Source: Narcine bancroftii | Taxonomy: Eukaryota | Direction of reading: 5' to 3' | Assembly: GCF_036971445.1 (NCBI RefSeq) | Contig: NC_091470.1 | Location: forward strand, 192,758,001 to 192,822,000 | DNA: 64,000 bases | Shown: one piece after another, positions 1 through 64,000 of the stretch | Numbering within the stretch: position 1 is the stretch's first letter | Layout: every line of letters begins with the position of its first letter | Made by a program: the position numbers and the translations under genes | The notes under the pieces: generated by a model | What the model was told of the DNA's origin: nothing | Seen by the model: the letters and a program-made list of their open reading frames with translations, nothing else | Databases searched by the model: none

Positions 1-509
1 GGCCAGCGGGCGAAGGTGGAATATGTCCATTTTGGCTCACAATATGGGCCTCCTCAGGATATGAAGCAGGTCAAGTGACTGAGGGGGGGCCACTTTGGAA
101 CCAGTGACCAGAAGACCAGTGGGCGTGGCACGGTCAGCACAGTGCAGGTTCGAACCCACCGCTGCCTGCAGGGGATGCCTTCGGGGGGTCCAGTTACCTC
201 CAAAATGCACAGGTGTTGGCTCTTGGGCCGAAAGGGTCTGTTACTGTGCTGTATGTCTAAATGTAAATTTAAGCTGTGGGAAGTCGACGTGGCAGCCCTT
301 AACTGGGGCACGGCTAACCCTGAGGGCATTAGGGCAGGAACTTATGCAGGTTGATTGGGAGGAGGGACAGTTTGAGGTAAAGTTGCCTCTGGAAGGAAGG
401 GCGAGGCTGACAGGGGTAGGGAGATGAGCTGACTGGGCAGGAAGAAGGGGGATGTACGCCAGCTGGGATCATGGTTGAAGAGGAACATCAGGAAGGCAAA
501 TGGATGATG

Positions 510-1310
510 TCAAGTTCCTTCTCATCCAGTTTATTCTCATCTGATTGTACAAGTTTACAACCCGACAAAACAGTGTTCTCTGGTCCTCGGTGCCTAACAC
601 GCAGTCACACAACCAGACATAATACACACAGACAAACACTACAGCCATGCCTCGACATGCCCAATCAAGTAACATCTGATCGCAGATGCGTCCAAGGTCA
701 CCATAAGGGATTAATAAAAATTTATGCCATGAATTTATGTTGTACAGAAAGTCGAGGGGCCCAGGGGAGAGTCTGTGGATGGAACATCGGGATTTCTGGG
801 GTTCAGGTGTCTGAGTGACTGCGGTTGGATGTCAGGACCTCCAGTGGGTGGGCAGCCGGGGCGAAGATCTGTGGTCAGGCAGCAAGGAGTTAGGAGAGAG
901 TCTGTGGACAGTACGTTGGGATATCGAGGATCCGTGGTCGGGGCGCCGGGATCTCGAGATGGGTGGGTAGTCGGGGTGACAGGAGCTCTAGTGAATGGGC
1001 AGCTGGGGTGAGGATCCGCGGTCAGGAGCAGCTGAAAGATGACATGTGCCCTCTTCAAACAACAATCCTGGTCGATCACGTCAATGGGGGGAGGGAGACC
1101 CCAGTGATCCTCTCTGCTACTATAATAGTCCTGTGGATTGACCTCCGATCCATTTCTCTGCAGCAACACTGATGCAGACTGGCCAGGACACTCTCGATAG
1201 AGCTCCTATAGGTTGACGTGACGGTGGCTGGTAGTCTCGTCCATGTCAGCCTTCTTAGGAAGTGCAGACGCTGTTGCACCTTCCTGACAAGTGAGGAGAT
1301 GTTGTGGACA
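510..1310 (-). mobile_element. Rex1/Babar LINE 3' fragment, interrupted by a degenerate GC-rich repeat (~740-1010)
   Basis: ORF 1076-1351 LVRKVQQRLHFLRRL...YRSSIESVL; the tail at 510-620 is the reverse complement of 3130-3220. Confidence 0.75.
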
Positions 1311-1314
1311 GTGA

Positions 1315-2110
1315 GGAAGGTTTTCAAAGCTTGCAGAAGGATCTGGACCAACTAGGAGAATGGGTCAGTAAATGACAGATGGAGTTTAATGCAGACAAGT
1401 GTGTGATACATGTTGGGAAGGGCAAACCAAGGTAGGACATGGTAATTGAGGAGTGTGGAGGAGCAGAGTGATCTGGGGATACAGATACATTGTTCCCTGA
1501 AAATGGTGTCGCAGATGGACAGGGTTGTAAAGAAAAGTTTTGGTATCTTATAAATCAAAGTATTGAGTATAGGGGTTGGGATATTATGTTGAAGTTGTTT
1601 AAGACATTGGTGAGGCCAAATTTGGAGAATTGTGTGTAGTTCTGATCACCAAACTACAGGAAGGATATCAATAAGATTGAAAGAGTGCAGAAAAGATTTA
1701 CTTGGATGTTGCCAGATCTTCAGGAGTAGAGTTACAGGGAAAGATTAAACAGGTTAGGACTTTATTCCATGGAGCGATGAAGAATGAGGGGAGATTTGAT
1801 AGAGGTTTACAAGATTATGAGAGGTAGAGATAGATTGGATGTGAGGAGACTTTTTCCACTTAGATGGGGGAGATAAATACAAGGGGGTCATAGTTTTAAG
1901 CTGAAGGGGGAAAAGTTTAGGGGGAAGATTAGGGGAAAGTTCTTCACTTAGAGGGTGGTGGGAGTGTGGAACGAGCTGCCATCTGATGTGAATGTGGGCT
2001 CAATCGTGTGTTTTAAGAATAAATTGGATAGATACATGGATGGGAGAGGCCTGCAGGGTCGTGGAGTGGGAGCCGGTCAATGGGACCAGCGGAATAATGG
2101 TCAGCACAGG
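1315..2110 (+). mobile_element. CR1 3' fragment (second subfamily)
   Basis: RT C-terminal DNA (gtgaggccaaatttggag, caggaaggatatcaataagattgaaagagtgcag) running into a CR1 3' region. Confidence 0.85.
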
Positions 2111-2321
2111 TGGAATTACATATAGAAAGGGAGGGGGAGAGTATCTACGGGAGGGACCCAGAGGTGATAGGAGAGGTGAAAGGAGAGAACCGTGGGAGGT
2201 GGAGAAAAAAGTTAGGCAGAAGGGAAAAAAATTAAAAGAGTGACAGAAATAGTGGAACCAGACAGGGGTGGGGGTTTTGCTTATCATTGGAACACTTGAT
2301 TTTCATGTTGGTGGTCTAAGG

Positions 2322-2672
2322 CAGTGGTTCTCAACCTTTTTCTTTCCACTCACATCCCACTTTAAGTAATCCCCATGCCACCGGTGCTCTGTGATTAGTA
2401 AGGGATTGCTTAAGGTGGGATGTGAATGGAAAGAAAAAGTTTGAAAGCCCCTGTTTTAACTGTCCCCCATTAAGTTGTTATGTGCATGGTTTCAGATCTC
2501 CAAAGGAAATGGGCCAATATCAATTTTTCTCAAGCAAAATATTTCAGTCACAATTAGGTCTAGAGCAGTGATTCTCAACCTTCCCTTCCCACCTTAAGCA
2601 ACCCCTTACCAATGGCCTAGGGATTACTTAAAAGTGGGATGTGAGTAGAAAGAAAATGGTTGAGGACCACTG
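2322..2672. mobile_element. hAT-Charlie-type MITE
   Basis: TIRs cagtggttctcaacc / ggttgaggaccactg with extended subterminal inverted repeats; 8-bp TSD gtctaagg / gtctaaag. Confidence 0.88.
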
Positions 2673-2704
2673 GTCTAAAGCTGTCCAGGAGCCTTATCTT
2701 CTAT

Positions 2705-3220
2705 AGGATCTCTACCAAGAGCATCCTGGCCAGGCTGCATCACGGCGAGGGGACGGTTGCTGCAGAGAAGTGGATCGGAGGTCAATCCACAGGAACAGAA
2801 TAGTGATGCAGCCTGGCCAGCCCCTCCACCCCCCTCCCCCCATCAACGTGATCTACCGGGACCGTTGCCTGAAGAGGACGCGCAGAATCATCAAGGACCC
2901 CTTTCCAGCCCCGCACACAGCATCGTTCAGCTGCTCCCGTTGGGGAAAAGATCCAGGAGGATCAGAGCCAGCACCACAAGGCCAAGGAACATGGGCCGTG
3001 AGAACGCTGAACGACCAAAGGAACTGCTCACATTGACCTTCCGATACGGTTATCCATCTGAAACAATATTGATTTATTTGTGCAGATGAATAATTGTCCA
3101 GGATATGTACATTTTGTCTGTACATGTGCTACGTCTGCTTGTGTGTCTGCACCGAGGACCAGAGGACGCTGTTTCGTTGGGTTGTACTTTACAATCAAAT
3201 TACAATAAACTTGATTTGAT
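2705..3220 (+). mobile_element. Rex1/Babar LINE 3' fragment
   Basis: DRRSIHR, IYRDRCLKRTRRIIKDP; ends aataaacttgatttga; inverted relative to 510-1310. Confidence 0.75.
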
Positions 3221-5653
3221 GAGAAATAGGATGTGTTGTTCCTTAAGTTCAATGTTTAGTGCTATCAGGGAGTAGATGAAGCCAAGGTTGGTGGGGGGGG
3301 GGGGGGGTGGAGAGAGTTGAAACTGTCGGTGAAAGGTAATTCAAGCGTAGACCCAATGATGAAGCACAGATGTTGGACAGAGCAGGTCACCCAGTCTATG
3401 TTTGCAGAGGAGGCAACACCAAATGCAGATCTCTACCCCGCCCGGACGGTGCATCCCAGGACCTGGATGGTGGTGGAGAGATTGGTTACGGTGGCAAGTG
3501 TCTTGGGGGAGGGGGTTGGAAAAGGAAATGTTGGAAAGCCTTATTTGGACAGGGATGGGAAAGGAATGGGATCAAGCAGAGGTTGGATGCAGAGGTTGTG
3601 GACTGCGTTAGCAGATGAAATATTCCAGAGACAGGAATGGGTGTCGAGGTTTTAGATGGGAAAGAGAAGGGGACAAATGGAGACGGAGGGGTTAACATTG
3701 CCAATTAGGGAAATACCCACTGAGGCAGTGTGGGCAGAGATCAAAAATAGGAAAGTCAGGGACAGCTCGTTTCTTGCTGATGATGTAAAAGGTGCATCCA
3801 GCTCCTGACAAACTGAGTTAGGATGAAATGGATCTTGAGAGGTAGTCGTCCCTAAAGGTCAGGAGACAGGTAACAAGAGAGGGAAGGGGAAGAGGCAGAA
3901 AGAGCAGATACCCCTCTGGCCGTTCCCCTCAACAGGTAGAATGTTTTAGAGGCTGCTGGTGGAGGGGACCTACCTGAGAACAAGTTGAGGTGGTCACATC
4001 TCCAGCATAGAGGGTGACCCCTTGTCTCGGAGAGGAAGGAGGGTGGGGAGGAGAGCAATGGTTGATTGGGGACTCGTGCACAGGACAAGTGGATGGGAGG
4101 TTCCTTGAACAAGATCTAGGCTCCCAGGTGCCAGGGTCTGGGATGTCTCTGATCAAGTTCAGAGCATTCTGGAGGGAGAAGGTGAGCAGCCAGATGTTGT
4201 GGTCCACGAGGGGACCAATGACATACAGTAGGTCGGAGTAGGGATGAGGTCCTGAAGAGGGAATATGGAGTTAGAAAAGTAGTTAAAAAGCAAGACGTCA
4301 AGTGTGGTAATCGCAGGATCGCTGCCTGTGCCACGCACTGGAGGGGATAGGAACAGGAAGTTGTGGCAGATGAATGCATGAAGAGTTGGTGCAGGGGTTC
4401 CAATTTCTGGATCATTGGGATCTCTTCTGGGGAAGGTCTGACCTGTACAAAAAGGACGGGCTGCATCTGAACTGGAGGGGACCAATATCCTGGCGGGCAG
4501 GTTTGCTCGACCTGTTGGGGGGGGGGGGTGGTTTAAACTGGTTTGACAGGGGGTGGGAATCAGAATGTGAGGGCAGAGATTAGGGTAGAAAGACAGAAGC
4601 ATGATGCGAGGTGTTCTGAGTTGGAGAGGATGGACGGGCAGGGGACAGAACCTAGAGGGAGCCAGTTAGAGGGGTTGGAAGGTGTCTATTTCAACATTGG
4701 GAGTATTAGGAATAAAGGATGAACTTAGAGCTTGAATCAGTACGTGGAACTACAATGTTGTGGCTGTTACTGAAACCTGGCTGGAGGAAGGACAGGATTG
4801 GCTGATGCAGCGACCAAGGTTTAGGTGTTTTAAAACGAATAGAGTGGGAGGTAGAAAAGGGCGTGGAGTAGCATTACTGGTCAGGGACAGTATCACGGCC
4901 ATAGAAAAGGAGGGGCTGCAGAGGGAGGATCCACTGAGTCAGTGTGAGTGGAAAATCATACAGGAAGGGAGCTCTCACTGGGCTGGGAGCCCTCTTCAGG
5001 CCCCCAAATAGCCCTCAGGACCCCACGTAGCAGATAACCAGGCAGATTTTGGAATCGTGCACAAAATACAGGATTGTAGTTATGGGTGATTTCAACTTCC
5101 CTAATATTGACTGGCACCTATTGACTGCTGGATTTGTCAGGAGTGTCCAAGAAGGATTCGTGACCCAGTCTGCGGACCGGCCGGCGAGAGGAGAGGCCAA
5201 ACTGGATCTGGTTCTGAGGAATGAACCTGGTCAGGTGATGGAGCTCTTGGTGGGAGTGATCACAACTCCCTGAGCTTCAACACAGCAATGGAAAAGGATA
5301 AAAAGACAAACTAGGAAAGTGCTTAATTGGGGAAGGCAAATTATGAAGGGATGAAGCAGGAACTAGCGGGAATAAATTGGAATGTGATGTTTTTTTGTTT
5401 TTTTTAAATTTTTTATTTTTCACACCATAAATCACATTAGCCATGATATACACTATTTCTTTTTCACACATATACAGTGACTTTTTCTTCCCCCCCCCTT
5501 TCCTCCCAAAGCACCCCCCCACGCCCCCCTCTCATCCATTTTAGGTATACAATCTAGGTTGCATTAAGCCAGTCAGACAATGTTGTCCTTCAACAAAATT
5601 ACACCAGAAATTCTACTGAGTCCATTCTTTTCTTTCCTTCTCCTTCCATCAAC

Positions 5654-5861
5654 TTAGGTAATGTTTGTCCCCGGTAGGTTTTCGCTATTGTATTTAATGT
5701 AAGACTCCTATACTTGTTCGAATATTTCAATATTATTTCTTAACCTATATGTTATTTTTTCTAATGGAATACATTTATTCATTTAAATTTAGTAGTTTCT
5801 TCCTTTTAATTTGGTTATGTATTCCATTAATATTTAAAGACATATAGTTCAGCGTAGCCCT
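5654..5861 (-). pseudogene. Fused remnants of L1 ORF2 N-terminus and C-terminus
   Basis: 5861-5784 reads (R)ATLNYMSLNINGIHNQIKRKKLLNL (APE start, probable ATG>AGG); 5782-5654 reads MNKCIPLEKITYRLRNNIEIFEQV*ESYIKY (ORF2 tail) in another frame. Confidence 0.8.
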
Positions 5862-6459
5862 TTTATATTTTGTTTATCTTCTCTTTCCGTTTTTCCATCA
5901 TTACCTTTCCTCCTTTTCCATTTCTGTTTTCTTATTTTCAACTCTTTATAAGACAACATTCCTACAACATCCAACATTTTCCTTATTCTCCTATTTCTAT
6001 CTTATTTATCCCCAATCTCCCCTTCACCTCTTGAGTTGTCCTTTATCCCTTGTCGGACAACCACATCTCCCCTCTCCATTTGGATTTGCGAATCCACTCG
6101 CAAGCGTCAACTGATTTTGCAGTGACCGCTATTTCCCCCCACCCCGCCTCCCCCAGAAAAGATTTCACTTTTCATATGTCACAAAGGTCACTCTTTTAAT
6201 TCCCTCCTTATTCTCTCTATTCCATTACCTTCCCTTATTAATTCTTGTCTATACTATCTATATTTTCCTCTAAGTACAGATACATTCATGTATGCTCATT
6301 GTCTCTATTCACTCTTATACCTCTTTACCCGCATACATATCAATCGTGATCATTTTTACTCTCATTACCCGTCTTCCTCCCTCAGTCTATTTTTGTCTTT
6401 ACCCACATACATATCAATGTGATCATTTTAACTCTCATTACCCGTCTTCCTCCCTCAGT

Positions 6460-7689
6460 CTATTTTTGTAATTGTTCTGCAAATTTTCGTGCTTCTTCTG
6501 GATCCGAGAATAGTCTGTTTTGTTGTCCTGGAATAAATATTTTCAATACCGCTGGATGCTTTAGTATAAATTTATACCCTTTCTTCCATAAAATCGCCTT
6601 TGCTGTATTGAACTCTTTTCTCTTCTTTAGGAGTTCAAAACTTATATCTGGATAAATGAAGATTTTTTGCCCTTTGTACTCCAGTGGTTTGTTGCCCTCT
6701 CTTACTTTTTCCATTGTCTTCTCCAGTACCTTTTCTCTTGTAGTATATCTTAGGAATTTTACTACAATAGATCTTGGTTTTTGTTGTGGTTGTGGTTTAG
6801 AGGCCAATACTCTATGTGCCCTTTCTATTTCCATTTCTTGCTGTAGTTCTGGACATCCTAGGGTCTTAGGGATCCACTCTTTTATAAACTCCCTCATATT
6901 CTTGCCTTCTTCATCTTCCTTAAGGCCCACTATCTTTATGTTATTTCTTCTGTTATGGTTTTCCATTGTATCTATTTTTTGAGCTAGTAGTTCTTGTGTT
7001 TCTTTAGTTTTTTTATTAGATTTCTCCAATTTCTTTTTTAAGTCTTCTACCTCCATTTCTGCTGCTACTGCCCGCTCTTCCATCTTGTCCATTTTCTTTC
7101 CCATTTCTGTTAAGGTCATCTCCATTTTATTTATTTTCTCTTCTGTGTTGTTTATTCTTTTTCTTAAATCCTTAAATTCCTGTGTTTGCCATTCTTTAAA
7201 TGACTCCATGTATCCTTTAATAAGAGCAAGTATATCCTTTATCTTGCCTTTCTTTTCTTCTTCTATTTCACTGTACTCTTCCTCTTCCTCTTCTTCTTCC
7301 TCTGGGTTGACCATCTGTTGTTTCTTTGGTGCCCTTTCCTCCTCTTCTTTCTTGTTTCTATTGTCTTCTGTGGCCTCTTCTTGCTGCAGGTGTTCTGCAG
7401 CTGTCGTTGCCGGCTGTGGAGATCGACTCCCCAGCTGGTCCCCCCTCCCGTCGGTGTGTTTTTTTTCATTCGCATCGCGCATGTGCGAAGTATCGCGCAT
7501 GCGCGGTTGCGCACTTTTACTCGGCTCTGTGAGCCATTTTTGTAGTCCATTATTTACCGACCTGAGGGAGCGGGTTTCTCTCTCCGCAGCGGGCCTCTTC
7601 GGACAGGTAAGGCCTTCACCTTTTTCCTCCTTTGTCTTCTCTTCCTCTCTTCTTACCGTTGCTTTCGATTTTTCTTTTTTTGTCGCCAT
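6460..7689 (-). CDS. L1 ORF1p (coiled coil + RRM + CTD; Transposase_22-like), 409 aa, uninterrupted
   Basis: Motifs ENHNRRNNIKIVGLKE, IERAHR, PRSIVVKFL, IFIYPDIS, HPAVLKI and a heptad-rich region. Confidence 0.93.
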   Translation of the reverse strand: MATKKEKSKATVRREEEKTKEEKGEGLTCPKRPAAERETRSLRSVNNGLQKWLTEPSKSAQPRMRDTSHMRDANEKKHTDGRGDQLGSRSPQPATTAAEHLQQEEATEDNRNKKEEEERAPKKQQMVNPEEEEEEEEEYSEIEEEKKGKIKDILALIKGYMESFKEWQTQEFKDLRKRINNTEEKINKMEMTLTEMGKKMDKMEERAVAAEMEVEDLKKKLEKSNKKTKETQELLAQKIDTMENHNRRNNIKIVGLKEDEEGKNMREFIKEWIPKTLGCPELQQEMEIERAHRVLASKPQPQQKPRSIVVKFLRYTTREKVLEKTMEKVREGNKPLEYKGQKIFIYPDISFELLKKRKEFNTAKAILWKKGYKFILKHPAVLKIFIPGQQNRLFSDPEEARKFAEQLQK

Positions 7690-8249
7690 CTTCTTTCCAC
7701 CTTTATACTCACTTTTCTGTAACTTTTATTTCTGTGCCTTTGTGTTTTCCTTTGTTTTTCCCGACTTTTCTGGAGAGGGCTGGAGTTCACCGTCCGGCCA
7801 CTACTCCATCACGTGACTCCTCTCGGAATGTGATGTTTAATGGTGAAAGCGCAGATGAAATGTAGAGGAAGTTTAGGGACCACTTGCGCTGGGTTCAGGA
7901 TAGGTTTGACTCACTGGGACAAGGAAAAGATGGTAGAAAAGGGAACTGTGGCCAATGAAGCAGGTCAGGCATTTAGACAAGAGTAAGAAGGAAGTAAACA
8001 TTAGATATAGGAGACAGGAAGAGCTCATGAGAAGTGTCTGGTGGCCAGGAAGGAGCTTATGAAAGGACTTAGGGAGAGCTCGAAGGGGGCATGAGAAGAC
8101 CTTGGCCGGTAGAATTAAGGAGAACCTCAAGGTGTTCTATGCGTATGTGAAGAAGGATGATGAGAATGAAGGAGGGGTCACTAAAGGATAAAGGAGGCAA
8201 CGTGTTCCTGGAGGTTGAGGAGGTTCTAAATGAATACTTTGCATCAGTC

Positions 8250-8558
8250 TTTCTTTGGCTTGGCTTCACGGACGAAGATTTATGGAGGGGTATGTCCACG
8301 TCTGCTGCAGGCTCGTTGGTGACTGACAAGTCCGATGTGGGACAGGCAGGCACGGTTGCAGTGGTTGCAAGGGAAAATTGGTTGGTTGGGTGTTGGGTTT
8401 TTCCTCCTTTGTCTTTTGTCAGTGAGGTGGGCTCTGCGGTCTTCTTCAAAGGAGGTTGCTGCCCGCCGAACTGTGAGGCGCCAAGATGCACGGTTGGAGG
8501 GGATATCAGCCCACTGGCGGTGGTCAATGTGGCAGGCACCAAGAGATTTCTTTAAGCA
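8250..8558 (-). mobile_element. 5'-truncated RTE-clade LINE 3' end inserted in CR1
   Basis: Reverse complement of the distal ~310 bp of the RTE copy at 53116-53804; tail gccaagccaaagaaag; flanked by imperfect tttgcatcagt / tttgcgtcagt. Confidence 0.88.
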
Positions 8559-8743
8559 GTATTTGCGTCAGTATTCACCAGACAAAAGGTCCTTGATCAG
8601 GGCTAGGTTGAAATTGAACAGTATTTGCGTCAGTATTCACCAGACAAAAGGACCTTGATCAGGGCTAGGTTGAAATTGAACAGTATTTGCGTCAGTATTC
8701 ACCAGACAAAAGGACCTTGATCAGGGCTAGGTTGAAATTGAAC
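8557..8743 (+). repeat. 62-bp tandem triplication of CR1 sequence
   Basis: cagtatttgcgtcagtattcaccagacaaaaggaccttgatcagggctaggttgaaattgaa starts at 8557, 8619 and 8681. Confidence 0.95.
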
Positions 8744-10319
8744 GCCTGTGACTGGATAATGTGGAGATTAAGGAAGAGGAAGTGTTGGATCTTCATAAAC
8801 ACATCAAGATTGATAAGTCCCCAGGGGACGCAATATACCCCGGGCTGCTGTGGGAAGTGATGGAAGAGGGAGCTGGGGCAGTAGTTATAATGTTTGAATC
8901 TTCTTTGGCCACAGGGGAGGTGCCGGACGATTGGAGAATGACAAATGTTTAAAAAAGGTAATAGGGAGAATCCTGGGAATTATAGACAGCGAGTCTTACG
9001 TCAGTGGTGTGTAAACTAATGGAGAGGATTCTTAAGAATAGGATCTATGAGCATTTGGAGAAGTTCAGTCTACTCAAGGATAGTCAGCAGGGCTTTGTGA
9101 AGGAAAGGTTATTCCTCATGAGCCTAATGGAGTCTTTTGAGGAGGTAACAAAATAAATTGATGACGGTCAGGTGGTAGATTTGGTCTATGTGGATTTTAA
9201 CAAGGCATTTAACAATGTCCCACACCATCTGGAGACTCATCCAGAAAGTCTCGAGGCTCAGGATCAGTGGAACCTTGGCTGTGTAGATAAGAATTGGCTT
9301 GTTGGAAGAAAGCAGAGAGTAGTAGTGGAAGGAAAGTATTCTGCCTGGAGGTCAGTGACTAGTGGAGGGCCCACAGGGATCTGTTCTTGGACCCCCTGCT
9401 CTTGGTGATTTTTATGAATGTCCTGGATGAAGTGGAAGGATGGGCCAATAATTTTGAACATGAAGGTTGGAGGAGTTGTGGATGGAGCTGAAGGTTGTCA
9501 AAGGTTACAAGATGATAGAGACAGGATGCAGAGTTGGGCAGAAAAGTGGCAGATGGATTTCAATCTGGATAAGTGTGAGATGATGCATTTTGGAAGGACA
9601 AAGCAGAAGGCTGAGGACAGGGTTAATGGTCGGTTACTTCACAGTGTGGATGAACAGAGGGACCTTGGGGTTCAAATCCATACACCCTTCAAGGTCACCC
9701 ACAGGTTAGTAGGATAGTTATGAAGGCCTATGGGATGTTGGGCTTCATTAATGGGGGGACTGAGTTCAGGAGTAGAGAGGTCATGTTGCAACTGTACAAA
9801 TCTCTGGTGAGACCAAAATTAGAGGATTGTGTTCACTTCTGGTCACCTCATTACTGGAAGGAGATGGAAAATGTGGAGAGGGGGCAGAGGAGATTCACCA
9901 GGATGTTGCCTGGATTGGGAAATAAGTCTTATGAGGCATGTTCGCAGAGCTGGGACTTTTCTCTTTGGAGCGTAGAAGGATGAGAGGAGACTTGATAGAG
10001 GCCGACAAGATGCTGAGAGGCAGAGATACGGTGGATGCCCAGCACCTGTTTCCCAGGGTTGGATCTGCAAACACGTGTGGACAAAGTGAAGGAAGGAAAG
10101 TTTAGGGGAGATGTCAGGGTTAAGTATTTTACACAGAGAGTTGTGGGGGCCGGGAATGCTTTGCCGGGGGTGGTGGTGGAGGCTGGAACATTGGGGGAAT
10201 TTAAGAAGAAAAATAGAGGGTTATGGGGTAGGGAGGGTTTAATTTTTATGTCAGCACAACACCGTGGGCTGTGCTGTTCCATCCAACATTGACAGCATCG
10301 GAGAAGGCAAGTGAAACAG

Positions 10320-12486
10320 ACGCATGTTCTCAACTAAAGTTTAATTTAGCAAAGTTTCATTTAGTAAATATTGAAATAAAGAGACTGGTGTCAAAGACAA
10401 GTGAACAATGTAAGGAGCCGTGACTTGTCACAGACAGAACACCTCGGCTCCATATCTCGAGTGCACGCGGACAAGGAGCCGTTTCCCAAACACTCTGGGG
10501 TGTGCATGAGATCTAATGGACACCATCCGACTGTCTCACATCACCTGACGAAGTGGGGGTGGTGGGGCAGAGAGTGGTGAGTAACCCTCCCCTCCAGGCC
10601 ATCCCCGCATGCCCACCTACTCCCCCACCCTGCTCCAGTGGGCAGCCTCGGAGACGGACGGAACGAGAGCGGAGAGACGGGGGGGGGGGGTGTCAAGCAC
10701 AGACTTGCTGGAGGGACTCAGTGGCTCAGGCAGCACCCATAAGGGCAGGACCCTTCATCTAGAGTCCCAGCCATTCTCAACCAGGGGGGTGGTTTTCACC
10801 TTGCGTAACAAATATTTTTTACATAGTCGGTGGAAGAAACTGCTTCATGGGAAAGGGGTCGATAGACCTTTAGCAGGGGCTGAAGACGAAGGGGTTGAGA
10901 GTGTCTGAGAGAAATGCGGGTGGTACATACAAGGGGAAAGAGGCCCAGCCATAATCATTATAGACAGAAGGTGGAGGGACCATCGGGATGGGGGAAATTA
11001 CAGAGAGGAGGATAACGAGGAAATCGCAGCAAGATGGTGGAAGGTTTAAGCAGCTGTGGGGTGCTGCCCCTCACGGTTGCATTCATTCTCACCATGAAAG
11101 AAGATGAGGGCGTGGGCAGACATGTCACCGGAGGAATGGGAGGAGAGATGGAATGAATGAGGTTGCACTCTCCTCCCCACCTTGCTCCTCTTCCCGAGCT
11201 TCGTACTCCAGCTGCGTGTCCGTGAACCGGTACTGAGCCCTCGGGTGTCAGCGAGAGAACTGCCATGTGGGGGAAGCAGCAACAGTGGGAAAGAGAGTGT
11301 ATCCCATTCATCCCGGCCCCGGAAAAAGTGTGGTGGGGGGGGGGGAGAGGAGAGTTGGGAGGGAGGGAGAGTGACAGGAGGGATGGAGTCATTAAGAAGG
11401 GGTAGGAGAAAGGGAGTGGGGACAGGAGAGAGAGATGGGGACAGGAGGGAGGGGAGAAAGGAGGGAGGGAGAGGGGGTGGAAGCAGTGGAGAAGGTAGGG
11501 AAGGTGGGGGAGAGAAGAGGAAGAGGGTGAGGAGGAGAAGGGAGAGGTGGGAGGAAGAGAGAGGGCAGAGATAAGGGTGGGAAGGAGGTGTAGAAAAGGA
11601 GGGAATGAAAGGAAGGAAGGAGTGGGAGGGAGGGGGAGAGAAAGGGGATAGAGAGTGGGGATGGGGGTGAAGATGGAGTGGGGCTGAGGAGGGGTGGGGG
11701 AGGAGTGAAGAGATAAGGGGAGAGGAAGGGGAGAACAGGAGGGAGGAAGGAGGGATAGGAGAGGGGAGAAAGGTGAGGGAAGTTCACTCTCCCCCATCTT
11801 CGCCTGATTGGCTGAGCATTAACATCCATTCCCCTCACCTGGAGCATCACTCACAGCCCCACCACTAGCAGGGGGCAGGGGGCAAGTGGCAGGGATTGTG
11901 GGTCAGGGGCCGGGTCACTGTCCTGCATCAGTAGCTGGACAGTGGAACCCCTCAACATGCCCATGACATGAGAACCCTTCCCTCAACTTCTTGACACACC
12001 CATGACCCAGTGACATCTGAACACCCCCATGATCCTGGGACCCCTCAATGCCCCCACGACTCTGGCACCCCTCGATACCCCCGTGACCCTGGGACCCTTC
12101 AATACCCCCTTGACCCGACACCCTCCAAAACCCTAGGTCCCCTCGAAACCCCTATGTCCCCGAGACCTGTGGGCACAGACCCCTTAACAAAACCCAGGAC
12201 CCCAGTGGGCCTGGAATTGCACTGCTCCAGACTCCTGCAGAACATGTGGAGCCAGCTCCTGCATCCCGGACCCCTGCGGCCCACCTCTGAAGTGCTGGAC
12301 CCCCGCAGAGACGGCCCTTGCATCACGGACCCCAGTGGAGCTGGCCCCCCCCCCCCCCATCCTTTGCTAGTGCATTTCTCACTCAGCTGGAACAGATGAG
12401 GTCAGTGGATGGAGGCGGTGAGGTCACCCCAGGATGTCAACAACCCCAGTGACTCCCCACACACAGGTAGTGCCGGCAGCCAACAC
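10320..12486 (-). other. CAMTA2: Putative CAMTA2 3' UTR, candidate poly(A) signal ATTAAA at 10345-10340
   Basis: Non-TE sequence after the stop that ends in an AT-rich patch with tttaat on plus, just before the CR1 3' end; the end point is inferred. Confidence 0.45.
11330..12200. repeat. Polypurine low-complexity tract (11330-11780) and ~27-bp degenerate repeat (11950-12200) in the putative 3' UTR
   Basis: GA-rich run, followed by cccatgaccctgggacccctcaat-like units. Confidence 0.8.
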
Positions 12487-12550
12487 TTATGTTGTCAGCC
12501 CATGGATTGGGACCCCCTCCAGTTCCTGCGCCTGTCGCAGTTCCTTCATC
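12487..12550 (-). CDS. CAMTA2: CAMTA2 terminal coding exon MKELRQAQELEGVPIHGLTT*
   Basis: tcttatctcttacag acceptor, phase 2 entry, TAA at 12489-12487; resembles the mammalian CAMTA2 end MRELKQNQELEGLPQPGLAT*. Confidence 0.92.
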
Positions 12551-15500
12551 CTGTAAGAGATAAGACAACACGAATGGACAGCGTCAATGTGTTTGGAACA
12601 CGTCCCCCAGTGAGGGTCAGTTCGTGGGACCCATCCCCAGTGAGGGTCAGCGTGTGGGACCCTTCCACTGAGGGTTAGCGTGCGAGACCTGTCCCCCGAG
12701 GGTTAGCGCGTGGGACCCGTTCCCCCAGTGAGAGTCAGTGTGTGTGGTACCTGACAATCTGAGGGTTAGCGTGGGGGTCCCGCCCCCAGGAGGGTGTGTG
12801 GAACCAATCCTCCAGAGGGTTAGAGTGTGGGACCCGTTCCCCAGTGAGGGTCAGTGTGTTTGAGACTTGACCCCTCGAGGGTTTGCGTGTGGGACCCAAC
12901 CCCTGAGGGTTAGCGTGTGGTACCCACCCGAGTGAGGATCAGTGTGTGTGTGCGACCCATCCCCCAGTGAGGGTCAGTATGTGTGCGGCCTGACCCCCCG
13001 AGAGTTAGCGTGTGGGATCCGACCACCCGAGTGTTAGCGTGTGGCTCCGATTACCCACAGGAGACCAGCCCCCGCGAGGGTTAGTGTGTGGGACCCGTCC
13101 CCAGTGAGGGTCAGTATGTGCGGGACCTGACCCCCCAAGGGTTAGTGTGTGGGACCCATTCCCCCCAGGAGACCAGTCACCCCGAGGGTTAGTGTGTGGG
13201 ACCCGTCCCCCAGTGAGAGTCAGTGTGTGTGGGACCTGTCCCCCAGTGAGGTTCAGTATGTGCGGGACCTGACCCCCCCCGAGGGTTAGTGTGTGGGACC
13301 CGTTCCCCCGAGGAGACCCATGCCCTCGAGGGTTAGTGCTTGGGACCTGTCCCCAGTGAAGATCAGCATGTGGGACCTGTCCCCCAGTAAGGTTCAGCGT
13401 GTGGGACCCGTACCCTGAGATTTAGCCCAAGGGTTAGCGTGTGGGATCCACCCGCCCGAGGGTTAGCGTGTGGCACCCATTACCCCCAGGAGACAGGCCC
13501 CCTGAGAGTTAGTGTGGAACCCGTCCCCCAGTGAGAATAAGTGTGTGTGGGACCTGTCCTCCTGTGAGGGTCAGTATGTGCGGGACCTGACCCCCCGAGG
13601 GTTAGTGTGTGGGACCCATTCCCCCGAGGAGACCCGTCCCCCCGAGGGTTAGTGCTTGGGACACGTCCCCCAGAGAGAGTCAACATGTGGGACCCGTCCC
13701 CCAGTGAGTCAGTGTGTGTGGGACCTATCCCCCAGTGAGGGTCAGTATGTGTGGGACCCGTACCCACGAGGGTTAGCGTGTGGGACCCATCCCCACCGAG
13801 GATTAGCGTGTGGGAGCCATTCGCACGAGGGTTTGCTTGTGGGATCTGTCCCCCCAAGGGTTCATGTGTTGGATCAGACCCCCCCGAGGGTTAGTGTGTG
13901 GGACCCGTTCCCCCGAGGAGACACGTCCCCCCGAGGGTTAGTGCTTGGGACACGTCCCCCAGAGAGAGTCAGCATGTGGGACCCGTCCCCCAGTGAGTCA
14001 GTGTGTGTGGGACCTATCCCCCAGTGAGGGTCAGTATGTGTGGGATCTGTCCCCCCCAAGGGTTCGTGTGTGGGACCTGTCCCCCCGAGGGTTAATGTGT
14101 GGGAACTGTTTCCCCAGTGAAGGTCAGCATGTGAGGGACCTGACCTCCTGAGGGTTAGCGTGTGGGGCCCTCCCCCGAGGGTTAGTGTGTGGGACCTGTT
14201 CCACAGTGAGGGTCAGCATGTGGAACTCGTCCCCTAGTGAGGGTCAGCGTGTGGGACTCGTACCCCGAGATTTAGCGTGTAGGACCCATCCCCTCAGAGG
14301 GTTAGTGTGTGGGACCTGTCCCCCAGTGATGGTCAGTATGTGTGGGACCCATCCCCCACGAGGGTTAGCGTGTAGGCCCCCCCCCCCGAGGGTTTGTGTG
14401 TGGGACCCATCCTCCCGAGTGTTAGTGTGGGATCCGTCCCCCAGTGAGGGTCAGCGGGTGGGACCCATCCCCACGAGTTTTAGTGGTTGGGACCCATCCC
14501 CCAGTGAGGGTCAGCGTGTTTTGGAATTGACCCCCCGAGAGATTGCGTGTGGGGACCCGCCCACCCAAGAGTTAGTGTGTGGGACCTGCCCCAAATGAGG
14601 GTCATTGTGTGTGGGACCCATCCCCCAGTGAGGGTCAGCGTGTGGGACCCATACCCCGAGATTAAGTGTGTGGGACCCATACACCCCGAGGATTAGCGTG
14701 TGGGACCCGTAACCAGTGAGATTCAGTGTGTGTGGGACCTGACCCTCTGAGGGTTAGCGTGAGGGACCCGTCCCCACGAGGGTGTGTGGGACCCATACTC
14801 CCGAGGGTTAGAGTGTGGGACCCGTTCCCCAGTGATGGTCAGTGTGTTTGAGACTTGACCCCCGAGGGTTTGCGTTTGGGACCCACCCCCCTGAGGGTTA
14901 GTGTATGGGACCCGACCCCAGTGAGGGTCAGTGTGTGTGTGCCAACTAAACGCCCCGAGAGTTAGCATGTGGGATCCGCCCCCCCAAGTGTTAGTGTATG
15001 GGACCCGTTCCCCCGAGGAGACCAGCCCCCCCAAGGTTTAGTGTGAGGGACCCGTCCCTCAGTGAGTCAGTGTGTGTGGGACCTATCCCCCAGTGAGGGT
15101 CAGTATGTGTGGGACCCGTACCCCCGAGGGTTAGCGTGTGGGACCCATCCCCTCCGAGGATTAGCGTGTGGGAGCCATTCGCACGAGGGTTAGCTTGTGG
15201 GATCTGTCCCCCCAAGGGTTCGTGTGTGGGACCTGACCCCCCGAGGGTTAGTGTGTGGGACCCGTTCCCCCGAGGAGACCCGTCCCCCCCGAGGGTTAGT
15301 GCTTGGGACACGTCCCCCAGAGTAGTCAGCATGTGGGACCTGTCCCCCAGTGAGTCAGTGTGTGTGGGACCTATCCCCCAGTGAGGGTCAGTATGTGTGG
15401 GATCTGTCCCCCCAAGGGTTCGTGTGTGGGACCTGTCCCCCCGAGGGTTAATGTGTGGGAACTGTCCCCCAGTGAAGGTCAGCATGTGAGGGACCTGACC

Positions 15501-18500
15501 TCCCGAGGGTTAGTGTGTGGGGCCCTCCCCCGAGGGTTAGTGTGTGGGACCTGTTCCACAGTGAGGGTCAGCATGTGGAACCCGTCCCCTAGTGAGGGTC
15601 AGCGTGTGGGACTCGTACCCCGAGATTTAGCGTGTGTAACCCATCCCCTCCGAGGGTTAGCGTGTGGGACCCGTCCCCCAGTGAGAGACAGTGTGTATGG
15701 GACATTACTCTCTGAGGGTTAGCATGGGGGACCCACCCACCACCGAGTGTTAGTGTGGGATCCGTCCCCCAGTAAGGGTCAGCGGGTGGGACCCATCCCC
15801 CCGAGGTTTAGTGGTTGGGACCCATCCCCCAGTGAGGGTCAGCGTGTTTTGGACTTGACCCCCCGAGAGATTGCGTGTGGGACCCACCCACCCAAGGGTT
15901 AGTGTGTGGGACCTGCCCCCAATGAGGGTCATTGTGTGTGGGACCCATCCCCCAGTGAGGGTCAGCGTGTGGGACCCATACCCCGAGATTAAGTGTGTGG
16001 GACCCATACACCCCGAGGATTAGTGTGTGGGATCCGTAACCAGTGAGATTCAGTGTGTGTGGGACCTGACCCTCTGAGGGTTAGCGTGAGGGACCCGTCC
16101 CCACGAGGGAGTGTGGGACCCATACTCCCGAGGGTTAGAGTGTGGGACCCGTTCCCCAGTGATGGTCAGTGTGTTTGAGACTTGACCCCCGAGGGTTTGC
16201 GTTTGGGACCCACCCCCCTGAGGGTTAGTGTGTGGGACCCGACCCCAGTGAGGGTCAGTGTGTGTGTGCGACCTAAACCCCCCGAGAGTTAGCATGTGGG
16301 ATCCGCGCCCCCGAGTCTTAGTGTGTGGGACCCGTTCCCCCGAGGAGACCAGCCCCCCCAAGGTTTAGTGTGAGGGACCCGTCCCCAGTGAGAGTCAGTG
16401 TGTGTGGGACCAGTCCCCCAGTGAGGGTCAGTATGTGCGGGACCTGACCCCCCGAGAGTTAGCATGTGGGATCCGCCCCCCCGTGTGTTAGCGTGTGGCA
16501 CCCATTACCCCCAGGAGACCAGCCCCACCGAGGGTTAGTTTGTGGGTCCCGTCCCCAGTGAGAGTTAATGTGTGTGGGACCTGTCCCCCAGTGAGGGTCA
16601 GTATGTGCGGGACCTGACCCCTTGAGGGTTAGTGTGTGGGACCCGCCCCCAGGTGAGGGTCAGTGTGTATGGGACCCGTCCTCAAGTGAAGGTCAGTGTG
16701 TGTGGGACCCGTTCCCCAGTGAGGGTCAGAATGTGTGGGACCTGACCCCCCCCCGAGTGTTAGCGTGTGGGATCCGCCTGTCCGAGGGTTAGTGTGTGGC
16801 ACCCATTACCCCCAGGTGACCAGCCTCCGAGAGTTAGTGTGTGGGACCCGTCCCCCAGTGAGAGTCAGTGTGTGTGGGACCTGTCCTCCTTTGAGGGTCA
16901 GTATGTGCAGGACCTGACCCCCCGAGGATTAGTGTGTGGGACCCGTTCCCCCGAGGAGACCCGTCCCCCCGAGGGTTAGCGTGTGGGTCCCATTCCCTCC
17001 GAGGATTAGCGTGTGGGAGCCATTCCCATGAGGGTTAGCATGTGGCACCTGTCCCCCTGAGGGTTAGTGTGTGGGACCTGTCCCCCTAAGGGTCAATGTG
17101 TGGGAACTGTTCCCCAGTGAAGGTCAGCATGTGTGGGACTTTACCTCCCGAGGGTTAGCGTATGGGGCCTTCCCCCGAGGGTTAGTGTGCGTGACCCGTT
17201 CCACAGTGAGGGCCAGCATGTGGAACTCGTCCCCCAGTGAGGGTCAGCGTGTGGGACCCATACCCCGAGATTTAGCGTGTGGGACCCATCCCCTCCGAGG
17301 GTTAGCGTGTGGGACCCGTCCCCCAGTGAGAGACAGTGTGTATGGGACATTACCCTCTGAGGGTTAGCGTGGGGGACCCACCACACTCGAGGGTTAGTGT
17401 GTGGGACCTGTCCCCTAGTGATGGTCAGTATGTGTGGGACCTGACCCCACGAGGGTTAGTGTGTAGGCCCCCCCCCCCGAGAGTTAGTGTGTGGGACCCA
17501 TCCTCCCGAGTGTTAGTGTGGGATCTGTCCCCCAATGAGTGTCAGCGTGTGGGACCCATACCCTGAGATTTAGCATGTGGGACCCATCCACCCCGATGGT
17601 TAGCGTGTGGGACTCGTCCCCCAGTGAGATTCAGTGTGTGTGGGACATTACCCTCTGAGAGTTAGTGTTTGGGACCCATCTCCCAGTGAGAGTCAGTGTG
17701 TGTGGGACCTGACCCTCTGAGAGTTGGTGTGGGAAACGCCCCCCACCCCCCGAGGGTTAGTTTGTGGGTCCCATCCCCCGAGGGTTAGTGTGTGGGACCC
17801 GTTCCCCAGTGAGGGTCAGTGAGTTTGGGACGATCCCCCGAGGGTTTGCGTGTGGGACCCGCCCCCCCCAAGGGTTAGTGTGTGGGACCCGCCCCCAATG
17901 AGGGTCAGTATATGTGGGAAGTGACGCCCCAAGGGTTAGCGTGTGGGACCCATTCCCCCCAGGAGACCAGTCACCCCGAGGGTTAGTGTGTGGGACCTGT
18001 CCCCCAGTGAGAGTCAGTGTGTGTGGACCTGTCCCCCAGTGAGGTTCAGTATGTGCGGGACCTGACCCCCCGAGGGTTAGTGTGTGGGACCCGTTCCCCC
18101 GAGGAGAACCATGCCCTCGAGGGTTAGTGCTTGGGACCTGTCCCCAGTGAAGGTCAGCATGTGGGACTGTCCCTCAGTAAGGTTGAGCGTGTGGGACCCG
18201 TACCCTGAGATTTAGCCCGAGGGTTAGCGTGTGGGACTCATCCCTCCGAGGGTTAGCGTGTGGGACTCATCCCCTCCGAGGATTAGCGTGTGGGAGCCAT
18301 TCGCACGAGGGTTATCTTGTGGGATCTGTCCCCCAAAGGGTTAGTGTGTGGGACCTGTCCCCCCAAGGGTTAATGTGTGGGAACTGTCCCCCAGTGAGGT
18401 CAGCATGTGAGGGACCTGACCTCCCGGGAGTTAGCGTATGGGGCCCTCCCCCGAGGGTTAGTGTGTGGGACCTGTTCCACAGTGATGGTCAGCATGTGGG

Positions 18501-21500
18501 ACTCGTTACCCGAGATTTAGCGTGTGGGACCCATCCCCTCTTGAGGTTAGCGTGTGAGACCCCGTCCCGCAGTGAGAGACAGTGTGTATGGGACATTACC
18601 CTCTGAGGGTTAGCGTGGGGACCCACCCACCCCCGAAAGTTAGTTTGTGGGACCTGCCCTCCAGTGAGGGTGAGTATATGTGGGATCAGACCCCCCGAGG
18701 GTTAGTGTGTGGGACCCGTCCCCCAGTGAGAGTCTGTGTGTGTTTGTGGGACGTGTCCCCCAGTGAGGGTCGGTATGTGCGGGACCTGACCCCCCGAGGG
18801 TTAGTGCTTGGGACCCATTCCCCAGTGAGGGTCAGTGTGTTTGGGACTTGTCGCCCCGAGGGTTTGCGTGTGGGTCCCACCCCCCTGAGGTTTAGTGTGT
18901 GGGACCCGCCCCCCAGTGAGGGTCAGTGTGTGTGGGACCCATCCCCCAGTGAGGGTCAGTAAGTGTGGGATTTGACCCCCCCGAGGGTTAGTGTGGGATC
19001 CGCCCTCCTGAGCATTAGCATGTGGCACCTATTACCCCCAGTAGACCACCCCCCCCCACCCCGAGGGTTAGTGTGTGGGACCCAACCCCCAGAGAGAGTC
19101 ATTGTGTGTGGGACCTGTCCCCCAGTGAGGGTCAGTATGTGCGGGACCTGACCCCCCGAGGGTTAAGTGTGGGACCGGTTTCCCTGAGTAGATTCGTCCT
19201 CCCGAGAGTTCTGCTTGGGACCCGTCCCCCAGTGAGTGTCAGCCTGTGGGACCTGACCCCATTGAGGGTCAGTTTCTGCGGGACCTGACCCCTTGAGAAT
19301 CAGTGTGTGGGTCACGTCCCCCCGAGGTTTAGTGCTTGGGACCCATCCCCCAGTGAGGGTCAGCATGAGCGACCCGTACCCCAAGAATTAGGGTGTGGGA
19401 CCCATCCACCCCAATGTTTAGCGTGTGCGAGCCATCCCCCCGAGGGTTAGGATGTGGGACCCGTCCCTCGACATTTAGTATGTGGGACCCATCCATCCTG
19501 AGGATTAGCGTGTGGGAACCATTCCCCAGTGAGTGTCAGTGAGTTTTGGACTTGACCCCTCCGAGGGTTTGCATGTGGGACCTGCCCCCCCAAGGATTAG
19601 TGTGTGGGACCTGCCCCCCCAGTGAGGGTCAGTATATGTGGGACCCATCCCCCCGAGGGTTAGTTCTTGGGACCCGTGCCCCAATGAGGGTCAGTGTGTG
19701 TGGGACCCGTCCCCCAGTGAGTGTCAGTATGTGCGGGACCTGACGCCCCGAGGGTTAGTGTGTGGGTCCCGCCCCCCCGATGGTTAGCATGTGGGACCCA
19801 TTCCCCCCAGGAGACCAGTCCCCCCGAGGGTCAGTGTGTGGGACCCGTCCCGCAGTGAGGGTCAGTAAGTGCGGGACCTGACCCGCCGAGGGTTAGTGTG
19901 TGGGACCTGTTCCCCCGAGGACACCCGTCCCCTCGATGGTTAGTGCTTGGGACCTGTCCCCCAGTGAAGGTCAGCATGTGAGACCCGTTCCCCAAAGAGG
20001 GTCAGTGTGTGGGACCCGTACCCTGAGATTTATCGTGTGGGACCCATCCCCCCAAGGGTTAGTACTTGGGACCCGTTCCCCAGTGAGGGTCAGCGTGTGG
20101 GACCTGTCACGAGGGTTAGCACGTGGGACTCGTCCCCCAAGAGTTAGCGTGTGGGACCCATCCACCCCGAGTGTTATCGTGTGGGACCTGTTCCCCGAGG
20201 GTTTGTGTGTGGGACCCGTCTCCCAGTGAGAGTCAGTGTGTTTGGGACATGACCCTCCAAGGGTTAGCGTGGGGGACCAGCTCCCCCCACCGATGGTTAG
20301 TGTGTGGACCCCATCCCCCCGAGGGTTAGTGCTTGGGACCCGTTCCCCAGTGAGGGTCAGTGTATTTGTGACTTGACCCCCCGAGGGTTAGTGTGTGGGA
20401 CCCGTTCCCCCGAGGAGACCCGTCCCCCTGAGGGTTAGTTCTTGGGACCTGTTCCCCGGTGAGGGTCAGTGTGTTTGGGACTTGACCCCCCGAGGGTTAG
20501 TGTGTGGGATCCGCCCCCCCGAGGGTTAGCGTGTGGCACCCATTACACCCCAGGAGACCAGCCCCCTCCAGGGTTAGTGTGTGGGACCCGTCCCCCAGTG
20601 AGAGTCAGTGTGTGTGGGACCTGTCTGCCAATGAGGGTCAGTATGTGCGGGACCTGACACCCCGAGGGTTAGTGTGTGGGACCCGTTCCCCCGAGGAGAC
20701 CCATCCCCCCCAAGGGTTTGTGTGTGGAACCCGTCCCCCAGTGAGAGATAGTGTGTGTGGAACCTGACTATCTAAGTGTTAGCGTGGGGGACCCGCCCTC
20801 CCGGTGGTTAGTTTGTGGGCCCCATCGTCCCGAGGGTTAGCATTTGGGACTCGTTCCCCAGTGAGGGTCAGTGTGTTTGGGACTTGACCCCTCGAGTGTT
20901 TGCATGTGGGACCCACCCCACCAAGGGTTAGTGTGTGGGATCTTCCCCCCAGGGAGGGTCAGTAAATGTGGGACCCATCTACCCCGAGGATTAGTGTGTG
21001 GGACCCGCCCTCTAGTGAGGGTCAGTGAATTTGGGACCCTTCCCCCAGTGAGGGTCAGAATGAGTGGGACCTGACCCCCCGAGGGTTAGCGTGTGGCACC
21101 CATTACCCCCAGGAGATCAGCCCCTCCAGAGTTAGTGTGTGGGACCCGTCCCCCAGTGAGAGTCAGTATGTGCGGGACCTGACCCCCCGAGGGTTAGGTG
21201 TGGGACCCGTTCCCACGAGGAGACCCGTCCCCCCGAGGGCTAGTGATTGGGACCCGTCCCCCAGTGAGGGTCAGCATGAGGGACCCGTCCCCCAGTGAGA
21301 GTCAGTGTGTGTGGGACCTATCCCCCAGTGAGTGTCAGTATGTGCGGGACCTGACGCCCCGAGGGTTAGTGTGTGGGTCCCGCCCCCCCGATGGTTAGCG
21401 TGTGGGACCCATTCCCCCCAGGAGACCAGTCCCCCCGAGGGTTAGTGTGTGGGACCCGTTCCACCGATGGTTAGTGGTTGGGACCCGTCCCCCAGTGAGG

Positions 21501-24500
21501 GTCAACGTGTGGGACCCGTCCCGCAGTGAGGGTCAGCATGAGGGACCCATCCCCTCGAGGGTTAGTGTGTGGGACCCGTCCCCCAGTGAGAGTCAGTGTG
21601 TGTGGGACCTGTCCCCCAGTGAGGGTCAGTATGTGCGGGACCTGACCCCCCGAGGGTTAGTGTGTGGGACCCGTTCCCCCGAGGAGACCCGTCCCCTCGA
21701 GGGTTAGTGCTTGGGACCTGTCACCCAGTGAAGGTCAGCATGTGGGACCCGTCCCCCAATGAGGGTCAGCGTGTGGGACCCATACCCTGATATTTAGCGT
21801 GTGAGACCCATCCACCCTGAGGGTTAGCGTGTGGGACACATCACCAGCGTGTGGGACCTGCCCCCCTGAGGGTTGGTGCATGGGACCCGCCCCCAGTGAG
21901 GAGCAGTGTGTGGGTCCCGTCCCCCAATGAGTGTCACCGTGTGGGATCCGTCACAAGGGTTAGCATGTGGGACTCGTCCTCCGAGAGTTGGCGTTTGGGA
22001 CGCATCCACCCCGCGGGTTATCGTGTGGGACCCGTTCCCCCGAGGAGACCCGTCTCCCCTAGGGTTTGTGTGTGGAACCCGTCCCCCAGTGAGAGATAGT
22101 GTGTGTGGGACCTGACTATCTGAGGGTTAGCGTGGGGGACCCGCCCCCCCGATGGTTAGTTTGTGGGCCCCATCGCCCCGAGGGTTAGCGTGTAGGACTC
22201 GTTCCCCAGTGAGGGTCAGTGTGTTTGGGACTTGACCCCTCGAGTGTTTGCATGTGGGACCCACCCCACCAAGGATTAGTGTGTGGGACCTGCCCCCCAG
22301 GGAGGGTCAGTAAATGTGGGACCCATCCACCCCGAGGATTAGTGTGTGGGAACCACCCTCTAGTGAGGGTCAGTGAATTTGGGAACCTTCCCCCAGTGAG
22401 GGTCAGAATGTGTGGGACCTGACCCCCCGAGGGTTAGTGTGTGGAATCTGCACCCCCGAGTGTTAGCGTGTGGCACCCATTACCGCCAGGAGACCAGCCC
22501 CCTCCAGGGTTAGTGTGTGGGACCCGTCCCCCATGATAGTCAGTGTGTGTGGGAGCTGACCCTCTGAGGGTTGGCGTGGGGGACCCGCCCCCTTCCCCCC
22601 CACCGAGGGTTAGTTTGTGGGTCCAATCCTCCCGAGGGTTAGTGTGTGGGACCCGTTACCCAGTGAGGGTCAGTATATTTGCGACCTGACCCCCCGAGGG
22701 TTAGCGTGTGGGACCTGCATCCCCGAGGGTTAGCGAGTGGGATCCATTCCCCCCAGGAGATCGGTCACTTGAGGGTCAGCGTGTGGGACCCGTCCCCCAG
22801 TGAGGGCCAGCGTGTGGGACCTGTACACTGAGATTTAGCATGTGAGACCCATCCACCCCGAGGGTTAGCGTGTGGGACCCGTTCCCCAGTGAGGGTCAGT
22901 ACATGTGGGGCCTGACCCCCCCCGAGGGTTAGCGTGTGGGACCCATTTCCCCCCAGGAGACCAGACCCCTGAGGGTTAGTGTGTGGGACCCGAACCCCAT
23001 TGAGAGTCAGTGTGTGTGGGACCTGTCCCCCAGTGAGGGTCAGCGTGTGGGACCCGTCACGAGTGTTAGCACGTGGGACTCGTCTCCCGAAAGTTAGCGT
23101 GTGGGACCCATCCACCCCGAGGGTTATCGTGTGGGACCTGTTCCCCGAATGAGGGTCAGCGTGTTTGGGACTTGACCCCCTGAGGGTTTGCGTGTGGGAC
23201 CCGCCCCCCACGAGGGTTAGCGTGTGGGACCCATTCCCCCCAGGAGACCAGTCCCCCCGAGTGTTATTGTGTGTGACCCGTCCCCCAGTGAGAGTCAGTG
23301 TGCATGGGACCTGACCCCCAGTGAGTGTCAGTAAGTGCGGGACTTGACCCCCCCCGAGGGTTAGCGTGTTGGACCCATCCCCTCTTAGGATTAGCGTGTG
23401 GTAGCCATTCGCACGAGGGTTTGCTTGTGGGATCTGTCTCCTCAAGGGTTAGTGTGTGGGACCTGTCCCCCCGAGGGTTAATGTGTGGGAACTGTCCCAC
23501 AGTGAAGGTCAGCATGTGAGGGACCTGACCTCCCGAGGGTTAGCGTGTGGGGCCCTCCCCCGAGGGTTAGTGTGTGGGACCTGTTCCACAGTGAGGGTCA
23601 GCATGTGGAACTCGTCCCCTAGTGAGGGTCAGCGTGTGGGACTCGTACCCCGAGATTTAGCGTGTGGGACCCATCCCCTCCGAGGGTTAGCGTGTGATAC
23701 CCATCCCCCAGTGAGAGACAGTGTGTATGGGACATTACCCTCTGAGGGTTAGCGTGGGGGACCCACCCACCCCCGAAGGTTAGTGTGTGGGACCTGTTCC
23801 CCAGTGATGATCAGTATGTGTGGGACCCATCCCCCACGAGGGTTAGCGTGTGGGACCCATCCTCCCGAGTGTTAGTGTGGGATCCGTCCCCCAGTGAGGG
23901 TCAGCGGGTGGGACACATCCCCCCGAGTTTAGTGGTTGGGACCCATCCCCCAGTGAGGGTCAGCGTGTTTGGGACTTGACCCCCCGAGAGTTTGCGTGTG
24001 TGACCCTCCCCCCAAAGAGTTAGTTGTGGGACCCGCCCCCAATGAGGGTCATTGTTTGTGGGACCCGTCCCCCAGTGAGGGTCAGTATATGTGGGACCTG
24101 ACCCCCCGAAGGTTAGCGTGTGCGACCCGTCCCCCAAGAGTTAGCGTTCCGGACCCATCCACCCCGAGGATTAGTGTGTGGGACCCGTTTCCCCGAGGAG
24201 ACCTGTCCCCCTGAGGGTTAGGATTGGGACCCGTACCTCGACATTTAGCATGTGGGACGCATCCATCCCGAGGATTAGCATGTGGGACCCATATCCCCGA
24301 GGAGACCCGTCTCCTGTGGGTTAGTGTGTGGGACCCGTCCCCCATGATAGTCAGTGTGTGTGGGAGCTGACCCTCTGAGGGTAGGCGTGGGGTCCCGCCC
24401 CCCCCCCCCCCCCACCGAGGGTTAGTTTGTGGGTCCCATCCTCCTGAGGGTTAGTGTGTGGGACCCGTTCCCCCGAGGAGACCCGTCCCCCTGAGGGTTA

Positions 24501-27500
24501 GTTCTTGGGACCTGTTCCCCGGTGAGGGTCAGTGTGTTTGGGACTTGACCCCCCGAGGGTTAGTGTGTGGGATCCGCCCCCCCGAGGGTTAGCGTGTGGC
24601 ACCCATTACACCCCAGGAGACCAGCCCCCTCCAGGGTTAGTGTGTGGGACCCGTCCCCCAGTGAGAGTCAGTGTGTGTGGGACCTGTCTGCCAATGAGGG
24701 TCAGTATGTGCGGGACCTGACACCCCGAGGGTTAGTGTGTGGGACCCGTTCCCCCGAGGAGACCCATCCCCCCCAAGGGTTTGTGTGTGGAACCCGTCCC
24801 CCAGTGAGAGATAGTGTGTGTGGAACCTGACTATCTAAGTGTTAGCGTGGGGGACCCGCCCTCCCGGTGGTTAGTTTGTGGGCCCCATCGTCCCGAGGGT
24901 TAGCATTTGGGACTCGTTCCCCAGTGAGGGTCAGTGTGTTTGGGACTTGACCCCTCGAGTGTTTGCATGTGGGACCCACCCCACCAAGGGTTAGTGTGTG
25001 GGATCTGCCCCCCAGGGAGGGTCAGTAAATGTGGGACCCATCTACCCCGAGGATTAGTGTGTGGGACCCGCACTCTAGTGAGGGTCAGTGAATTTGGGAC
25101 CCTTCCCCCAGTGAGGGTCAGAATGAGTGGGACCTGACCCCCCGAGGGTTAGCGTGTGGCACCCATTACCCCCAGGAGATCAGCCCCTCCAGAGTTAGTG
25201 TGTGGGACCCGTCCCCCAGTGAGAGTCAGTATGTGCGGGACCTGACCCCCCGAGGGTTAGGTGTGGGACCCGTTCCCACGAGGAGACCCGTCCCCCCGAG
25301 GGCTAGTGATTGGGACCCGTCCCCCAGTGAGGGTCAGCATGAGGGACCCGTCCCCCAGTGAGAGTCAGTGTGTGTGGGACCTATCCCCCAGTGAGTGTCA
25401 GTATGTGCGGGACCTGACGCCCCGAGGGTTAGTGTGTGGGTCCCGCCCCCCCGATGGTTAGCGTGTGGGACCCATTCCCCCCAGGAGACCAGTCCCCCCG
25501 AGGGTTAGTGTGTGGGACCCGTTCCACCGATGGTTAGTGGTTGGGACCCGTCCCCCAGTGAGGGTCAACGTGTGGGACCCGTCCCGCAGTGAGGGTCAGC
25601 ATGAGGGACCCATCCCCTCGAGGGTTAGTGTGTGGGACCCGTCCCCCAGTGAGAGTCAGTGTGTGTGGGACCTGTCCCCCAGTGAGGGTCAGTATGTGCG
25701 GGACCTGACCCCCCGAGGGTTAGTGTGTGGGACCCGTTCCCCCGAGGAGACCCGTCCCCTCGAGGGTTAGTGCTTGGGACCTGTCACCCAGTGAAGGTCA
25801 GCATGTGGGACCCGTCCCCCAATGAGGGTCAGCGTGTGGGACCCATACCCTGATATTTAGCGTGTGAGACCCATCCACCCTGAGGGTTAGCGTGTGGGAC
25901 ACATCACCAGCGTGTGGGACCTGCCCCCCTGAGGGTTGGTGCATGGGACCCGCCCCCAGTGAGGAGCAGTGTGTGGGTCCCGTCCCCCAATGAGTGTCAC
26001 CGTGTGGGATCCGTCACAAGGGTTAGCATGTGGGACTCGTCCTCCGAGAGTTGGCGTTTGGGACGCATCCACCCCGCGGGTTATCGTGTGGGACCCGTTC
26101 CCCCGAGGAGACCCGTCTCCCCTAGGGTTTGTGTGTGGAACCCGTCCCCCAGTGAGAGATAGTGTGTGTGGGACCTGACTATCTGAGGGTTAGCGTGGGG
26201 GACCCGCCCCCCCGATGGTTAGTTTGTGGGCCCCATCGCCCCGAGGGTTAGCGTGTAGGACTCGTTCCCCAGTGAGGGTCAGTGTGTTTGGGACTTGACC
26301 CCTCGAGTGTTTGCATGTGGGACCCACCCCACCAAGGATTAGTGTGTGGGACCTGCCCCCCAGGGAGGGTCAGTAAATGTGGGACCCATCCACCCCGAGG
26401 ATTAGTGTGTGGGAACCACCCTCTAGTGAGGGTCAGTGAATTTGGGAACCTTCCCCCAGTGAGGGTCAGAATGTGTGGGACCTGACCCCCCGAGGGTTAG
26501 TGTGTGGAATCTGCACCCCCGAGTGTTAGCGTGTGGCACCCATTACCGCCAGGAGACCAGCCCCCTCCAGGGTTAGTGTGTGGGACCCGTCCCCCATGAT
26601 AGTCAGTGTGTGTGGGAGCTGACCCTCTGAGGGTTGGCGTGGGGGACCCGCCCCCTTCCCCCCCACCGAGGGTTAGTTTGTGGGTCCAATCCTCCCGAGG
26701 GTTAGTGTGTGGGACCCGTTACCCAGTGAGGGTCAGTATATTTGCGACCTGACCCCCCGAGGGTTAGCGTGTGGGACCTGCATCCCCGAGGGTTAGCGAG
26801 TGGGATCCATTCCCCCCAGGAGATCGGTCACTTGAGGGTCAGCGTGTGGGACCCGTCCCCCAGTGAGGGCCAGCGTGTGGGACCTGTACACTGAGATTTA
26901 GCATGTGAGACCCATCCACCCCGAGGGTTAGCGTGTGGGACCCGTTCCCCAGTGAGGGTCAGTACATGTGGGGCCTGACCCCCCCCGAGGGTTAGCGTGT
27001 GGGACCCATTTCCCCCCAGGAGACCAGACCCCTGAGGGTTAGTGTGTGGGACCCGAACCCCATTGAGAGTCAGTGTGTGTGGGACCTGTCCCCCAGTGAG
27101 GGTCAGCGTGTGGGACCCGTCACGAGTGTTAGCACGTGGGACTCGTCTCCCGAAAGTTAGCGTGTGGGACCCATCCACCCCGAGGGTTATCGTGTGGGAC
27201 CTGTTCCCCGAATGAGGGTCAGCGTGTTTGGGACTTGACCCCCTGAGGGTTTGCGTGTGGGACCCGCCCCCCACGAGGGTTAGCGTGTGGGACCCATTCC
27301 CCCCAGGAGACCAGTCCCCCCGAGTGTTATTGTGTGTGACCCGTCCCCCAGTGAGAGTCAGTGTGCATGGGACCTGACCCCCAGTGAGTGTCAGTAAGTG
27401 CGGGACTTGACCCCCCCGAGGGTTAGCGTGTTGGACCCATCCCCTCTTAGGATTAGCGTGTGGTAGCCATTCGCACGAGGGTTAGCTTGTGGGATCTGTC

Positions 27501-30500
27501 TCCTCAAGGGTTAGTGTGTGGGACCTGTCCCCCCGAGGGTTAATGTGTGGGAACTGTCCCACAGTGAAGGTCAGCATGTGAGGGACCTGACCTCCCGAGG
27601 GTTAGCGTGTGGGGCCCTCCCCCGAGGGTTAGTGTGTGGGACCTGTTCCACAGTGAGGGTCAGCATGTGGAACTCGTCCCCTAGTGAGGGTCAGCGTGTG
27701 GGACTCGTACCCCGAGATTTAGCGTGTGGGACCCATCCCCTCCGAGGGTTAGCGTGTGATACCCATCCCCCAGTGAGAGACAGTGTGTATGGGACATTAC
27801 CCTCTGAGGGTTAGCGTGGGGGACCCACCCACCCCCGAAGGTTAGTGTGTGGGACCTGTTCCCCAGTGATGATCAGTATGTGTGGGACCCATCCCCCACG
27901 AGGGTCAGCGTGTGGGACCCATCCTCCCGAGTGTTAGTGTGGGATCCGTCCCCCAGTGAGGGTCAGCGGGTGGGACACATCCCCCCGAGTTTAGTGGTTG
28001 GGACCCATCCCCCAGTGAGGGTCAGCGTGTTTTGAACTTGACCCCCCGAGAGTTTGCGTGTGTGACCCTCCCCCCAAAGAGTTAGTTGTGGGACCCGCCC
28101 CCAATGAGGGTCATTGTTTGTGGGACCCGTCCCCCAGTGAGGGTCAGTATATGTGGGACCTGACCCCCCGAAGGTTAGCGTGTGCGACCCGTCCCCCAAG
28201 AGTTAGCGTTCCGGACCCATCCACCCCGAGGATTAGTGTGTGGGACCCGTTTCCCCGAGGAGACCTGTCCCCCTGAGGGTTAGGATTGGGACCCGTACCT
28301 CGACATTTAGCATGTGGGATGCATCCATCCCGAGGATTAGCATGTGGGACCCGTATCCCCGAGGAGACCCGTCTCCTGTGGGTTAGTGTGTGGGACCCGT
28401 CCCCCATGATAGTCAGTGTGTGTGGGAGCTGACCCTCTGAGGGTTGGCGTGGGGTCCCGCCCCCCCCCCCCCACCGAGGGTTAGTTTGTGGGTCCCATCC
28501 TCCTGAGGGTTAGTGTGTGGGACCCGTTACCCAGTGAGGGTCAGTATATTTGCGACCTGACCCCCCGAGGGTTAGCGTGTGGGACCTGCATCCCCGAGGG
28601 TTAGCGAGTGGGATCCATTCCCCCCAGGAGATCGGTCACCTGAGGGTCAGCGTGTGGGACCCGTCCCCCAGTGAAGGCCCCAGCGTGTGGGACCTGTACA
28701 CTGAGATTTAGCGTGTGAGACCCATCCACCCTGAGGGTTAGCGTGTGGAACCCATCCCCAGCGTGTGGGACATGTCCCCCCGAGGGTTAGTGCTTGGGAA
28801 CCCCCCCAGAGAGGGTCAGTGTGTGGGACCCGTCCTCCAATGAGGGTCAGCGTGTGGGACCCGTCACAAGGGTTAGCATGTGGGACTCGTCCCCCGAGAG
28901 TTATCGTGTGGGACCCGTTCCCCCGAGGAGACCCGTCCCCCCGAGGGTTTATGTGTGGGACCCGTCCCCCAGTAAGAGTCAGTGTGTGTGGGACCTGACC
29001 CTTCGAGGGTTAGCGTGGGTGACCAGCACCCCCCGATGGTTAGTGTGTGGGCCCCATCCCCCCGAGGGTTAGCGTGTGGGACCCGTTCCCCAGTGAGGGT
29101 CAGTACATGTGGGACCTGAACCCCCCGAGGGTTAGTGTGTGGGACCCGACCCCCCGAGGGTTAGCGTGTGGGACCCATTTCCCCCCAGGAGACCAGACCC
29201 CTGAGGGTTAGTGTGTGGGACCCGAACCCCATTGAGAGTCAGTGTGTGTGGGACCTGTCCCCCAGTGAGGGTCAGCGTATGGGACCCGTCACGAGTGTTA
29301 GCACGGGGGACTCGTCTCCCGAAAGTTAGCTTGTGGGACCCATCCACCCCGAGGGTTATCATGTGGGACCTGTTCCCCGAATGAGGGTCAGCGTGTTTGG
29401 GACTTGACCCCCTGAGGGTTTGCGTGTGGGACCCGCCCCCCCGAGGGTTAGCGTGTGGGACCCATTCCCCCCAGGAGACCAGTCCCCCCGAGGGTTATTG
29501 TGTGTGACCCGTCCACCAGTGAGAGTCAGTGTGCGTGCGACCTGTCCCCCAGTGAGTGTCAGTAAGTGCGGGACCTGACCCCCCCCGAGGGTTAGCGTGT
29601 GGGACCCATCCCCTCCGAGGATTAGCGTGTGGTAGCCATTCGCACGAGGGTTAGCTTGTGGGATCTGTCCCCCCAAGGGTTAGTGTGTGGGACCTGTCCC
29701 CCCGAGGGTTAATGTGTGGGAACTGTCCCCCAGTGAAGGTCAGCATGTGAGGGACCTGACCTCCCGAGGGTTAGCGTGTGGGGCCCTCCCCCGAGGGTTA
29801 GTGTGTGGGACCTGTTCCACAGTGAGGGTCAGCATGTGGAACTCGTCCCCTAGTGAGGGTCAGCGTGTGGGACTCGTACCCCGAGATTTAGCGTGTGGGA
29901 CCCATCCCCTCCGAGGGTTAGCGTGTGAGACCCGTCCCCCATTGAGAGACAGTGTGTATGGGACATTACCCTCTGAGGGTTAGCATGGGGGACCCACCCC
30001 CCCGATGGTTAGTTTGTGGGCCCCATCGCCCCGAGGGTTAGCGTGTGGGACCCGTTCCCCAGTGAGTGTCAGTGTGTTTGGGACTTGACCCCTCGAGGGT
30101 TTGCATGTGGGACCTGCCCCACCAAGGGTTAGTGTGTGGGACCTGCCCCACCAGGGAGGGTAAGTAAATGTGGGACCCGTCCCCCCGAGGGTTAGTGCTT
30201 GGGACCCGTCCCCCAATGAGGGTCAGCGTGTTTGGGACTTGACCACCCGAGGGTTTGCGTGTGGGACCTGCCCCCCCGAGGGTTAGCGTGTGGGACACAT
30301 TCCCCCCAGGAGACCAGTCCCCCTGAGGGTTAGTGTGTGGTACCCGTCCACCAAGGAGACCCGTCCCCTCGATGGTTAGTGCTTGGGACCCGTCCCCCAG
30401 TGAAGGTCAGCATGTGGGACCCGTTCTCCAGTGAGGGTCAGCATGTGGGACCCGTACCCTGAGATTTATCGTGTGGGACCCATCCACCCCGAGTGTTAGT

Positions 30501-33500
30501 GTGTGGGACCCGTCCCCAGCGTGTGGGACCGGTCTCCCCGAGGGTTAGTGCTTGGGTCCCGTCCCCGAGTGAGGGTCAGCGTGTGGGACCCGTCACGAGG
30601 GTTAGCATATGGGACTCGTCTCCCGAAAGTTAGCGTGTGGGACCCATCCACCCCGAGGGTTATCGTGTGGGACCCGTTCCCCCGAGGAGACCCGTCCCCC
30701 CGAGGGTTTGTGTGTGGGACCCGCTCCCCATTGAGAGTCAGTGTGTGTGGGACCTGACCCTCTGAGGGTTAGCGTGGGGGACCCGCTCCCCCCCCCGATG
30801 GTTAGTGTATGGACCCCATCCCCCCGTGGGTTAGTGCTGGGGATCCGTTCCCCAGTGTGGGTCAGTGTGTTTGTGACTTGACCCCCCCCCGAGGATTAGT
30901 GTGTGGGACCCGTTCCCCCCAGGAGACCCATCCCCCCGAGGGTTAGTGCTTGGGACCGGTTCCCCAGTGAGGGTCAGTGAGTTTGGGACTTGACACCCCC
31001 AAGGGTTTACGTGTGGGACCCACCCCCCTGAGGTTTAGTGTGTGGGACCTGCCCCCCAGTGAGGGTCAGTTAGTGTGGGACCTGTCTCCCGGTGAGGGTC
31101 AGTATGTGTGGGACCTGACCACCCCCCGAGGGTTAGTTTGTGGGATCCACCTCCCTGAGGGTTAGCGTGTGGGATCCGCCCCCCCCCCGAGGGTTAGCGT
31201 GTGGCACCCATTACCCCCAGGAGACCAGCACCCCCAAGGGTTAGTGTGTTGGATCCGTCCCCCAGTGAGAGTCAGTATGTGTGGGACATGACCCTCTGAG
31301 GGTTGCCATGGGGGACCCCCCCCCCCCCCCGACCCCACCCCGACGGTTAGTTTGTTAGTCCCATCCCCCGGAGGGTTAGTCTGTGAGACCCATTCCCCAG
31401 TGAGGGTCAGTGTGATTGGGACCTGACCCCCCGAGGGTTTGCGTGTGTGACCCGCCCCCCAAGAGTTAGTTGTGGGACCCGCCCCCAATGAGGGTCATTG
31501 TTTGTGGGACCCGTCCCCCGTGATAGTCAGTGTGTGTGGGAGCTGACCCTCTGAGGGTTGGCGTGGGGGACCCGTTACCCAGTGAGGGTCAGTATATTTG
31601 GGACCTGACTCCCCGAGGGTTAGCGAGTGGGACCCATTCCCCCCAGGAGATTGGTCACCTGAGGGTCAGTGTGTGGGACCCGTCCCCCAGTGAGGGCCAG
31701 CGTGTGGGACCTGTACACTGAGATTTAGCGAGTGAGACCCATACACCCCGAGGGTTAGCGTGTGGGTCCCATCCCCAGCGTGTGGGACACGTCCCCCCGA
31801 GGGTTAGTGCTTGGGACCCCCCCCCCAGAGAGGGTCAGTGTGTGGAACCCGTCCCCCAATGAGGGTCAGCGTGTGGGACCCGTCTCGAGGGTTAGCATGT
31901 GGGACTCGTCCCCCGAGAGTTATCGTGTGGGACCCGTTCCCCCGAGGAGACCCGTCCCCCCGAGGATTTGTGTGTGGGACCCGTCCCCCAGTAAGAGTCA
32001 ATGTGTGTGGGACCTGACCCTTTGAGGGTTAGCGTGGGTGACCAGCCCCCCACCGATGGTTAGTGTGTGGGCCCCATCCCCCCGAGGGTTAACGTGTGGG
32101 ACCCGTTCCTCAGTGAGAGTCAGTTTGTTTGGGAATAGACCCCCCGAGGGTTTGCATGTGGGACCCACCCACCCCCCGAGCGTTAGTGTGTGGGACCTGC
32201 CCCCCAGTGAGGGTCATTACATGTGGGACCTGACCCCCCGAGGGTTAGCGTGTGGGACCCGCCCCCCCAAGAGTTAGCGTGTGGGACCCATTTCCCCCCA
32301 GACCAGTCCCCCTGAGGCTTATTGTGTGGGACCCGAACCCCATTGAGAGTCAGTGTGTGTGGGACCTGTCCCCCAGTGAGGGTCAGTGTGTATGTCCTGA
32401 CCCCTTGAGGGTTCGCTTGTGAGACACGTCCACCAGTGAGGGTCTGTGTGTGGGACCCATCCCCTGAAGGGTTAGTGTGTGAGACCCGCCCCCCGAGGGT
32501 TAGTGTGTGACACCCGTCCCCCCCGAGGGTCAGTGTGTGGGACCCATCCCCCAGTGAGGGTCAGTGTGTGTGGGACCTGCCCCCCCGAGGGTCAGCGTGT
32601 GGGTCCCGTCCCCCAGTGAGGGTGTGTGTGTGGGCCCTGACCCCCGGAAGGTTAGCTTGGAGACACGTCCCCCAGTGGTCAGTTTGTGGGACCGCCCCCC
32701 CCGAGGATTAGTGTGTGAGACCCGTCCCCCCAAGGGTTAGTGTGTGAGACCTGTTCTGCCCGAGGCTCAGTGTGTGGCACCTGTTCCCCAGTGATGATCA
32801 GTATGTGTGGGACCCATCCCCCACGAGGGTCAGCGTGTGGGACCCATCCTCCCGAGTGTTAGTGTGGGATCCGTCCCCCAGTGAGGGTCAGCGGGTGGGA
32901 CACATCCCCCCGAGTTTAGTGGTTGGGACCCATCCCCCAGTGAGGGTCAGCGTGTTTGGAACTTGACCCCCCGAGAGTTTGCGTGTGTGACCCTCCCCCC
33001 AAAGAGTTAGTTGTGGGACCCGCCCCCAATGAGGGTCATTGTTTGTGGGACCCGTCCCCCAGTGAGGGTCAGTATATGTGGGACCTGACCCCCCGAAGGT
33101 TAGCGTGTGCGACCCGTCCCCCAAGAGTTAGCGTTCCGGACCCATCCACCCCGAGGATTAGTGTGTGGGACCCGTTTCCCCGAGGAGACCTGTCCCCCTG
33201 AGGGTTAGGATTGGGACCCGTACCTCGACATTTAGCATGTGGGATGCATCCATCCCGAGGATTAGCATGTGGGACCCGTATCCCCGAGGAGACCCGTCTC
33301 CTGTGGGTTAGTGTGTGGGACCCGTCCCCCATGATAGTCAGTGTGTGTGGGAGCTGACCCTCTGAGGGTTGGCGTGGGGTCCCGCCCCCCCCCCCCCCCC
33401 ACCGAGGGTTAGTTTGTGGGTCCCATCCTCCTGAGGGTTAGTGTGTGGGACCCGTTACCCAGTGAGGGTCAGTATATTTGCGACCTGACCCCCCGAGGGT

Positions 33501-36500
33501 TAGCGTGTGGGACCTGCATCCCCGAGGGTTAGCGAGTGGGATCCATTCCCCCCAGGAGATCGGTCACCTGAGGGTCAGCGTGTGGGACCCGTCCCCCAGT
33601 GAAGGCCCCAGCGTGTGGGACCTGTACACTGAGATTTAGCGTGTGAGACCCATCCACCCCGAGGGTTAGCGTGTGGAACCCATCCCCAGCGTGTGGGACA
33701 TGTCCCCCCGAGGGTTAGTGCTTGGGAACCCCCCCAGAGAGGGTCAGTGTGTGGGACCCGTCCTCCAATGAGGGTCAGCGTGTGGGACCCGTCACAAGGG
33801 TTAGCATGTGGGACTCGTCCCCCGAGAGTTATCGTGTGGGACCTGTTCCCCCGAGGAGACCCGTCCCCCCGAGGGTTTATGTGTGGGACCCGTCCCCCAG
33901 TAAGAGTCAGTGTGTGTGGGACCTGACCCTTCGAGGGTTAGCGTGGGTGACCAGCACCCCCCGATGGTTAGTGTGTGGGCCCCATCCCCCCGAGGGTTAG
34001 CGTGTGGGACCCGTTCCCCAGTGAGGGTCAGTACATGTGGGACCTGAACCCCCCGAGGGTTAGTGTGTGGGACCCGACCCCCCGAGGGTTAGCGTGTGGG
34101 ACCCATTTCCCCCCAGGAGACCAGACCCCTGAGGGTTAGTGTGTGGGACCCGAACCCCATTGAGAGTCAGTGTGTGTGGGACCTGTCCCCCAGTGAGGGT
34201 CAGCGTATGGGACCCGTCACGAGTGTTAGCACGGGGGACTCGTCTCCCGAAAGTTAGCTTGTGGGACCCATCCACCCCGAGGGTTATCATGTGGGACCTG
34301 TTCCCCGAATGAGGGTCAGCGTGTTTGGGACTTGACCCCCTGAGGGTTTGCGTGTGGGACCCGCCCCCCCGAGGGTTAGCGTGTGGGACCCATTCCCCCC
34401 AGGAGACCAGTCCCCCCGAGGGTTATTGTGTGTGACCCGTCCACCAGTGAGAGTCAGTGTGCGTGCGACCTGTCCCCCAGTGAGTGTCAGTAAGTGCGGG
34501 ACCTGACCCCCCCCGAGGGTTAGCGTGTGGGACCCATCCCCTCCGAGGATTAGCGTGTGGTAGCCATTCGCACGAGGGTTAGCTTGTGGGATCTGTCCCC
34601 CCAAGGGTTAGTGTGTGGGACCTGTCCCCCCGAGGGTTAATGTGTGGGAACTGTCCCCCAGTGAAGGTCAGCATGTGAGGGACCTGACCTCCCGAGGGTT
34701 AGCGTGTGGGGCCCTCCCCCGAGGGTTAGTGTGTGGGACCTGTTCCACAGTGAGGGTCAGCATGTGGAACTCGTCCCCTAGTGAGGGTCAGCGTGTGGGA
34801 CTCGTACCCCGAGATTTAGCGTGTGGGACCCATCCCCTCCGAGGGTTAGCGTGTGAGACCCGTCCCCCATTGAGAGACAGTGTGTATGGGACATTACCCT
34901 CTGAGGGTTAGCATGGGGGACCCACCCCCCCGATGGTTAGTTTGTGGGCCCCATCGCCCCGAGGGTTAGCGTGTGGGACCCGTTCCCCAGTGAGTGTCAG
35001 TGTGTTTGGGACTTGACCCCTCGAGGGTTTGCATGTGGGACCTGCCCCACCAAGGGTTAGTGTGTGGGACCTGCCCCACCAGGGAGGGTAAGTAAATGTG
35101 GGACCCGTCCCCCCGAGGGTTAGTGCTTGGGACCCGTCCCCCAATGAGGGTCAGCGTGTTTGGGACTTGACCACCCGAGGGTTTGCGTGTGGGACCTGCC
35201 CCCCCGAGGGTTAGCGTGTGGGACACATTCCCCCCAGGAGACCAGTCCCCCTGAGGGTTAGTGTGTGGTACCCGTCCACCAAGGAGACCCGTCCCCTCGA
35301 TGGTTAGTGCTTGGGACCCGTCCCCCAGTGAAGGTCAGCATGTGGGACCCGTTCTCCAGTGAGGGTCAGCATGTGGGACCCGTACCCTGAGATTTATCGT
35401 GTGGGACCCATCCACCCCGAGTGTTAGTGTGTGGGACCCGTCCCCAGCGTGTGGGACCGGTCTCCCCGAGGGTTAGTGCTTGGGTCCCGTCCCCGAGTGA
35501 GGGTCAGCGTGTGGGACCCGTCACGAGGGTTAGCATATGGGACTCGTCTCCCGAAAGTTAGCGTGTGGGACCCATCCACCCCGAGGGTTATCGTGTGGGA
35601 CCCGTTCCCCCGAGGAGACCCGTCCCCCCGAGGGTTTGTGTGTGGGACCCGCTCCCCATTGAGAGTCAGTGTGTGTGGGACCTGACCCTCTGAGGGTTAG
35701 CGTGGGGGACCCGCTCCCCCCCCCGATGGTTAGTGTATGGACCCCATCCCCCCGTGGGTTAGTGCTGGGGATCCGTTCCCCAGTGTGGGTCAGTGTGTTT
35801 GTGACTTGACCCCCCCCCAAGGATTAGTGTGTGGGACCCGTTCCCCCCAGGAGACCCATCCCCCCGAGGGTTAGTGCTTGGGACCGGTTCCCCAGTGAGG
35901 GTCAGTGAGTTTGGGACTTGACACCCCCAAGGGTTTACGTGTGGGACCCACCCCCCTGAGGTTTAGTGTGTGGGACCTGCCCCCCAGTGAGGGTCAGTTA
36001 GTGTGGGACCTGTCTCCCGGTGAGGGTCAGTATGTGTGGGACCTGACCACCCCCCGAGGGTTAGTTTGTGGGATCCACCTCCCTGAGGGTTAGCGTGTGG
36101 GATCCGCCCCCCCCCGAGGGTTAGCGTGTGGCACCCATTACCCCCAGGAGACCAGCACCCCCAAGGGTTAGTGTGTTGGATCCGTCCCCCAGTGAGAGTC
36201 AGTGTGTGTGGGACATGACCCTCTGAGGGTTGCCATGGGGGACCCCCCCCCCCCCCGACCCCACCCCGACGGTTAGTTTGTTAGTCCCATCCCCCGGAGG
36301 GTTAGTCTGTGAGACCCATTCCCCAGTGAGGGTCAGTGTGATTGGGACCTGACCCCCCGAGGGTTTGCGTGTGTGACCCGCCCCCCAAGAGTTAGTTGTG
36401 GGACCCGCCCCCAATGAGGGTCATTGTTTGTGGGACCCGTCCCCCGTGATAGTCAGTGTGTGTGGGAGCTGACCCTCTGAGGGTTGGCGTGGGGGACCCG

Positions 36501-39500
36501 TTACCCAGTGAGGGTCAGTATATTTGGGACCTGACTCCCCGAGGGTTAGCGAGTGGGACCCATTCCCCCCAGGAGATTGGTCACCTGAGGGTCAGTGTGT
36601 GGGACCCGTCCCCCAGTGAGGGCCAGCGTGTGGGACCTGTACACTGAGATTTAGCGAGTGAGACCCATACACCCCGAGGGTTAGCGTGTGGGTCCCATCC
36701 CCAGCGTGTGGGACACGTCCCCCCGAGGGTTAGTGCTTGGGACCCCCCCCCCCAGAGAGGGTCAGTGTGTGGAACCCGTCCCCCAATGAGGGTCAGCGTG
36801 TGGGACCCGTCTCGAGGGTTAGCATGTGGGACTCGTCCCCCGAGAGTTATCGTGTGGGACCCGTTCCCCCGAGGAGACCCGTCCCCCCGAGGATTTGTGT
36901 GTGGGACCCGTCCCCCAGTAAGAGTCAGTGTGTGTGGGACCTGACCCTTTGAGGGTTAGCGTGGGTGACCAGCCCCCCACCGATGGTTAGTGTGTGGGCC
37001 CCATCCCCCCGAGGGTTAACGTGTGGGACCCGTTCCTCAGTGAGAGTCAGTTTGTTTGGGAATAGACCCCCCGAGGGTTTGCATGTGGGACCCACCCACC
37101 CCCCGAGCGTTAGTGTGTGGGACCTGCCCCCCAGTGAGGGTCATTACATGTGGGACCTGACCCCCCGAGGGTTAGCGTGTGGGACCCGCCCCCCCAAGAG
37201 TTAGCGTGTGGGACCCATTTCCCCCCAGACCAGTCCCCCTGAGGCTTATTGTGTGGGACCCGAACCCCATTGAGAGTCAGTGTGTGTGGGACCTGTCCCC
37301 CAGTGAGGGTCAGTGTGTATGTCCTGACCCCTTGAGGGTTCGCTTGTGAGACACGTCCACCAGTGAGGGTCTGTGTGTGGGACCCATCCCCTGAAGGGTT
37401 AGTGTGTGAGACCCGCCCCCCGAGGGTTAGTGTGTGACACCCGTCCCCCCCGAGGGTCAGTGTGTGGGACCCATCCCCCAGTGAGGGTCAGTGTGTGTGG
37501 GACCTGCCCCCCCGAGGGTCCCCCAGTGAGGGTGTGTGTGTGGGCCCTGACCCCCGGAAGGTTAGCTTGGAGACACGTCCCCCAGTGGTCAGTTTGTGGG
37601 ACCGCCCCCCCCGAGGATTAGTGTGTGAGACCCGTCCCCCCAAGGGTTAGTGTGTGAGACCTGTTCTGCCCGAGGCTCAGTGTGTGGCACCTGTCCCCCA
37701 GTGAGGGTCAGTGTGTGTGGGACCAGCCCCCTTCAGGGTCAGCGTGTGGGAACCGCCCCCCCACCCCCGAGGGTCCCCGACTCTGGAGGGCCGGTTCCCT
37801 ACCTATGCCGGCAGCGCCTCAGGAACCTCATGATCTTACGAGCCGCCTGGTCCTGCCGCTTGGTGAGGAACGATGCCCTGGAACAACACGAGGTCTTCAG
37901 TCCAGCCCGTATCCCCCCTCATTTCGCTGGCCCACCCCTCCCTCCCTCCACCTGCAGACGTCCCGCTGCAATGCAGCCACCAGTGGCCTCCCTACCCCCC
38001 TGCTTCACTCACTTCATCTGTTGGAGTGGCCCACCGCCGCGGTGGGCCTGCTTCAGCTTTTCATACTCCTTATAGCTGCGGTAACACTGCTGGATGAGTA
38101 CTGCGGCTCGCCGGCTCTGCTGAAACCGCTTCTGCTCGTAGTAGCTGCGGAACTTGCTCTGGATCAGGATGGCAGCCTGGGTCATCTTCTTGTACAGGGC
38201 ATACTGAAAAGAGAAACACACATTAGCCGCCAGTGCTCCATCCCACCTGCGTCCCTTGTAGCCACGAGGCAGCCTAGAATCCCATTGACCCACAGCTGAG
38301 AGTTGCGGTCAGGATCACAGCAGTTACGGAATTATGCTATTATTAATCTTTGTTATATTATATTTTAGAGAGGTAACTTGTGGGTGGGAAACACACACAA
38401 GGACACACACATACAGAGAGACACAGAACGCCATTTTGAAGAGACAGAGTGAATCCTATGACCAGCTGTAAACAGAGCCATAAAATTAGAGTTGATTATT
38501 CCATTGAAATACTGAAGACCATGAATGTTTACTCGGGAAGATATCTGGGCAAACAGAAAGCCATTTGCTTCATGAAGTGCTTTCAGGAGAAATGAAACTT
38601 GAAACAGAGCCTGTCATTATGTCATGTCATGTGATTATGACACAAGAAAGTATCTTTCATATGATCAACCAGTTTCATTGGAGGTCAGAAATGCAGTATC
38701 AGTCTGTGAGAAAGGTCTGCCATTGTGTTATCAAGGGAGGAACACAGGATCGGAAAAGATGGCCATGTCGACTGTCTTTCTTTGTTGAATGATAGCATTG
38801 CTACTGGGGCCATGGTAATGGTCATTTCGTTAAAAACCCTTGCCTGGGTTTGTGAAATCAAGTTCCATAACCTCCGTGGAAGAGAGAGGAACTGTGAAAA
38901 AAAATTCATTCGTATGAAGAAACATTTCTCTGAAAGCAACTCTACAAGAACCTGTGAGTTTTGAGAAGTCTGACAACTTAGGGCCTCACCTGCTTCATAA
39001 TTACTTTAAAGAACCCGAGTTTCAACACAAAAGATTTCTGAGAGGGATCTTTGAAATTGACTTTTCAGGATCATGCCTGAACTGTAGTGGTTAGGGATAC
39101 ACCATATGCACACACAAATGTATATATTTGTGCATAGTTAGTTTAAATGTAGCATTAAGTGAAAAATATATTATTATTAGTTTAAATAAACATTGTTTTG
39201 AAGATACCATTGTCTTAATGAATTTCTATTTCTGCTGATCTATGTCATAACAACTGTCCTCTTCTGTACACCTCAATGTGACTGTGCACCCATTCCTGAT
39301 GGACTGGTTACTCCAACCTTGCATCAACTCCCTTCTTACCTATCTCCTTACAGATCCTACCTCCCTCAACCCCCAAAGACCAAGACACCGTTTCTGAACC
39401 AGATAACCTCCCCGTCTCCCTCAATGCCCAACGACCAACACACCTCGTCCAAACCAGATAGAGAACCTCCATGTCTCCCTCAACACCCAATGACCAACAC

Positions 39501-42500
39501 AGCTCGTCCCAACCAGATAACCTCCCCATCTCCCTCACTGCCCCAATGACCAACACACCTTGTCCAAACCACCTATCCTCAGTGGAAAAAGCCTATACTC
39601 CTCTGAACCCCTCATAATTTTGTATAGCTGTCAAATTTCCCCTCAATCTTCTATATTCCAGGAGTAAAGTCCTAACCTGTTTAACCTTTCCCTGTAACTC
39701 AGTTCCTGAAATCTGGGCAACATCCTTGTAAATCTTCTCTGCCCTCTTTCTATCTCATTGATACCTTTCCTGTAGTTCGGTGACCAAAACTGTACACAAT
39801 GCTCCAAATTTGGCCTCACCAATGTCATACACAACTTTACCATAACATCCCAACTCCTAGCCTCTGATTTATGAAGATCAAGATGCCAAGAGCTCCCTTC
39901 ACGACCCTGTCGACCTGTGATGCCACTTTCAGGGAATTCTGTATAGGTATTCCCAGATCCCTCTGTTCGACCGCACTCCTCAGTAGATGTCACTTGCAGA
40001 TTCACAGGCGTGGCTTCACTCGGAACATGTGTTTGGGGGCCAGAATAGTGGGGAGGGAGGAGGTGTGGGTGCAAGTGGAGCATCTCCTGCGATCACAGGG
40101 GTAGGGTGGAGAGGGATGGGTGGGTGAAGGAGGGGGTCACAGAGAGAGCGGTCCCTGCAGAAAGTGGACCATTTACTGTGCATGTCCTTCCAAAATGCAA
40201 CACCTCACACTTGTCTGTATTAATCTCCATCTGCCATTTTCTGGCCAGTCCAGATCTCTCTGCAAGCTTTGAAAACCTTCCTCGATATCCCCAACGCTTC
40301 CAATTTTAGCTTCATCTGCAATTCCTCTGGACGTTGCATGACCTACTGAGTTTCCACAGCACCCGTGAACTGCACTGGACCCCGGCGGCTGCAGATTTTG
40401 TTTTTACCTGCTGCTTTGATTTTTATTCCATTATCTGGAATTCACGTGTGGGCTGACCTGCCTGTCTAGCACACACAACAAAGCTTTTTACTCAGTATAC
40501 AGGACAATAAACAGATCTGGTGGCTGTTGTGCCTCATGGACCCCCGGGAACCATTCACACAGACAGGGTGACTGGAGGATCTGTGGTGTCCGGGACAGGA
40601 GACTTCACCCATACATACAGAGCGAGTTAACCTTCAACTTGTTTTACCTTCAGTGCTATCCAGGTTAGCTAGTAAAACGAAAAGAACAGGGTTAATGGCA
40701 GCCAGGCAGCAAGCAGCAGAGCATGGGGTGAAACATGGAAGTCTACAGAAGCTCTGATTGTGGTAAAAACACAGAAAAACCTGGAAGAACTCAGCTGGTC
40801 TCGCAGCGTCCACAGGAGGTCCAGATATACTACTGATGTTTCGTCCTGAGCCCTTCTTCAGGGTGTGAGCAGAAAACAGGCAGGCGTCCGAATTAAAGAC
40901 CTGTTTCAATTCCCTGTCCCATTCTAAGGGGATTCGGTATAACCCCTAAGACTCGCGTAAACTTCTCCAGGTGTACCCGTGGGGAGCATCCTGGCTGGAG
41001 GCGCCAACTCTCAGGAGAAGAATAAACTCCAGAGGGTCTTTAACTCAGCCTGTGACATCATGGGCCCCAGACTTCACTCCATCGAGGCACATGAGGCAGT
41101 GTCTTAAAAAAGCAGCGACTATCCTCAAGGACGCCCATCACCGAGGCCATGCCCTCTTCACTCTGCCACCATCGGGGAAGAGGTCCAGGAGCCTGAAGAC
41201 AAGCACAAGGACAGCTTCTTCCCGATGCCATCAGATTCCTGAATGATCAATGAACCACAGACACTGCCGTACTTTTCGTGTACTGTTATTTTTTATGGTA
41301 ATGTTGTAAGATGATTATAATGTGAATGTTTGCTCTGTGACGCTCCCACAAAACACCGAATTTTATGACTCGGTCATGTCAATAAATTCTGATTCTGACT
41401 GACTGATTCCCTTGCCGACATGTCTGCCCATGGTCTCGTGCACGACCAGTTTGAGACCACCTGCAAATTGGACAAACAACACCTCACCTTCTGTCTGTAC
41501 CCTCCAACCAGATGGCAATAACATCAACACCCACCCTTCTTCCCCATTTCCTTCTCTCTTTCCCTCTACCCTGTCCCCTCTGTCTCCTTTCATAGAGGGA
41601 TCAGTTCTCACCACTCCTCTTATCATATCCAATAAACACCTTTTGTCTGTTGGTCTGGACTCATCCCCCCAGCCACTCTTTCCCCTTTCTCTCCCCAGTC
41701 CATATTCGATGCCTCCCTACTTTTGACTTATACCATGAGGAAGGGCTCAGGCCCGAAACGTTGGTAATTTATCTAGACCTCCTGTGGACACTTGAGACTG
41801 GCTGAGTTCCTCCAGCGTTTACTGTGTCTTTTTACAGCATGGAGCCCAAGGCAAATATGTCCCACCCTCAATGACCCACCCTCATGGACCCACCACTGCC
41901 CTGGCCTTCCTAAGTTGGGAGCTGGGACACCCTCACGTTCCTTCAGGCGATTGGAGACAGTCGGTGGTGGGGGATGGGGGGGTGGTGTCCCGGCAGAATG
42001 AGGAGAACGGGGTTCAGGGGGCGAGGGGTGGTGATGGAGTCCCAGTGGAGGGGGAGGGGAGAGTTCCTATGGAGAGAGAGGGGGAGTTCCAGCTGAGGGG
42101 GAGTGGGGGGGGGGGAGTTCCAGCTGAGAGGGAGTTGCAGACATGGAGACGGGGAAGGGGGAGACAAGGAGGGGACAGATGGGAACGAGGGAGATGGGAG
42201 AGATGAGGGTGAGGGGGCAGACTAGGTGTATGAGAGAGACAAAAGGAATGGAGAGATGGGGAGGGGGAGACTGGGGGAGATGTAGAAGGGAGCTGAGGAG
42301 ACGGGAGAAGGGGGAGATGAGGAGGGGGAGTTGGGAAGGATGGGGGAGATGGGGGAAAGGGGGGAGACGAGGGGGTGGGGGAGACGAGGGGATGGGGAGA
42401 CGAGGGGGTGGGGGAGACGAGAGGGGTGGGGGAGACGAGGGGGGTGGGGGAGACGAGGAGGGTGGGGAGTTGGGAAGGATGGGGAGATGGGGGAAAGGGG

Positions 42501-45500
42501 GGAGATGAGGGGGATGGGGGACGAGGGGGATGGGGAGACGAGGGGGGTGGGGAAACGAGGGGTATGGGGAGTTGGGAAGGATGGGGAGATGGGGGAAAGG
42601 GGGTAGACGAGGGGATGGGGAGACGAGGGGGGATGGGGGAGACGAGGGGGATGGGGGAGACGAGGGGGATGGGGGAGACGAGGGGGATGGGGGAGACGAG
42701 GGGGATGGGGGAGACGAGGGGGATGGGGGAGACGAGGGGGATGGGGGAGACGAGGGGGATGGGGGAGACGAGGGGGATGGGGGAGACGAGGGGGATGGGG
42801 GAGACGAGGGGGATGGGGGAGACGAGGGGGATGGGGGAGACGAGGGGGATGGGGGAGACGAGGGGGATGGGGAGACGAGGGGGATGGGGGGAGGCGAGGG
42901 GGATGGGGGGGACGAGGGGGATGGGGGGACGAGGGGGGTGGGGAGACGAGGGGGGTGGGGGAGACGAGGGGGATGGGGGGAGGCGGGGGATGGGGGGGAC
43001 GAGGGGGGTGGGGGGACGAGGGGGGTGGGGAGACGAGGGGGAATGGGGAGACGAGGGGGAATGGGGAGACGAGGGGGAATGGGGAGACGAGGGGGAATGG
43101 GGAGACGAGGGGGAATGGGGAGACGAGGGGGAATGGGGAGACGAGGGGGAATGGGGAGACGAGGGGGAATGGGGAGACGAGGGGGAATGGGGAGACGAGG
43201 GGGAATGGGGAGACGAGGGGGAATGGGGAGACGAGGGGGAATGGGGAGACGAGGGGGAATGGGGAGACGAGGGGGAATGGGGAGACGAGGGGGAATGGGG
43301 AGACGAGGGGGAATGGGGAGACGAGGGGGAATGGGGAGACGAGGGGGAATGGGGAGACGAGGGGGAATGGGGAGACGAGGGGGAATGGGGAGACGAGGGG
43401 GAATGGGGAGACGAGGGGGAATGGGGAGACGAGGGGGAATGGGGAGACGAGGGGGAATGGGGAGACGAGGGGGAATGGGGAGACGAGGGGGAATGGGGAG
43501 AGAGACGAGGGGGAATGGGGAGACGAGGGGGAATGGGGAGACGAGGGGGAATGGGGAGACGAGGGGGAATGGGGAGACGAGGGGGAATGGGGAGACGAGG
43601 GGGAATGGGGAGACGAGGGGGAATGGGGAGACGAGGGGGAATGGGGAGACGAGGGGGAATGGGGAGACGAGGGGGAATGGGGAGACGAGGGGGAATGGGG
43701 AGACGAGGGGGAATGGGGAGACAAGGAGGATGGAGGGAGTCGAAGGGATGGGGAGACGGGTGAAGGGGTAGACTATGGGTATGGGGGAGACGAGAAGAAT
43801 GGGGAGATGGAGAGGGGGGACGGGGAGATGTAGAAGGGAGATGAGGAGAAGGACAAATGGGGAGAGGGAGACGAGGGGGATGGGAGAGGCGGGAGAAGAG
43901 GAGAGGGGAGACAGGGAGGAAGAGATGGAGAGATGAGGAGGCGGGATAAGGGGAATGCGGGAGAAGGGGAGGATGGGGGGTGTACCTGCTTGTACTTGCG
44001 GTAACACCGCTGGATCACCAAAGCCGCCACCTCCTGCTGCTCCTTCAGACGCCGACCCTGGTCCAGAAACACATCGAAGTCAGGCTGTGAGGCAGGGTCA
44101 CCCCGGGGATGCAGACCCCAACCCCTACCTCCCACATCCCCATCCCCATCTACTCTCCTCCACCAACCCCTACACCCTCACCCCATCACTACCTCCTCCT
44201 CTCCCCTCCCCAACCAACCTTTCCATGGCCCCCATACCCTCCTCCCCAATACCATCCAAACCCTATCCCTTCCCCATTCACTCATGACACCTCCCCCAAC
44301 CCCGGGGAGGGGAAGGTGAGATGGGGAACAACTCCAAGGAGTGGAAGAAACGACCCTATGGGTGGGGGAGAAACACCCCTGGAGGGAATGGGGAAAGCAA
44401 CCCCAAGGAGGGGATGGGGAGGGGGGAGCGACCCCGGGTGGGGAAGGGAAGGGGAGAACGACACTGGGAGGGGAGGGAGAATGATGCCAGGGTGGGGGAA
44501 TGACCTTGGGGAGAGGATGAGGAGAGAAAGGGGATGAGGAGGCAGGGGGGGGAAGGGGTTGGGGGTTCAACCCCAGGGAGGGGAGTGGGGATTATTCTGG
44601 GAAGGAGAGGGTAAGGGGGGAAAGACCCCAGGAGGGAATGAGGGAGGGGAAATCACCCTGGGGCATCACCTTGTACTTGCGGAAGGCAGTCTGGATGATA
44701 CGCGCCGCCTCGTACAACTCTCGCTGCTCGTAGTCCGACAGGGTCAGGAGAGCAAACTCGCTCTCCATCCTGCCATTGGCTGAGGCGTTGAGGAAATCTG
44801 ACCAATCGGTGTTGGCAGGACCGTCGACCCTCTCGAAGGTGATGTCACTGAGCGGGGAGCTGACGGGACTGATGCAGGCATTCGAGGGAGGGGTCAGAGG
44901 CTGACTGCAGGCCGCCCTGTCCAAGGGACCAACAACCAGCCGGTTAGATCAGAGCGAAGCTCCCTCCACATCGTCTCATAACACCCACCCAGGGTCAGAC
45001 ACAGAGTGAAACTCCCTCCATATCATCCCATCACACACTCCTGGGGTCAGACACAGAGAGAAGCTCCCTCTGCAACATCCCATCACACAATCTGGGGGTC
45101 AGATACAGAGTGAAGCTCCCTCCACACCATCCCATCACACACTCTTAGGGTCAGACGCAGAGTGAAGTTCCCTCCACACCGTCCCATCACACAGTCTGGG
45201 GGTCAGACAGAGTGAAGCTCCCTCCACACTGTCCCATCACACACTCCCGGGGTCAGACACAAAGTGAAGCTCCCTCCACACTGTCCCATCTCACACTCCC
45301 AGGGTCAGACACAGAGTGATCCTCCCTCCACATCATCCCATCACACACTCCCGGGGTCAGACACAGTGTGAAACTCCTTATGTACCACACTCCAGGAGTC
45401 AGACAGACTACCATTGTCTGCCATTGGACATGCTGTGGTCCATTCTACCATCCAGCAATACTGGGGAGGGGGTGCTGGGGTCCACAGTGAGGTCTCGCCC

Positions 45501-48500
45501 CTTGCACCAGGCACCCAGGCGGAGTGTGCTGCAAGGAGTGTTGCTATGCTACAGGTTTTACACTGGGTCACTGGCTCGGCCCAGCTGAAAGGGAATAGCA
45601 CGTGTTCACAGCAGGGCCCCGTGGTTCCACTCTGTGTCTGGAGAGGCCGCTCCCCGATCTGCTCACACTCCCCTGATCTCCTGTCGTGTCAGTCAGCCTC
45701 AAGCCTCACAAACGTGGCTACCCATAGGCCCAGGAAGCACGTATTCCAGGAGTCTGTTCCTTGGAATATTGCATTCAGTTCACCTCCTGTCCGGAAGGTT
45801 GTGGTAACAATGGAGAGCGGGCAGAGAAGATTTACCAGGATGTTGCCTGGAATGCAGAACGTGTCGGATGAGGCAGGACAGCCGAGCTGGGGCTTTTCAC
45901 TTTGGAGTGATAAAGGAAGAGAGGGGACTTTATAGAGGTCTACACGCATTTCGTGACATGTTCACGATAATAAATTCTGATTCTGACAGTGCGGACTGCC
46001 ATCACCTCTTTCACCGAGGAGGAAGGCTTTCAGGGCAATGCCAGGGCTGGTGGGGTACCTGGAATATTGGGAAGACTTCAACATTCTTAGGCACATGGAT
46101 GCAATAAAAAGAGAGGGTGACGATGGTGGGAGTGAGGGAAGGGTTGGATTGCTGAGTAGGTTTCTAGGGGCCAGCACGACATCATAGCCTAAAGGGCCTG
46201 CACTGCACTCTAATGATCAGGACCTGTCCCCAGAGAATGGACAGTATCCACACCTCTGGGAAGGGATAGAATGGATCTCTGGAGGGCACTTGTAACCGTC
46301 TCAGTGACTGCACGACAAGTCAAATAAGGATGAGAGATCTGATCTGAGTTGAAAAATTCTGCAAAGGTCCGCATGGAAGCAAGATACTGTCAGGGTGTAA
46401 CTCTGAGGTACTGTACTGGTGGGGACGGGTCTGTCACTGTGTAACACCGGGATTCAGTACTGGTGGGGAAGGGTCTGTCCCTGTGTAACACCGGGGTACA
46501 GTACTGGTGGGGAAGGGCCTGTCCCTGTGTAACACCGGGGTACAGTACTGGTGGGGACGGGTCTGTCCCTGTGGAACAGCGGGGTACAATGCTGGTGGGG
46601 ACAGGTCTGTCACTCTGTAACACCAGGGTACAGTATCACTGTGTTACACTGGGGTACAGTACTGGTAGGGACAGGTCTGTCACTATAAGACCAGGGTACA
46701 GTACTGGTGGGGAAGGGTCTGTCCTTGTGTAACACCGGGGTACAGTACTGGTGGGGAAGGGTCTGTCCCTGTGTAACACCGGGGTACAGTACTGGTGGGG
46801 ACAGGTCTGTCCCTGTGGAACAGCGGGGTACGGTACTGGTGGGGAAGGGTCTGTCCCTGTGTAACACTGGGGTACAGTATTGGTGGGGATGGGACTATAG
46901 TTTTATTTCACTGCATTACAGCGTGAGGTGTATTTGATCTCTGCTGCAGTTCCCCCACTGCAAGGTTGGAGTTGAGTCTCCAGCAGAGGGCAGCTCCTCC
47001 CTACCGCCTGAGCACAGTGAAGGCAGTCACAGAATTACTGTGGACAACTGACACCGGGGAATCGGGAGAGACCAATACTCTGCAAGGGAACTGACGGATC
47101 TGCCAAGCGCAATGTCTGACAAGGAAGTCTCAATGGGTATAGTGGTCTGTTCTCAGTTGCCCAAGGGCCAATAATCCCCCCCAACAAGTCCTGTCAGTTA
47201 GCAAGATGCAGAGCAGTGGAGAGGGGGGCACTCACATGCCAAGACAAAAAAGCACCGTCCTGCGACTGTCAGCAAGATGACTGACCTCCACAGCCCCTGC
47301 CCCGAACTGCCAGCCTGCACTCAGGTTTCAGTCACCCCTTCCTGCGTGATCCAGTGCCAGCTATACACATCTTGGATGCTGTGACATTTCCTGAAGTCCT
47401 CAGCTTGTGCGTCAGGCAGTGAACCTGACACCTGTAAACAGCCACCTCAATGGGAAGAGCATGCATGGAGAGCCCCAGGGAGGCAGACGATGGCCTTCTC
47501 GCTGCCAAACCTGACCTGTCCTCAAGGTCACCTCTGCCACAGCAAATCCACAGCCCAAAGTGGGGCAGAGAAGGGGAGAATGCTATTTAAAGACACAGAG
47601 TAGTATTGTCCAGAATTCGTGGCCCAAGGGTTTGTTCTCAATAATGGGTCAAACAGAAATCACTCATTAACTTGTGATCACACATCATGAAAATCCCACT
47701 GGGGTGTTTAAACCACCAGTACTGTGTCCCAGTGTTACACAGTGACAGGCCCCTCCCCACCAGTACAGTCTCCCAGTGTTACACAGTGACGAACCCGTCC
47801 CGACCAGTACTGTCTCCCAGTGTTACACAGTGACAGGCCCGTCCCCACCAGTACTGTACCCCAGTGTTACACAGTGACGGACCCGTCCCCACCAGTACCG
47901 TACCCCAGTGTTACACAGTGCCAGACCCATCCCCACCAGTTCCGTACCCCGGTGTTACACAGTGACAGACCAGTCCCCACTAGTACTGTACTCCAGTGTT
48001 AAGGTGATAGACCCATCCCCACCAGTACCGTACCCCGGTGTTACACAGTGACAGACCAGTCCCCACTAGTACTGTACTCCAGTGTTAACAGTGATAGACC
48101 CATCCCCACCATTACCATACCCCGGTGTTACACAGTGACAGACCAGTCCCCACTAGTACTGTACTCCAGTGTTACAGTGATAGACCCATCCCCACCATTA
48201 CCATACCCCAGTGTTACACAATGACAGACCCCTCCCCTCCAGTACAGTACCCCGCTGTTATACAGTGACATCATACCCATTGACGAACAAGACCCTGCTG
48301 ACCGCTGGCTGTGTGCTGACTGTGAGAATGTTGTGATTTCTGCAGCGCGTGGAATGTTGAACGCAGGTTCTCGTTGTGCTCTAGACCAACCTGTGCTGAC
48401 AGTAGTTGGGCAGCTGGTCGACGTTCTCCAGGTAGCCGGCTAGCCAGGCCATGGTGTTGCTGATGGCTGTGTGGTCCTGCTGCTCCTTCACACCAGGGCC

Positions 48501-51500
48501 GCCAGTGTCAAAGACTTCATGTTTGATGCGGTCTGGGGTGGCGTCGATAATCTGTTCGGCTAAGGTCACCATGTCCACCTGTGGGGAGGGAGAAGGTTGA
48601 GAGCATGTATCCTAGCTGGTCAGAGATGGATCACCACACTGTGTTTCACTGTGCCAGGACCTTACTCTGGGGACATACAGGGCAGTGATCATGGTCTGGG
48701 GACACACAGGGAACACGGTTACATTCCAGGGACACACTGGGAACAAGGTTACATTCCAGGAATACACCGGGAATACAGTTACGTTCCAGGGATGCACAGG
48801 GAACGGTTACATTCCAGGGACGCACAGGAAACACGGTTATGTTCCAGGGATGCACAGGGAACACGATCACGTTCCAGTGATGCACAGAGAAAGCGGTTAC
48901 ATTCTGGAGACGTACAGGGAATGGGGTTATGTTCCAGGGACGCACAGTAAATGTGGTTACGCTCTGGGACACATGGGGAACGCAGTCACCCTCTGGGACA
49001 CATGGGGAACGCAGTCTTGCTGTGGGACATGAAGTTTCGCACTGTGCTTCCTCCACAGATGGAGGAGGGTGACTGCTGACAGCTTTACCGGCGGGCGGAT
49101 GGGCTGTCGCCATACCAACAACATGGGATGGAATGAGACGGTCATTTAGGATGAGCTCGGTGGACAGGATGAGGGTGGGGATGGGGATAGAGTGGGATAT
49201 GCCAAGGGCACCAGTGAGCAGCAGTGGGGTTCGAACCCCCCAGTACAGGTGGAACGTACCTGCAGCACCTCGACTGAGGGTAGGAACTCCTCATTTTCGG
49301 CATTCTCGTTGAAATGCAGCAGATCTGTCTCCATGGGATGTCGACCGGTTGCCGTAGAGAAGCGCCTGTCATCACCCGTCGCTGCGGCAGCCTGGTGGTC
49401 AGGGAAGTGCAGCGCGGGCCGGGTTTCCTCCTCTCCCTGAGGGGAACCCCACAGCCCATCCACCCCCTCAGCCCCACTGAGCCCATGCAGGGGGTTCCCG
49501 GTCTGGCCACAGACCCAGCTGCCCCGCCGCCACGGGGATTCGCCCATCTCCATGGCAACATCTGGATCAGCGAGGGGGCAGTGCCGGGGCCCGGCCTCTC
49601 CAGGGCAAGGAACCATGGGTGGGGGAGATGGGGATGAGAGGGTGGTCTCCATGTTCAGGCCTGCAGGAGAGAAGGGGTTAATAATGGACCAGTGGTGGTG
49701 GGGGGGGATTAGGGGTGGGTAGGGAACAGATGGGTGGAGTTTTCAATGGGGAAGAGGGTGGGGTTGGTGGATGGGTAATGGGGTCTGGAGGGTAGGGAAG
49801 ATGGTGGGGGTGGGGAATGGGTGGATGGGGGTAATGGGGGGGAACAGGTGATGGGGAAGGAATGTGTGGGGGTGTGAATGGGTGGGTGGGGGTGGGAAGG
49901 GGGATGGGGTGGGGAAAGAGGGTTGGGCTATGGGCTCCACCTACCTATGTTCTGTCTCAGTGATGTCGGACTCCTGTCCTCACCGTCCTGTCCTGGCAAT
50001 GCTGGACTCCCGGCCGGGCCGTCCTGCCCCACGAGCACCGGACAAGCCCCTGGCTCATGGCCCTGCCCTTGGAGTTGCTCCAGCTGTGCCGCCAGACCCA
50101 CGTGCCCACGGGAGCGTGCCACGTGCAGCGGCAGCCGGCCCAGCGAGTCCGGGATGAAGAGTGCCTCCCGATTCCACCCATACAGGGTGATGGCAGCCTC
50201 CACATGGCCCAGTGCGCAGGCCCACATCTGTGGGGAGGGGGAGAGTGATGAGGGACGAAGCTGGTTTTCCCCCCATCACCCCCCCAACCCTGCAGAGAGG
50301 GACAGAGCTGGTTCCCCCTAACACCCACCCCTGCAGAGAGGGGCGGAGGTGGTTCCCCCATCACCCCCCAACCCTGCAGATAGGGATGGAGCTGGATCCC
50401 CCCCCCCCAACCCCTGCAGAGAGGGACTGAGCTGGTTCCACCCCCTGAGGGTACAGAGCTGCTTCCCACACCAAGTCCATACTGGCCAGCACAACAGTGT
50501 GGGCTGAAGGGCTTGTGCTGTGCTGTTCCATGTTTACTCCTTCCACTTTGTGTGTCCTCCATCCCCACAACACTCCAGCACTGCCTGGGTTCGGGGATTG
50601 GGTGAGGGACTCACCAGAGGGGTGCAGGAGAAGTGATCAACGTTCAAGGGGTCCACCTCCTGCTCCACATCTAGGCTGTCAGCGCTGAGGGTCCTGTGGT
50701 CAGACACAGCTGTTACAGGAACAGGAAGGGGTGAGGGAGGGAGGGAAGAGAGGGAGGGAGTGAGGGGCAGGGAGGGGAGACAGAGGGAAGGGAGAGGAAG
50801 GTTGTGTGTGGGGGGTATGGGAAGTGTGGTAGGGGTTTTGGGCAGGATTGGGGTACGGGTCAGGGTGGAGTTTTGGTATGGGGAGTATGGGTAGGGGTAC
50901 AGGGCAGGGTGGAGTGTGGGTGGGGGTACGGGGTGTGTGGGTAGGGGTACGGGGCAGGCTGGGGTGTGGGTACTGGGGTGTGTAGGTGGGGGTACGGTGG
51001 GTGTGGGGAGGAGTATGGAGCTGGGTGGGGGTACGGGGTCGGGTTCGGAACAGGTGGGGGTCCCCGGACGGGCCTTGCCTCCACTTGATGAGGGTGTGGA
51101 TGAGCCGGGAGTAGCCCTGAGCTGCGGCCAGGTGGAGCAGGCTCATCCCCCGGAAGCTGGCGCTGTGAAGCAACTGCTCCGAGCGGATCCAACACGAACG
51201 TGACATCATGGCGTGGCACAGTGCGACAATCCGCTCCTCGAACGAGTCCGATGATGCCTGGGGTGGGTGGGGGGGCAAGAGAGGGGAGGGGGTCACGTAG
51301 TTATCTGCACTGCTGTGGCCCATCCCACTGTTGCACCTGCCTCCACGGAGTTGGGGTGGGGGAAGTCATGGAGGAGAGGGGGTTCATGATCTTCACCACA
51401 CCACCCTGCATCATTCCAGTGTCCCACCCATTTCTGCAGTGGGGGATGGGGAATCGGGGGGGGGGGGGGGTCACGATCTTAACCACATTGGCATGACTCA

Positions 51501-54500
51501 TCCTTCCCCTGCCTCCTGCCCATCTCCACAGAGGGTGGCGGGGGGGTTGCATATTTACCAAACTGCCATGGCCTGTCCCTAGCGTCCCAGCTGTCTCCAC
51601 GAGGTGGAGGCGGTGGGAGAGAGTGTGGGAAAGAAGGGGGCAGAGATCAGGAGAGTGTGGGGTCAGAGAGCAGGGAAGAAAGGAAAGGTGGTGAGAGTGG
51701 GGGAGGGGGAGGATTAGAAGGGAGGGAGGGGTGGAGAGGGGAGAGAGGATGGAGAGTAGAAGGGAAGGGAGAGAGATGGACAAGATGGGGAGAGAGGAGG
51801 GTAGAGGAGCAGATGGGGAAAGAGGGAGAGGGACGGATAGGGAGAGGGGAGATAGGCATTGATGGGAGGGATAAATAGGGTATAGGGGAAGGGAGAGTGG
51901 AGGGGAGAGGGATGGATGGGGGAGAGGGGAGTAGAGAGTAGAGGGGAGAGGGAAGGGTGTGGGTCAGAGGGAGAAAGAGGGGGTAGATGAGGAGAGGGTT
52001 TTGAAAGGTAATATCGGGGTGGAGGGAGGTGAGTGCAGTGATAGGCAGGCAGTGAGAAGAGGAGGGATTGGGCTTTTATTGGAGTCCTGGGGGTGCCTGC
52101 TTTCCCGTGGTGTCGGATGGGATGTGTGAAACAAGGTCTGCAGATGCTGTGATTGTCGTTCACACATCAAATACAGTGGGGTTACAGGCCCTTCATGCCC
52201 ACGCCACTCAATTTACTCCCAATTCACCTGCACCCCACCCCCCCAGTAAGTTTTGAGGGTGGAAGAAAACCGGTTCAGACATGGGAAAAACGTAGAAAAG
52301 TAAAACACGAAAGTCTGCAGACTCCGTGAGTCTGTTTCTTCTCTGTGGTGGAGAAAGTCAGCCAGCTCAAACAGTGTCCCTCTTACAGTTACAAGAGGAG
52401 ATCGACAGGATGCAGAGTTGGGCAGAAAAGTGGCAGATGGAGTTCAATCTGGATCAGTGTGAGGTTTGAAAGACCAACCAGAAGGCTGAGTACAGGGTTA
52501 ATGGTCAGTTACTTCACAGTGTGGATGAACAGAGGGACCTTGGAGTCCAAATCCAGACATCCCTCAAGGTCGCTGCACAGTTTGATAGGATAGTTAGGAA
52601 GGTCTATGGGACTCTGGGCTTCATTAGTCGGGGGATTGAATTCAGGAGTAGAGAGGTCATGTTGCAACTCGACAAATCTCTGGTGAGACTCCACTTAGAG
52701 GATTGTGTTCAGTTCTGGTCACCCCATTACAGGAAGGATGTGGAAGCCATGGAGAGGGGGCAGAGGAGATTCACCAGAGTGTTGCTTGGATTGGGAATCG
52801 CAAAGCCTTATGAGGCAAGGTTCGCAGAGCTGGGACTTTTCTGAGAGGAGACTTGATCAACGTTGACAAGATTCTGAGAGGCAGAGATAGGGAGGACGGC
52901 CAGCACCTGTTTCCCAGGGTTGGATCTGCAAATAGGTGTGGACAAAGTGAAGGAAGGGAAGTTTAGGGAGATGTTAGGGTTTAAGTATTTTACACAGAGA
53001 GTTGTGGGGGCCTGGAAAGCCTCTCCAGAGACTCTTAGACAGACACGGATGAAAGGAAAATAGAGGGTATTGGGTAGGGAGGGATCAGTATTTTTAGGAA
53101 GGAATATATGGGTCAAAAGAGTCTGGAAAAACAACCAACTGAAAAACCTCACAAAGATAAGCGTATACAGAGCCGTTGTCATACCCACACTCCTGTTCGG
53201 CTCCGAATCATGGGTCCTCTACCGGCATCACCTATGGCTCCTAGAACGCTTCCACCAGCGTTGTCTCCGCTCCATCCTCAACATCCATTGGAGCGCTTTC
53301 ATCCCTAACGTCGAAGTACTCGAGATGGCAGAGGTCGACAGCATCGAATCCATGCTGCTGAAGATCCAGCTGCGCTGGATGGGTCACGTCTCCAGAATGG
53401 AGGACCATCGCCTTCCCAAGATCGTGTTATATGGCGAGCTCTCCACTGGCCACCGTGACAGAGGTGCACCAAAGAAAAGGTACAAGGACTGCCTAAAGAA
53501 ATCTCTTGGTGCCTGCCACATTGACCACCGCCAGTGGGCTGATAACGCCTCAAACCGTGCATCTTGGCGCCTCACAGTTTGGCGGGCAGCAACCTCCTTT
53601 GAAGAAGACCGCAGAGCCCACCTCACTGACAAAAGGCAAAGGAGGAAAAACCCAACACCCAACCCCAACCAACCAATTTTCCCCTGCAGCCGCTGCAACC
53701 GTGTCTGCCTGTCCCGCATCGGACTTGTCAGCCACAAACGAGCCTGCAGCTGACGTGGACTTTTACCCCCTCCATAAATCTTCGTCCGCGAAGCCAAGCC
53801 AAAGATATGGGTCAGCACAACATCGAGGGCTGAAGAGCCTGTACTGTATTGTCTTAAGTGTGCGGTGGTGGGCTGTAAGAGCCAGGAATTCTGGAGGATA
53901 ATGTGTTGGATGTGGAGGCTGGTGGGGGGGAGAGGTTCAAGCTCCTTACAAACAACACCAGATGGGAACCCCGGTCGCTGGTGCTGTAACAATGTCGTGC
54001 TAACTGTGTCGCCCCTGTGGTTGAGTTGGGGCTGTGGTTGATGATGAGGTTGGGATGGGTGCAGACAGAACAGAGAGCAGAGAATTCCGAGGGGGGGGGG
54101 GGGGGGGAGATGAGAATGGAATAAGTGAGGGTGAAGTCAAGACGGTGGATGTCTCGCAAGCAGCAGGAAAAGACCTTGACGAAGGGATCAGGCCCAAAAC
54201 ACCGGTGATCTCTCTCTGCTCCCTTGGACGGTTGGAGCTGCTGAGGCCCTCCAACACTTGTGTATGGCCGAGCTCACAGGCATGTGTTCCCATCAGATCA
54301 GAGCAGGGCACGGGACAAGCTGTCTAATCCCACTTTGCAAGCCCTTGATTTAATCCCCCTCCCACAAGAAGCTGCCATAAATAGCCAAGCAAATCTGTCA
54401 CCAAGCCTCACTGCTGCCCAGAGTCCACAGCTCCGAACTGTGTTCAACTCCTCCAACAAGATCGACAACCACGGAGGGGGGGGAACCTGGGCCAGAACTG

Positions 54501-57500
54501 ACACCCCCCCCCTGCATGACACACACCCAGGACCCTCCATCTCACCCCCGCCCCTTGGCTCAATGCCACCAATGAGGCTGCTGCCTGTTTCCTTGTTCAG
54601 TCTGCCTGTTCCAACATCCCATCCTCGTTCAGTCTGCCTGTTCTTACACCCCGCCCTCGTTAGTCTGCCTGTTCTCACACCCCATCCTTGTTCAGTCTGC
54701 CTGTTCCTACATCCCATCCTCATTCAGTCTGCCTGTTCTTACATCCCACCCTTGTTAGTCTGCCTGTTTCTACACCCATCCTTGTTCAGTCTGCCTGTTC
54801 CTACACTCCACCCTCAATCAGTCTGCTTGTTTGTACACCCCATCCTCATTCATGCCTGTATCCTAAACCCCACCCTCACACCCCTCATCCTATCCACTCA
54901 TCTGCCTGTATCCTACATCCCACCCTCCTCCAGTCTGTCTGTTCCTACACTCCACCCTTGTTCAGTCTGTCTATCCTACCCCTCATCCCACCAACCTACA
55001 CCCCATCTCACCTGCATCTACCCTACCCTCTCATGTATCACTCTCTGCTTGATTCCTGACCCACCCCATCCCAACTGTATCCTACACCCCAGCCTCACAC
55101 GCTCATCCCATCCACCCATCTGCCTGTGTCCAACACCCCACCCTCATACTCCTCTTCCTATCCACCTCTCCACTGTATTCTACACCCCACTCTAAAACCC
55201 TTCATCCCATCCACTCTGGCTGTACACAACACACCCTCACACCCATCATCTCATCCACTGTCTCTGTATCCTACCCTGCACCCTCACACTCTTCATCCCA
55301 TCCAGTCTGTCTGTATCTACACCCTCCCCTCACACCCCTCATCCCATCCACTGCCTGCCTGTATCTTACACCCCACCCTCACACCCCTCATCCCATCCAC
55401 TGTCTGTCTGTATCTACACCCTGCCCTCACACCCCTCATCCCATCCATCTGCCCGTATCTTACACCCCACCCTCACACCCCTCATCCCATCCACCCATCT
55501 GCCTGTATCTTACACCCCACCCTCACACCCCTCATCCCATCCAGTCTGCCTGTATCTTACACCCCACCCTCATCCCATCCACTGTCTGTCTGTATCTTAA
55601 ACCCCACCTTTAAACCCCTCATCCCATCCACTCTGCCTGTATTTTACACCCCACCCTCACACCCCTCATCCCATCCACTGCCTGCCTGTATCCTGTCTCG
55701 CCTTGCTCACTCCTCTGCTGCCTGCCTCCCAAAACCTACAATTTACCATGTGACAGTGTCTATCCTCCACAGTTCCACACGACTGATGCCTATGACTGCT
55801 GCTTCCAGCTATTCCCCTACACTCCGATGGTTCCCTCCCACTGTTTTCATCCTCTACGCCCTCCGACTGTTCCCCCTAACTATTCCTATCCTGCACACAC
55901 TCTGACTGTTCCCATCCTCCACACCCTCCAACTGTCCGCATCCTCAAGACCCTCTGACTGTTCCCTCTGACTGTTCCCATCATCACACCCTCTGTCTGTT
56001 CCCATCCTCCACACTCTCCAACTGTTCCCTCCAGCTGTCCGCATCCTCAAGACCCTCCGACTGTTCCCTCTGACCCTTCCCATCCTCCACACCTCCAACG
56101 GTTTCCTCCCACTTTTCCCAACCTCTACACCCTCCGACTGTTCCCTCCAACTGTTCCTATCCTCCACACACTCTGACGGTTCCCTCCCACTGTTCCCATC
56201 TTCTATACCCTATGACTGTTCCCTCAGTCTGTTCCTATCCTGCACTCTGACTGTTCTCATCCTCTACACCCTCTGACTGTTCCCATCCTCTACCCCCTCT
56301 GATTGTTCCCATCCTCTACACCCTCTGTTGAGGGTCTGTCTGTATGCGGTGTTTGTGGGGGGAGAATATCTGACCATTTAATTTGCATGGAAAGGGTGGA
56401 AATGGCCCAATTGACTGTGATAGAAACAAAATTTCAACATTTAAATTTAACAAACCTTCTTTAAATTTAAATGTACAGCATGGTAATAGGCCCATCTGGC
56501 CCATGGGGAACACGCCAATGAACCCACATTTTTTAAGGGTGGGAGGAAACCGGACCCCTAGAGGAAACCCACGCAGACACGGGGAGAAAGGTACAAACTC
56601 CTCACAGACAGCGCGGGATTGGAACCCAGGACGCTGGCGCTGTAACAGATTGTGCTGATCAGGCCGCCCAGTTTAAGGAAGAGGATGGAAATGAAACCGG
56701 CCGAGAAGATTGCAGGGGTCTCCCTTTCCTCTACTGACGTTTACAGGGAGCGTTGCTTACATAGGGGCACAAAGAATTCTGGAGGACGAGGGCAAATTCA
56801 GGATAGAAGGGCGTCCGATGAGAACAGGAGCCTTTTCTTCAGTCAGAGTGCATTTAGGGCAGAGGTTGACCGGCTCTTGATTAGCCAGGGCATTAAAGGG
56901 AGAAGGTTGGGCAATGGGGAAATGGTTCAGCTCATGGTTAAATGGTGGGGCAGACTCAATGGGCCGAATGGCTGATTTCGGCTCCAGTCTTAAGGTCTTT
57001 CCATCCAGCACATGACCAGGGCCCTCCATCCCACCCCCCTGCCCCTTGGCTCAATGCCCACCACAGGAAGGAGGTACAGAAGCATCAGTATCAGGATGGC
57101 CACCCTGGGAAATAGCTCCTTCTCGCAGGCTGTGAGGTTGATGAACGGCACCTTGTAACCGAGTAAATCATCCAAATATTTACATATCTTTATCTAGGTG
57201 TAAACCATGTGCTGTGTATTCTGTGGAAGTCTGCAAATGCTGTGATTGTAGTCAAAGCATAGAGATGCTGGAGGGAACCAGCCGCAGTAGGTAAAGATAA
57301 TATTATCGGCGTTTTGGGCCTGAGCCTGTCCTCAGGGTGTGAGTGAAAAAGAGAGAAAAGCGACTGAGAGAGAAAGGGGAAGAATAGGGAGAGGGGAAGA
57401 ACAGACCTACAGACAAAAGGTGTTAATTGGATATGATAAGAGGAGAGGTGAAAATTGATTTTGGCTCTGTGAAAGGAGACAGAGGGAAAAGGGGAGAGGG

Positions 57501-57977
57501 AAAGATAGAGAGAGAGAGAGAGGAAAGAAGACAGGGATCATAAAATGGGGGATGTTTTAACGGGAACTGGAGAGGTTGAGGTTGAGGTTAATACCTTCCA
57601 GTTGGAGGGAGCCCAGCTGAAAGACAAGGTGTTGTACCTCCAATTTTCGATGGTCTTGGTCTGACCGTGCAAGGGAATAGGTTGGAGAATTGAAATGGGA
57701 GTCTATTAGGAGATCCACGCTGTTGGAACGGACAGAGCAAGAAGCTCAATGAAGTGTTCAGTGTTTCCGACATAGAGGAGGACACAACAGGAGCACTGGA
57801 TGCAGTCGATGGTCCAGTCAGACGAGCAATCAACTACAATTCAGAGGTGAAATTGTACCTGGATTTGCATCTTGTTCCCTGCTCTCGTACCCTGCTGCTG
57901 GCTCGAAGCAGCCATCTCCGCGATACGCTTCTCCATCTGCTCCAGTCGCTCAAGAATCGACATCCGAAACTGATTAT
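12487..57977 (-). CDS. CAMTA2: Calmodulin-binding transcription activator 2-like, 3' portion (12 coding exons in window, 5' part outside)
   Basis: Exons 57859-57977, 51079-51257, 50615-50693, 49945-50227, 49260-49660, 48391-48578, 44670-44916, 43986-44057, 40648-40668, 38013-38203, 37803-37877 and 12487-12550 join with consistent phases and AG acceptors. The peptides GRMESEFALLTLSD, GRRLKEQQEVAA, YEQKRFQQSRRAAVLIQQ and C-terminal RMKELRQAQELEGVPIHGLTT* match CAMTA2 better than CAMTA1 as I recall them. Confidence 0.93.
12583..37775. repeat. ~25.2-kb GC-rich satellite, ~28-33-bp monomers of two types (ccGAGGGTTAGTGTGTGGGACCCGTCCCC and caGTGAGGGTCAGTGTGTGTGGGACCTGTCCCC), with higher-order duplications
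   Basis: Directly visible continuous degenerate tandem array; identical ORF-track peptides recur at offsets of ~4063 and ~4927 bp. Confidence 0.98.
37803..37877 (-). CDS. CAMTA2: CAMTA2 penultimate exon ASFLTKRQDQAARKIMRFLRRCRHR
   Basis: gttccag acceptor, AG|gtaggg donor; 75 nt; QDQAARKIMRFLRRCRH is conserved. Confidence 0.95.
38013..38203 (-). CDS. CAMTA2: CAMTA2 exon with two IQ motifs (YALYKKMTQAAILIQSKFRSYYEQKRFQQSRRAAVLIQQCYRSYK...)
   Basis: ORF 38009-38293; ttttcag acceptor, AA|gtgagt donor; 191 nt. Confidence 0.96.
38351..39252 (+). mobile_element. Possible solo LTR
   Basis: ~900-bp AT-rich island bounded by tgttat...ataaca, with AATAAA ~65 bp from the end; no matching TSD found. 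Confidence 0.4.
39590..40320 (-). mobile_element. CR1 RT fragments
   Basis: ORF 39643-40083 contains LVRPNLEHCVQFWSPNYRK...RFTRMLP...SYRERLNRLGLYS. Confidence 0.82.
40648..40668 (-). CDS. CAMTA2: 21-nt cassette microexon LTWIALK between IQ motifs
   Basis: Minus strand reads ttttcgttttactag|CTA ACC TGG ATA GCA CTG AAG|gtaaaac; the peptide matches the LTWIALK insert I recall in mammalian CAMTA isoforms. It is too short for the ORF track. Confidence 0.9.
40960..41400 (+). mobile_element. Rex1/Babar-like LINE 3' fragment
   Basis: CLKKAATILKDAHHRGHALFTLPPSGKRSRSLKT; ends aataaattctgattctgact. Confidence 0.7.
41400..41840 (+). mobile_element. Penelope-like element fragment (related pieces near 3230-3460, 40735-40900 and 57225-57830)
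   Basis: aaattggacaaacaacacctcaccttctgtctg...ctccaaccagatggc resembles a decayed GIY-YIG C-terminus; terminal gaagggctcaggcccgaaacg...gctgagttcctccagc. Family call is from recall. Confidence 0.5.
42140..43980. repeat. Polypurine tract with 19-bp (GGGGGAGACGAGGGGGATG-type) and 18-bp (GGGGAGACGAGGGGGAAT) minisatellites
   Basis: Near-perfect 19-mers at ~42620-42870 and 18-mers at ~43030-43720. Confidence 0.97.
43986..44057 (-). CDS. CAMTA2: CAMTA2 IQ exon GRRLKEQQEVAALVIQRCYRKYKQ
   Basis: 72 nt, phase 0-0; accag acceptor, CAG|gtacac donor. Confidence 0.95.
44670..44916 (-). CDS. CAMTA2: CAMTA2 exon with first IQ-like motif (...EQRELYEAARIIQTAFRKYK)
   Basis: ORF 44592-44924; gacag acceptor, AAG|gtgatg donor; 247 nt. 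Confidence 0.95.
44945..45400. repeat. ~53-bp minisatellite (cacacactcccggggtcagacacagagtgaagctccctccacaccgtcccat)
   Basis: About 8 degenerate tandem copies directly upstream of the 44916 acceptor. Confidence 0.93.
45790..46215 (+). mobile_element. Decayed CR1 3' fragments
   Basis: QRRFTRMLPGM peptide and a CR1 tail (aagggcctgcactgcactctaatg). Confidence 0.65.
46395..46890 (-). repeat. ~45-bp minisatellite, orientation A (ggggtacagtactggtggggacgggtctgtcactgtgtaacac)
   Basis: Visible tandem copies. Confidence 0.95.
46980..46994 (+). promoter_or_regulatory. Candidate CTCF site
   Basis: CCAGCAGAGGGCAGC matches the CCASYAGRKGGCRS core; motif match only. Confidence 0.45.
47712..48270 (+). repeat. 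~45-bp minisatellite, orientation B (ccccaccagtactgtaccccagtgttacacagtgacagacc)
   Basis: Reverse complement of the arrays at 46395 and 58065. Confidence 0.95.
48391..48578 (-). CDS. CAMTA2: CAMTA2 exon VDMVTLAEQIIDATPDRIK...MAWLAGYLENVD
   Basis: ORF 48381-48578; cccacag acceptor, AG|gttggt donor; 188 nt. Confidence 0.95.
48695..49030. repeat. ~30-bp minisatellite (gggacacacagggaacacggttacattcca)
   Basis: Degenerate tandem copies. Confidence 0.88.
49260..49660 (-). CDS. CAMTA2: CAMTA2 exon, low-conservation Pro/Gly-rich linker ending ENAENEEFLPSVEVLQ
   Basis: ORF 49146-49652 frame; tctcctgcag acceptor, CAG|gtacgt donor; 401 nt, and the phases fit both neighbours. Confidence 0.87.
49945..50227 (-). 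CDS. CAMTA2: CAMTA2 exon, ankyrin repeats (MWACALGHVEAA...PDSLGRLPLHVARSRGHV)
   Basis: ORF 49928-50227; cacag acceptor, G|gtaggt donor; 283 nt. Confidence 0.95.
50615..50693 (-). CDS. CAMTA2: CAMTA2 exon TLSADSLDVEQEVDPLNVDHFSCTPL
   Basis: cacag acceptor, CTG|gtgagt donor, 79 nt; EVDPLNVDHFSCTPL is conserved in CAMTAs. Confidence 0.95.
51079..51257 (-). CDS. CAMTA2: CAMTA2 exon, first ankyrin repeat (ASSDSFEERIV...FRGMSLLHLAAAQGYSRLIHTLIKWR)
   Basis: Lies inside ORF 50700-51323; ccccag acceptor, AG|gcaagg (GC) donor; 179 nt. Confidence 0.88.
52390..53850 (+). mobile_element. CR1 3' fragment (same family as 9510-10290), split by the RTE insertion
   Basis: EQRDLGVQI, LGFISRGIEFRSREVMLQL, CVQFWSPHYRKD; near-identical to the 9510-10290 region. 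Confidence 0.9.
53116..53804 (+). mobile_element. 5'-truncated young RTE-clade LINE with open RT C-terminal ORF and CCHC finger, 10-bp TSD
   Basis: ORF 53070-53753: LLFGSESW, RFHQRCLRSIL, LRWMGHVSRM, CSRCNRVCLSRIGLVSHKRAC; TSD atatgggtca at 53106-53115 and 53805-53814. Confidence 0.92.
54590..56325. repeat. Compound pyrimidine-rich minisatellites (~31-, ~47- and ~26-bp units)
   Basis: Successive units cagtctgcctgttcctacacccc, cacccctcatcccatccac and ctctgactgttcccatcctc. Confidence 0.9.
56470..56650 (-). mobile_element. tRNA-derived V-SINE/HE1-like SINE fragment
   Basis: ggaggaaaccggac...gaggaaacccacgcagacacggggaga and a reverse B-box gggattggaacc; similar pieces near 52170-52290 and 53920-54020. 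Confidence 0.65.
57859..57977 (-). CDS. CAMTA2: CAMTA2 exon, post-TIG helix (D)NQFRMSILERLEQMEKRIAEMAASSQQQGTRAGNKMQIQ
   Basis: tttgatcag acceptor, CAG|gtacaa donor, 119 nt, phase 1 to 0; DNQFRMSILERLEQME is a conserved CAMTA motif. Confidence 0.9.
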
Positions 57978-58064
57978 CTGATCAAAGATGGAAGAGAACA
58001 GGGATCTGAGAGCTGGGAAAAGTGCGACACATCCACCAAAACCGTTCAATGCACAGCAAAGAAC

Positions 58065-58525
58065 TGCATAACACCGGGGGACAGTACTGGTGGGGATGGG
58101 TCTGTCGTGGTGTAACACTGGGGTACAGTACCGGTGGGGACAAGTCTGTCATTGGGTAACACCGGGGTAGAGTACTGGTGGGCTGGGTCTGTCACTGGGT
58201 AACACTGGGGTACGGTACTGGTGGGGAGACGTCTGTCACTGTATAACACTGGGGTACAGTACTGGTGGGGACGGGCCCGTCACTGTGTAATCCTGGGGTA
58301 CAGTACTGGTGGGGTGGGGTCAAGTCTGTCACTGTGTAACACTGGGGTACGGTACTGGTGGGGACGGGTCTGTCCCTGTGTAACACTGGGGGACAGTACT
58401 GGTGGGGTGGGGTCAGGCCTGTCACTGTGTAACACCGGGGTACAGTACTGGTGGAGACGGGTCTGTCCCTTTGTAACAGTGGGGTATTGTACTGGTGGGG
58501 ACAGGTCTGTTGCTGTGTAACACCG
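58065..58525 (-). repeat. ~45-bp minisatellite, orientation A
   Basis: Same unit as 46395-46890. Confidence 0.95.
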
Positions 58526-59479
58526 GGACAAGTTTAGGAAACAGGTTGCTCTTGTCCGTTGTTTCTGACTGAGGCGAGGGGTCTGGTGCTGGATCCATGA
58601 CATCTCCCCTTGTCCGAACACTCACACGTATTGACCCACGACAGGTATTCCCACACTGTCTCGACCTCACATCACTGAGCAGCACCTAACAGGAGATGCT
58701 TTGTCTTCTTTCTCCCAGTGACCAGGGAGTTCCTGGGGGCATGGACTCAGGGACTACTGCAGCCAGGGGACTGTCCTGCTGACACCCCCTACCCCTCTGA
58801 GAAGGGCTCGCAATTGGGAGTGCCCCACCCCGCCAGCCTTCACCTACCTTCCTTCTCCTCCATCCCCAGACGTGTTGTCTATCTCCTTCACTCCCCACAC
58901 TTCCTGCGTTCTCAAAGGACCTTTCCCCTTCAAAGTGCAGCCGGGAGAGAGAAGGCAGCGGGCAGCACACCCGGTCCCCTGTTCACCACTGGCTGGGTGG
59001 GGGTGGTGGGGACAGGAAGGCAGGAGAGGGAGAGGGGAAATGTCAGATGAGAGCCGGGAGGTCTGTCCCATGAAGTGTCGACAGGCGGTCTAATTGATGG
59101 CAGGCACTCTCTCGTCCCCTAGTCCTGGCTCGTCTCTGTGGGCCAGCGGAGGGCTGCAGTGCCCTCAGTCACTGCTCAGACACCGCACCCTGTCCCGCAC
59201 GACTGCAGCTCATCCTCCTTCCCCCTACCCGACACCAAAATAGCCACCAGTGGAGCTGGTGGATGAGGGACGGCCTTTCACGGCCCCTCCCTCTACCGGC
59301 AGCCAGCCACCCATCCCCCACCCCTCTGGTTTGCAGGTCAATCACTTAATGAGCTTCTGACCCAGGCAGCTGCTGATGGGCGGCATCTGCAGGCTGCTGC
59401 CATCCTGAGCAGGGGCAGGATGGGACCACCAAGCTGGTACACGGACAACCGCAAAGGCATTAGGATGACCGTGCTGGCT

Positions 59480-61020
59480 CTCGGATCCCAGCCCTGGCAC
59501 AGGGACCCCCAGCCCTGGCACAGGGACCCCTAATGCTGGCACTTGGATCTCAGCCATGGCATTTGGATCTCAGCCATGTCATTGGGATTCAGATCCTAAC
59601 CCTGACACGGGCACCCCCCAGCACTGGTACTCAGATCCCAGCACTGGCATAGGGTCCCCCAGCCCTGGTACAGGGACACCCAGCGCTGGCTCAGGGACCC
59701 TCAGCCTTTGCGTAGGGACCCCCATCATTGGCACAGATCCTAGCCCTGGCACGGGGACCCTCAGCCCGGACACAGGGACCCTCAGCCCGGGAACGGGGAC
59801 CCTCAGCCCGGGCACGGGGACCCTCAGCCCTGGCACGGGGACCCTCAGCCCTGGCACAGGGACCCTCAGCCCTGGTACAGGGACCCTCAGCCCTGGCACA
59901 GGAACCCCCATCACTGACACTCGGATCCCAGCACTGGCATGGGGACCCTCAGCCCTGGCACAGGAAATCCCAGCCCTAGCATAGGGACCCCTAACGCTGG
60001 CACTTGGATCTCAGCCATTACACTTGGATCTCAGCCATGGCACGGGTAACCCCAGCACTGGTACACGGATCCCAGCGCTGGCACAGGGACCCCCAGCCCT
60101 GGTACAAGGACCCCCAGCACTAGCACGGGGACACCCAGCACTGGCACACAGATCCTAGCCCTGGCATGGAAATCCCCAGCCCTGGCATGGGGTCCCCAGC
60201 ACTGGCACGGATCTCAGCCCTGGCAGAGAGACCTCAGCCCTGGCAGAGAGACAGCCCTGGCACAGGGACCCCCAGCCCTGGCACGGGGACCCCCAGCCCT
60301 GGCACGGATCTCAGCCCTGGCAGAGAGACCTCAGCCCTGGCACAGGGACCCCCAGCCCTGGCACAGGAACCCCCATCACTGACACTCGGATCCCAGCACT
60401 GGCATGGGGACCCTTAGCCCTGGCACAGGAAACCCCAGCCCTAGCATAGGGACACCTAACGCTGGCATTTGGATCTCAGCCATGACACTTGGATCTCAGC
60501 CATGGCACGGGTACCCCCAGCACTGGTACTCGGATCCCAGCGCTGGCACAGGGACCCCCAGCCCTGGTACAAGGACCCCCAGCACTAGCACAGGGACACC
60601 CAGCACTGGCACACAGATCCTAGCCCTGGCATGGAAATCCCCAGCCCTGGCACAGGGACCCCCAGCCCTGGCACAGGGACCCCCAGCCCTGGCACAGGGA
60701 CCCCCAGCCCTGGCACAGATTTCAGCCCTGGCCGAGAGACCTCAGCCCTGGCACAGGAACCCCCATCACTGACACTCGGATCCCAGCACTGGCATGGGGA
60801 CCTTCAGCCCTGGCACAGGAAACCCCAGCCCTAGCATAGGGACCCCTAATGCTGGCACTTGGATCTCAGCCATGACACTTGGATCTCAGCCATGGCACGG
60901 GTATCCCCAGCACTGGCACTCAGATCCCAGCCCTGGTACGGGGGCCCCCAGAATTGGGATGGGGACCCCCATCCCTGGCACGGGGACCCACACAATAGCA
61001 CAGGGACACAGCACTGGCAG
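59480..61020. repeat. 21-bp minisatellite (cagccctggcacagggacccc) with ~0.4-kb higher-order units
   Basis: The marker ccccatcactgacactcggatcccagcactggcatgggg recurs near 59906, 60371 and 60761. Confidence 0.93.
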
Positions 61021-61079
61021 TGGGCTCAGCAATGGTATTTGTTACCAGGCTGCTGGTTGCTGGGTCGTGTGGGGGAGGG

Positions 61080-61610
61080 AGAATGGAAAGTGGGAGACAG
61101 TTTGAAATCCAGAGGGGAGTGGAAAATTGGAGGGTGGGGTGGAAAGTTGTAGGGGGGGTGGAAAGTTGGAGGGGAGGGTGGAAAGTTGGAGGGGGTGGAA
61201 AGTTGGAGGGAGGGAGGTGGAAAGTTGGAGGGAGGGGGTGGAAATTTGGGGGGTGGAAAGTTGAAGGGAATGGAAAGTTGGAGGGGGGTGGACAGTTAGG
61301 AGGGGGGGCGGACAGTTGGAGGGGAGTGGACAGTTGGAGGGGAGTGGACAGTTGGAGGGGAGTGGACAGTGGGGGTGTGTGGAAAGTTGGGGGGGTGGAA
61401 TGTTGGACGGAGGGGGGTGGAAAGTTGGACGGAGGGGGGTGGAAAGTTGGACGGAGGGGGGTGGAAAGTTGGGGGGTGGAAAGTTGGAGGGAGTGGAAAA
61501 TTGGGGGGGTTGTGGAAAGTTGGAGGGAGGGGGGTGGAAAGTTGGAGGCAGGGGGGTGGAAAGTTGGAAGGGGGACTGGAAATCCGGAGGGGAGGGGGGT
61601 GGAAAGTCGG
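61080..61610. repeat. ~20-bp G-rich minisatellite (ggtggaaagttggagggg)
   Basis: Visible tandem copies. Confidence 0.9.
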
Positions 61611-62339
61611 CGAGGAATCGAGAGGCTGTAGTCAGGCTGACAGCAGCGGCAGATGTGAGAGTAGAGAGCTTCGAGCAACTGGTGTAAACTCAACGTGGAT
61701 CAGCGCTGGTTCGTCAACAAGGCATTTCTAACCCGGCCTGTTCCCAGCTCCATTGCCAACATACGTCACACTTTGTTCTCACCAGACAGATATTTCATGG
61801 CTCGCAGCACACAGCTATTTTAAGCTCCCTAACCTTTCCTAAAACCTCCACGCACGGAGAGGCTGTGACCCCAGTGTCCCCTTCATAACACCTTCACCCA
61901 CACAGGCCCCCACCCAACACCACGGGAGAGGGAGCCTCACGCTGGGGGAGGGGTGGTGAGGGAGCCCTGTACTGGGGCAATGGTGGTGGGGGGGGGGGGG
62001 GATGAGGGAGCCTGTGTTCCAAATGCATTGCAGTAGTGTCCACGCTCATCCCCTGGGGTGCAGAACGAGCTACGGTGAGAGCAGCAGGTTCCTTCCACGG
62101 GGACAGATGTGTCACATCAGGACACAAACTCTCTGGGCTGTAATCCCAACCCTCTCTCTCCCCTCCACGAACACTGCTTGACAAACTGAGTCTCCCCTAC
62201 AGCGTGGATCATGCTCCAGTTTCGAAACCCTGCGCCTGAACTCCACCACTCGATTCCTTCCTCGCGGGGAGCGGAGACACAGCGCTCTCCCACGGGGTTC
62301 AACCGCCCAGTCTGACTGACATCGGCTATGTACAGGCTT

Positions 62340-62905
62340 TGAACAATCCGTTAGCGACCGCGGGATCTGCGCCCAAGATGGCGGCGCCTGTGATCGGCAG
62401 CGGTCACGAGGGGTTGCAGACTCCAGGGGAGTGGAGGACTAGTGCAAGGCACCAGAAAATGTGGAGACCACAACCCCGTTTGAGAAAGGGAAGCAGAGGA
62501 GATGACTCACAGGATGGTGACCACGGTGGCGGTGAGGGGTTTCTGTGTCTGGAGAAATACACAAGTGGCGGGCTTGAGGCAAGGAGCCCACGCAGGCTGG
62601 GGGCTACGGTCAAGGGACTCACACCAGGCTGCAGGGGGACTAGGTATGGAAACCGGGATGCCGAGGGCACTGAAGGGTCCCTGATTGTGTTAGACGTTTG
62701 GATCTCGATCTTGGGCTGTGACAGTTTGGTCTAGACCCCGTGCGGCTCAAGGGAGGCGAATCCACGGACACTCGGTGGGGTCTCTCTTTTGCTTCCTTCT
62801 CTCAGGCAATTTCAGCTGATGGCGAATCTACGGCCGACAAAAACAATATCTGTGTAATATTATACTGCCTTTATTACATGACAATAGATTGAATCTTGAA
62901 TCAGA
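62340..62905 (+). mobile_element. Short retroposon-like element with CpG-rich head and ttgaatc tail
   Basis: CAAGATGGCGGC at 62374-62385; ends acatgacaatagattgaatcttgaatc, like a LINE tail. Confidence 0.4.
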
Positions 62906-64000
62906 AGGGCTTGTAAACACCAACCTTCAGATTCAAGGAGAGCTCGTTCCAGATATTATCAGATGCTGAAATGGACACATGCCTGCTGTGTACACTTTAA
63001 CTCTATCTTCCGTAATACTCAGTGGATATCTCATATCTCAGTGGATGTGTCAATGGGAGAGGTCCAGAGAAGGGGCCCCCACCATGGCAGCTGACTTGCA
63101 GGGCATGCTAATGGCCAGCAGATGGTGGTGATGTGGCACAGGCCGGTGAGCGGAGATTTTGGTTGGACACTGTGGTCTTCATCTGAGTGGACAGGCCTGG
63201 GGGAAGGGGAGGGGGCGGTGGTGGAAGGAGCGCTGGTGGGAAGGGGGCGGGGGGGGAAGGAAAGCCCGTGAAGGGGGGAGGAATGCCGGGGAGGGGGGAG
63301 CTCCAAGGAAAGGAATGCCAGGAGAGAAAGGTGCTCCAGGGGGAGGGGGGGGAACTTCAGGGAAGGTAACTCCAGGAGGGGGGGGGAACTCTGGTAGCAT
63401 GGGGAGGGTGCTCTGGGGGAGGGGAGAGTGCTCTGGACAGGAGTGGGGGGGGGGAAACTCTGGTAGCATGGGGAGGATGCTCTGGGGGAGGGGAGAGTGC
63501 TCTGGACAGGAGTGGGGGGGGCAGGAGGCAGGAAAACTGGTTTGTAGGTGCCCAAGGGATGGGGCTGGAGGGGCAGAATGTTCCCAGACTGTGGCCTGTC
63601 CCAGAACGATGCAGCTGATCCCTGTGCCCAAGAACAAATCTTTAGGAATGCCACTGGCTGCAACAGGCACTGGAAATGTCACTCTCTGGGAACGTCGGAC
63701 ACGGGGAGCGTCGGCCAGAGGAAAAGGTAGTCTCTGGGACTATTGCATACTGAAAATGTCTAGCATGGGTCTGCAGCTCTCCAGGAAGACCCCTGGGCAC
63801 TGGGAATGCCACATTGTGGGAACCACCACACTCACTGCTGTCCACTTTACCCAGGACTGGGGAAACCGGGGGCTGTGCTCCAAGCACATTACCGAGTGGA
63901 GAATACCTCGCCGTTCCTTCACCGTCACTGGGTCAACACCCCGGACTCCCTCCCTGGCACCACGGAGCCATACCACGAGGGGCGCAGTGGCCAATGGGCA

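Follow-up and report, generated by a model that had tools for sequence, protein, structure and literature searches.

A dispersed 33-bp minisatellite fills the last intron of a CAMTA2-like gene in Narcine bancroftii and likely supplies its branch point

Described intronic repeats and branch-point motifs

Intronic VNTR minisatellites have been described at splice signals of F7 (IVS7, 37-bp unit; PMC1557585), ABCA7 (25-bp unit; PMC10078293), and TERT (VNTR6-1, 38-bp unit; PMC11830802). The array analyzed here, in the last intron of a CAMTA2-like gene, shares with them an intronic tandem unit of 25–40 bp. It further resembles F7, whose real splice signal lies in the edge monomer while the inner copies stay silent. 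In contrast, the signal in question is a candidate branch point rather than a donor, and the array, known from one assembly, measures 25 kb, occupies >99% of its intron, and belongs to a family spread across many chromosomes.

Series of branch-point-like motifs are known from other settings. The Gomafu/MIAT RNA also carries many branch-point-like heptamers on one molecule, and competition for SF1 has been proposed (PMC3116199); this exonic nuclear lncRNA, however, is stable, and its few perfect UACUAAC motifs are kept from chicken to human, whereas the CAMTA2-like array is intronic and holds one UACUAAC instead of a tandem series of perfect copies. Tandem intronic ACUAAC motifs likewise underlie the competition between QKI and SF1 in RAI14 intron 10, where ACUGAC was a usable branch site and a poor QKI site (PMC13004596). 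The RAI14 motifs lie about 60 nt or less from the acceptor, whereas in our array 535 nt separate the acceptor from the closest ACTAAY, and the candidate branch point is a UGAC-type motif. The giant introns of Drosophila Y-loop genes are similarly almost entirely transcribed tandem repeat, but their repeats are simple and of megabase size, and spermatocytes have RNA-binding proteins dedicated to them (PMC6508621). Elasmobranch genome segments with high GC, many simple tandem repeats, and dense genes provide a comparable background (PMC10620051; 10.1101/2025.06.08.657570), and the available portions of these papers treat bulk repeat content rather than the 33-bp family, its short-intron setting, or its branch-point overlap. 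Our search of part of the literature found no description of this family; supplementary repeat libraries may list the unit.

The array and its host intron

The window is a 64,000-nt stretch of N. bancroftii contig NC_091470.1 (positions 192,758,001 to 192,822,000). Its host gene lies on the minus strand and is CAMTA2-like (100% match to protein P0001). The last intron (12551..37802, minus strand; 25,252 nt, GT-AG, phase 2) runs from a GT donor at 37802 to an AG acceptor at 12551. It separates the penultimate exon (37803..37877, minus strand; ending in DQAARKIMRFLRRCRH and running to the donor) from the coding portion of the last exon (12487..12550, minus strand; MKELRQAQELEGVPIHGLTT plus stop), and the exon join translates to RRCRHR followed directly by MKELRQAQELEGVPIHGLTT and the stop, which is the end of P0001. 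A similar C-terminus was found in 16 of 25 listed proteins, among them proteins of sharks, rays, amphibians, and one snake; the remaining nine were CAMTA1 forms, partial models, or proteins with different ends. Of the words of an exon-plus-intron stretch, 0.49 were present in four runs of this organism that are probably RNA, an unaligned word match that we count as no evidence.

The intron contains a tandem array of ~750 monomers of 29, 31, or 33 bp with the core CACRCTRACCCTC (about 12579–37799, minus strand). The preliminary description had placed it at 12583..37775; the array itself was borne out, with slightly wider borders. All but ~31 nt of the intron resemble the repeat. The unit is GC-rich, arranged head to tail, and within the 10–60-bp range of minisatellites. 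Two tandem block duplications were identified within the array, one of a 4,063-bp block at 99.6% identity (20377..28532) and one of a 4,932-bp block at 97.3% identity (27507..37751), and blocks duplicated at ≥95% identity make up 69% of the array. In these respects the array fits the intronic minisatellite (VNTR-type) class, whose members grow by block duplication or unequal exchange.

On the sense strand we counted 141 CACTAAC, 86 CACTGAC, 188 ACTAAY, and 559 YNYTRAY motifs, and on the antisense strand 0, 0, 0, and 6, respectively, while the means of 50 dinucleotide shuffles of the array were 6.7, 9.1, 17.2, and 65. The claim that the cores read CACUAAC and CACUGAC on the transcribed strand was thus confirmed, with a per-strand count above the shuffles. 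Any tandem array with the motif in its unit would show such an excess, so we rejected the array-level shuffle as a test of meaning and used a per-monomer null. Among shuffled monomers, 7% contained YNYTRAY on one strand and 14% on either strand, the corresponding values for ACTRAC being 1.6% and 2.2%; among 18 other repeat families at the loci examined, counted on either strand, YNYTRAY occurred in two, CTRAY in four, and ACTAAY in one.

CACTAAC and CACTGAC together account for 225 of 759 cores, other common forms being CGCTAAC (115), TACTGAC (50), and CGCTGAC (48). By type, 406 of 752 cores are TAA variants and 251 are the family-type TGA; TAA cores occupy the interior, and the three outermost cores at each end are TGA. 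The CA repeats in which the cores had been said to be embedded are present but short: 248 runs reach at least (CA)3 and 76 at least (CA)4, the longest being (CA)5. An Rfam search of 10000–37790 returned no matches, and two folded stretches were no more stable than their shuffles (z = 0.55 and −0.99).

The 3′ splice site and the inner copies

The intron ends in 28 nt of non-repeat sequence with a U-rich pyrimidine tract and the acceptor AG (12551..12578, minus strand), in which YTRAY is absent. Directly upstream, the terminal degenerate monomer contains CATTGAC (12583..12589, minus strand), aligned in register with CACTGAC of the family monomers. Its A at 12584 (−34) lies 33 nt ahead of the final intron base, as described previously, and this heptamer is the best YURAY between −18 and −40, in monomer register and inside the AG-free zone. 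A second candidate, AACTGAC (12616..12622, minus strand; A at 12617, −67), lies in the same 111-nt AG-free zone and is predicted to be mostly paired. From these sequence features, the terminal, decayed monomer is likely the branch point of the intron.

Pyrimidine runs of ≥9 nt are absent from the sense strand of the array, in agreement with the earlier remark that the inner monomers lack a polypyrimidine tract, and by a heuristic acceptor score the real site reached 7.9 whereas none of 629 inner AGs exceeded 2.9. Because they have neither a pyrimidine tract nor an acceptor, the inner copies are likely ignored by the spliceosome. The 535-nt interval between the acceptor and the nearest ACTAAY, spotted after the fact, has few equals inside the array, where one of 187 gaps is ≥500 nt.

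Dispersal, orientation, and alternative readings

The repeat is a dispersed family. Exact 21–29-mers were found on 12 large and four small numbered contigs, 16 in all, one 21-mer had 433 exact matches, and 75 sites were examined, of which 30 were firmly placed, 14 probable, three non-intronic, and 28 unplaced. One array lies in a 3′ UTR. The firmly placed sites comprise 20 sense stretches in 17 genes and 10 antisense stretches in 10 genes. Among large arrays, one of 11.3 kb lies antisense in an intron of an ETS gene, directly upstream of the acceptor. Another of ~46 kb is intergenic and follows the stop codon and poly(A) signal of a SWEET gene, which stands tail to tail with a DPM3-like gene; a 72%-identical duplicate of this flank holds 0.5 kb of repeat only, which indicates that array size is a local accident. 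A third large array, of ~24 kb, breaks off at an assembly gap and is excluded from the orientation tally. Host introns are mostly very short otherwise, with a median non-repeat remainder of 128 nt (n = 21). TAA cores number 406/752 in the CAMTA2-like array (54%) and about 3% elsewhere: 27/797 in the intergenic array, 7/309 in the antisense array, 3/490 in the third, and 45/1,443 in 78 small arrays.

We consider it probable (about 0.7) that a dispersed 33-bp GC-rich minisatellite was locally amplified to 25 kb in the CAMTA2-like intron, likely by unequal exchange, and that the decayed monomer at its end is the likely branch point, the inner copies likely being ignored. A small seed array would have entered growth in a short intron. 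A TGA-to-TAA variant with loss of ACT after the core would have arisen inside the array and multiplied along with it, the ~200 ACUAA motifs being a by-product of variant amplification. Growth would have halted at the splice signals; with only 28 non-repeat nt left before the AG, U2 pairing would take place on the terminal monomer. The nascent RNA may be bound briefly by QKI, SF1, or hnRNP L without a selected role, and most likely the hundreds of inner branch-like motifs are a harmless by-product, not a protein sponge. The intron offers a clean natural case in which the spliceosome would have to choose one branch point among ~560 look-alikes and in which that branch point is likely repeat-derived. 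It is suited to a simple reporter test of how the 3′ splice site is set by the pyrimidine tract and AG rather than by the branch motif. The preference of the family for otherwise very short introns also bears on intron lengthening in elasmobranchs.

Orientation relative to host genes leaned about 2:1 toward the motif-sense strand in every tally: 17 versus 10 genes (p = 0.25), 14:7 among Pfam-supported genes (p = 0.19), and 25:16 with probable cases included (p = 0.21). The family strand bias that the preliminary description had proposed to look for was therefore not significant; the counts are compatible with random orientation, one of the outcomes it had named as speaking against its reading, in a sample that allows a real bias. 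If real, the lean may reflect avoidance, antisense arrays being purged slightly more because donor-like sites, and C-rich tracts ahead of AG, are more frequent on the G-rich strand. The antisense strand of the CAMTA2-like array has 278 donor-like GTs scoring ≥2 versus 38 on the sense strand, 232 GTRAG versus none, and 45 pyrimidine runs of ≥9 nt versus none, and an unrelated 52-bp family leans likewise (10:4). Against this stand the non-significance of the lean and the tolerance of antisense arrays measuring 11, 2.1, 1.6, and 1.3 kb. We regard avoidance as possible, on balance doubtful, and it is compatible with local amplification of a dispersed repeat.

A different origin had been suggested, namely that the array grew from a branch-point-containing unit. 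In one version, tandem duplication of the intron's own branch region would have given rise to the monomer, and the family would have spread from there or from introns with similar ends. Consistent with this, the terminal core is in register with the sole good branch candidate, just ~31 nt of the intron lack resemblance to the repeat, and the family is concentrated in very short introns. However, at least 75 sites exist, one of which at most could be the birthplace; TAA cores are rare outside this array; 16 of 18 other sense introns have no repeat core within 50 nt of the acceptor; and the family is antisense in ten host genes, where arrays lie as near to acceptors as sense arrays do (median 48 versus 77 nt, p = 0.52). 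A dispersed family in both orientations, mostly without a near-acceptor core, speaks against birth from a branch point, which we judge unlikely.

The array might instead serve as a QKI/SF1-binding platform, in which ~200 exposed ACUAA motifs of the nascent or excised intron would retain STAR proteins, either in foci or at the gene itself, and tune splicing in cis or trans, as proposed for Gomafu/MIAT. ACUAA occurs 201 times (169 as CACUAA) and is predicted to be fully unpaired with a mean probability of 0.47, versus 0.09 for ACUGAC, exceeding 0.5 at 98 of the 201. ACTAAY density is 7.5 per kb versus 0.28 in 456 kb of masked flanks, the genome has a STAR_dimer gene, the variant is nearly private to this array, and the array is the only large one surely transcribed on the motif-sense strand. 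QKI tolerates any first base and bound a CACUAA site in another RNA in vitro at 24.5 nM (PMC2905418); by this modelled exposure, QKI binding to the ACUAA cores is plausible. However, the single TACTAAC in 25 kb falls below the shuffle mean of 1.9, and SF1 binding to Gomafu reportedly dropped once UACUAAC was changed to a weaker branch consensus (PMC3116199). A UAAY half-site lies within 20 nt of the core in 12 of 188 cases, within 25 nt in 85, and within 30 nt in 103, a spacing unlike that of a QKI response element array, although NACUAA is predicted to be single-stranded as in such an array. The 188 ACTAAY motifs equal those of ~670 kb of ordinary flank sequence, so the array would add very little to the total of intronic sites unless its RNA were stable. 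Rfam gave no match, and the exclusivity of the variant reflects one amplified event (n = 1).

The cores also show no extra conservation. In a column-matched test, substitutions at the core T(−2) and branch A numbered 4/656 versus 9/934 at other consensus A/T columns (p = 0.58), so purifying selection on the cores is not apparent. A base-stratified test (core 4/642 versus 113/3,502, p = 4e-5, lower at the core) was set aside, its control counting derived A/T alleles; the antisense array has no recent internal duplicates and hence offers no duplicate-based control. With no extra conservation of the cores within the array, orientation compatible with chance, and large antisense and intergenic arrays, the sponge or nuclear-focus role put forward earlier is improbable. 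Were it true, a non-pathological repeat RNA would titrate a splicing regulator with array length as the dial. We hold it equally improbable that one monomer mutation, amplified ~400-fold, created ~200 exposed QKI sites clear of the branch point, a length-tunable QKI/SF1 scaffold and healthy counterpart of repeat-expansion RNA, and that, more widely, ray minisatellites overrunning very short introns repeatedly take over branch points. A partial search found no link between QKI and CAMTA2.

Stepwise removal of the 25-kb intron by recursive splicing, with inner CUAAC...CAG/GU units as ratchet points, is very improbable: sense-strand CAGGT is frequent (171 versus 30 in shuffles), and many copies lie 15–17 nt past a branch-like A, but the 13 nt ahead of the inner CAG average 46% pyrimidine and 15% U, with G-runs, whereas the real acceptor has 85% pyrimidine, and the inner GU reads GUCCCA in 119 of 171, without the donor consensus after AG that marks ratchet points (PMC8605326); 5 of 1,172 inner GTs score ≥3, none ≥4. 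The spacing itself was as first described, CAG/GU following CUAAC at ~15 nt: CAGGT lies within 40 nt of 79 of 327 CTAAC motifs (65 at 15 nt) and of 53 of 228 CTGAC motifs (40 at 17 nt). Like the 33-bp repeat, the unrelated 52-bp repeat ends near acceptors, and it places TCTAAC at −28 in another CAMTA2 intron.

Host gene and composition of the intronic array

The window (G000:C5:192758001–192822000) belongs to a genome of 3.33 Gb, and its minus-strand exons gave IQ and weak ankyrin matches. One exon was 100% identical to P0001, a protein annotated at source as CAMTA2-like, from the electric ray Narcine bancroftii. The last intron of this gene (minus strand; donor 37802, acceptor 12551) was predicted at 25,252 nt; joining the exons across 37802/12551 restored the 22 C-terminal residues of P0001, and a similar tail was shared by 16 of the 25 listed proteins, so that the predicted intron is supported by protein conservation. 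Elsewhere in the gene, a 21-nt microexon (40648–40668, minus strand) with good splice sites encodes LTWIALK, a peptide also present in shark protein P0006, and is likely alternatively spliced. Downstream of the gene, a long open frame with an A-rich tail (5400–7800) looks, by eye, like a truncated LINE.

The array (12579–37799) comprises approximately 750 monomers, chiefly of 29, 31, and 33 bp, with ACTGA-type (TGA) or ACTAA-type (TAA) cores. The TGA monomers resemble the unit of a dispersed 33-bp family. Most TAA monomers are without the ACT downstream of the core, 367 of 406 passing directly into a G-run. The branch-point-like motifs noticed in the preliminary description were confirmed: CACTAAC, CACTGAC, ACTAAY, and YNYTRAY occurred 141, 86, 188, and 559 times on the transcribed strand of the intron versus 0, 0, 0, and 6 times on the opposite strand, and shuffled monomers contained YNYTRAY in 7–14% and ACTRAC in about 2% of cases. 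The one-strand excess is real, but enrichment at the array level says little, because amplification of any unit multiplies the words within it.

A candidate branch point in the terminal monomer

We consider the array, with a probability of roughly 0.7, to be a passenger minisatellite from which the intron has likely borrowed its branch point. The candidate proposed earlier in the terminal monomer, CATTGAC, was upheld, with its A at −34 and the register of the monomer core kept in the alignment. It lies within a 111-nt AG-free zone whose sole other YTRAY is at −67, and the 28 non-repeat nt before the acceptor AG contain no YTRAY. Among 18 other introns with motif-sense family arrays and a located acceptor, two (loci L068 and L090) have a repeat core no more than 50 nt from the AG; in the remainder, the array stopped 43–297 nt short. 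In 21 introns carrying family arrays, a sample in which introns with both splice sites near the array are short by selection, the median non-repeat remainder was 128 nt; family arrays mostly fill otherwise tiny introns. An unrelated 52-bp repeat behaves likewise: it occupies the end of another CAMTA2 intron (44917–45377), where the degenerate final monomer supplies a TCTAAC whose A, at 44944, is at −28 relative to the acceptor. Where the strand of the gene is known, this repeat runs forward in 10 cases and in reverse in 4. Arrays may thus grow until splice signals are met, the branch point sometimes being taken over, as would have occurred in the CAMTA2-like intron. Birth of the repeat from the intron's own branch point, as suggested previously, appears improbable.

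Dispersed family, orientation, and large arrays

Exact 20–29-nt patterns of the repeat matched at least 12 large and 4 small contigs. For one pattern, 100 of 433 matches were listed, so that the sample of family sites is incomplete for later contigs. We fetched the DNA around 75 sites, identified candidate exons heuristically, read the flanks, and scanned candidate-exon peptides (102, then 28) against Pfam; 30 sites were firmly intronic, 14 probably so, 3 non-intronic, and 28 unplaced. Motif-sense arrays resided in 17 genes, 14 with Pfam support (Band_7, ArfGap, P5-ATPase, G6PD_C, FCH, PTEN_C2, HTH_TANC1, FH2, Serpin, Guanylate_cyc, Ras, Pacs-1, IQ, and RhoGAP), and antisense arrays in 10, seven with such support (COLFI, WH1, Carb_anhydrase, SAM_PNT, WD40_Gbeta, Cation_ATPase_C, and FragX_IP); host gene names beyond these families are assigned tentatively from the peptides. 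Strand bias of the same satellite in other genes, raised earlier, was not significant at 17:10 (binomial p = 0.25, a few genes being placed by one flanking splice site only), 14:7 (p = 0.19), or 25:16 including the 14 probable sites (p = 0.21). The lean toward the motif-sense strand is steady across these tallies and could be explained if cryptic donors, carried by the G-rich strand, are avoided. Family arrays in both directions lie less than 2 kb apart at loci L040 and L042, and in an Elongator (Elong_Iki1) gene a 27-monomer array on the motif strand (L044:4586–5463) follows the stop codon and precedes an AATAAA, and so is likely in the 3' UTR.

An 11.3-kb antisense array ends 34 nt before an acceptor of an ETS (SAM_PNT) gene, only the acceptor side of this intron being located. 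An intergenic array of ~46 kb (G000:C11:185248300–185296400) begins ~90 nt past the poly(A) signal, a likely one, of a SWEET (MtN3_slv) gene and lies between this gene and a DPM3-like gene in tail-to-tail orientation. Neither an intronic position nor the sense strand is therefore needed for giant size. A decayed copy of the SWEET gene end, 72% identical (L093:1677–4000, contig G000:C8; part of the last intron, last exon, and 3' end), carries only 12 monomers, the repeat there having moved with the segmental duplication. Another array of ~24 kb (G000:C29:973754–997619) starts at a CpG-rich stretch and ends at an assembly gap, beyond which lie exons that we take to be RhoGAP-like, albeit with no Pfam match. 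The last intron of the SWEET (MtN3_slv) gene (L086:2700–3300, contig G000:C11, minus strand) ends in more than 10 tandem copies of a unit containing the 3' splice site and first exon bases, with the open last exon after the final copy; here the repeat has genuinely arisen from a splice site.

Array growth, possible QKI/SF1 binding, and probably silent inner sites

The array contains tandem blocks of 4,063 bp (99.6% identity; this pair could alternatively be an assembly or haplotype artefact) and 4,932 bp (97.3%), and recent duplicates, including smaller ones, make up 69% of its length. Its first three and last three cores are of the family type. No added constraint on the core bases was seen within the array: changes between duplicates affected the four core positions in 20 of 1,307 cases versus 183 of 9,646 elsewhere (p = 0.44), and the invariant U and A in 4 of 656, compared with 9 of 934 at the remaining A/T consensus positions (p = 0.58). 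A cruder by-base test (p = 4e-5) was set aside, as its control counts derived alleles.

We regard the proposal that the array acts as a QKI/SF1 sponge as unlikely. Several observations favour it. The concentration of TAA cores is peculiar to this array (406 of 752; other arrays gave 27 of 797, 7 of 309, 3 of 490, and 45 of 1,443), a STAR_dimer gene was found in the genome, and ACTAAY is absent from the last 535 nt of the intron, a length reached by one of the 187 inner gaps (six others measure 452–473 nt). QKI binds NACUAA with little regard to the first base, including a CACUAA site at 24.5 nM, and the optimal spacing for GLD-1 was 6–12 nt among those tested (PMC2905418); QKI is reported to recognize ACUGAC poorly (PMC13004596). 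Judged by its motifs, array RNA would likely bind QKI in vitro. However, TACTAAC occurs once only, a half-site lies within 20 nt in 12 of 188 cores, the cores show no extra constraint, the 188 sites equal only ~670 kb of ordinary flank, and the TAA variant represents a single amplified event. A selected function of the motifs is not indicated. The array also lacks the perfect tandem UACUAAC described for Gomafu (PMC3116199).

The inner branch-like motifs are probably silent. A rough scoring matrix gave 7.9 for the acceptor at 12551 and 2.9 for the best of 629 inner AGs. The core-to-CAG stretch consists of CCCUC and a G-run, and in CAG|GU the GU was followed by CCCA in 119 of 171 cases. In predicted local folding, the branch A was buried in ACUGAC (unpaired 0.36) versus exposed in ACUAAC (0.86). 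Recursive splicing of the intron is very improbable, as the array lacks the sequence features expected of it. The earlier interpretation is supported in part, for a likely branch point in the terminal monomer and probably silent inner sites; growth from this branch point and a sponge function are not supported.

The array belongs with intronic minisatellites touching splice signals. The closest is F7 IVS7, in which the functional site resides in the copy at the edge and the copies inside are silent (PMC1557585); ABCA7 provides a further comparison (PMC10078293). An account of the 33-bp family was not found in the main texts searched. Repeat-rich, GC-rich segments are known in elasmobranchs (PMC10620051, 10.1101/2025.06.08.657570).

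Most introns of the CAMTA2-like gene contain some tandem repeat, including an 18-bp pyrimidine-rich array (42479–43807; 74 copies), a 62-bp array (59487–61007; 25 copies), and a 44-bp family in both directions (46395–48270 and 58069–58500). Both CACTGGGG and GGGGACGGGTC occur in the 44-bp repeat as well as in the 33-bp unit, and the two families are perhaps related.

Follow-up and report, generated by a model that had tools for sequence, protein, structure and literature searches.

A 25-kb minisatellite array in the last intron of a CAMTA2-like gene of the electric ray Narcine bancroftii

The closest precedents for the locus described herein are a 30-bp intronic VNTR of human CACNA1C and the "sequence stuttering" of avian dot chromosomes. 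The former, named TRACT, measures 3 to 30+ kb, with long alleles of about 24 kb (PMC13131567). Sequence stuttering has been described as an instability of avian dot chromosomes that is specific to birds (plus gerbils), with spans reaching 23.6 kb (PMC12954441). In sharks, small chromosomes have a high GC content and carry more simple tandem repeats (PMC10620051). No literature on the present array or on Narcine satellite DNA was found in a search that covered few subscription papers, so its absence is unproven; the accessible parts of PMC10208646 and PMC13100897 contain nothing on CAMTA2 or intronic repeats.

The array fills the last intron of a CAMTA2-like gene within a window of 64,000 nucleotides, the whole stretch of DNA that was analysed. 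Probably this is a genuine intron of 25 kb, properly spliced and made of an old, GC-rich minisatellite with units of about 30 bp, which is likely to owe its size to successive tandem duplications of kilobase blocks by exchange between misaligned monomers.

Host gene and splicing of the last intron

Judged by its sequence, the host is an intact CAMTA2-like gene whose predicted product is identical to a Narcine bancroftii protein: eleven exons in the window match residues 970–1601 of P0001 (RefSeq CAMTA2-like) exactly. Its best matches carry the name CAMTA2, and its C-terminal tail is of the type common to proteins of that name; the C-terminus encoded by the last exon is identical in P0001, with conservation across sharks, rays, coelacanth, amphibians and reptiles. 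In Pfam, the IQ motif matches above the cut-off and the ankyrin matches, taken from single exons, fall below it. The GC3 of the gene is 0.75. A cluster member, P0124, was ruled out as a relative, being unrelated to CAMTA2. No neighbouring genes were found in the 64-kb window, which also gave no match to Rfam.

12487..12550, minus strand: coding segment of the terminal CAMTA2 exon, 64 nt including the stop at 12487, RMKELRQAQELEGVPIHGLTT
12551..37802, minus strand: last intron, GT..AG, 25,252 bp (splice sites and spliced junction in the X5 contig)
12551..12578, minus strand: unique pyrimidine tract and acceptor, the last 100 nt having no other AG
12583..12587, minus strand: predicted branch point TTGAC, A at 12584 (-34), from motif position and alignment
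37803..37877, minus strand: penultimate exon, 75 nt
38013..38203, minus strand: IQ-motif exon, 191 nt
43986..57978, minus strand: eight further CAMTA2 exons with repeat-rich introns between them, matching residues 970–1492 of P0001 exactly

An earlier sequence-only reading had placed exons of 75 and 64 nt 25,252 bp apart with intact splice sites, and its sizes and coordinates proved exact. The donor reads AG/GTAGGG and the acceptor TTACAG/G at 12551/12550. The roughly 30 bp of unique sequence that it saw at each end were measured at 26–28 bp: 28 bp at the acceptor, next to a last degenerate monomer at 12579–12611, and about 26 bp at the donor, where the last monomer starts at 37770–37776 (the last profile match is at 37761, 41 bp off). 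In the alignment, the predicted branch point sits inside the last degenerate monomer, where the monomer has CTGAC.

Splicing across the array, and with it the claim of a functional gene, is borne out by an RNA-like contig of run X5 that joins 37803 exactly to 12550, the junction which the same reading had proposed as a check. This contig (2,024 nt, depth 101.6) follows 12362–12552 without a difference, and its loose end equals positions 37805–37834. Another RNA-like contig, from run X6 (4,863 nt, depth 203), also departs from the window sequence at 12552. X9, a DNA run from another study, shows no differences over 12369–12629 and 12712–12850, and verifies the array's edge on the acceptor side. 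None of the runs is on record as RNA; four were guessed to be RNA, and two of these were used. Contigs from four of the nine runs were aligned to 11750–12850, which takes in 300 bp of the intron, and the zero depth of three runs over 11750–12340, a filter effect, was left out. The array interior, the donor-side edge, the total length and both newest junctions are known from the assembly alone.

Composition and probable layered growth of the array

12579..37776, plus strand: head-to-tail array of about 800 units of 28–33 bp and 79 units of 44–49 bp (anchor and profile matches)
13751..16450 (approximate), plus strand: older block duplication, offset 1,327–1,358 bp, 94–98% identical
20383..28508, plus strand: tandem duplication A, 4,063 bp (20383–24445 and 24446–28508), 9 substitutions, 24 bp of exact junction homology
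27854..37706, plus strand: tandem duplication B, about 4,928 bp (27854–32778 and 32779 to about 37706), 6 bp of exact junction homology

Its head-to-tail units, which fall within the 10–60 bp expected of such repeats, and its place inside a spliced intron make the array an intronic minisatellite, putatively of the VNTR type. TRF covers 94% of the intron, and the units number 756 by anchor matches, 782 by profile matches and 830 when long units are split, with two main subtypes (..GGTTAG.. and ..GGTCAG..). Profile matches lie on one strand in 779 of 782 cases; with only three on the other strand, inverted blocks were rejected. The array was said to be free of TE interruption, and it is: it holds no insert longer than about 60 bp, anchors are at most 87 bp and profile matches at most 56 bp apart, and BLAST against the rest of the window returned no match. 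An interstitial telomeric repeat was ruled out, since the 25 kb contain TTAGGG only once, against 239 occurrences of GGGTTAG. Metagenome contigs contain no match to the monomer pattern; contig depth added up over the monomers was disregarded as a measure of copy number.

The array is old, because its monomers differ by 29% on average between random pairs. Only 0.3% of pairs are identical, 430 distinct sequences occur among 755 units, and the distance to the medoid stays flat at 21–23% along the array. Duplications are layered at 85–92%, 92–98% and 99.8–99.9% identity. A and B, the newest, are near-exact: their copies diverge by 0.22% and 0.12%, those of B by six substitutions, four homopolymer indels and one 17-bp indel, and together they add 9 kb, or 36% of the array. 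In the full array, 53 of 84 windows (63%) have a partner at 99% identity or more. Once A and B are collapsed, none of 54 does; the median best match is 88.7%, with 19 windows at 92–99%, 16 at 85–92% and 19 below 85%. The block offsets are irregular (289, 1327, 1348–1358, 2169, 3017, 4063 and 4928), with two or few copies each, which rules out a homogenised satellite with a regular higher-order repeat.

The proposal of a recent, rapid expansion of about 800 monomers is therefore right only in part: near-exact copies are confined to A and B, and the monomer spread marks the array as old. As an account of the whole array, a single amplification starting from one monomer or a few is scarcely credible: the many near-identical partners and the freedom from TE entry would suit it, but the near-identity comes from two duplications only, the monomer diversity opposes it, and for the 16-kb core it is already contradicted. 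Growth would instead have proceeded by layered duplication of kilobase blocks. The exact homology at the newest junctions, about one monomer or less, points to unequal crossing-over or repair slippage between misaligned monomers. A would have arisen before B, since where three copies exist, the second and third share a base that the first lacks at five of the six substituted sites. The differences between the newest copies look biological, because CpG transitions make up 5 of 14 distinct substitutions while CpG sites hold 8.5% of the bases (P about 0.005). The substitutions in A are clustered: the final 962 of 4,001 bp contain seven of the nine (P about 0.001), and one clean duplication leaves this clustering unexplained.

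The array may be tolerated because its sense strand offers no GTRAG donor, no acceptor with a strong pyrimidine tract (none of 340 YAG with at least 10 of 12 pyrimidines) and no AATAAA or ATTAAA hexamer, so that the flanking exons would remain the best splice partners. GTs with at least five of seven donor matches number 5 of 1,181 on the sense strand versus 280 of 3,070 on the other; the true donor itself matches only four of the seven consensus positions, and 109 sense-strand GTs are equal or better. The shuffle-based depletion of splice motifs is no proof of selection, since the repeat has few independent positions; the scarcity of cryptic sites stems from one monomer in one orientation and counts as one observation.

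Origin of the array

Tandem repeats occur in eight of the ten introns of the gene (seven of nine without the last), covering 12–94% of them (TRF). In three of the seven other repeat-bearing introns the repeat lies 22–31 bp from the acceptor, and a repeat near a splice site is ordinary in this gene. These repeats are unrelated to the last-intron monomer. The view that neighbouring introns carry many TEs was overstated: dispersed repeats do occur in three of the nine other complete introns, but most of the repeats are tandem, and TE identity is weak, with TE-type Pfam matches in 2 of 36 ORFs, both below the cut-off and both outside introns. CAMTA2 orthologue records lie on sequences of 13.9–29.8 Mb in sawfish, three sharks and coelacanth, and on sequences of 182–376 Mb in three rays.

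It is unlikely, though conceivable, that the array is real but 4–9 kb shorter, with A, B or both produced by an assembler that placed two haplotypes one after the other. The A and B copies differ about as much as alleles might: nucleotide diversity in a shark is 0.002 (PMC10587355), and the copies may derive from alleles, either truly or as an artefact. Two exact runs, of 2,345 and 1,974 bp, and C-run length changes, which are five of the six indels inside A and B, fit such a join, and the contig comparison, confined to 300 bp of the intron, showed no spanning read. Against it, the junction homologies of 24 and 6 bp are far shorter than the overlaps on which long-read assemblers generally rely; older duplications of the same style at 92–98% cannot be haplotypes; and 16.3 kb of array would be left in any case. 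The locus may mark an error of 4–9 kb in ray assemblies. A retained function, such as slower CAMTA2 maturation or binding of splicing factors by some 550 branch-point-like motifs, is very unlikely. CTRAC does occur 553 times on the sense strand versus 82 times on the other, and long human TRACT alleles go with reduced expression in two tissues (PMC13131567); the motif, however, is simply part of the monomer, and the other introns carry unrelated repeats.

An avian type of stuttering in the ray, ongoing, locally born, highly length-polymorphic and tied to the linkage group ancestral to bird dot chromosomes, is rather doubtful. As in PMC12954441, introns are highly repetitive (eight of ten), with imperfect tandems, tens of bases per unit, that stay between the exons. 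Human CAMTA2 and ENO3 lie within one 1-Mb interval of 17p13.2 (PMC4020819), and chicken ENO3, on dot chromosome 35, is a listed exon-stuttering gene (PMC12954441). The monomer is absent from the rest of the window and its terminal copy overlaps the predicted branch point, as expected from a local origin. Yet all three high-depth variants tested from RNA-like contigs are absent from the array and the window, so the monomer is apparently not private to this intron; two different introns share a 44-bp family, which is found in both orientations; X9 matches without a difference over 573 bp, of which 139 bp belong to the array; and CAMTA2 is not named in the accessible text and supplement of PMC12954441. 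Exon stuttering, in which an intron carries duplicates of the borders of its neighbouring exons, was rejected: none of 22 exon-versus-flank comparisons exceeded the published threshold of 42.1 bits, the best reaching 26.5 (PMC12954441), weak evidence from ten introns given a published rate of only 3.4% of dot-chromosome introns (PMC12954441). On the preferred reading, the array likely reflects neutral growth in a GC-rich, repeat-prone gene descended from a small chromosome; no function is proposed.

A broader, tentative reading is that intron-by-intron tandem repeat inflation affects genes of the same ancestral linkage group in rays too, persists after fusion into a 376-Mb chromosome and built a length-polymorphic 25-kb array whose terminal unit serves as branch point; this might hold, with the balance somewhat against it. 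If this is true, the instability would be old and would attach, in jawed vertebrates, to the gene neighbourhood itself rather than to chromosome size or to birds.

Comparison with known systems

In the Drosophila Y-loop genes kl-3 and kl-5, too, an intron is almost wholly satellite and is transcribed through, but there it holds megabases of simple satellite and needs dedicated RNA-binding proteins in spermatocytes (PMC6508621), whereas the ray intron, at 25 kb, is of ordinary vertebrate size with no pointer to special machinery. Small shark chromosomes share the high GC and simple tandem repeat content, and in sharks and sawfish the CAMTA2 orthologue records lie on sequences of 14–30 Mb; the statistics in PMC10620051 are at chromosome level and tie small chromosomes to shorter genes, while in the ray one intron is inflated to 25 kb, in a gene on a 376-Mb record after fusion.

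TRACT resembles the ray array in its unit of about 30 bp, its intronic position, its length of up to tens of kilobases, its variant units and its functional host gene (PMC13131567). It is human-specific and young, whereas the ray units are 29% apart, show kilobase-scale higher-order duplications and fill the intron to within 26–28 bp of both splice sites. With avian stuttering the ray gene shares high GC, exon-bounded imperfect tandems in most introns, intact exons and, via ENO3, probably the same ancestral linkage group (PMC12954441); it differs in having no exon-derived copies, interspersed repeats in some introns and a monomer likely shared with other loci. The locus is a test case for whether sequence stuttering is common to birds and elasmobranchs. 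It shows a vertebrate intron that is more than 99% repeat-derived and still spliced, with unique ends of less than 30 bp each. Taken alone, the array is an extreme but precedented intronic minisatellite, an extreme case of the repeat-filled introns of humans and birds.

The last CAMTA2 intron and its splicing

The C-terminus of a CAMTA protein is encoded by the in-frame join of exons 38203-38013 and 37877-37803 with the segment starting at 12550, all on the minus strand. Among 1,790 proteins, the top match of the IQ exon is the RefSeq CAMTA2-like protein of the electric ray Narcine bancroftii (P0001, 100%), whose residues 970-1601 are reproduced exactly by 11 window exons. Conservation of the last-exon tail extends to sharks, rays, coelacanth, amphibians and reptiles; the GC content of the gene is high (GC3 0.75 over 567 codons). 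Compared with other chondrichthyan CAMTA2, P0001 is one residue shorter at the end of the 38013 exon (QQ-MK versus QQKMK) and shows lineage-specific changes at conserved positions of the IQ region. The exon ending near 51079 has an apparent GC donor (GAG/GCAAGG at 51078). For 4.8 kb past the stop there is no AATAAA, and the first downstream ATTAAA lies at 10345 (region 10300-12486), so the 3′ UTR is likely at least 2 kb long or uses a variant signal.

12551-37802, minus strand: last CAMTA2 intron, 25,252 bp, GT and AG ends

Nine sequencing runs match the last-exon region, none on record as RNA and four guessed to be RNA; the contigs of four runs were compared with window 11750-12850, and none covers the whole 1.1 kb. 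A contig of the RNA-like run X5 (2,024 nt, depth 101.6) equals window 12362-12552 with no difference; the letters that follow are found at a single place in the window, 37805-37834. Two bases are common to both stretches, the AG found on either side of the cut, which places the junction exactly at 37803 to 12550. A contig of X6 (4,863 nt, depth 203), an RNA-like run of the same single study, departs from the window at the same point, 12552. The sequence-only reading had hung on a transcript using the 12550 acceptor, and the RNA-like X5 contig shows that use; the intron is real and spliced. The DNA run X9, from a different study and under a different organism label, supplies two contigs with 0 differences: one of 261 nt leads from the last exon through the acceptor to the first monomers (12369-12629), the other, of 139 nt, lies within the array (12712-12850). 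The acceptor-side edge is thereby independently confirmed.

On its transcribed strand the array holds neither GTRAG nor poly(A) hexamers. GTs with at least 5 of 7 donor matches number 5 of 1,181 on the sense strand versus 280 of 3,070 on the other, and YAGs with at least 10 pyrimidines in 12 number 0 of 340 versus 8 of 1,001; the real acceptor, scored in this way from the sequence, reaches 10 of 12. Judged by these motifs, splicing across the array would meet poor internal sites on the transcribed strand. The real donor has only 4 of 7 consensus matches and is equalled or bettered by 109 internal GTs; the choice therefore likely rests on exon definition at the 75-nt exon. Most units contain a branch-like CTRAC (553 copies on the sense strand). 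The predicted branch point, at -34, falls in the last degenerate monomer. The whole pattern follows from a single monomer in a single orientation and is no proof of selection.

Structure, age and growth of the array

Array units measure 28-33 bp and fall into two main subtypes, with 79 longer units of 44-49 bp; 756 anchors and 782 profile hits were counted and 830 units estimated. Orientation is uniform (779 of 782 hits on one strand). Gaps reach 56 bp at most, and no part of the array has a match elsewhere in the window, which bears out its description as free of TE inserts; the supposed 30 bp or so of unique sequence per end likewise proved to be 28 bp at the acceptor and about 26 bp at the donor.

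Near-exact tandem duplications within the array
20383-24445 / 24446-28508: duplication A, 4,063 bp, 9 substitutions
27854-32778 / 32779 to about 37706: duplication B, about 4,928 bp, 6 substitutions, 5 indels

As many as 430 of 755 units are distinct; their edit distance averages 29% between pairs and 22% to the medoid, and it stays level along the array. Block duplications differ in age and are seen at offsets such as 289, 1,327, 1,348-1,358, 2,169 and 3,017 bp, with 85-98% identity. With one copy each of A and B removed, 16,261 bp remain, in which 0 of 54 windows have a partner of ≥99%; the best partner is at 92-99% in 19, at 85-92% in 16 and lower in 19. The array is therefore an old minisatellite that has likely grown by block duplications laid one over another. 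The proposed recent, rapid expansion of ~800 monomers survives at most for the 9 kb of A and B, which are recent or possibly over-assembled. A comparable growth on a small scale is displayed by a 21-bp array at 59487-61007 (about 74 copies, higher-order periods of 390 and 465 bp).

A and B may have arisen by exchange between misaligned monomers, which would fit the exact homology at their junctions (24 and 6 bp, respectively). Of the 6 substituted sites in the triplicated stretch, 5 have the same base in copies 2 and 3 and another in copy 1, which makes B the likely later event. CpG transitions make up 5 of the 14 distinct substitutions (P about 0.005), which argues for variants, paralogous or allelic alike, rather than read errors. 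Taking 7e-10 per generation, the rate of the epaulette shark (PMC10587355, consulted in part), the maximum ages would be about 1.6 (A) and 0.9 (B) million generations. The nucleotide diversity of 0.002 given for that shark in the same source implies that a crossover between two alleles could yield these differences at once; falsely joined haplotypes would differ in the same way, and such a join could also be their origin. Clustering of the substitutions of A in its final kilobase (P about 0.001) suggests conversion or a mosaic origin.

Related repeats within and beyond the gene

Three abundant monomer variants occur in both X5 and X6 (depth 72-783), and none of the three was found in the window. 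Judging by these sequences, the monomer likely exists at other loci too, other alleles of the last-intron array being a less likely source. Over 12600-12750, monomer-like contigs are abundant in X5/X6, some deeper than the CAMTA2 mRNA contig; other loci may transcribe this family.

Tandem repeats occupy 8 of the 10 complete CAMTA2 introns of the window, ending 22-31 bp from the acceptor in three others besides the last; they cover 6% of the 12.5 kb that follow the coding end. The most homogeneous repeat of the gene lies in the intron preceding the IQ exon and extends near the donor of that intron: a purine-rich 18-bp array of about 75 copies with 90% matches (42297-43828, 1.5 kb).

Dispersed families
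46395-46893, 47713-48270, 58069-58527: 44-bp minisatellite, both orientations, two CAMTA2 introns
9504-10159 / 52388-53020: dispersed repeat pair, 84%
8252-8554 / 53494-53805: dispersed repeat pair, 92%
1447-1825 / 39607-39982: dispersed repeat pair, 79%

Its presence in two introns and both orientations marks the 44-bp minisatellite as a dispersed family, not a local product. The pairs are likely LINE fragments; the 84% pair overlaps an ORF whose RVT_1 match is sub-threshold. Neighbouring introns had been credited with many TEs: dispersed repeats do occur in 3 of the 9 other introns, but TE support is weak. A 421-codon open frame (6463-7725, minus strand) has a sub-threshold L1 ORF1-like Pfam match.

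Comparison with known systems

The human CACNA1C intronic 30-bp repeat (3-30+ kb; PMC13131567, in part) and the megabase satellite introns of Drosophila (PMC6508621, in part) provide precedents for the size and spliceability of the CAMTA2 array. No description of the array itself was found in the literature searched; bioRxiv supplements and papers beyond it could hold one. For sawfish, horn, zebra and sevengill sharks and coelacanth, the record that carries the CAMTA2 orthologue is 13.9-29.8 Mb long; for Hypanus, Mobula birostris and Narcine it is 182-376 Mb. Extensive fusions are reported for N. bancroftii (2N = 28; 10.1101/2025.02.26.637739, in part), and simple tandem repeats are described as commoner on small shark chromosomes (PMC10620051, in part).

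In the sources as consulted, the nearest pattern is the expansion of intronic tandem repeats on avian dot chromosomes, termed 'sequence stuttering' (PMC12954441), of which the accessible text reports none in other vertebrates except gerbils. That text does not name CAMTA2; it lists chicken ENO3, on dot chromosome 35, as a stuttering gene, and human CAMTA2 and ENO3 lie within one 1-Mb interval (PMC4020819, in part). Three features define stuttering: repetitive introns, exon copies and length variation. Ray CAMTA2 shares the repetitive introns (8 of 10), whereas exon copies were absent in all 22 exon-versus-flank comparisons. Ray CAMTA2 is thus not classed as a member; it looks alike, and a cause common to both may exist. 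Such a link to the dot chromosomes, if true, would raise the weight of the CAMTA2 array.
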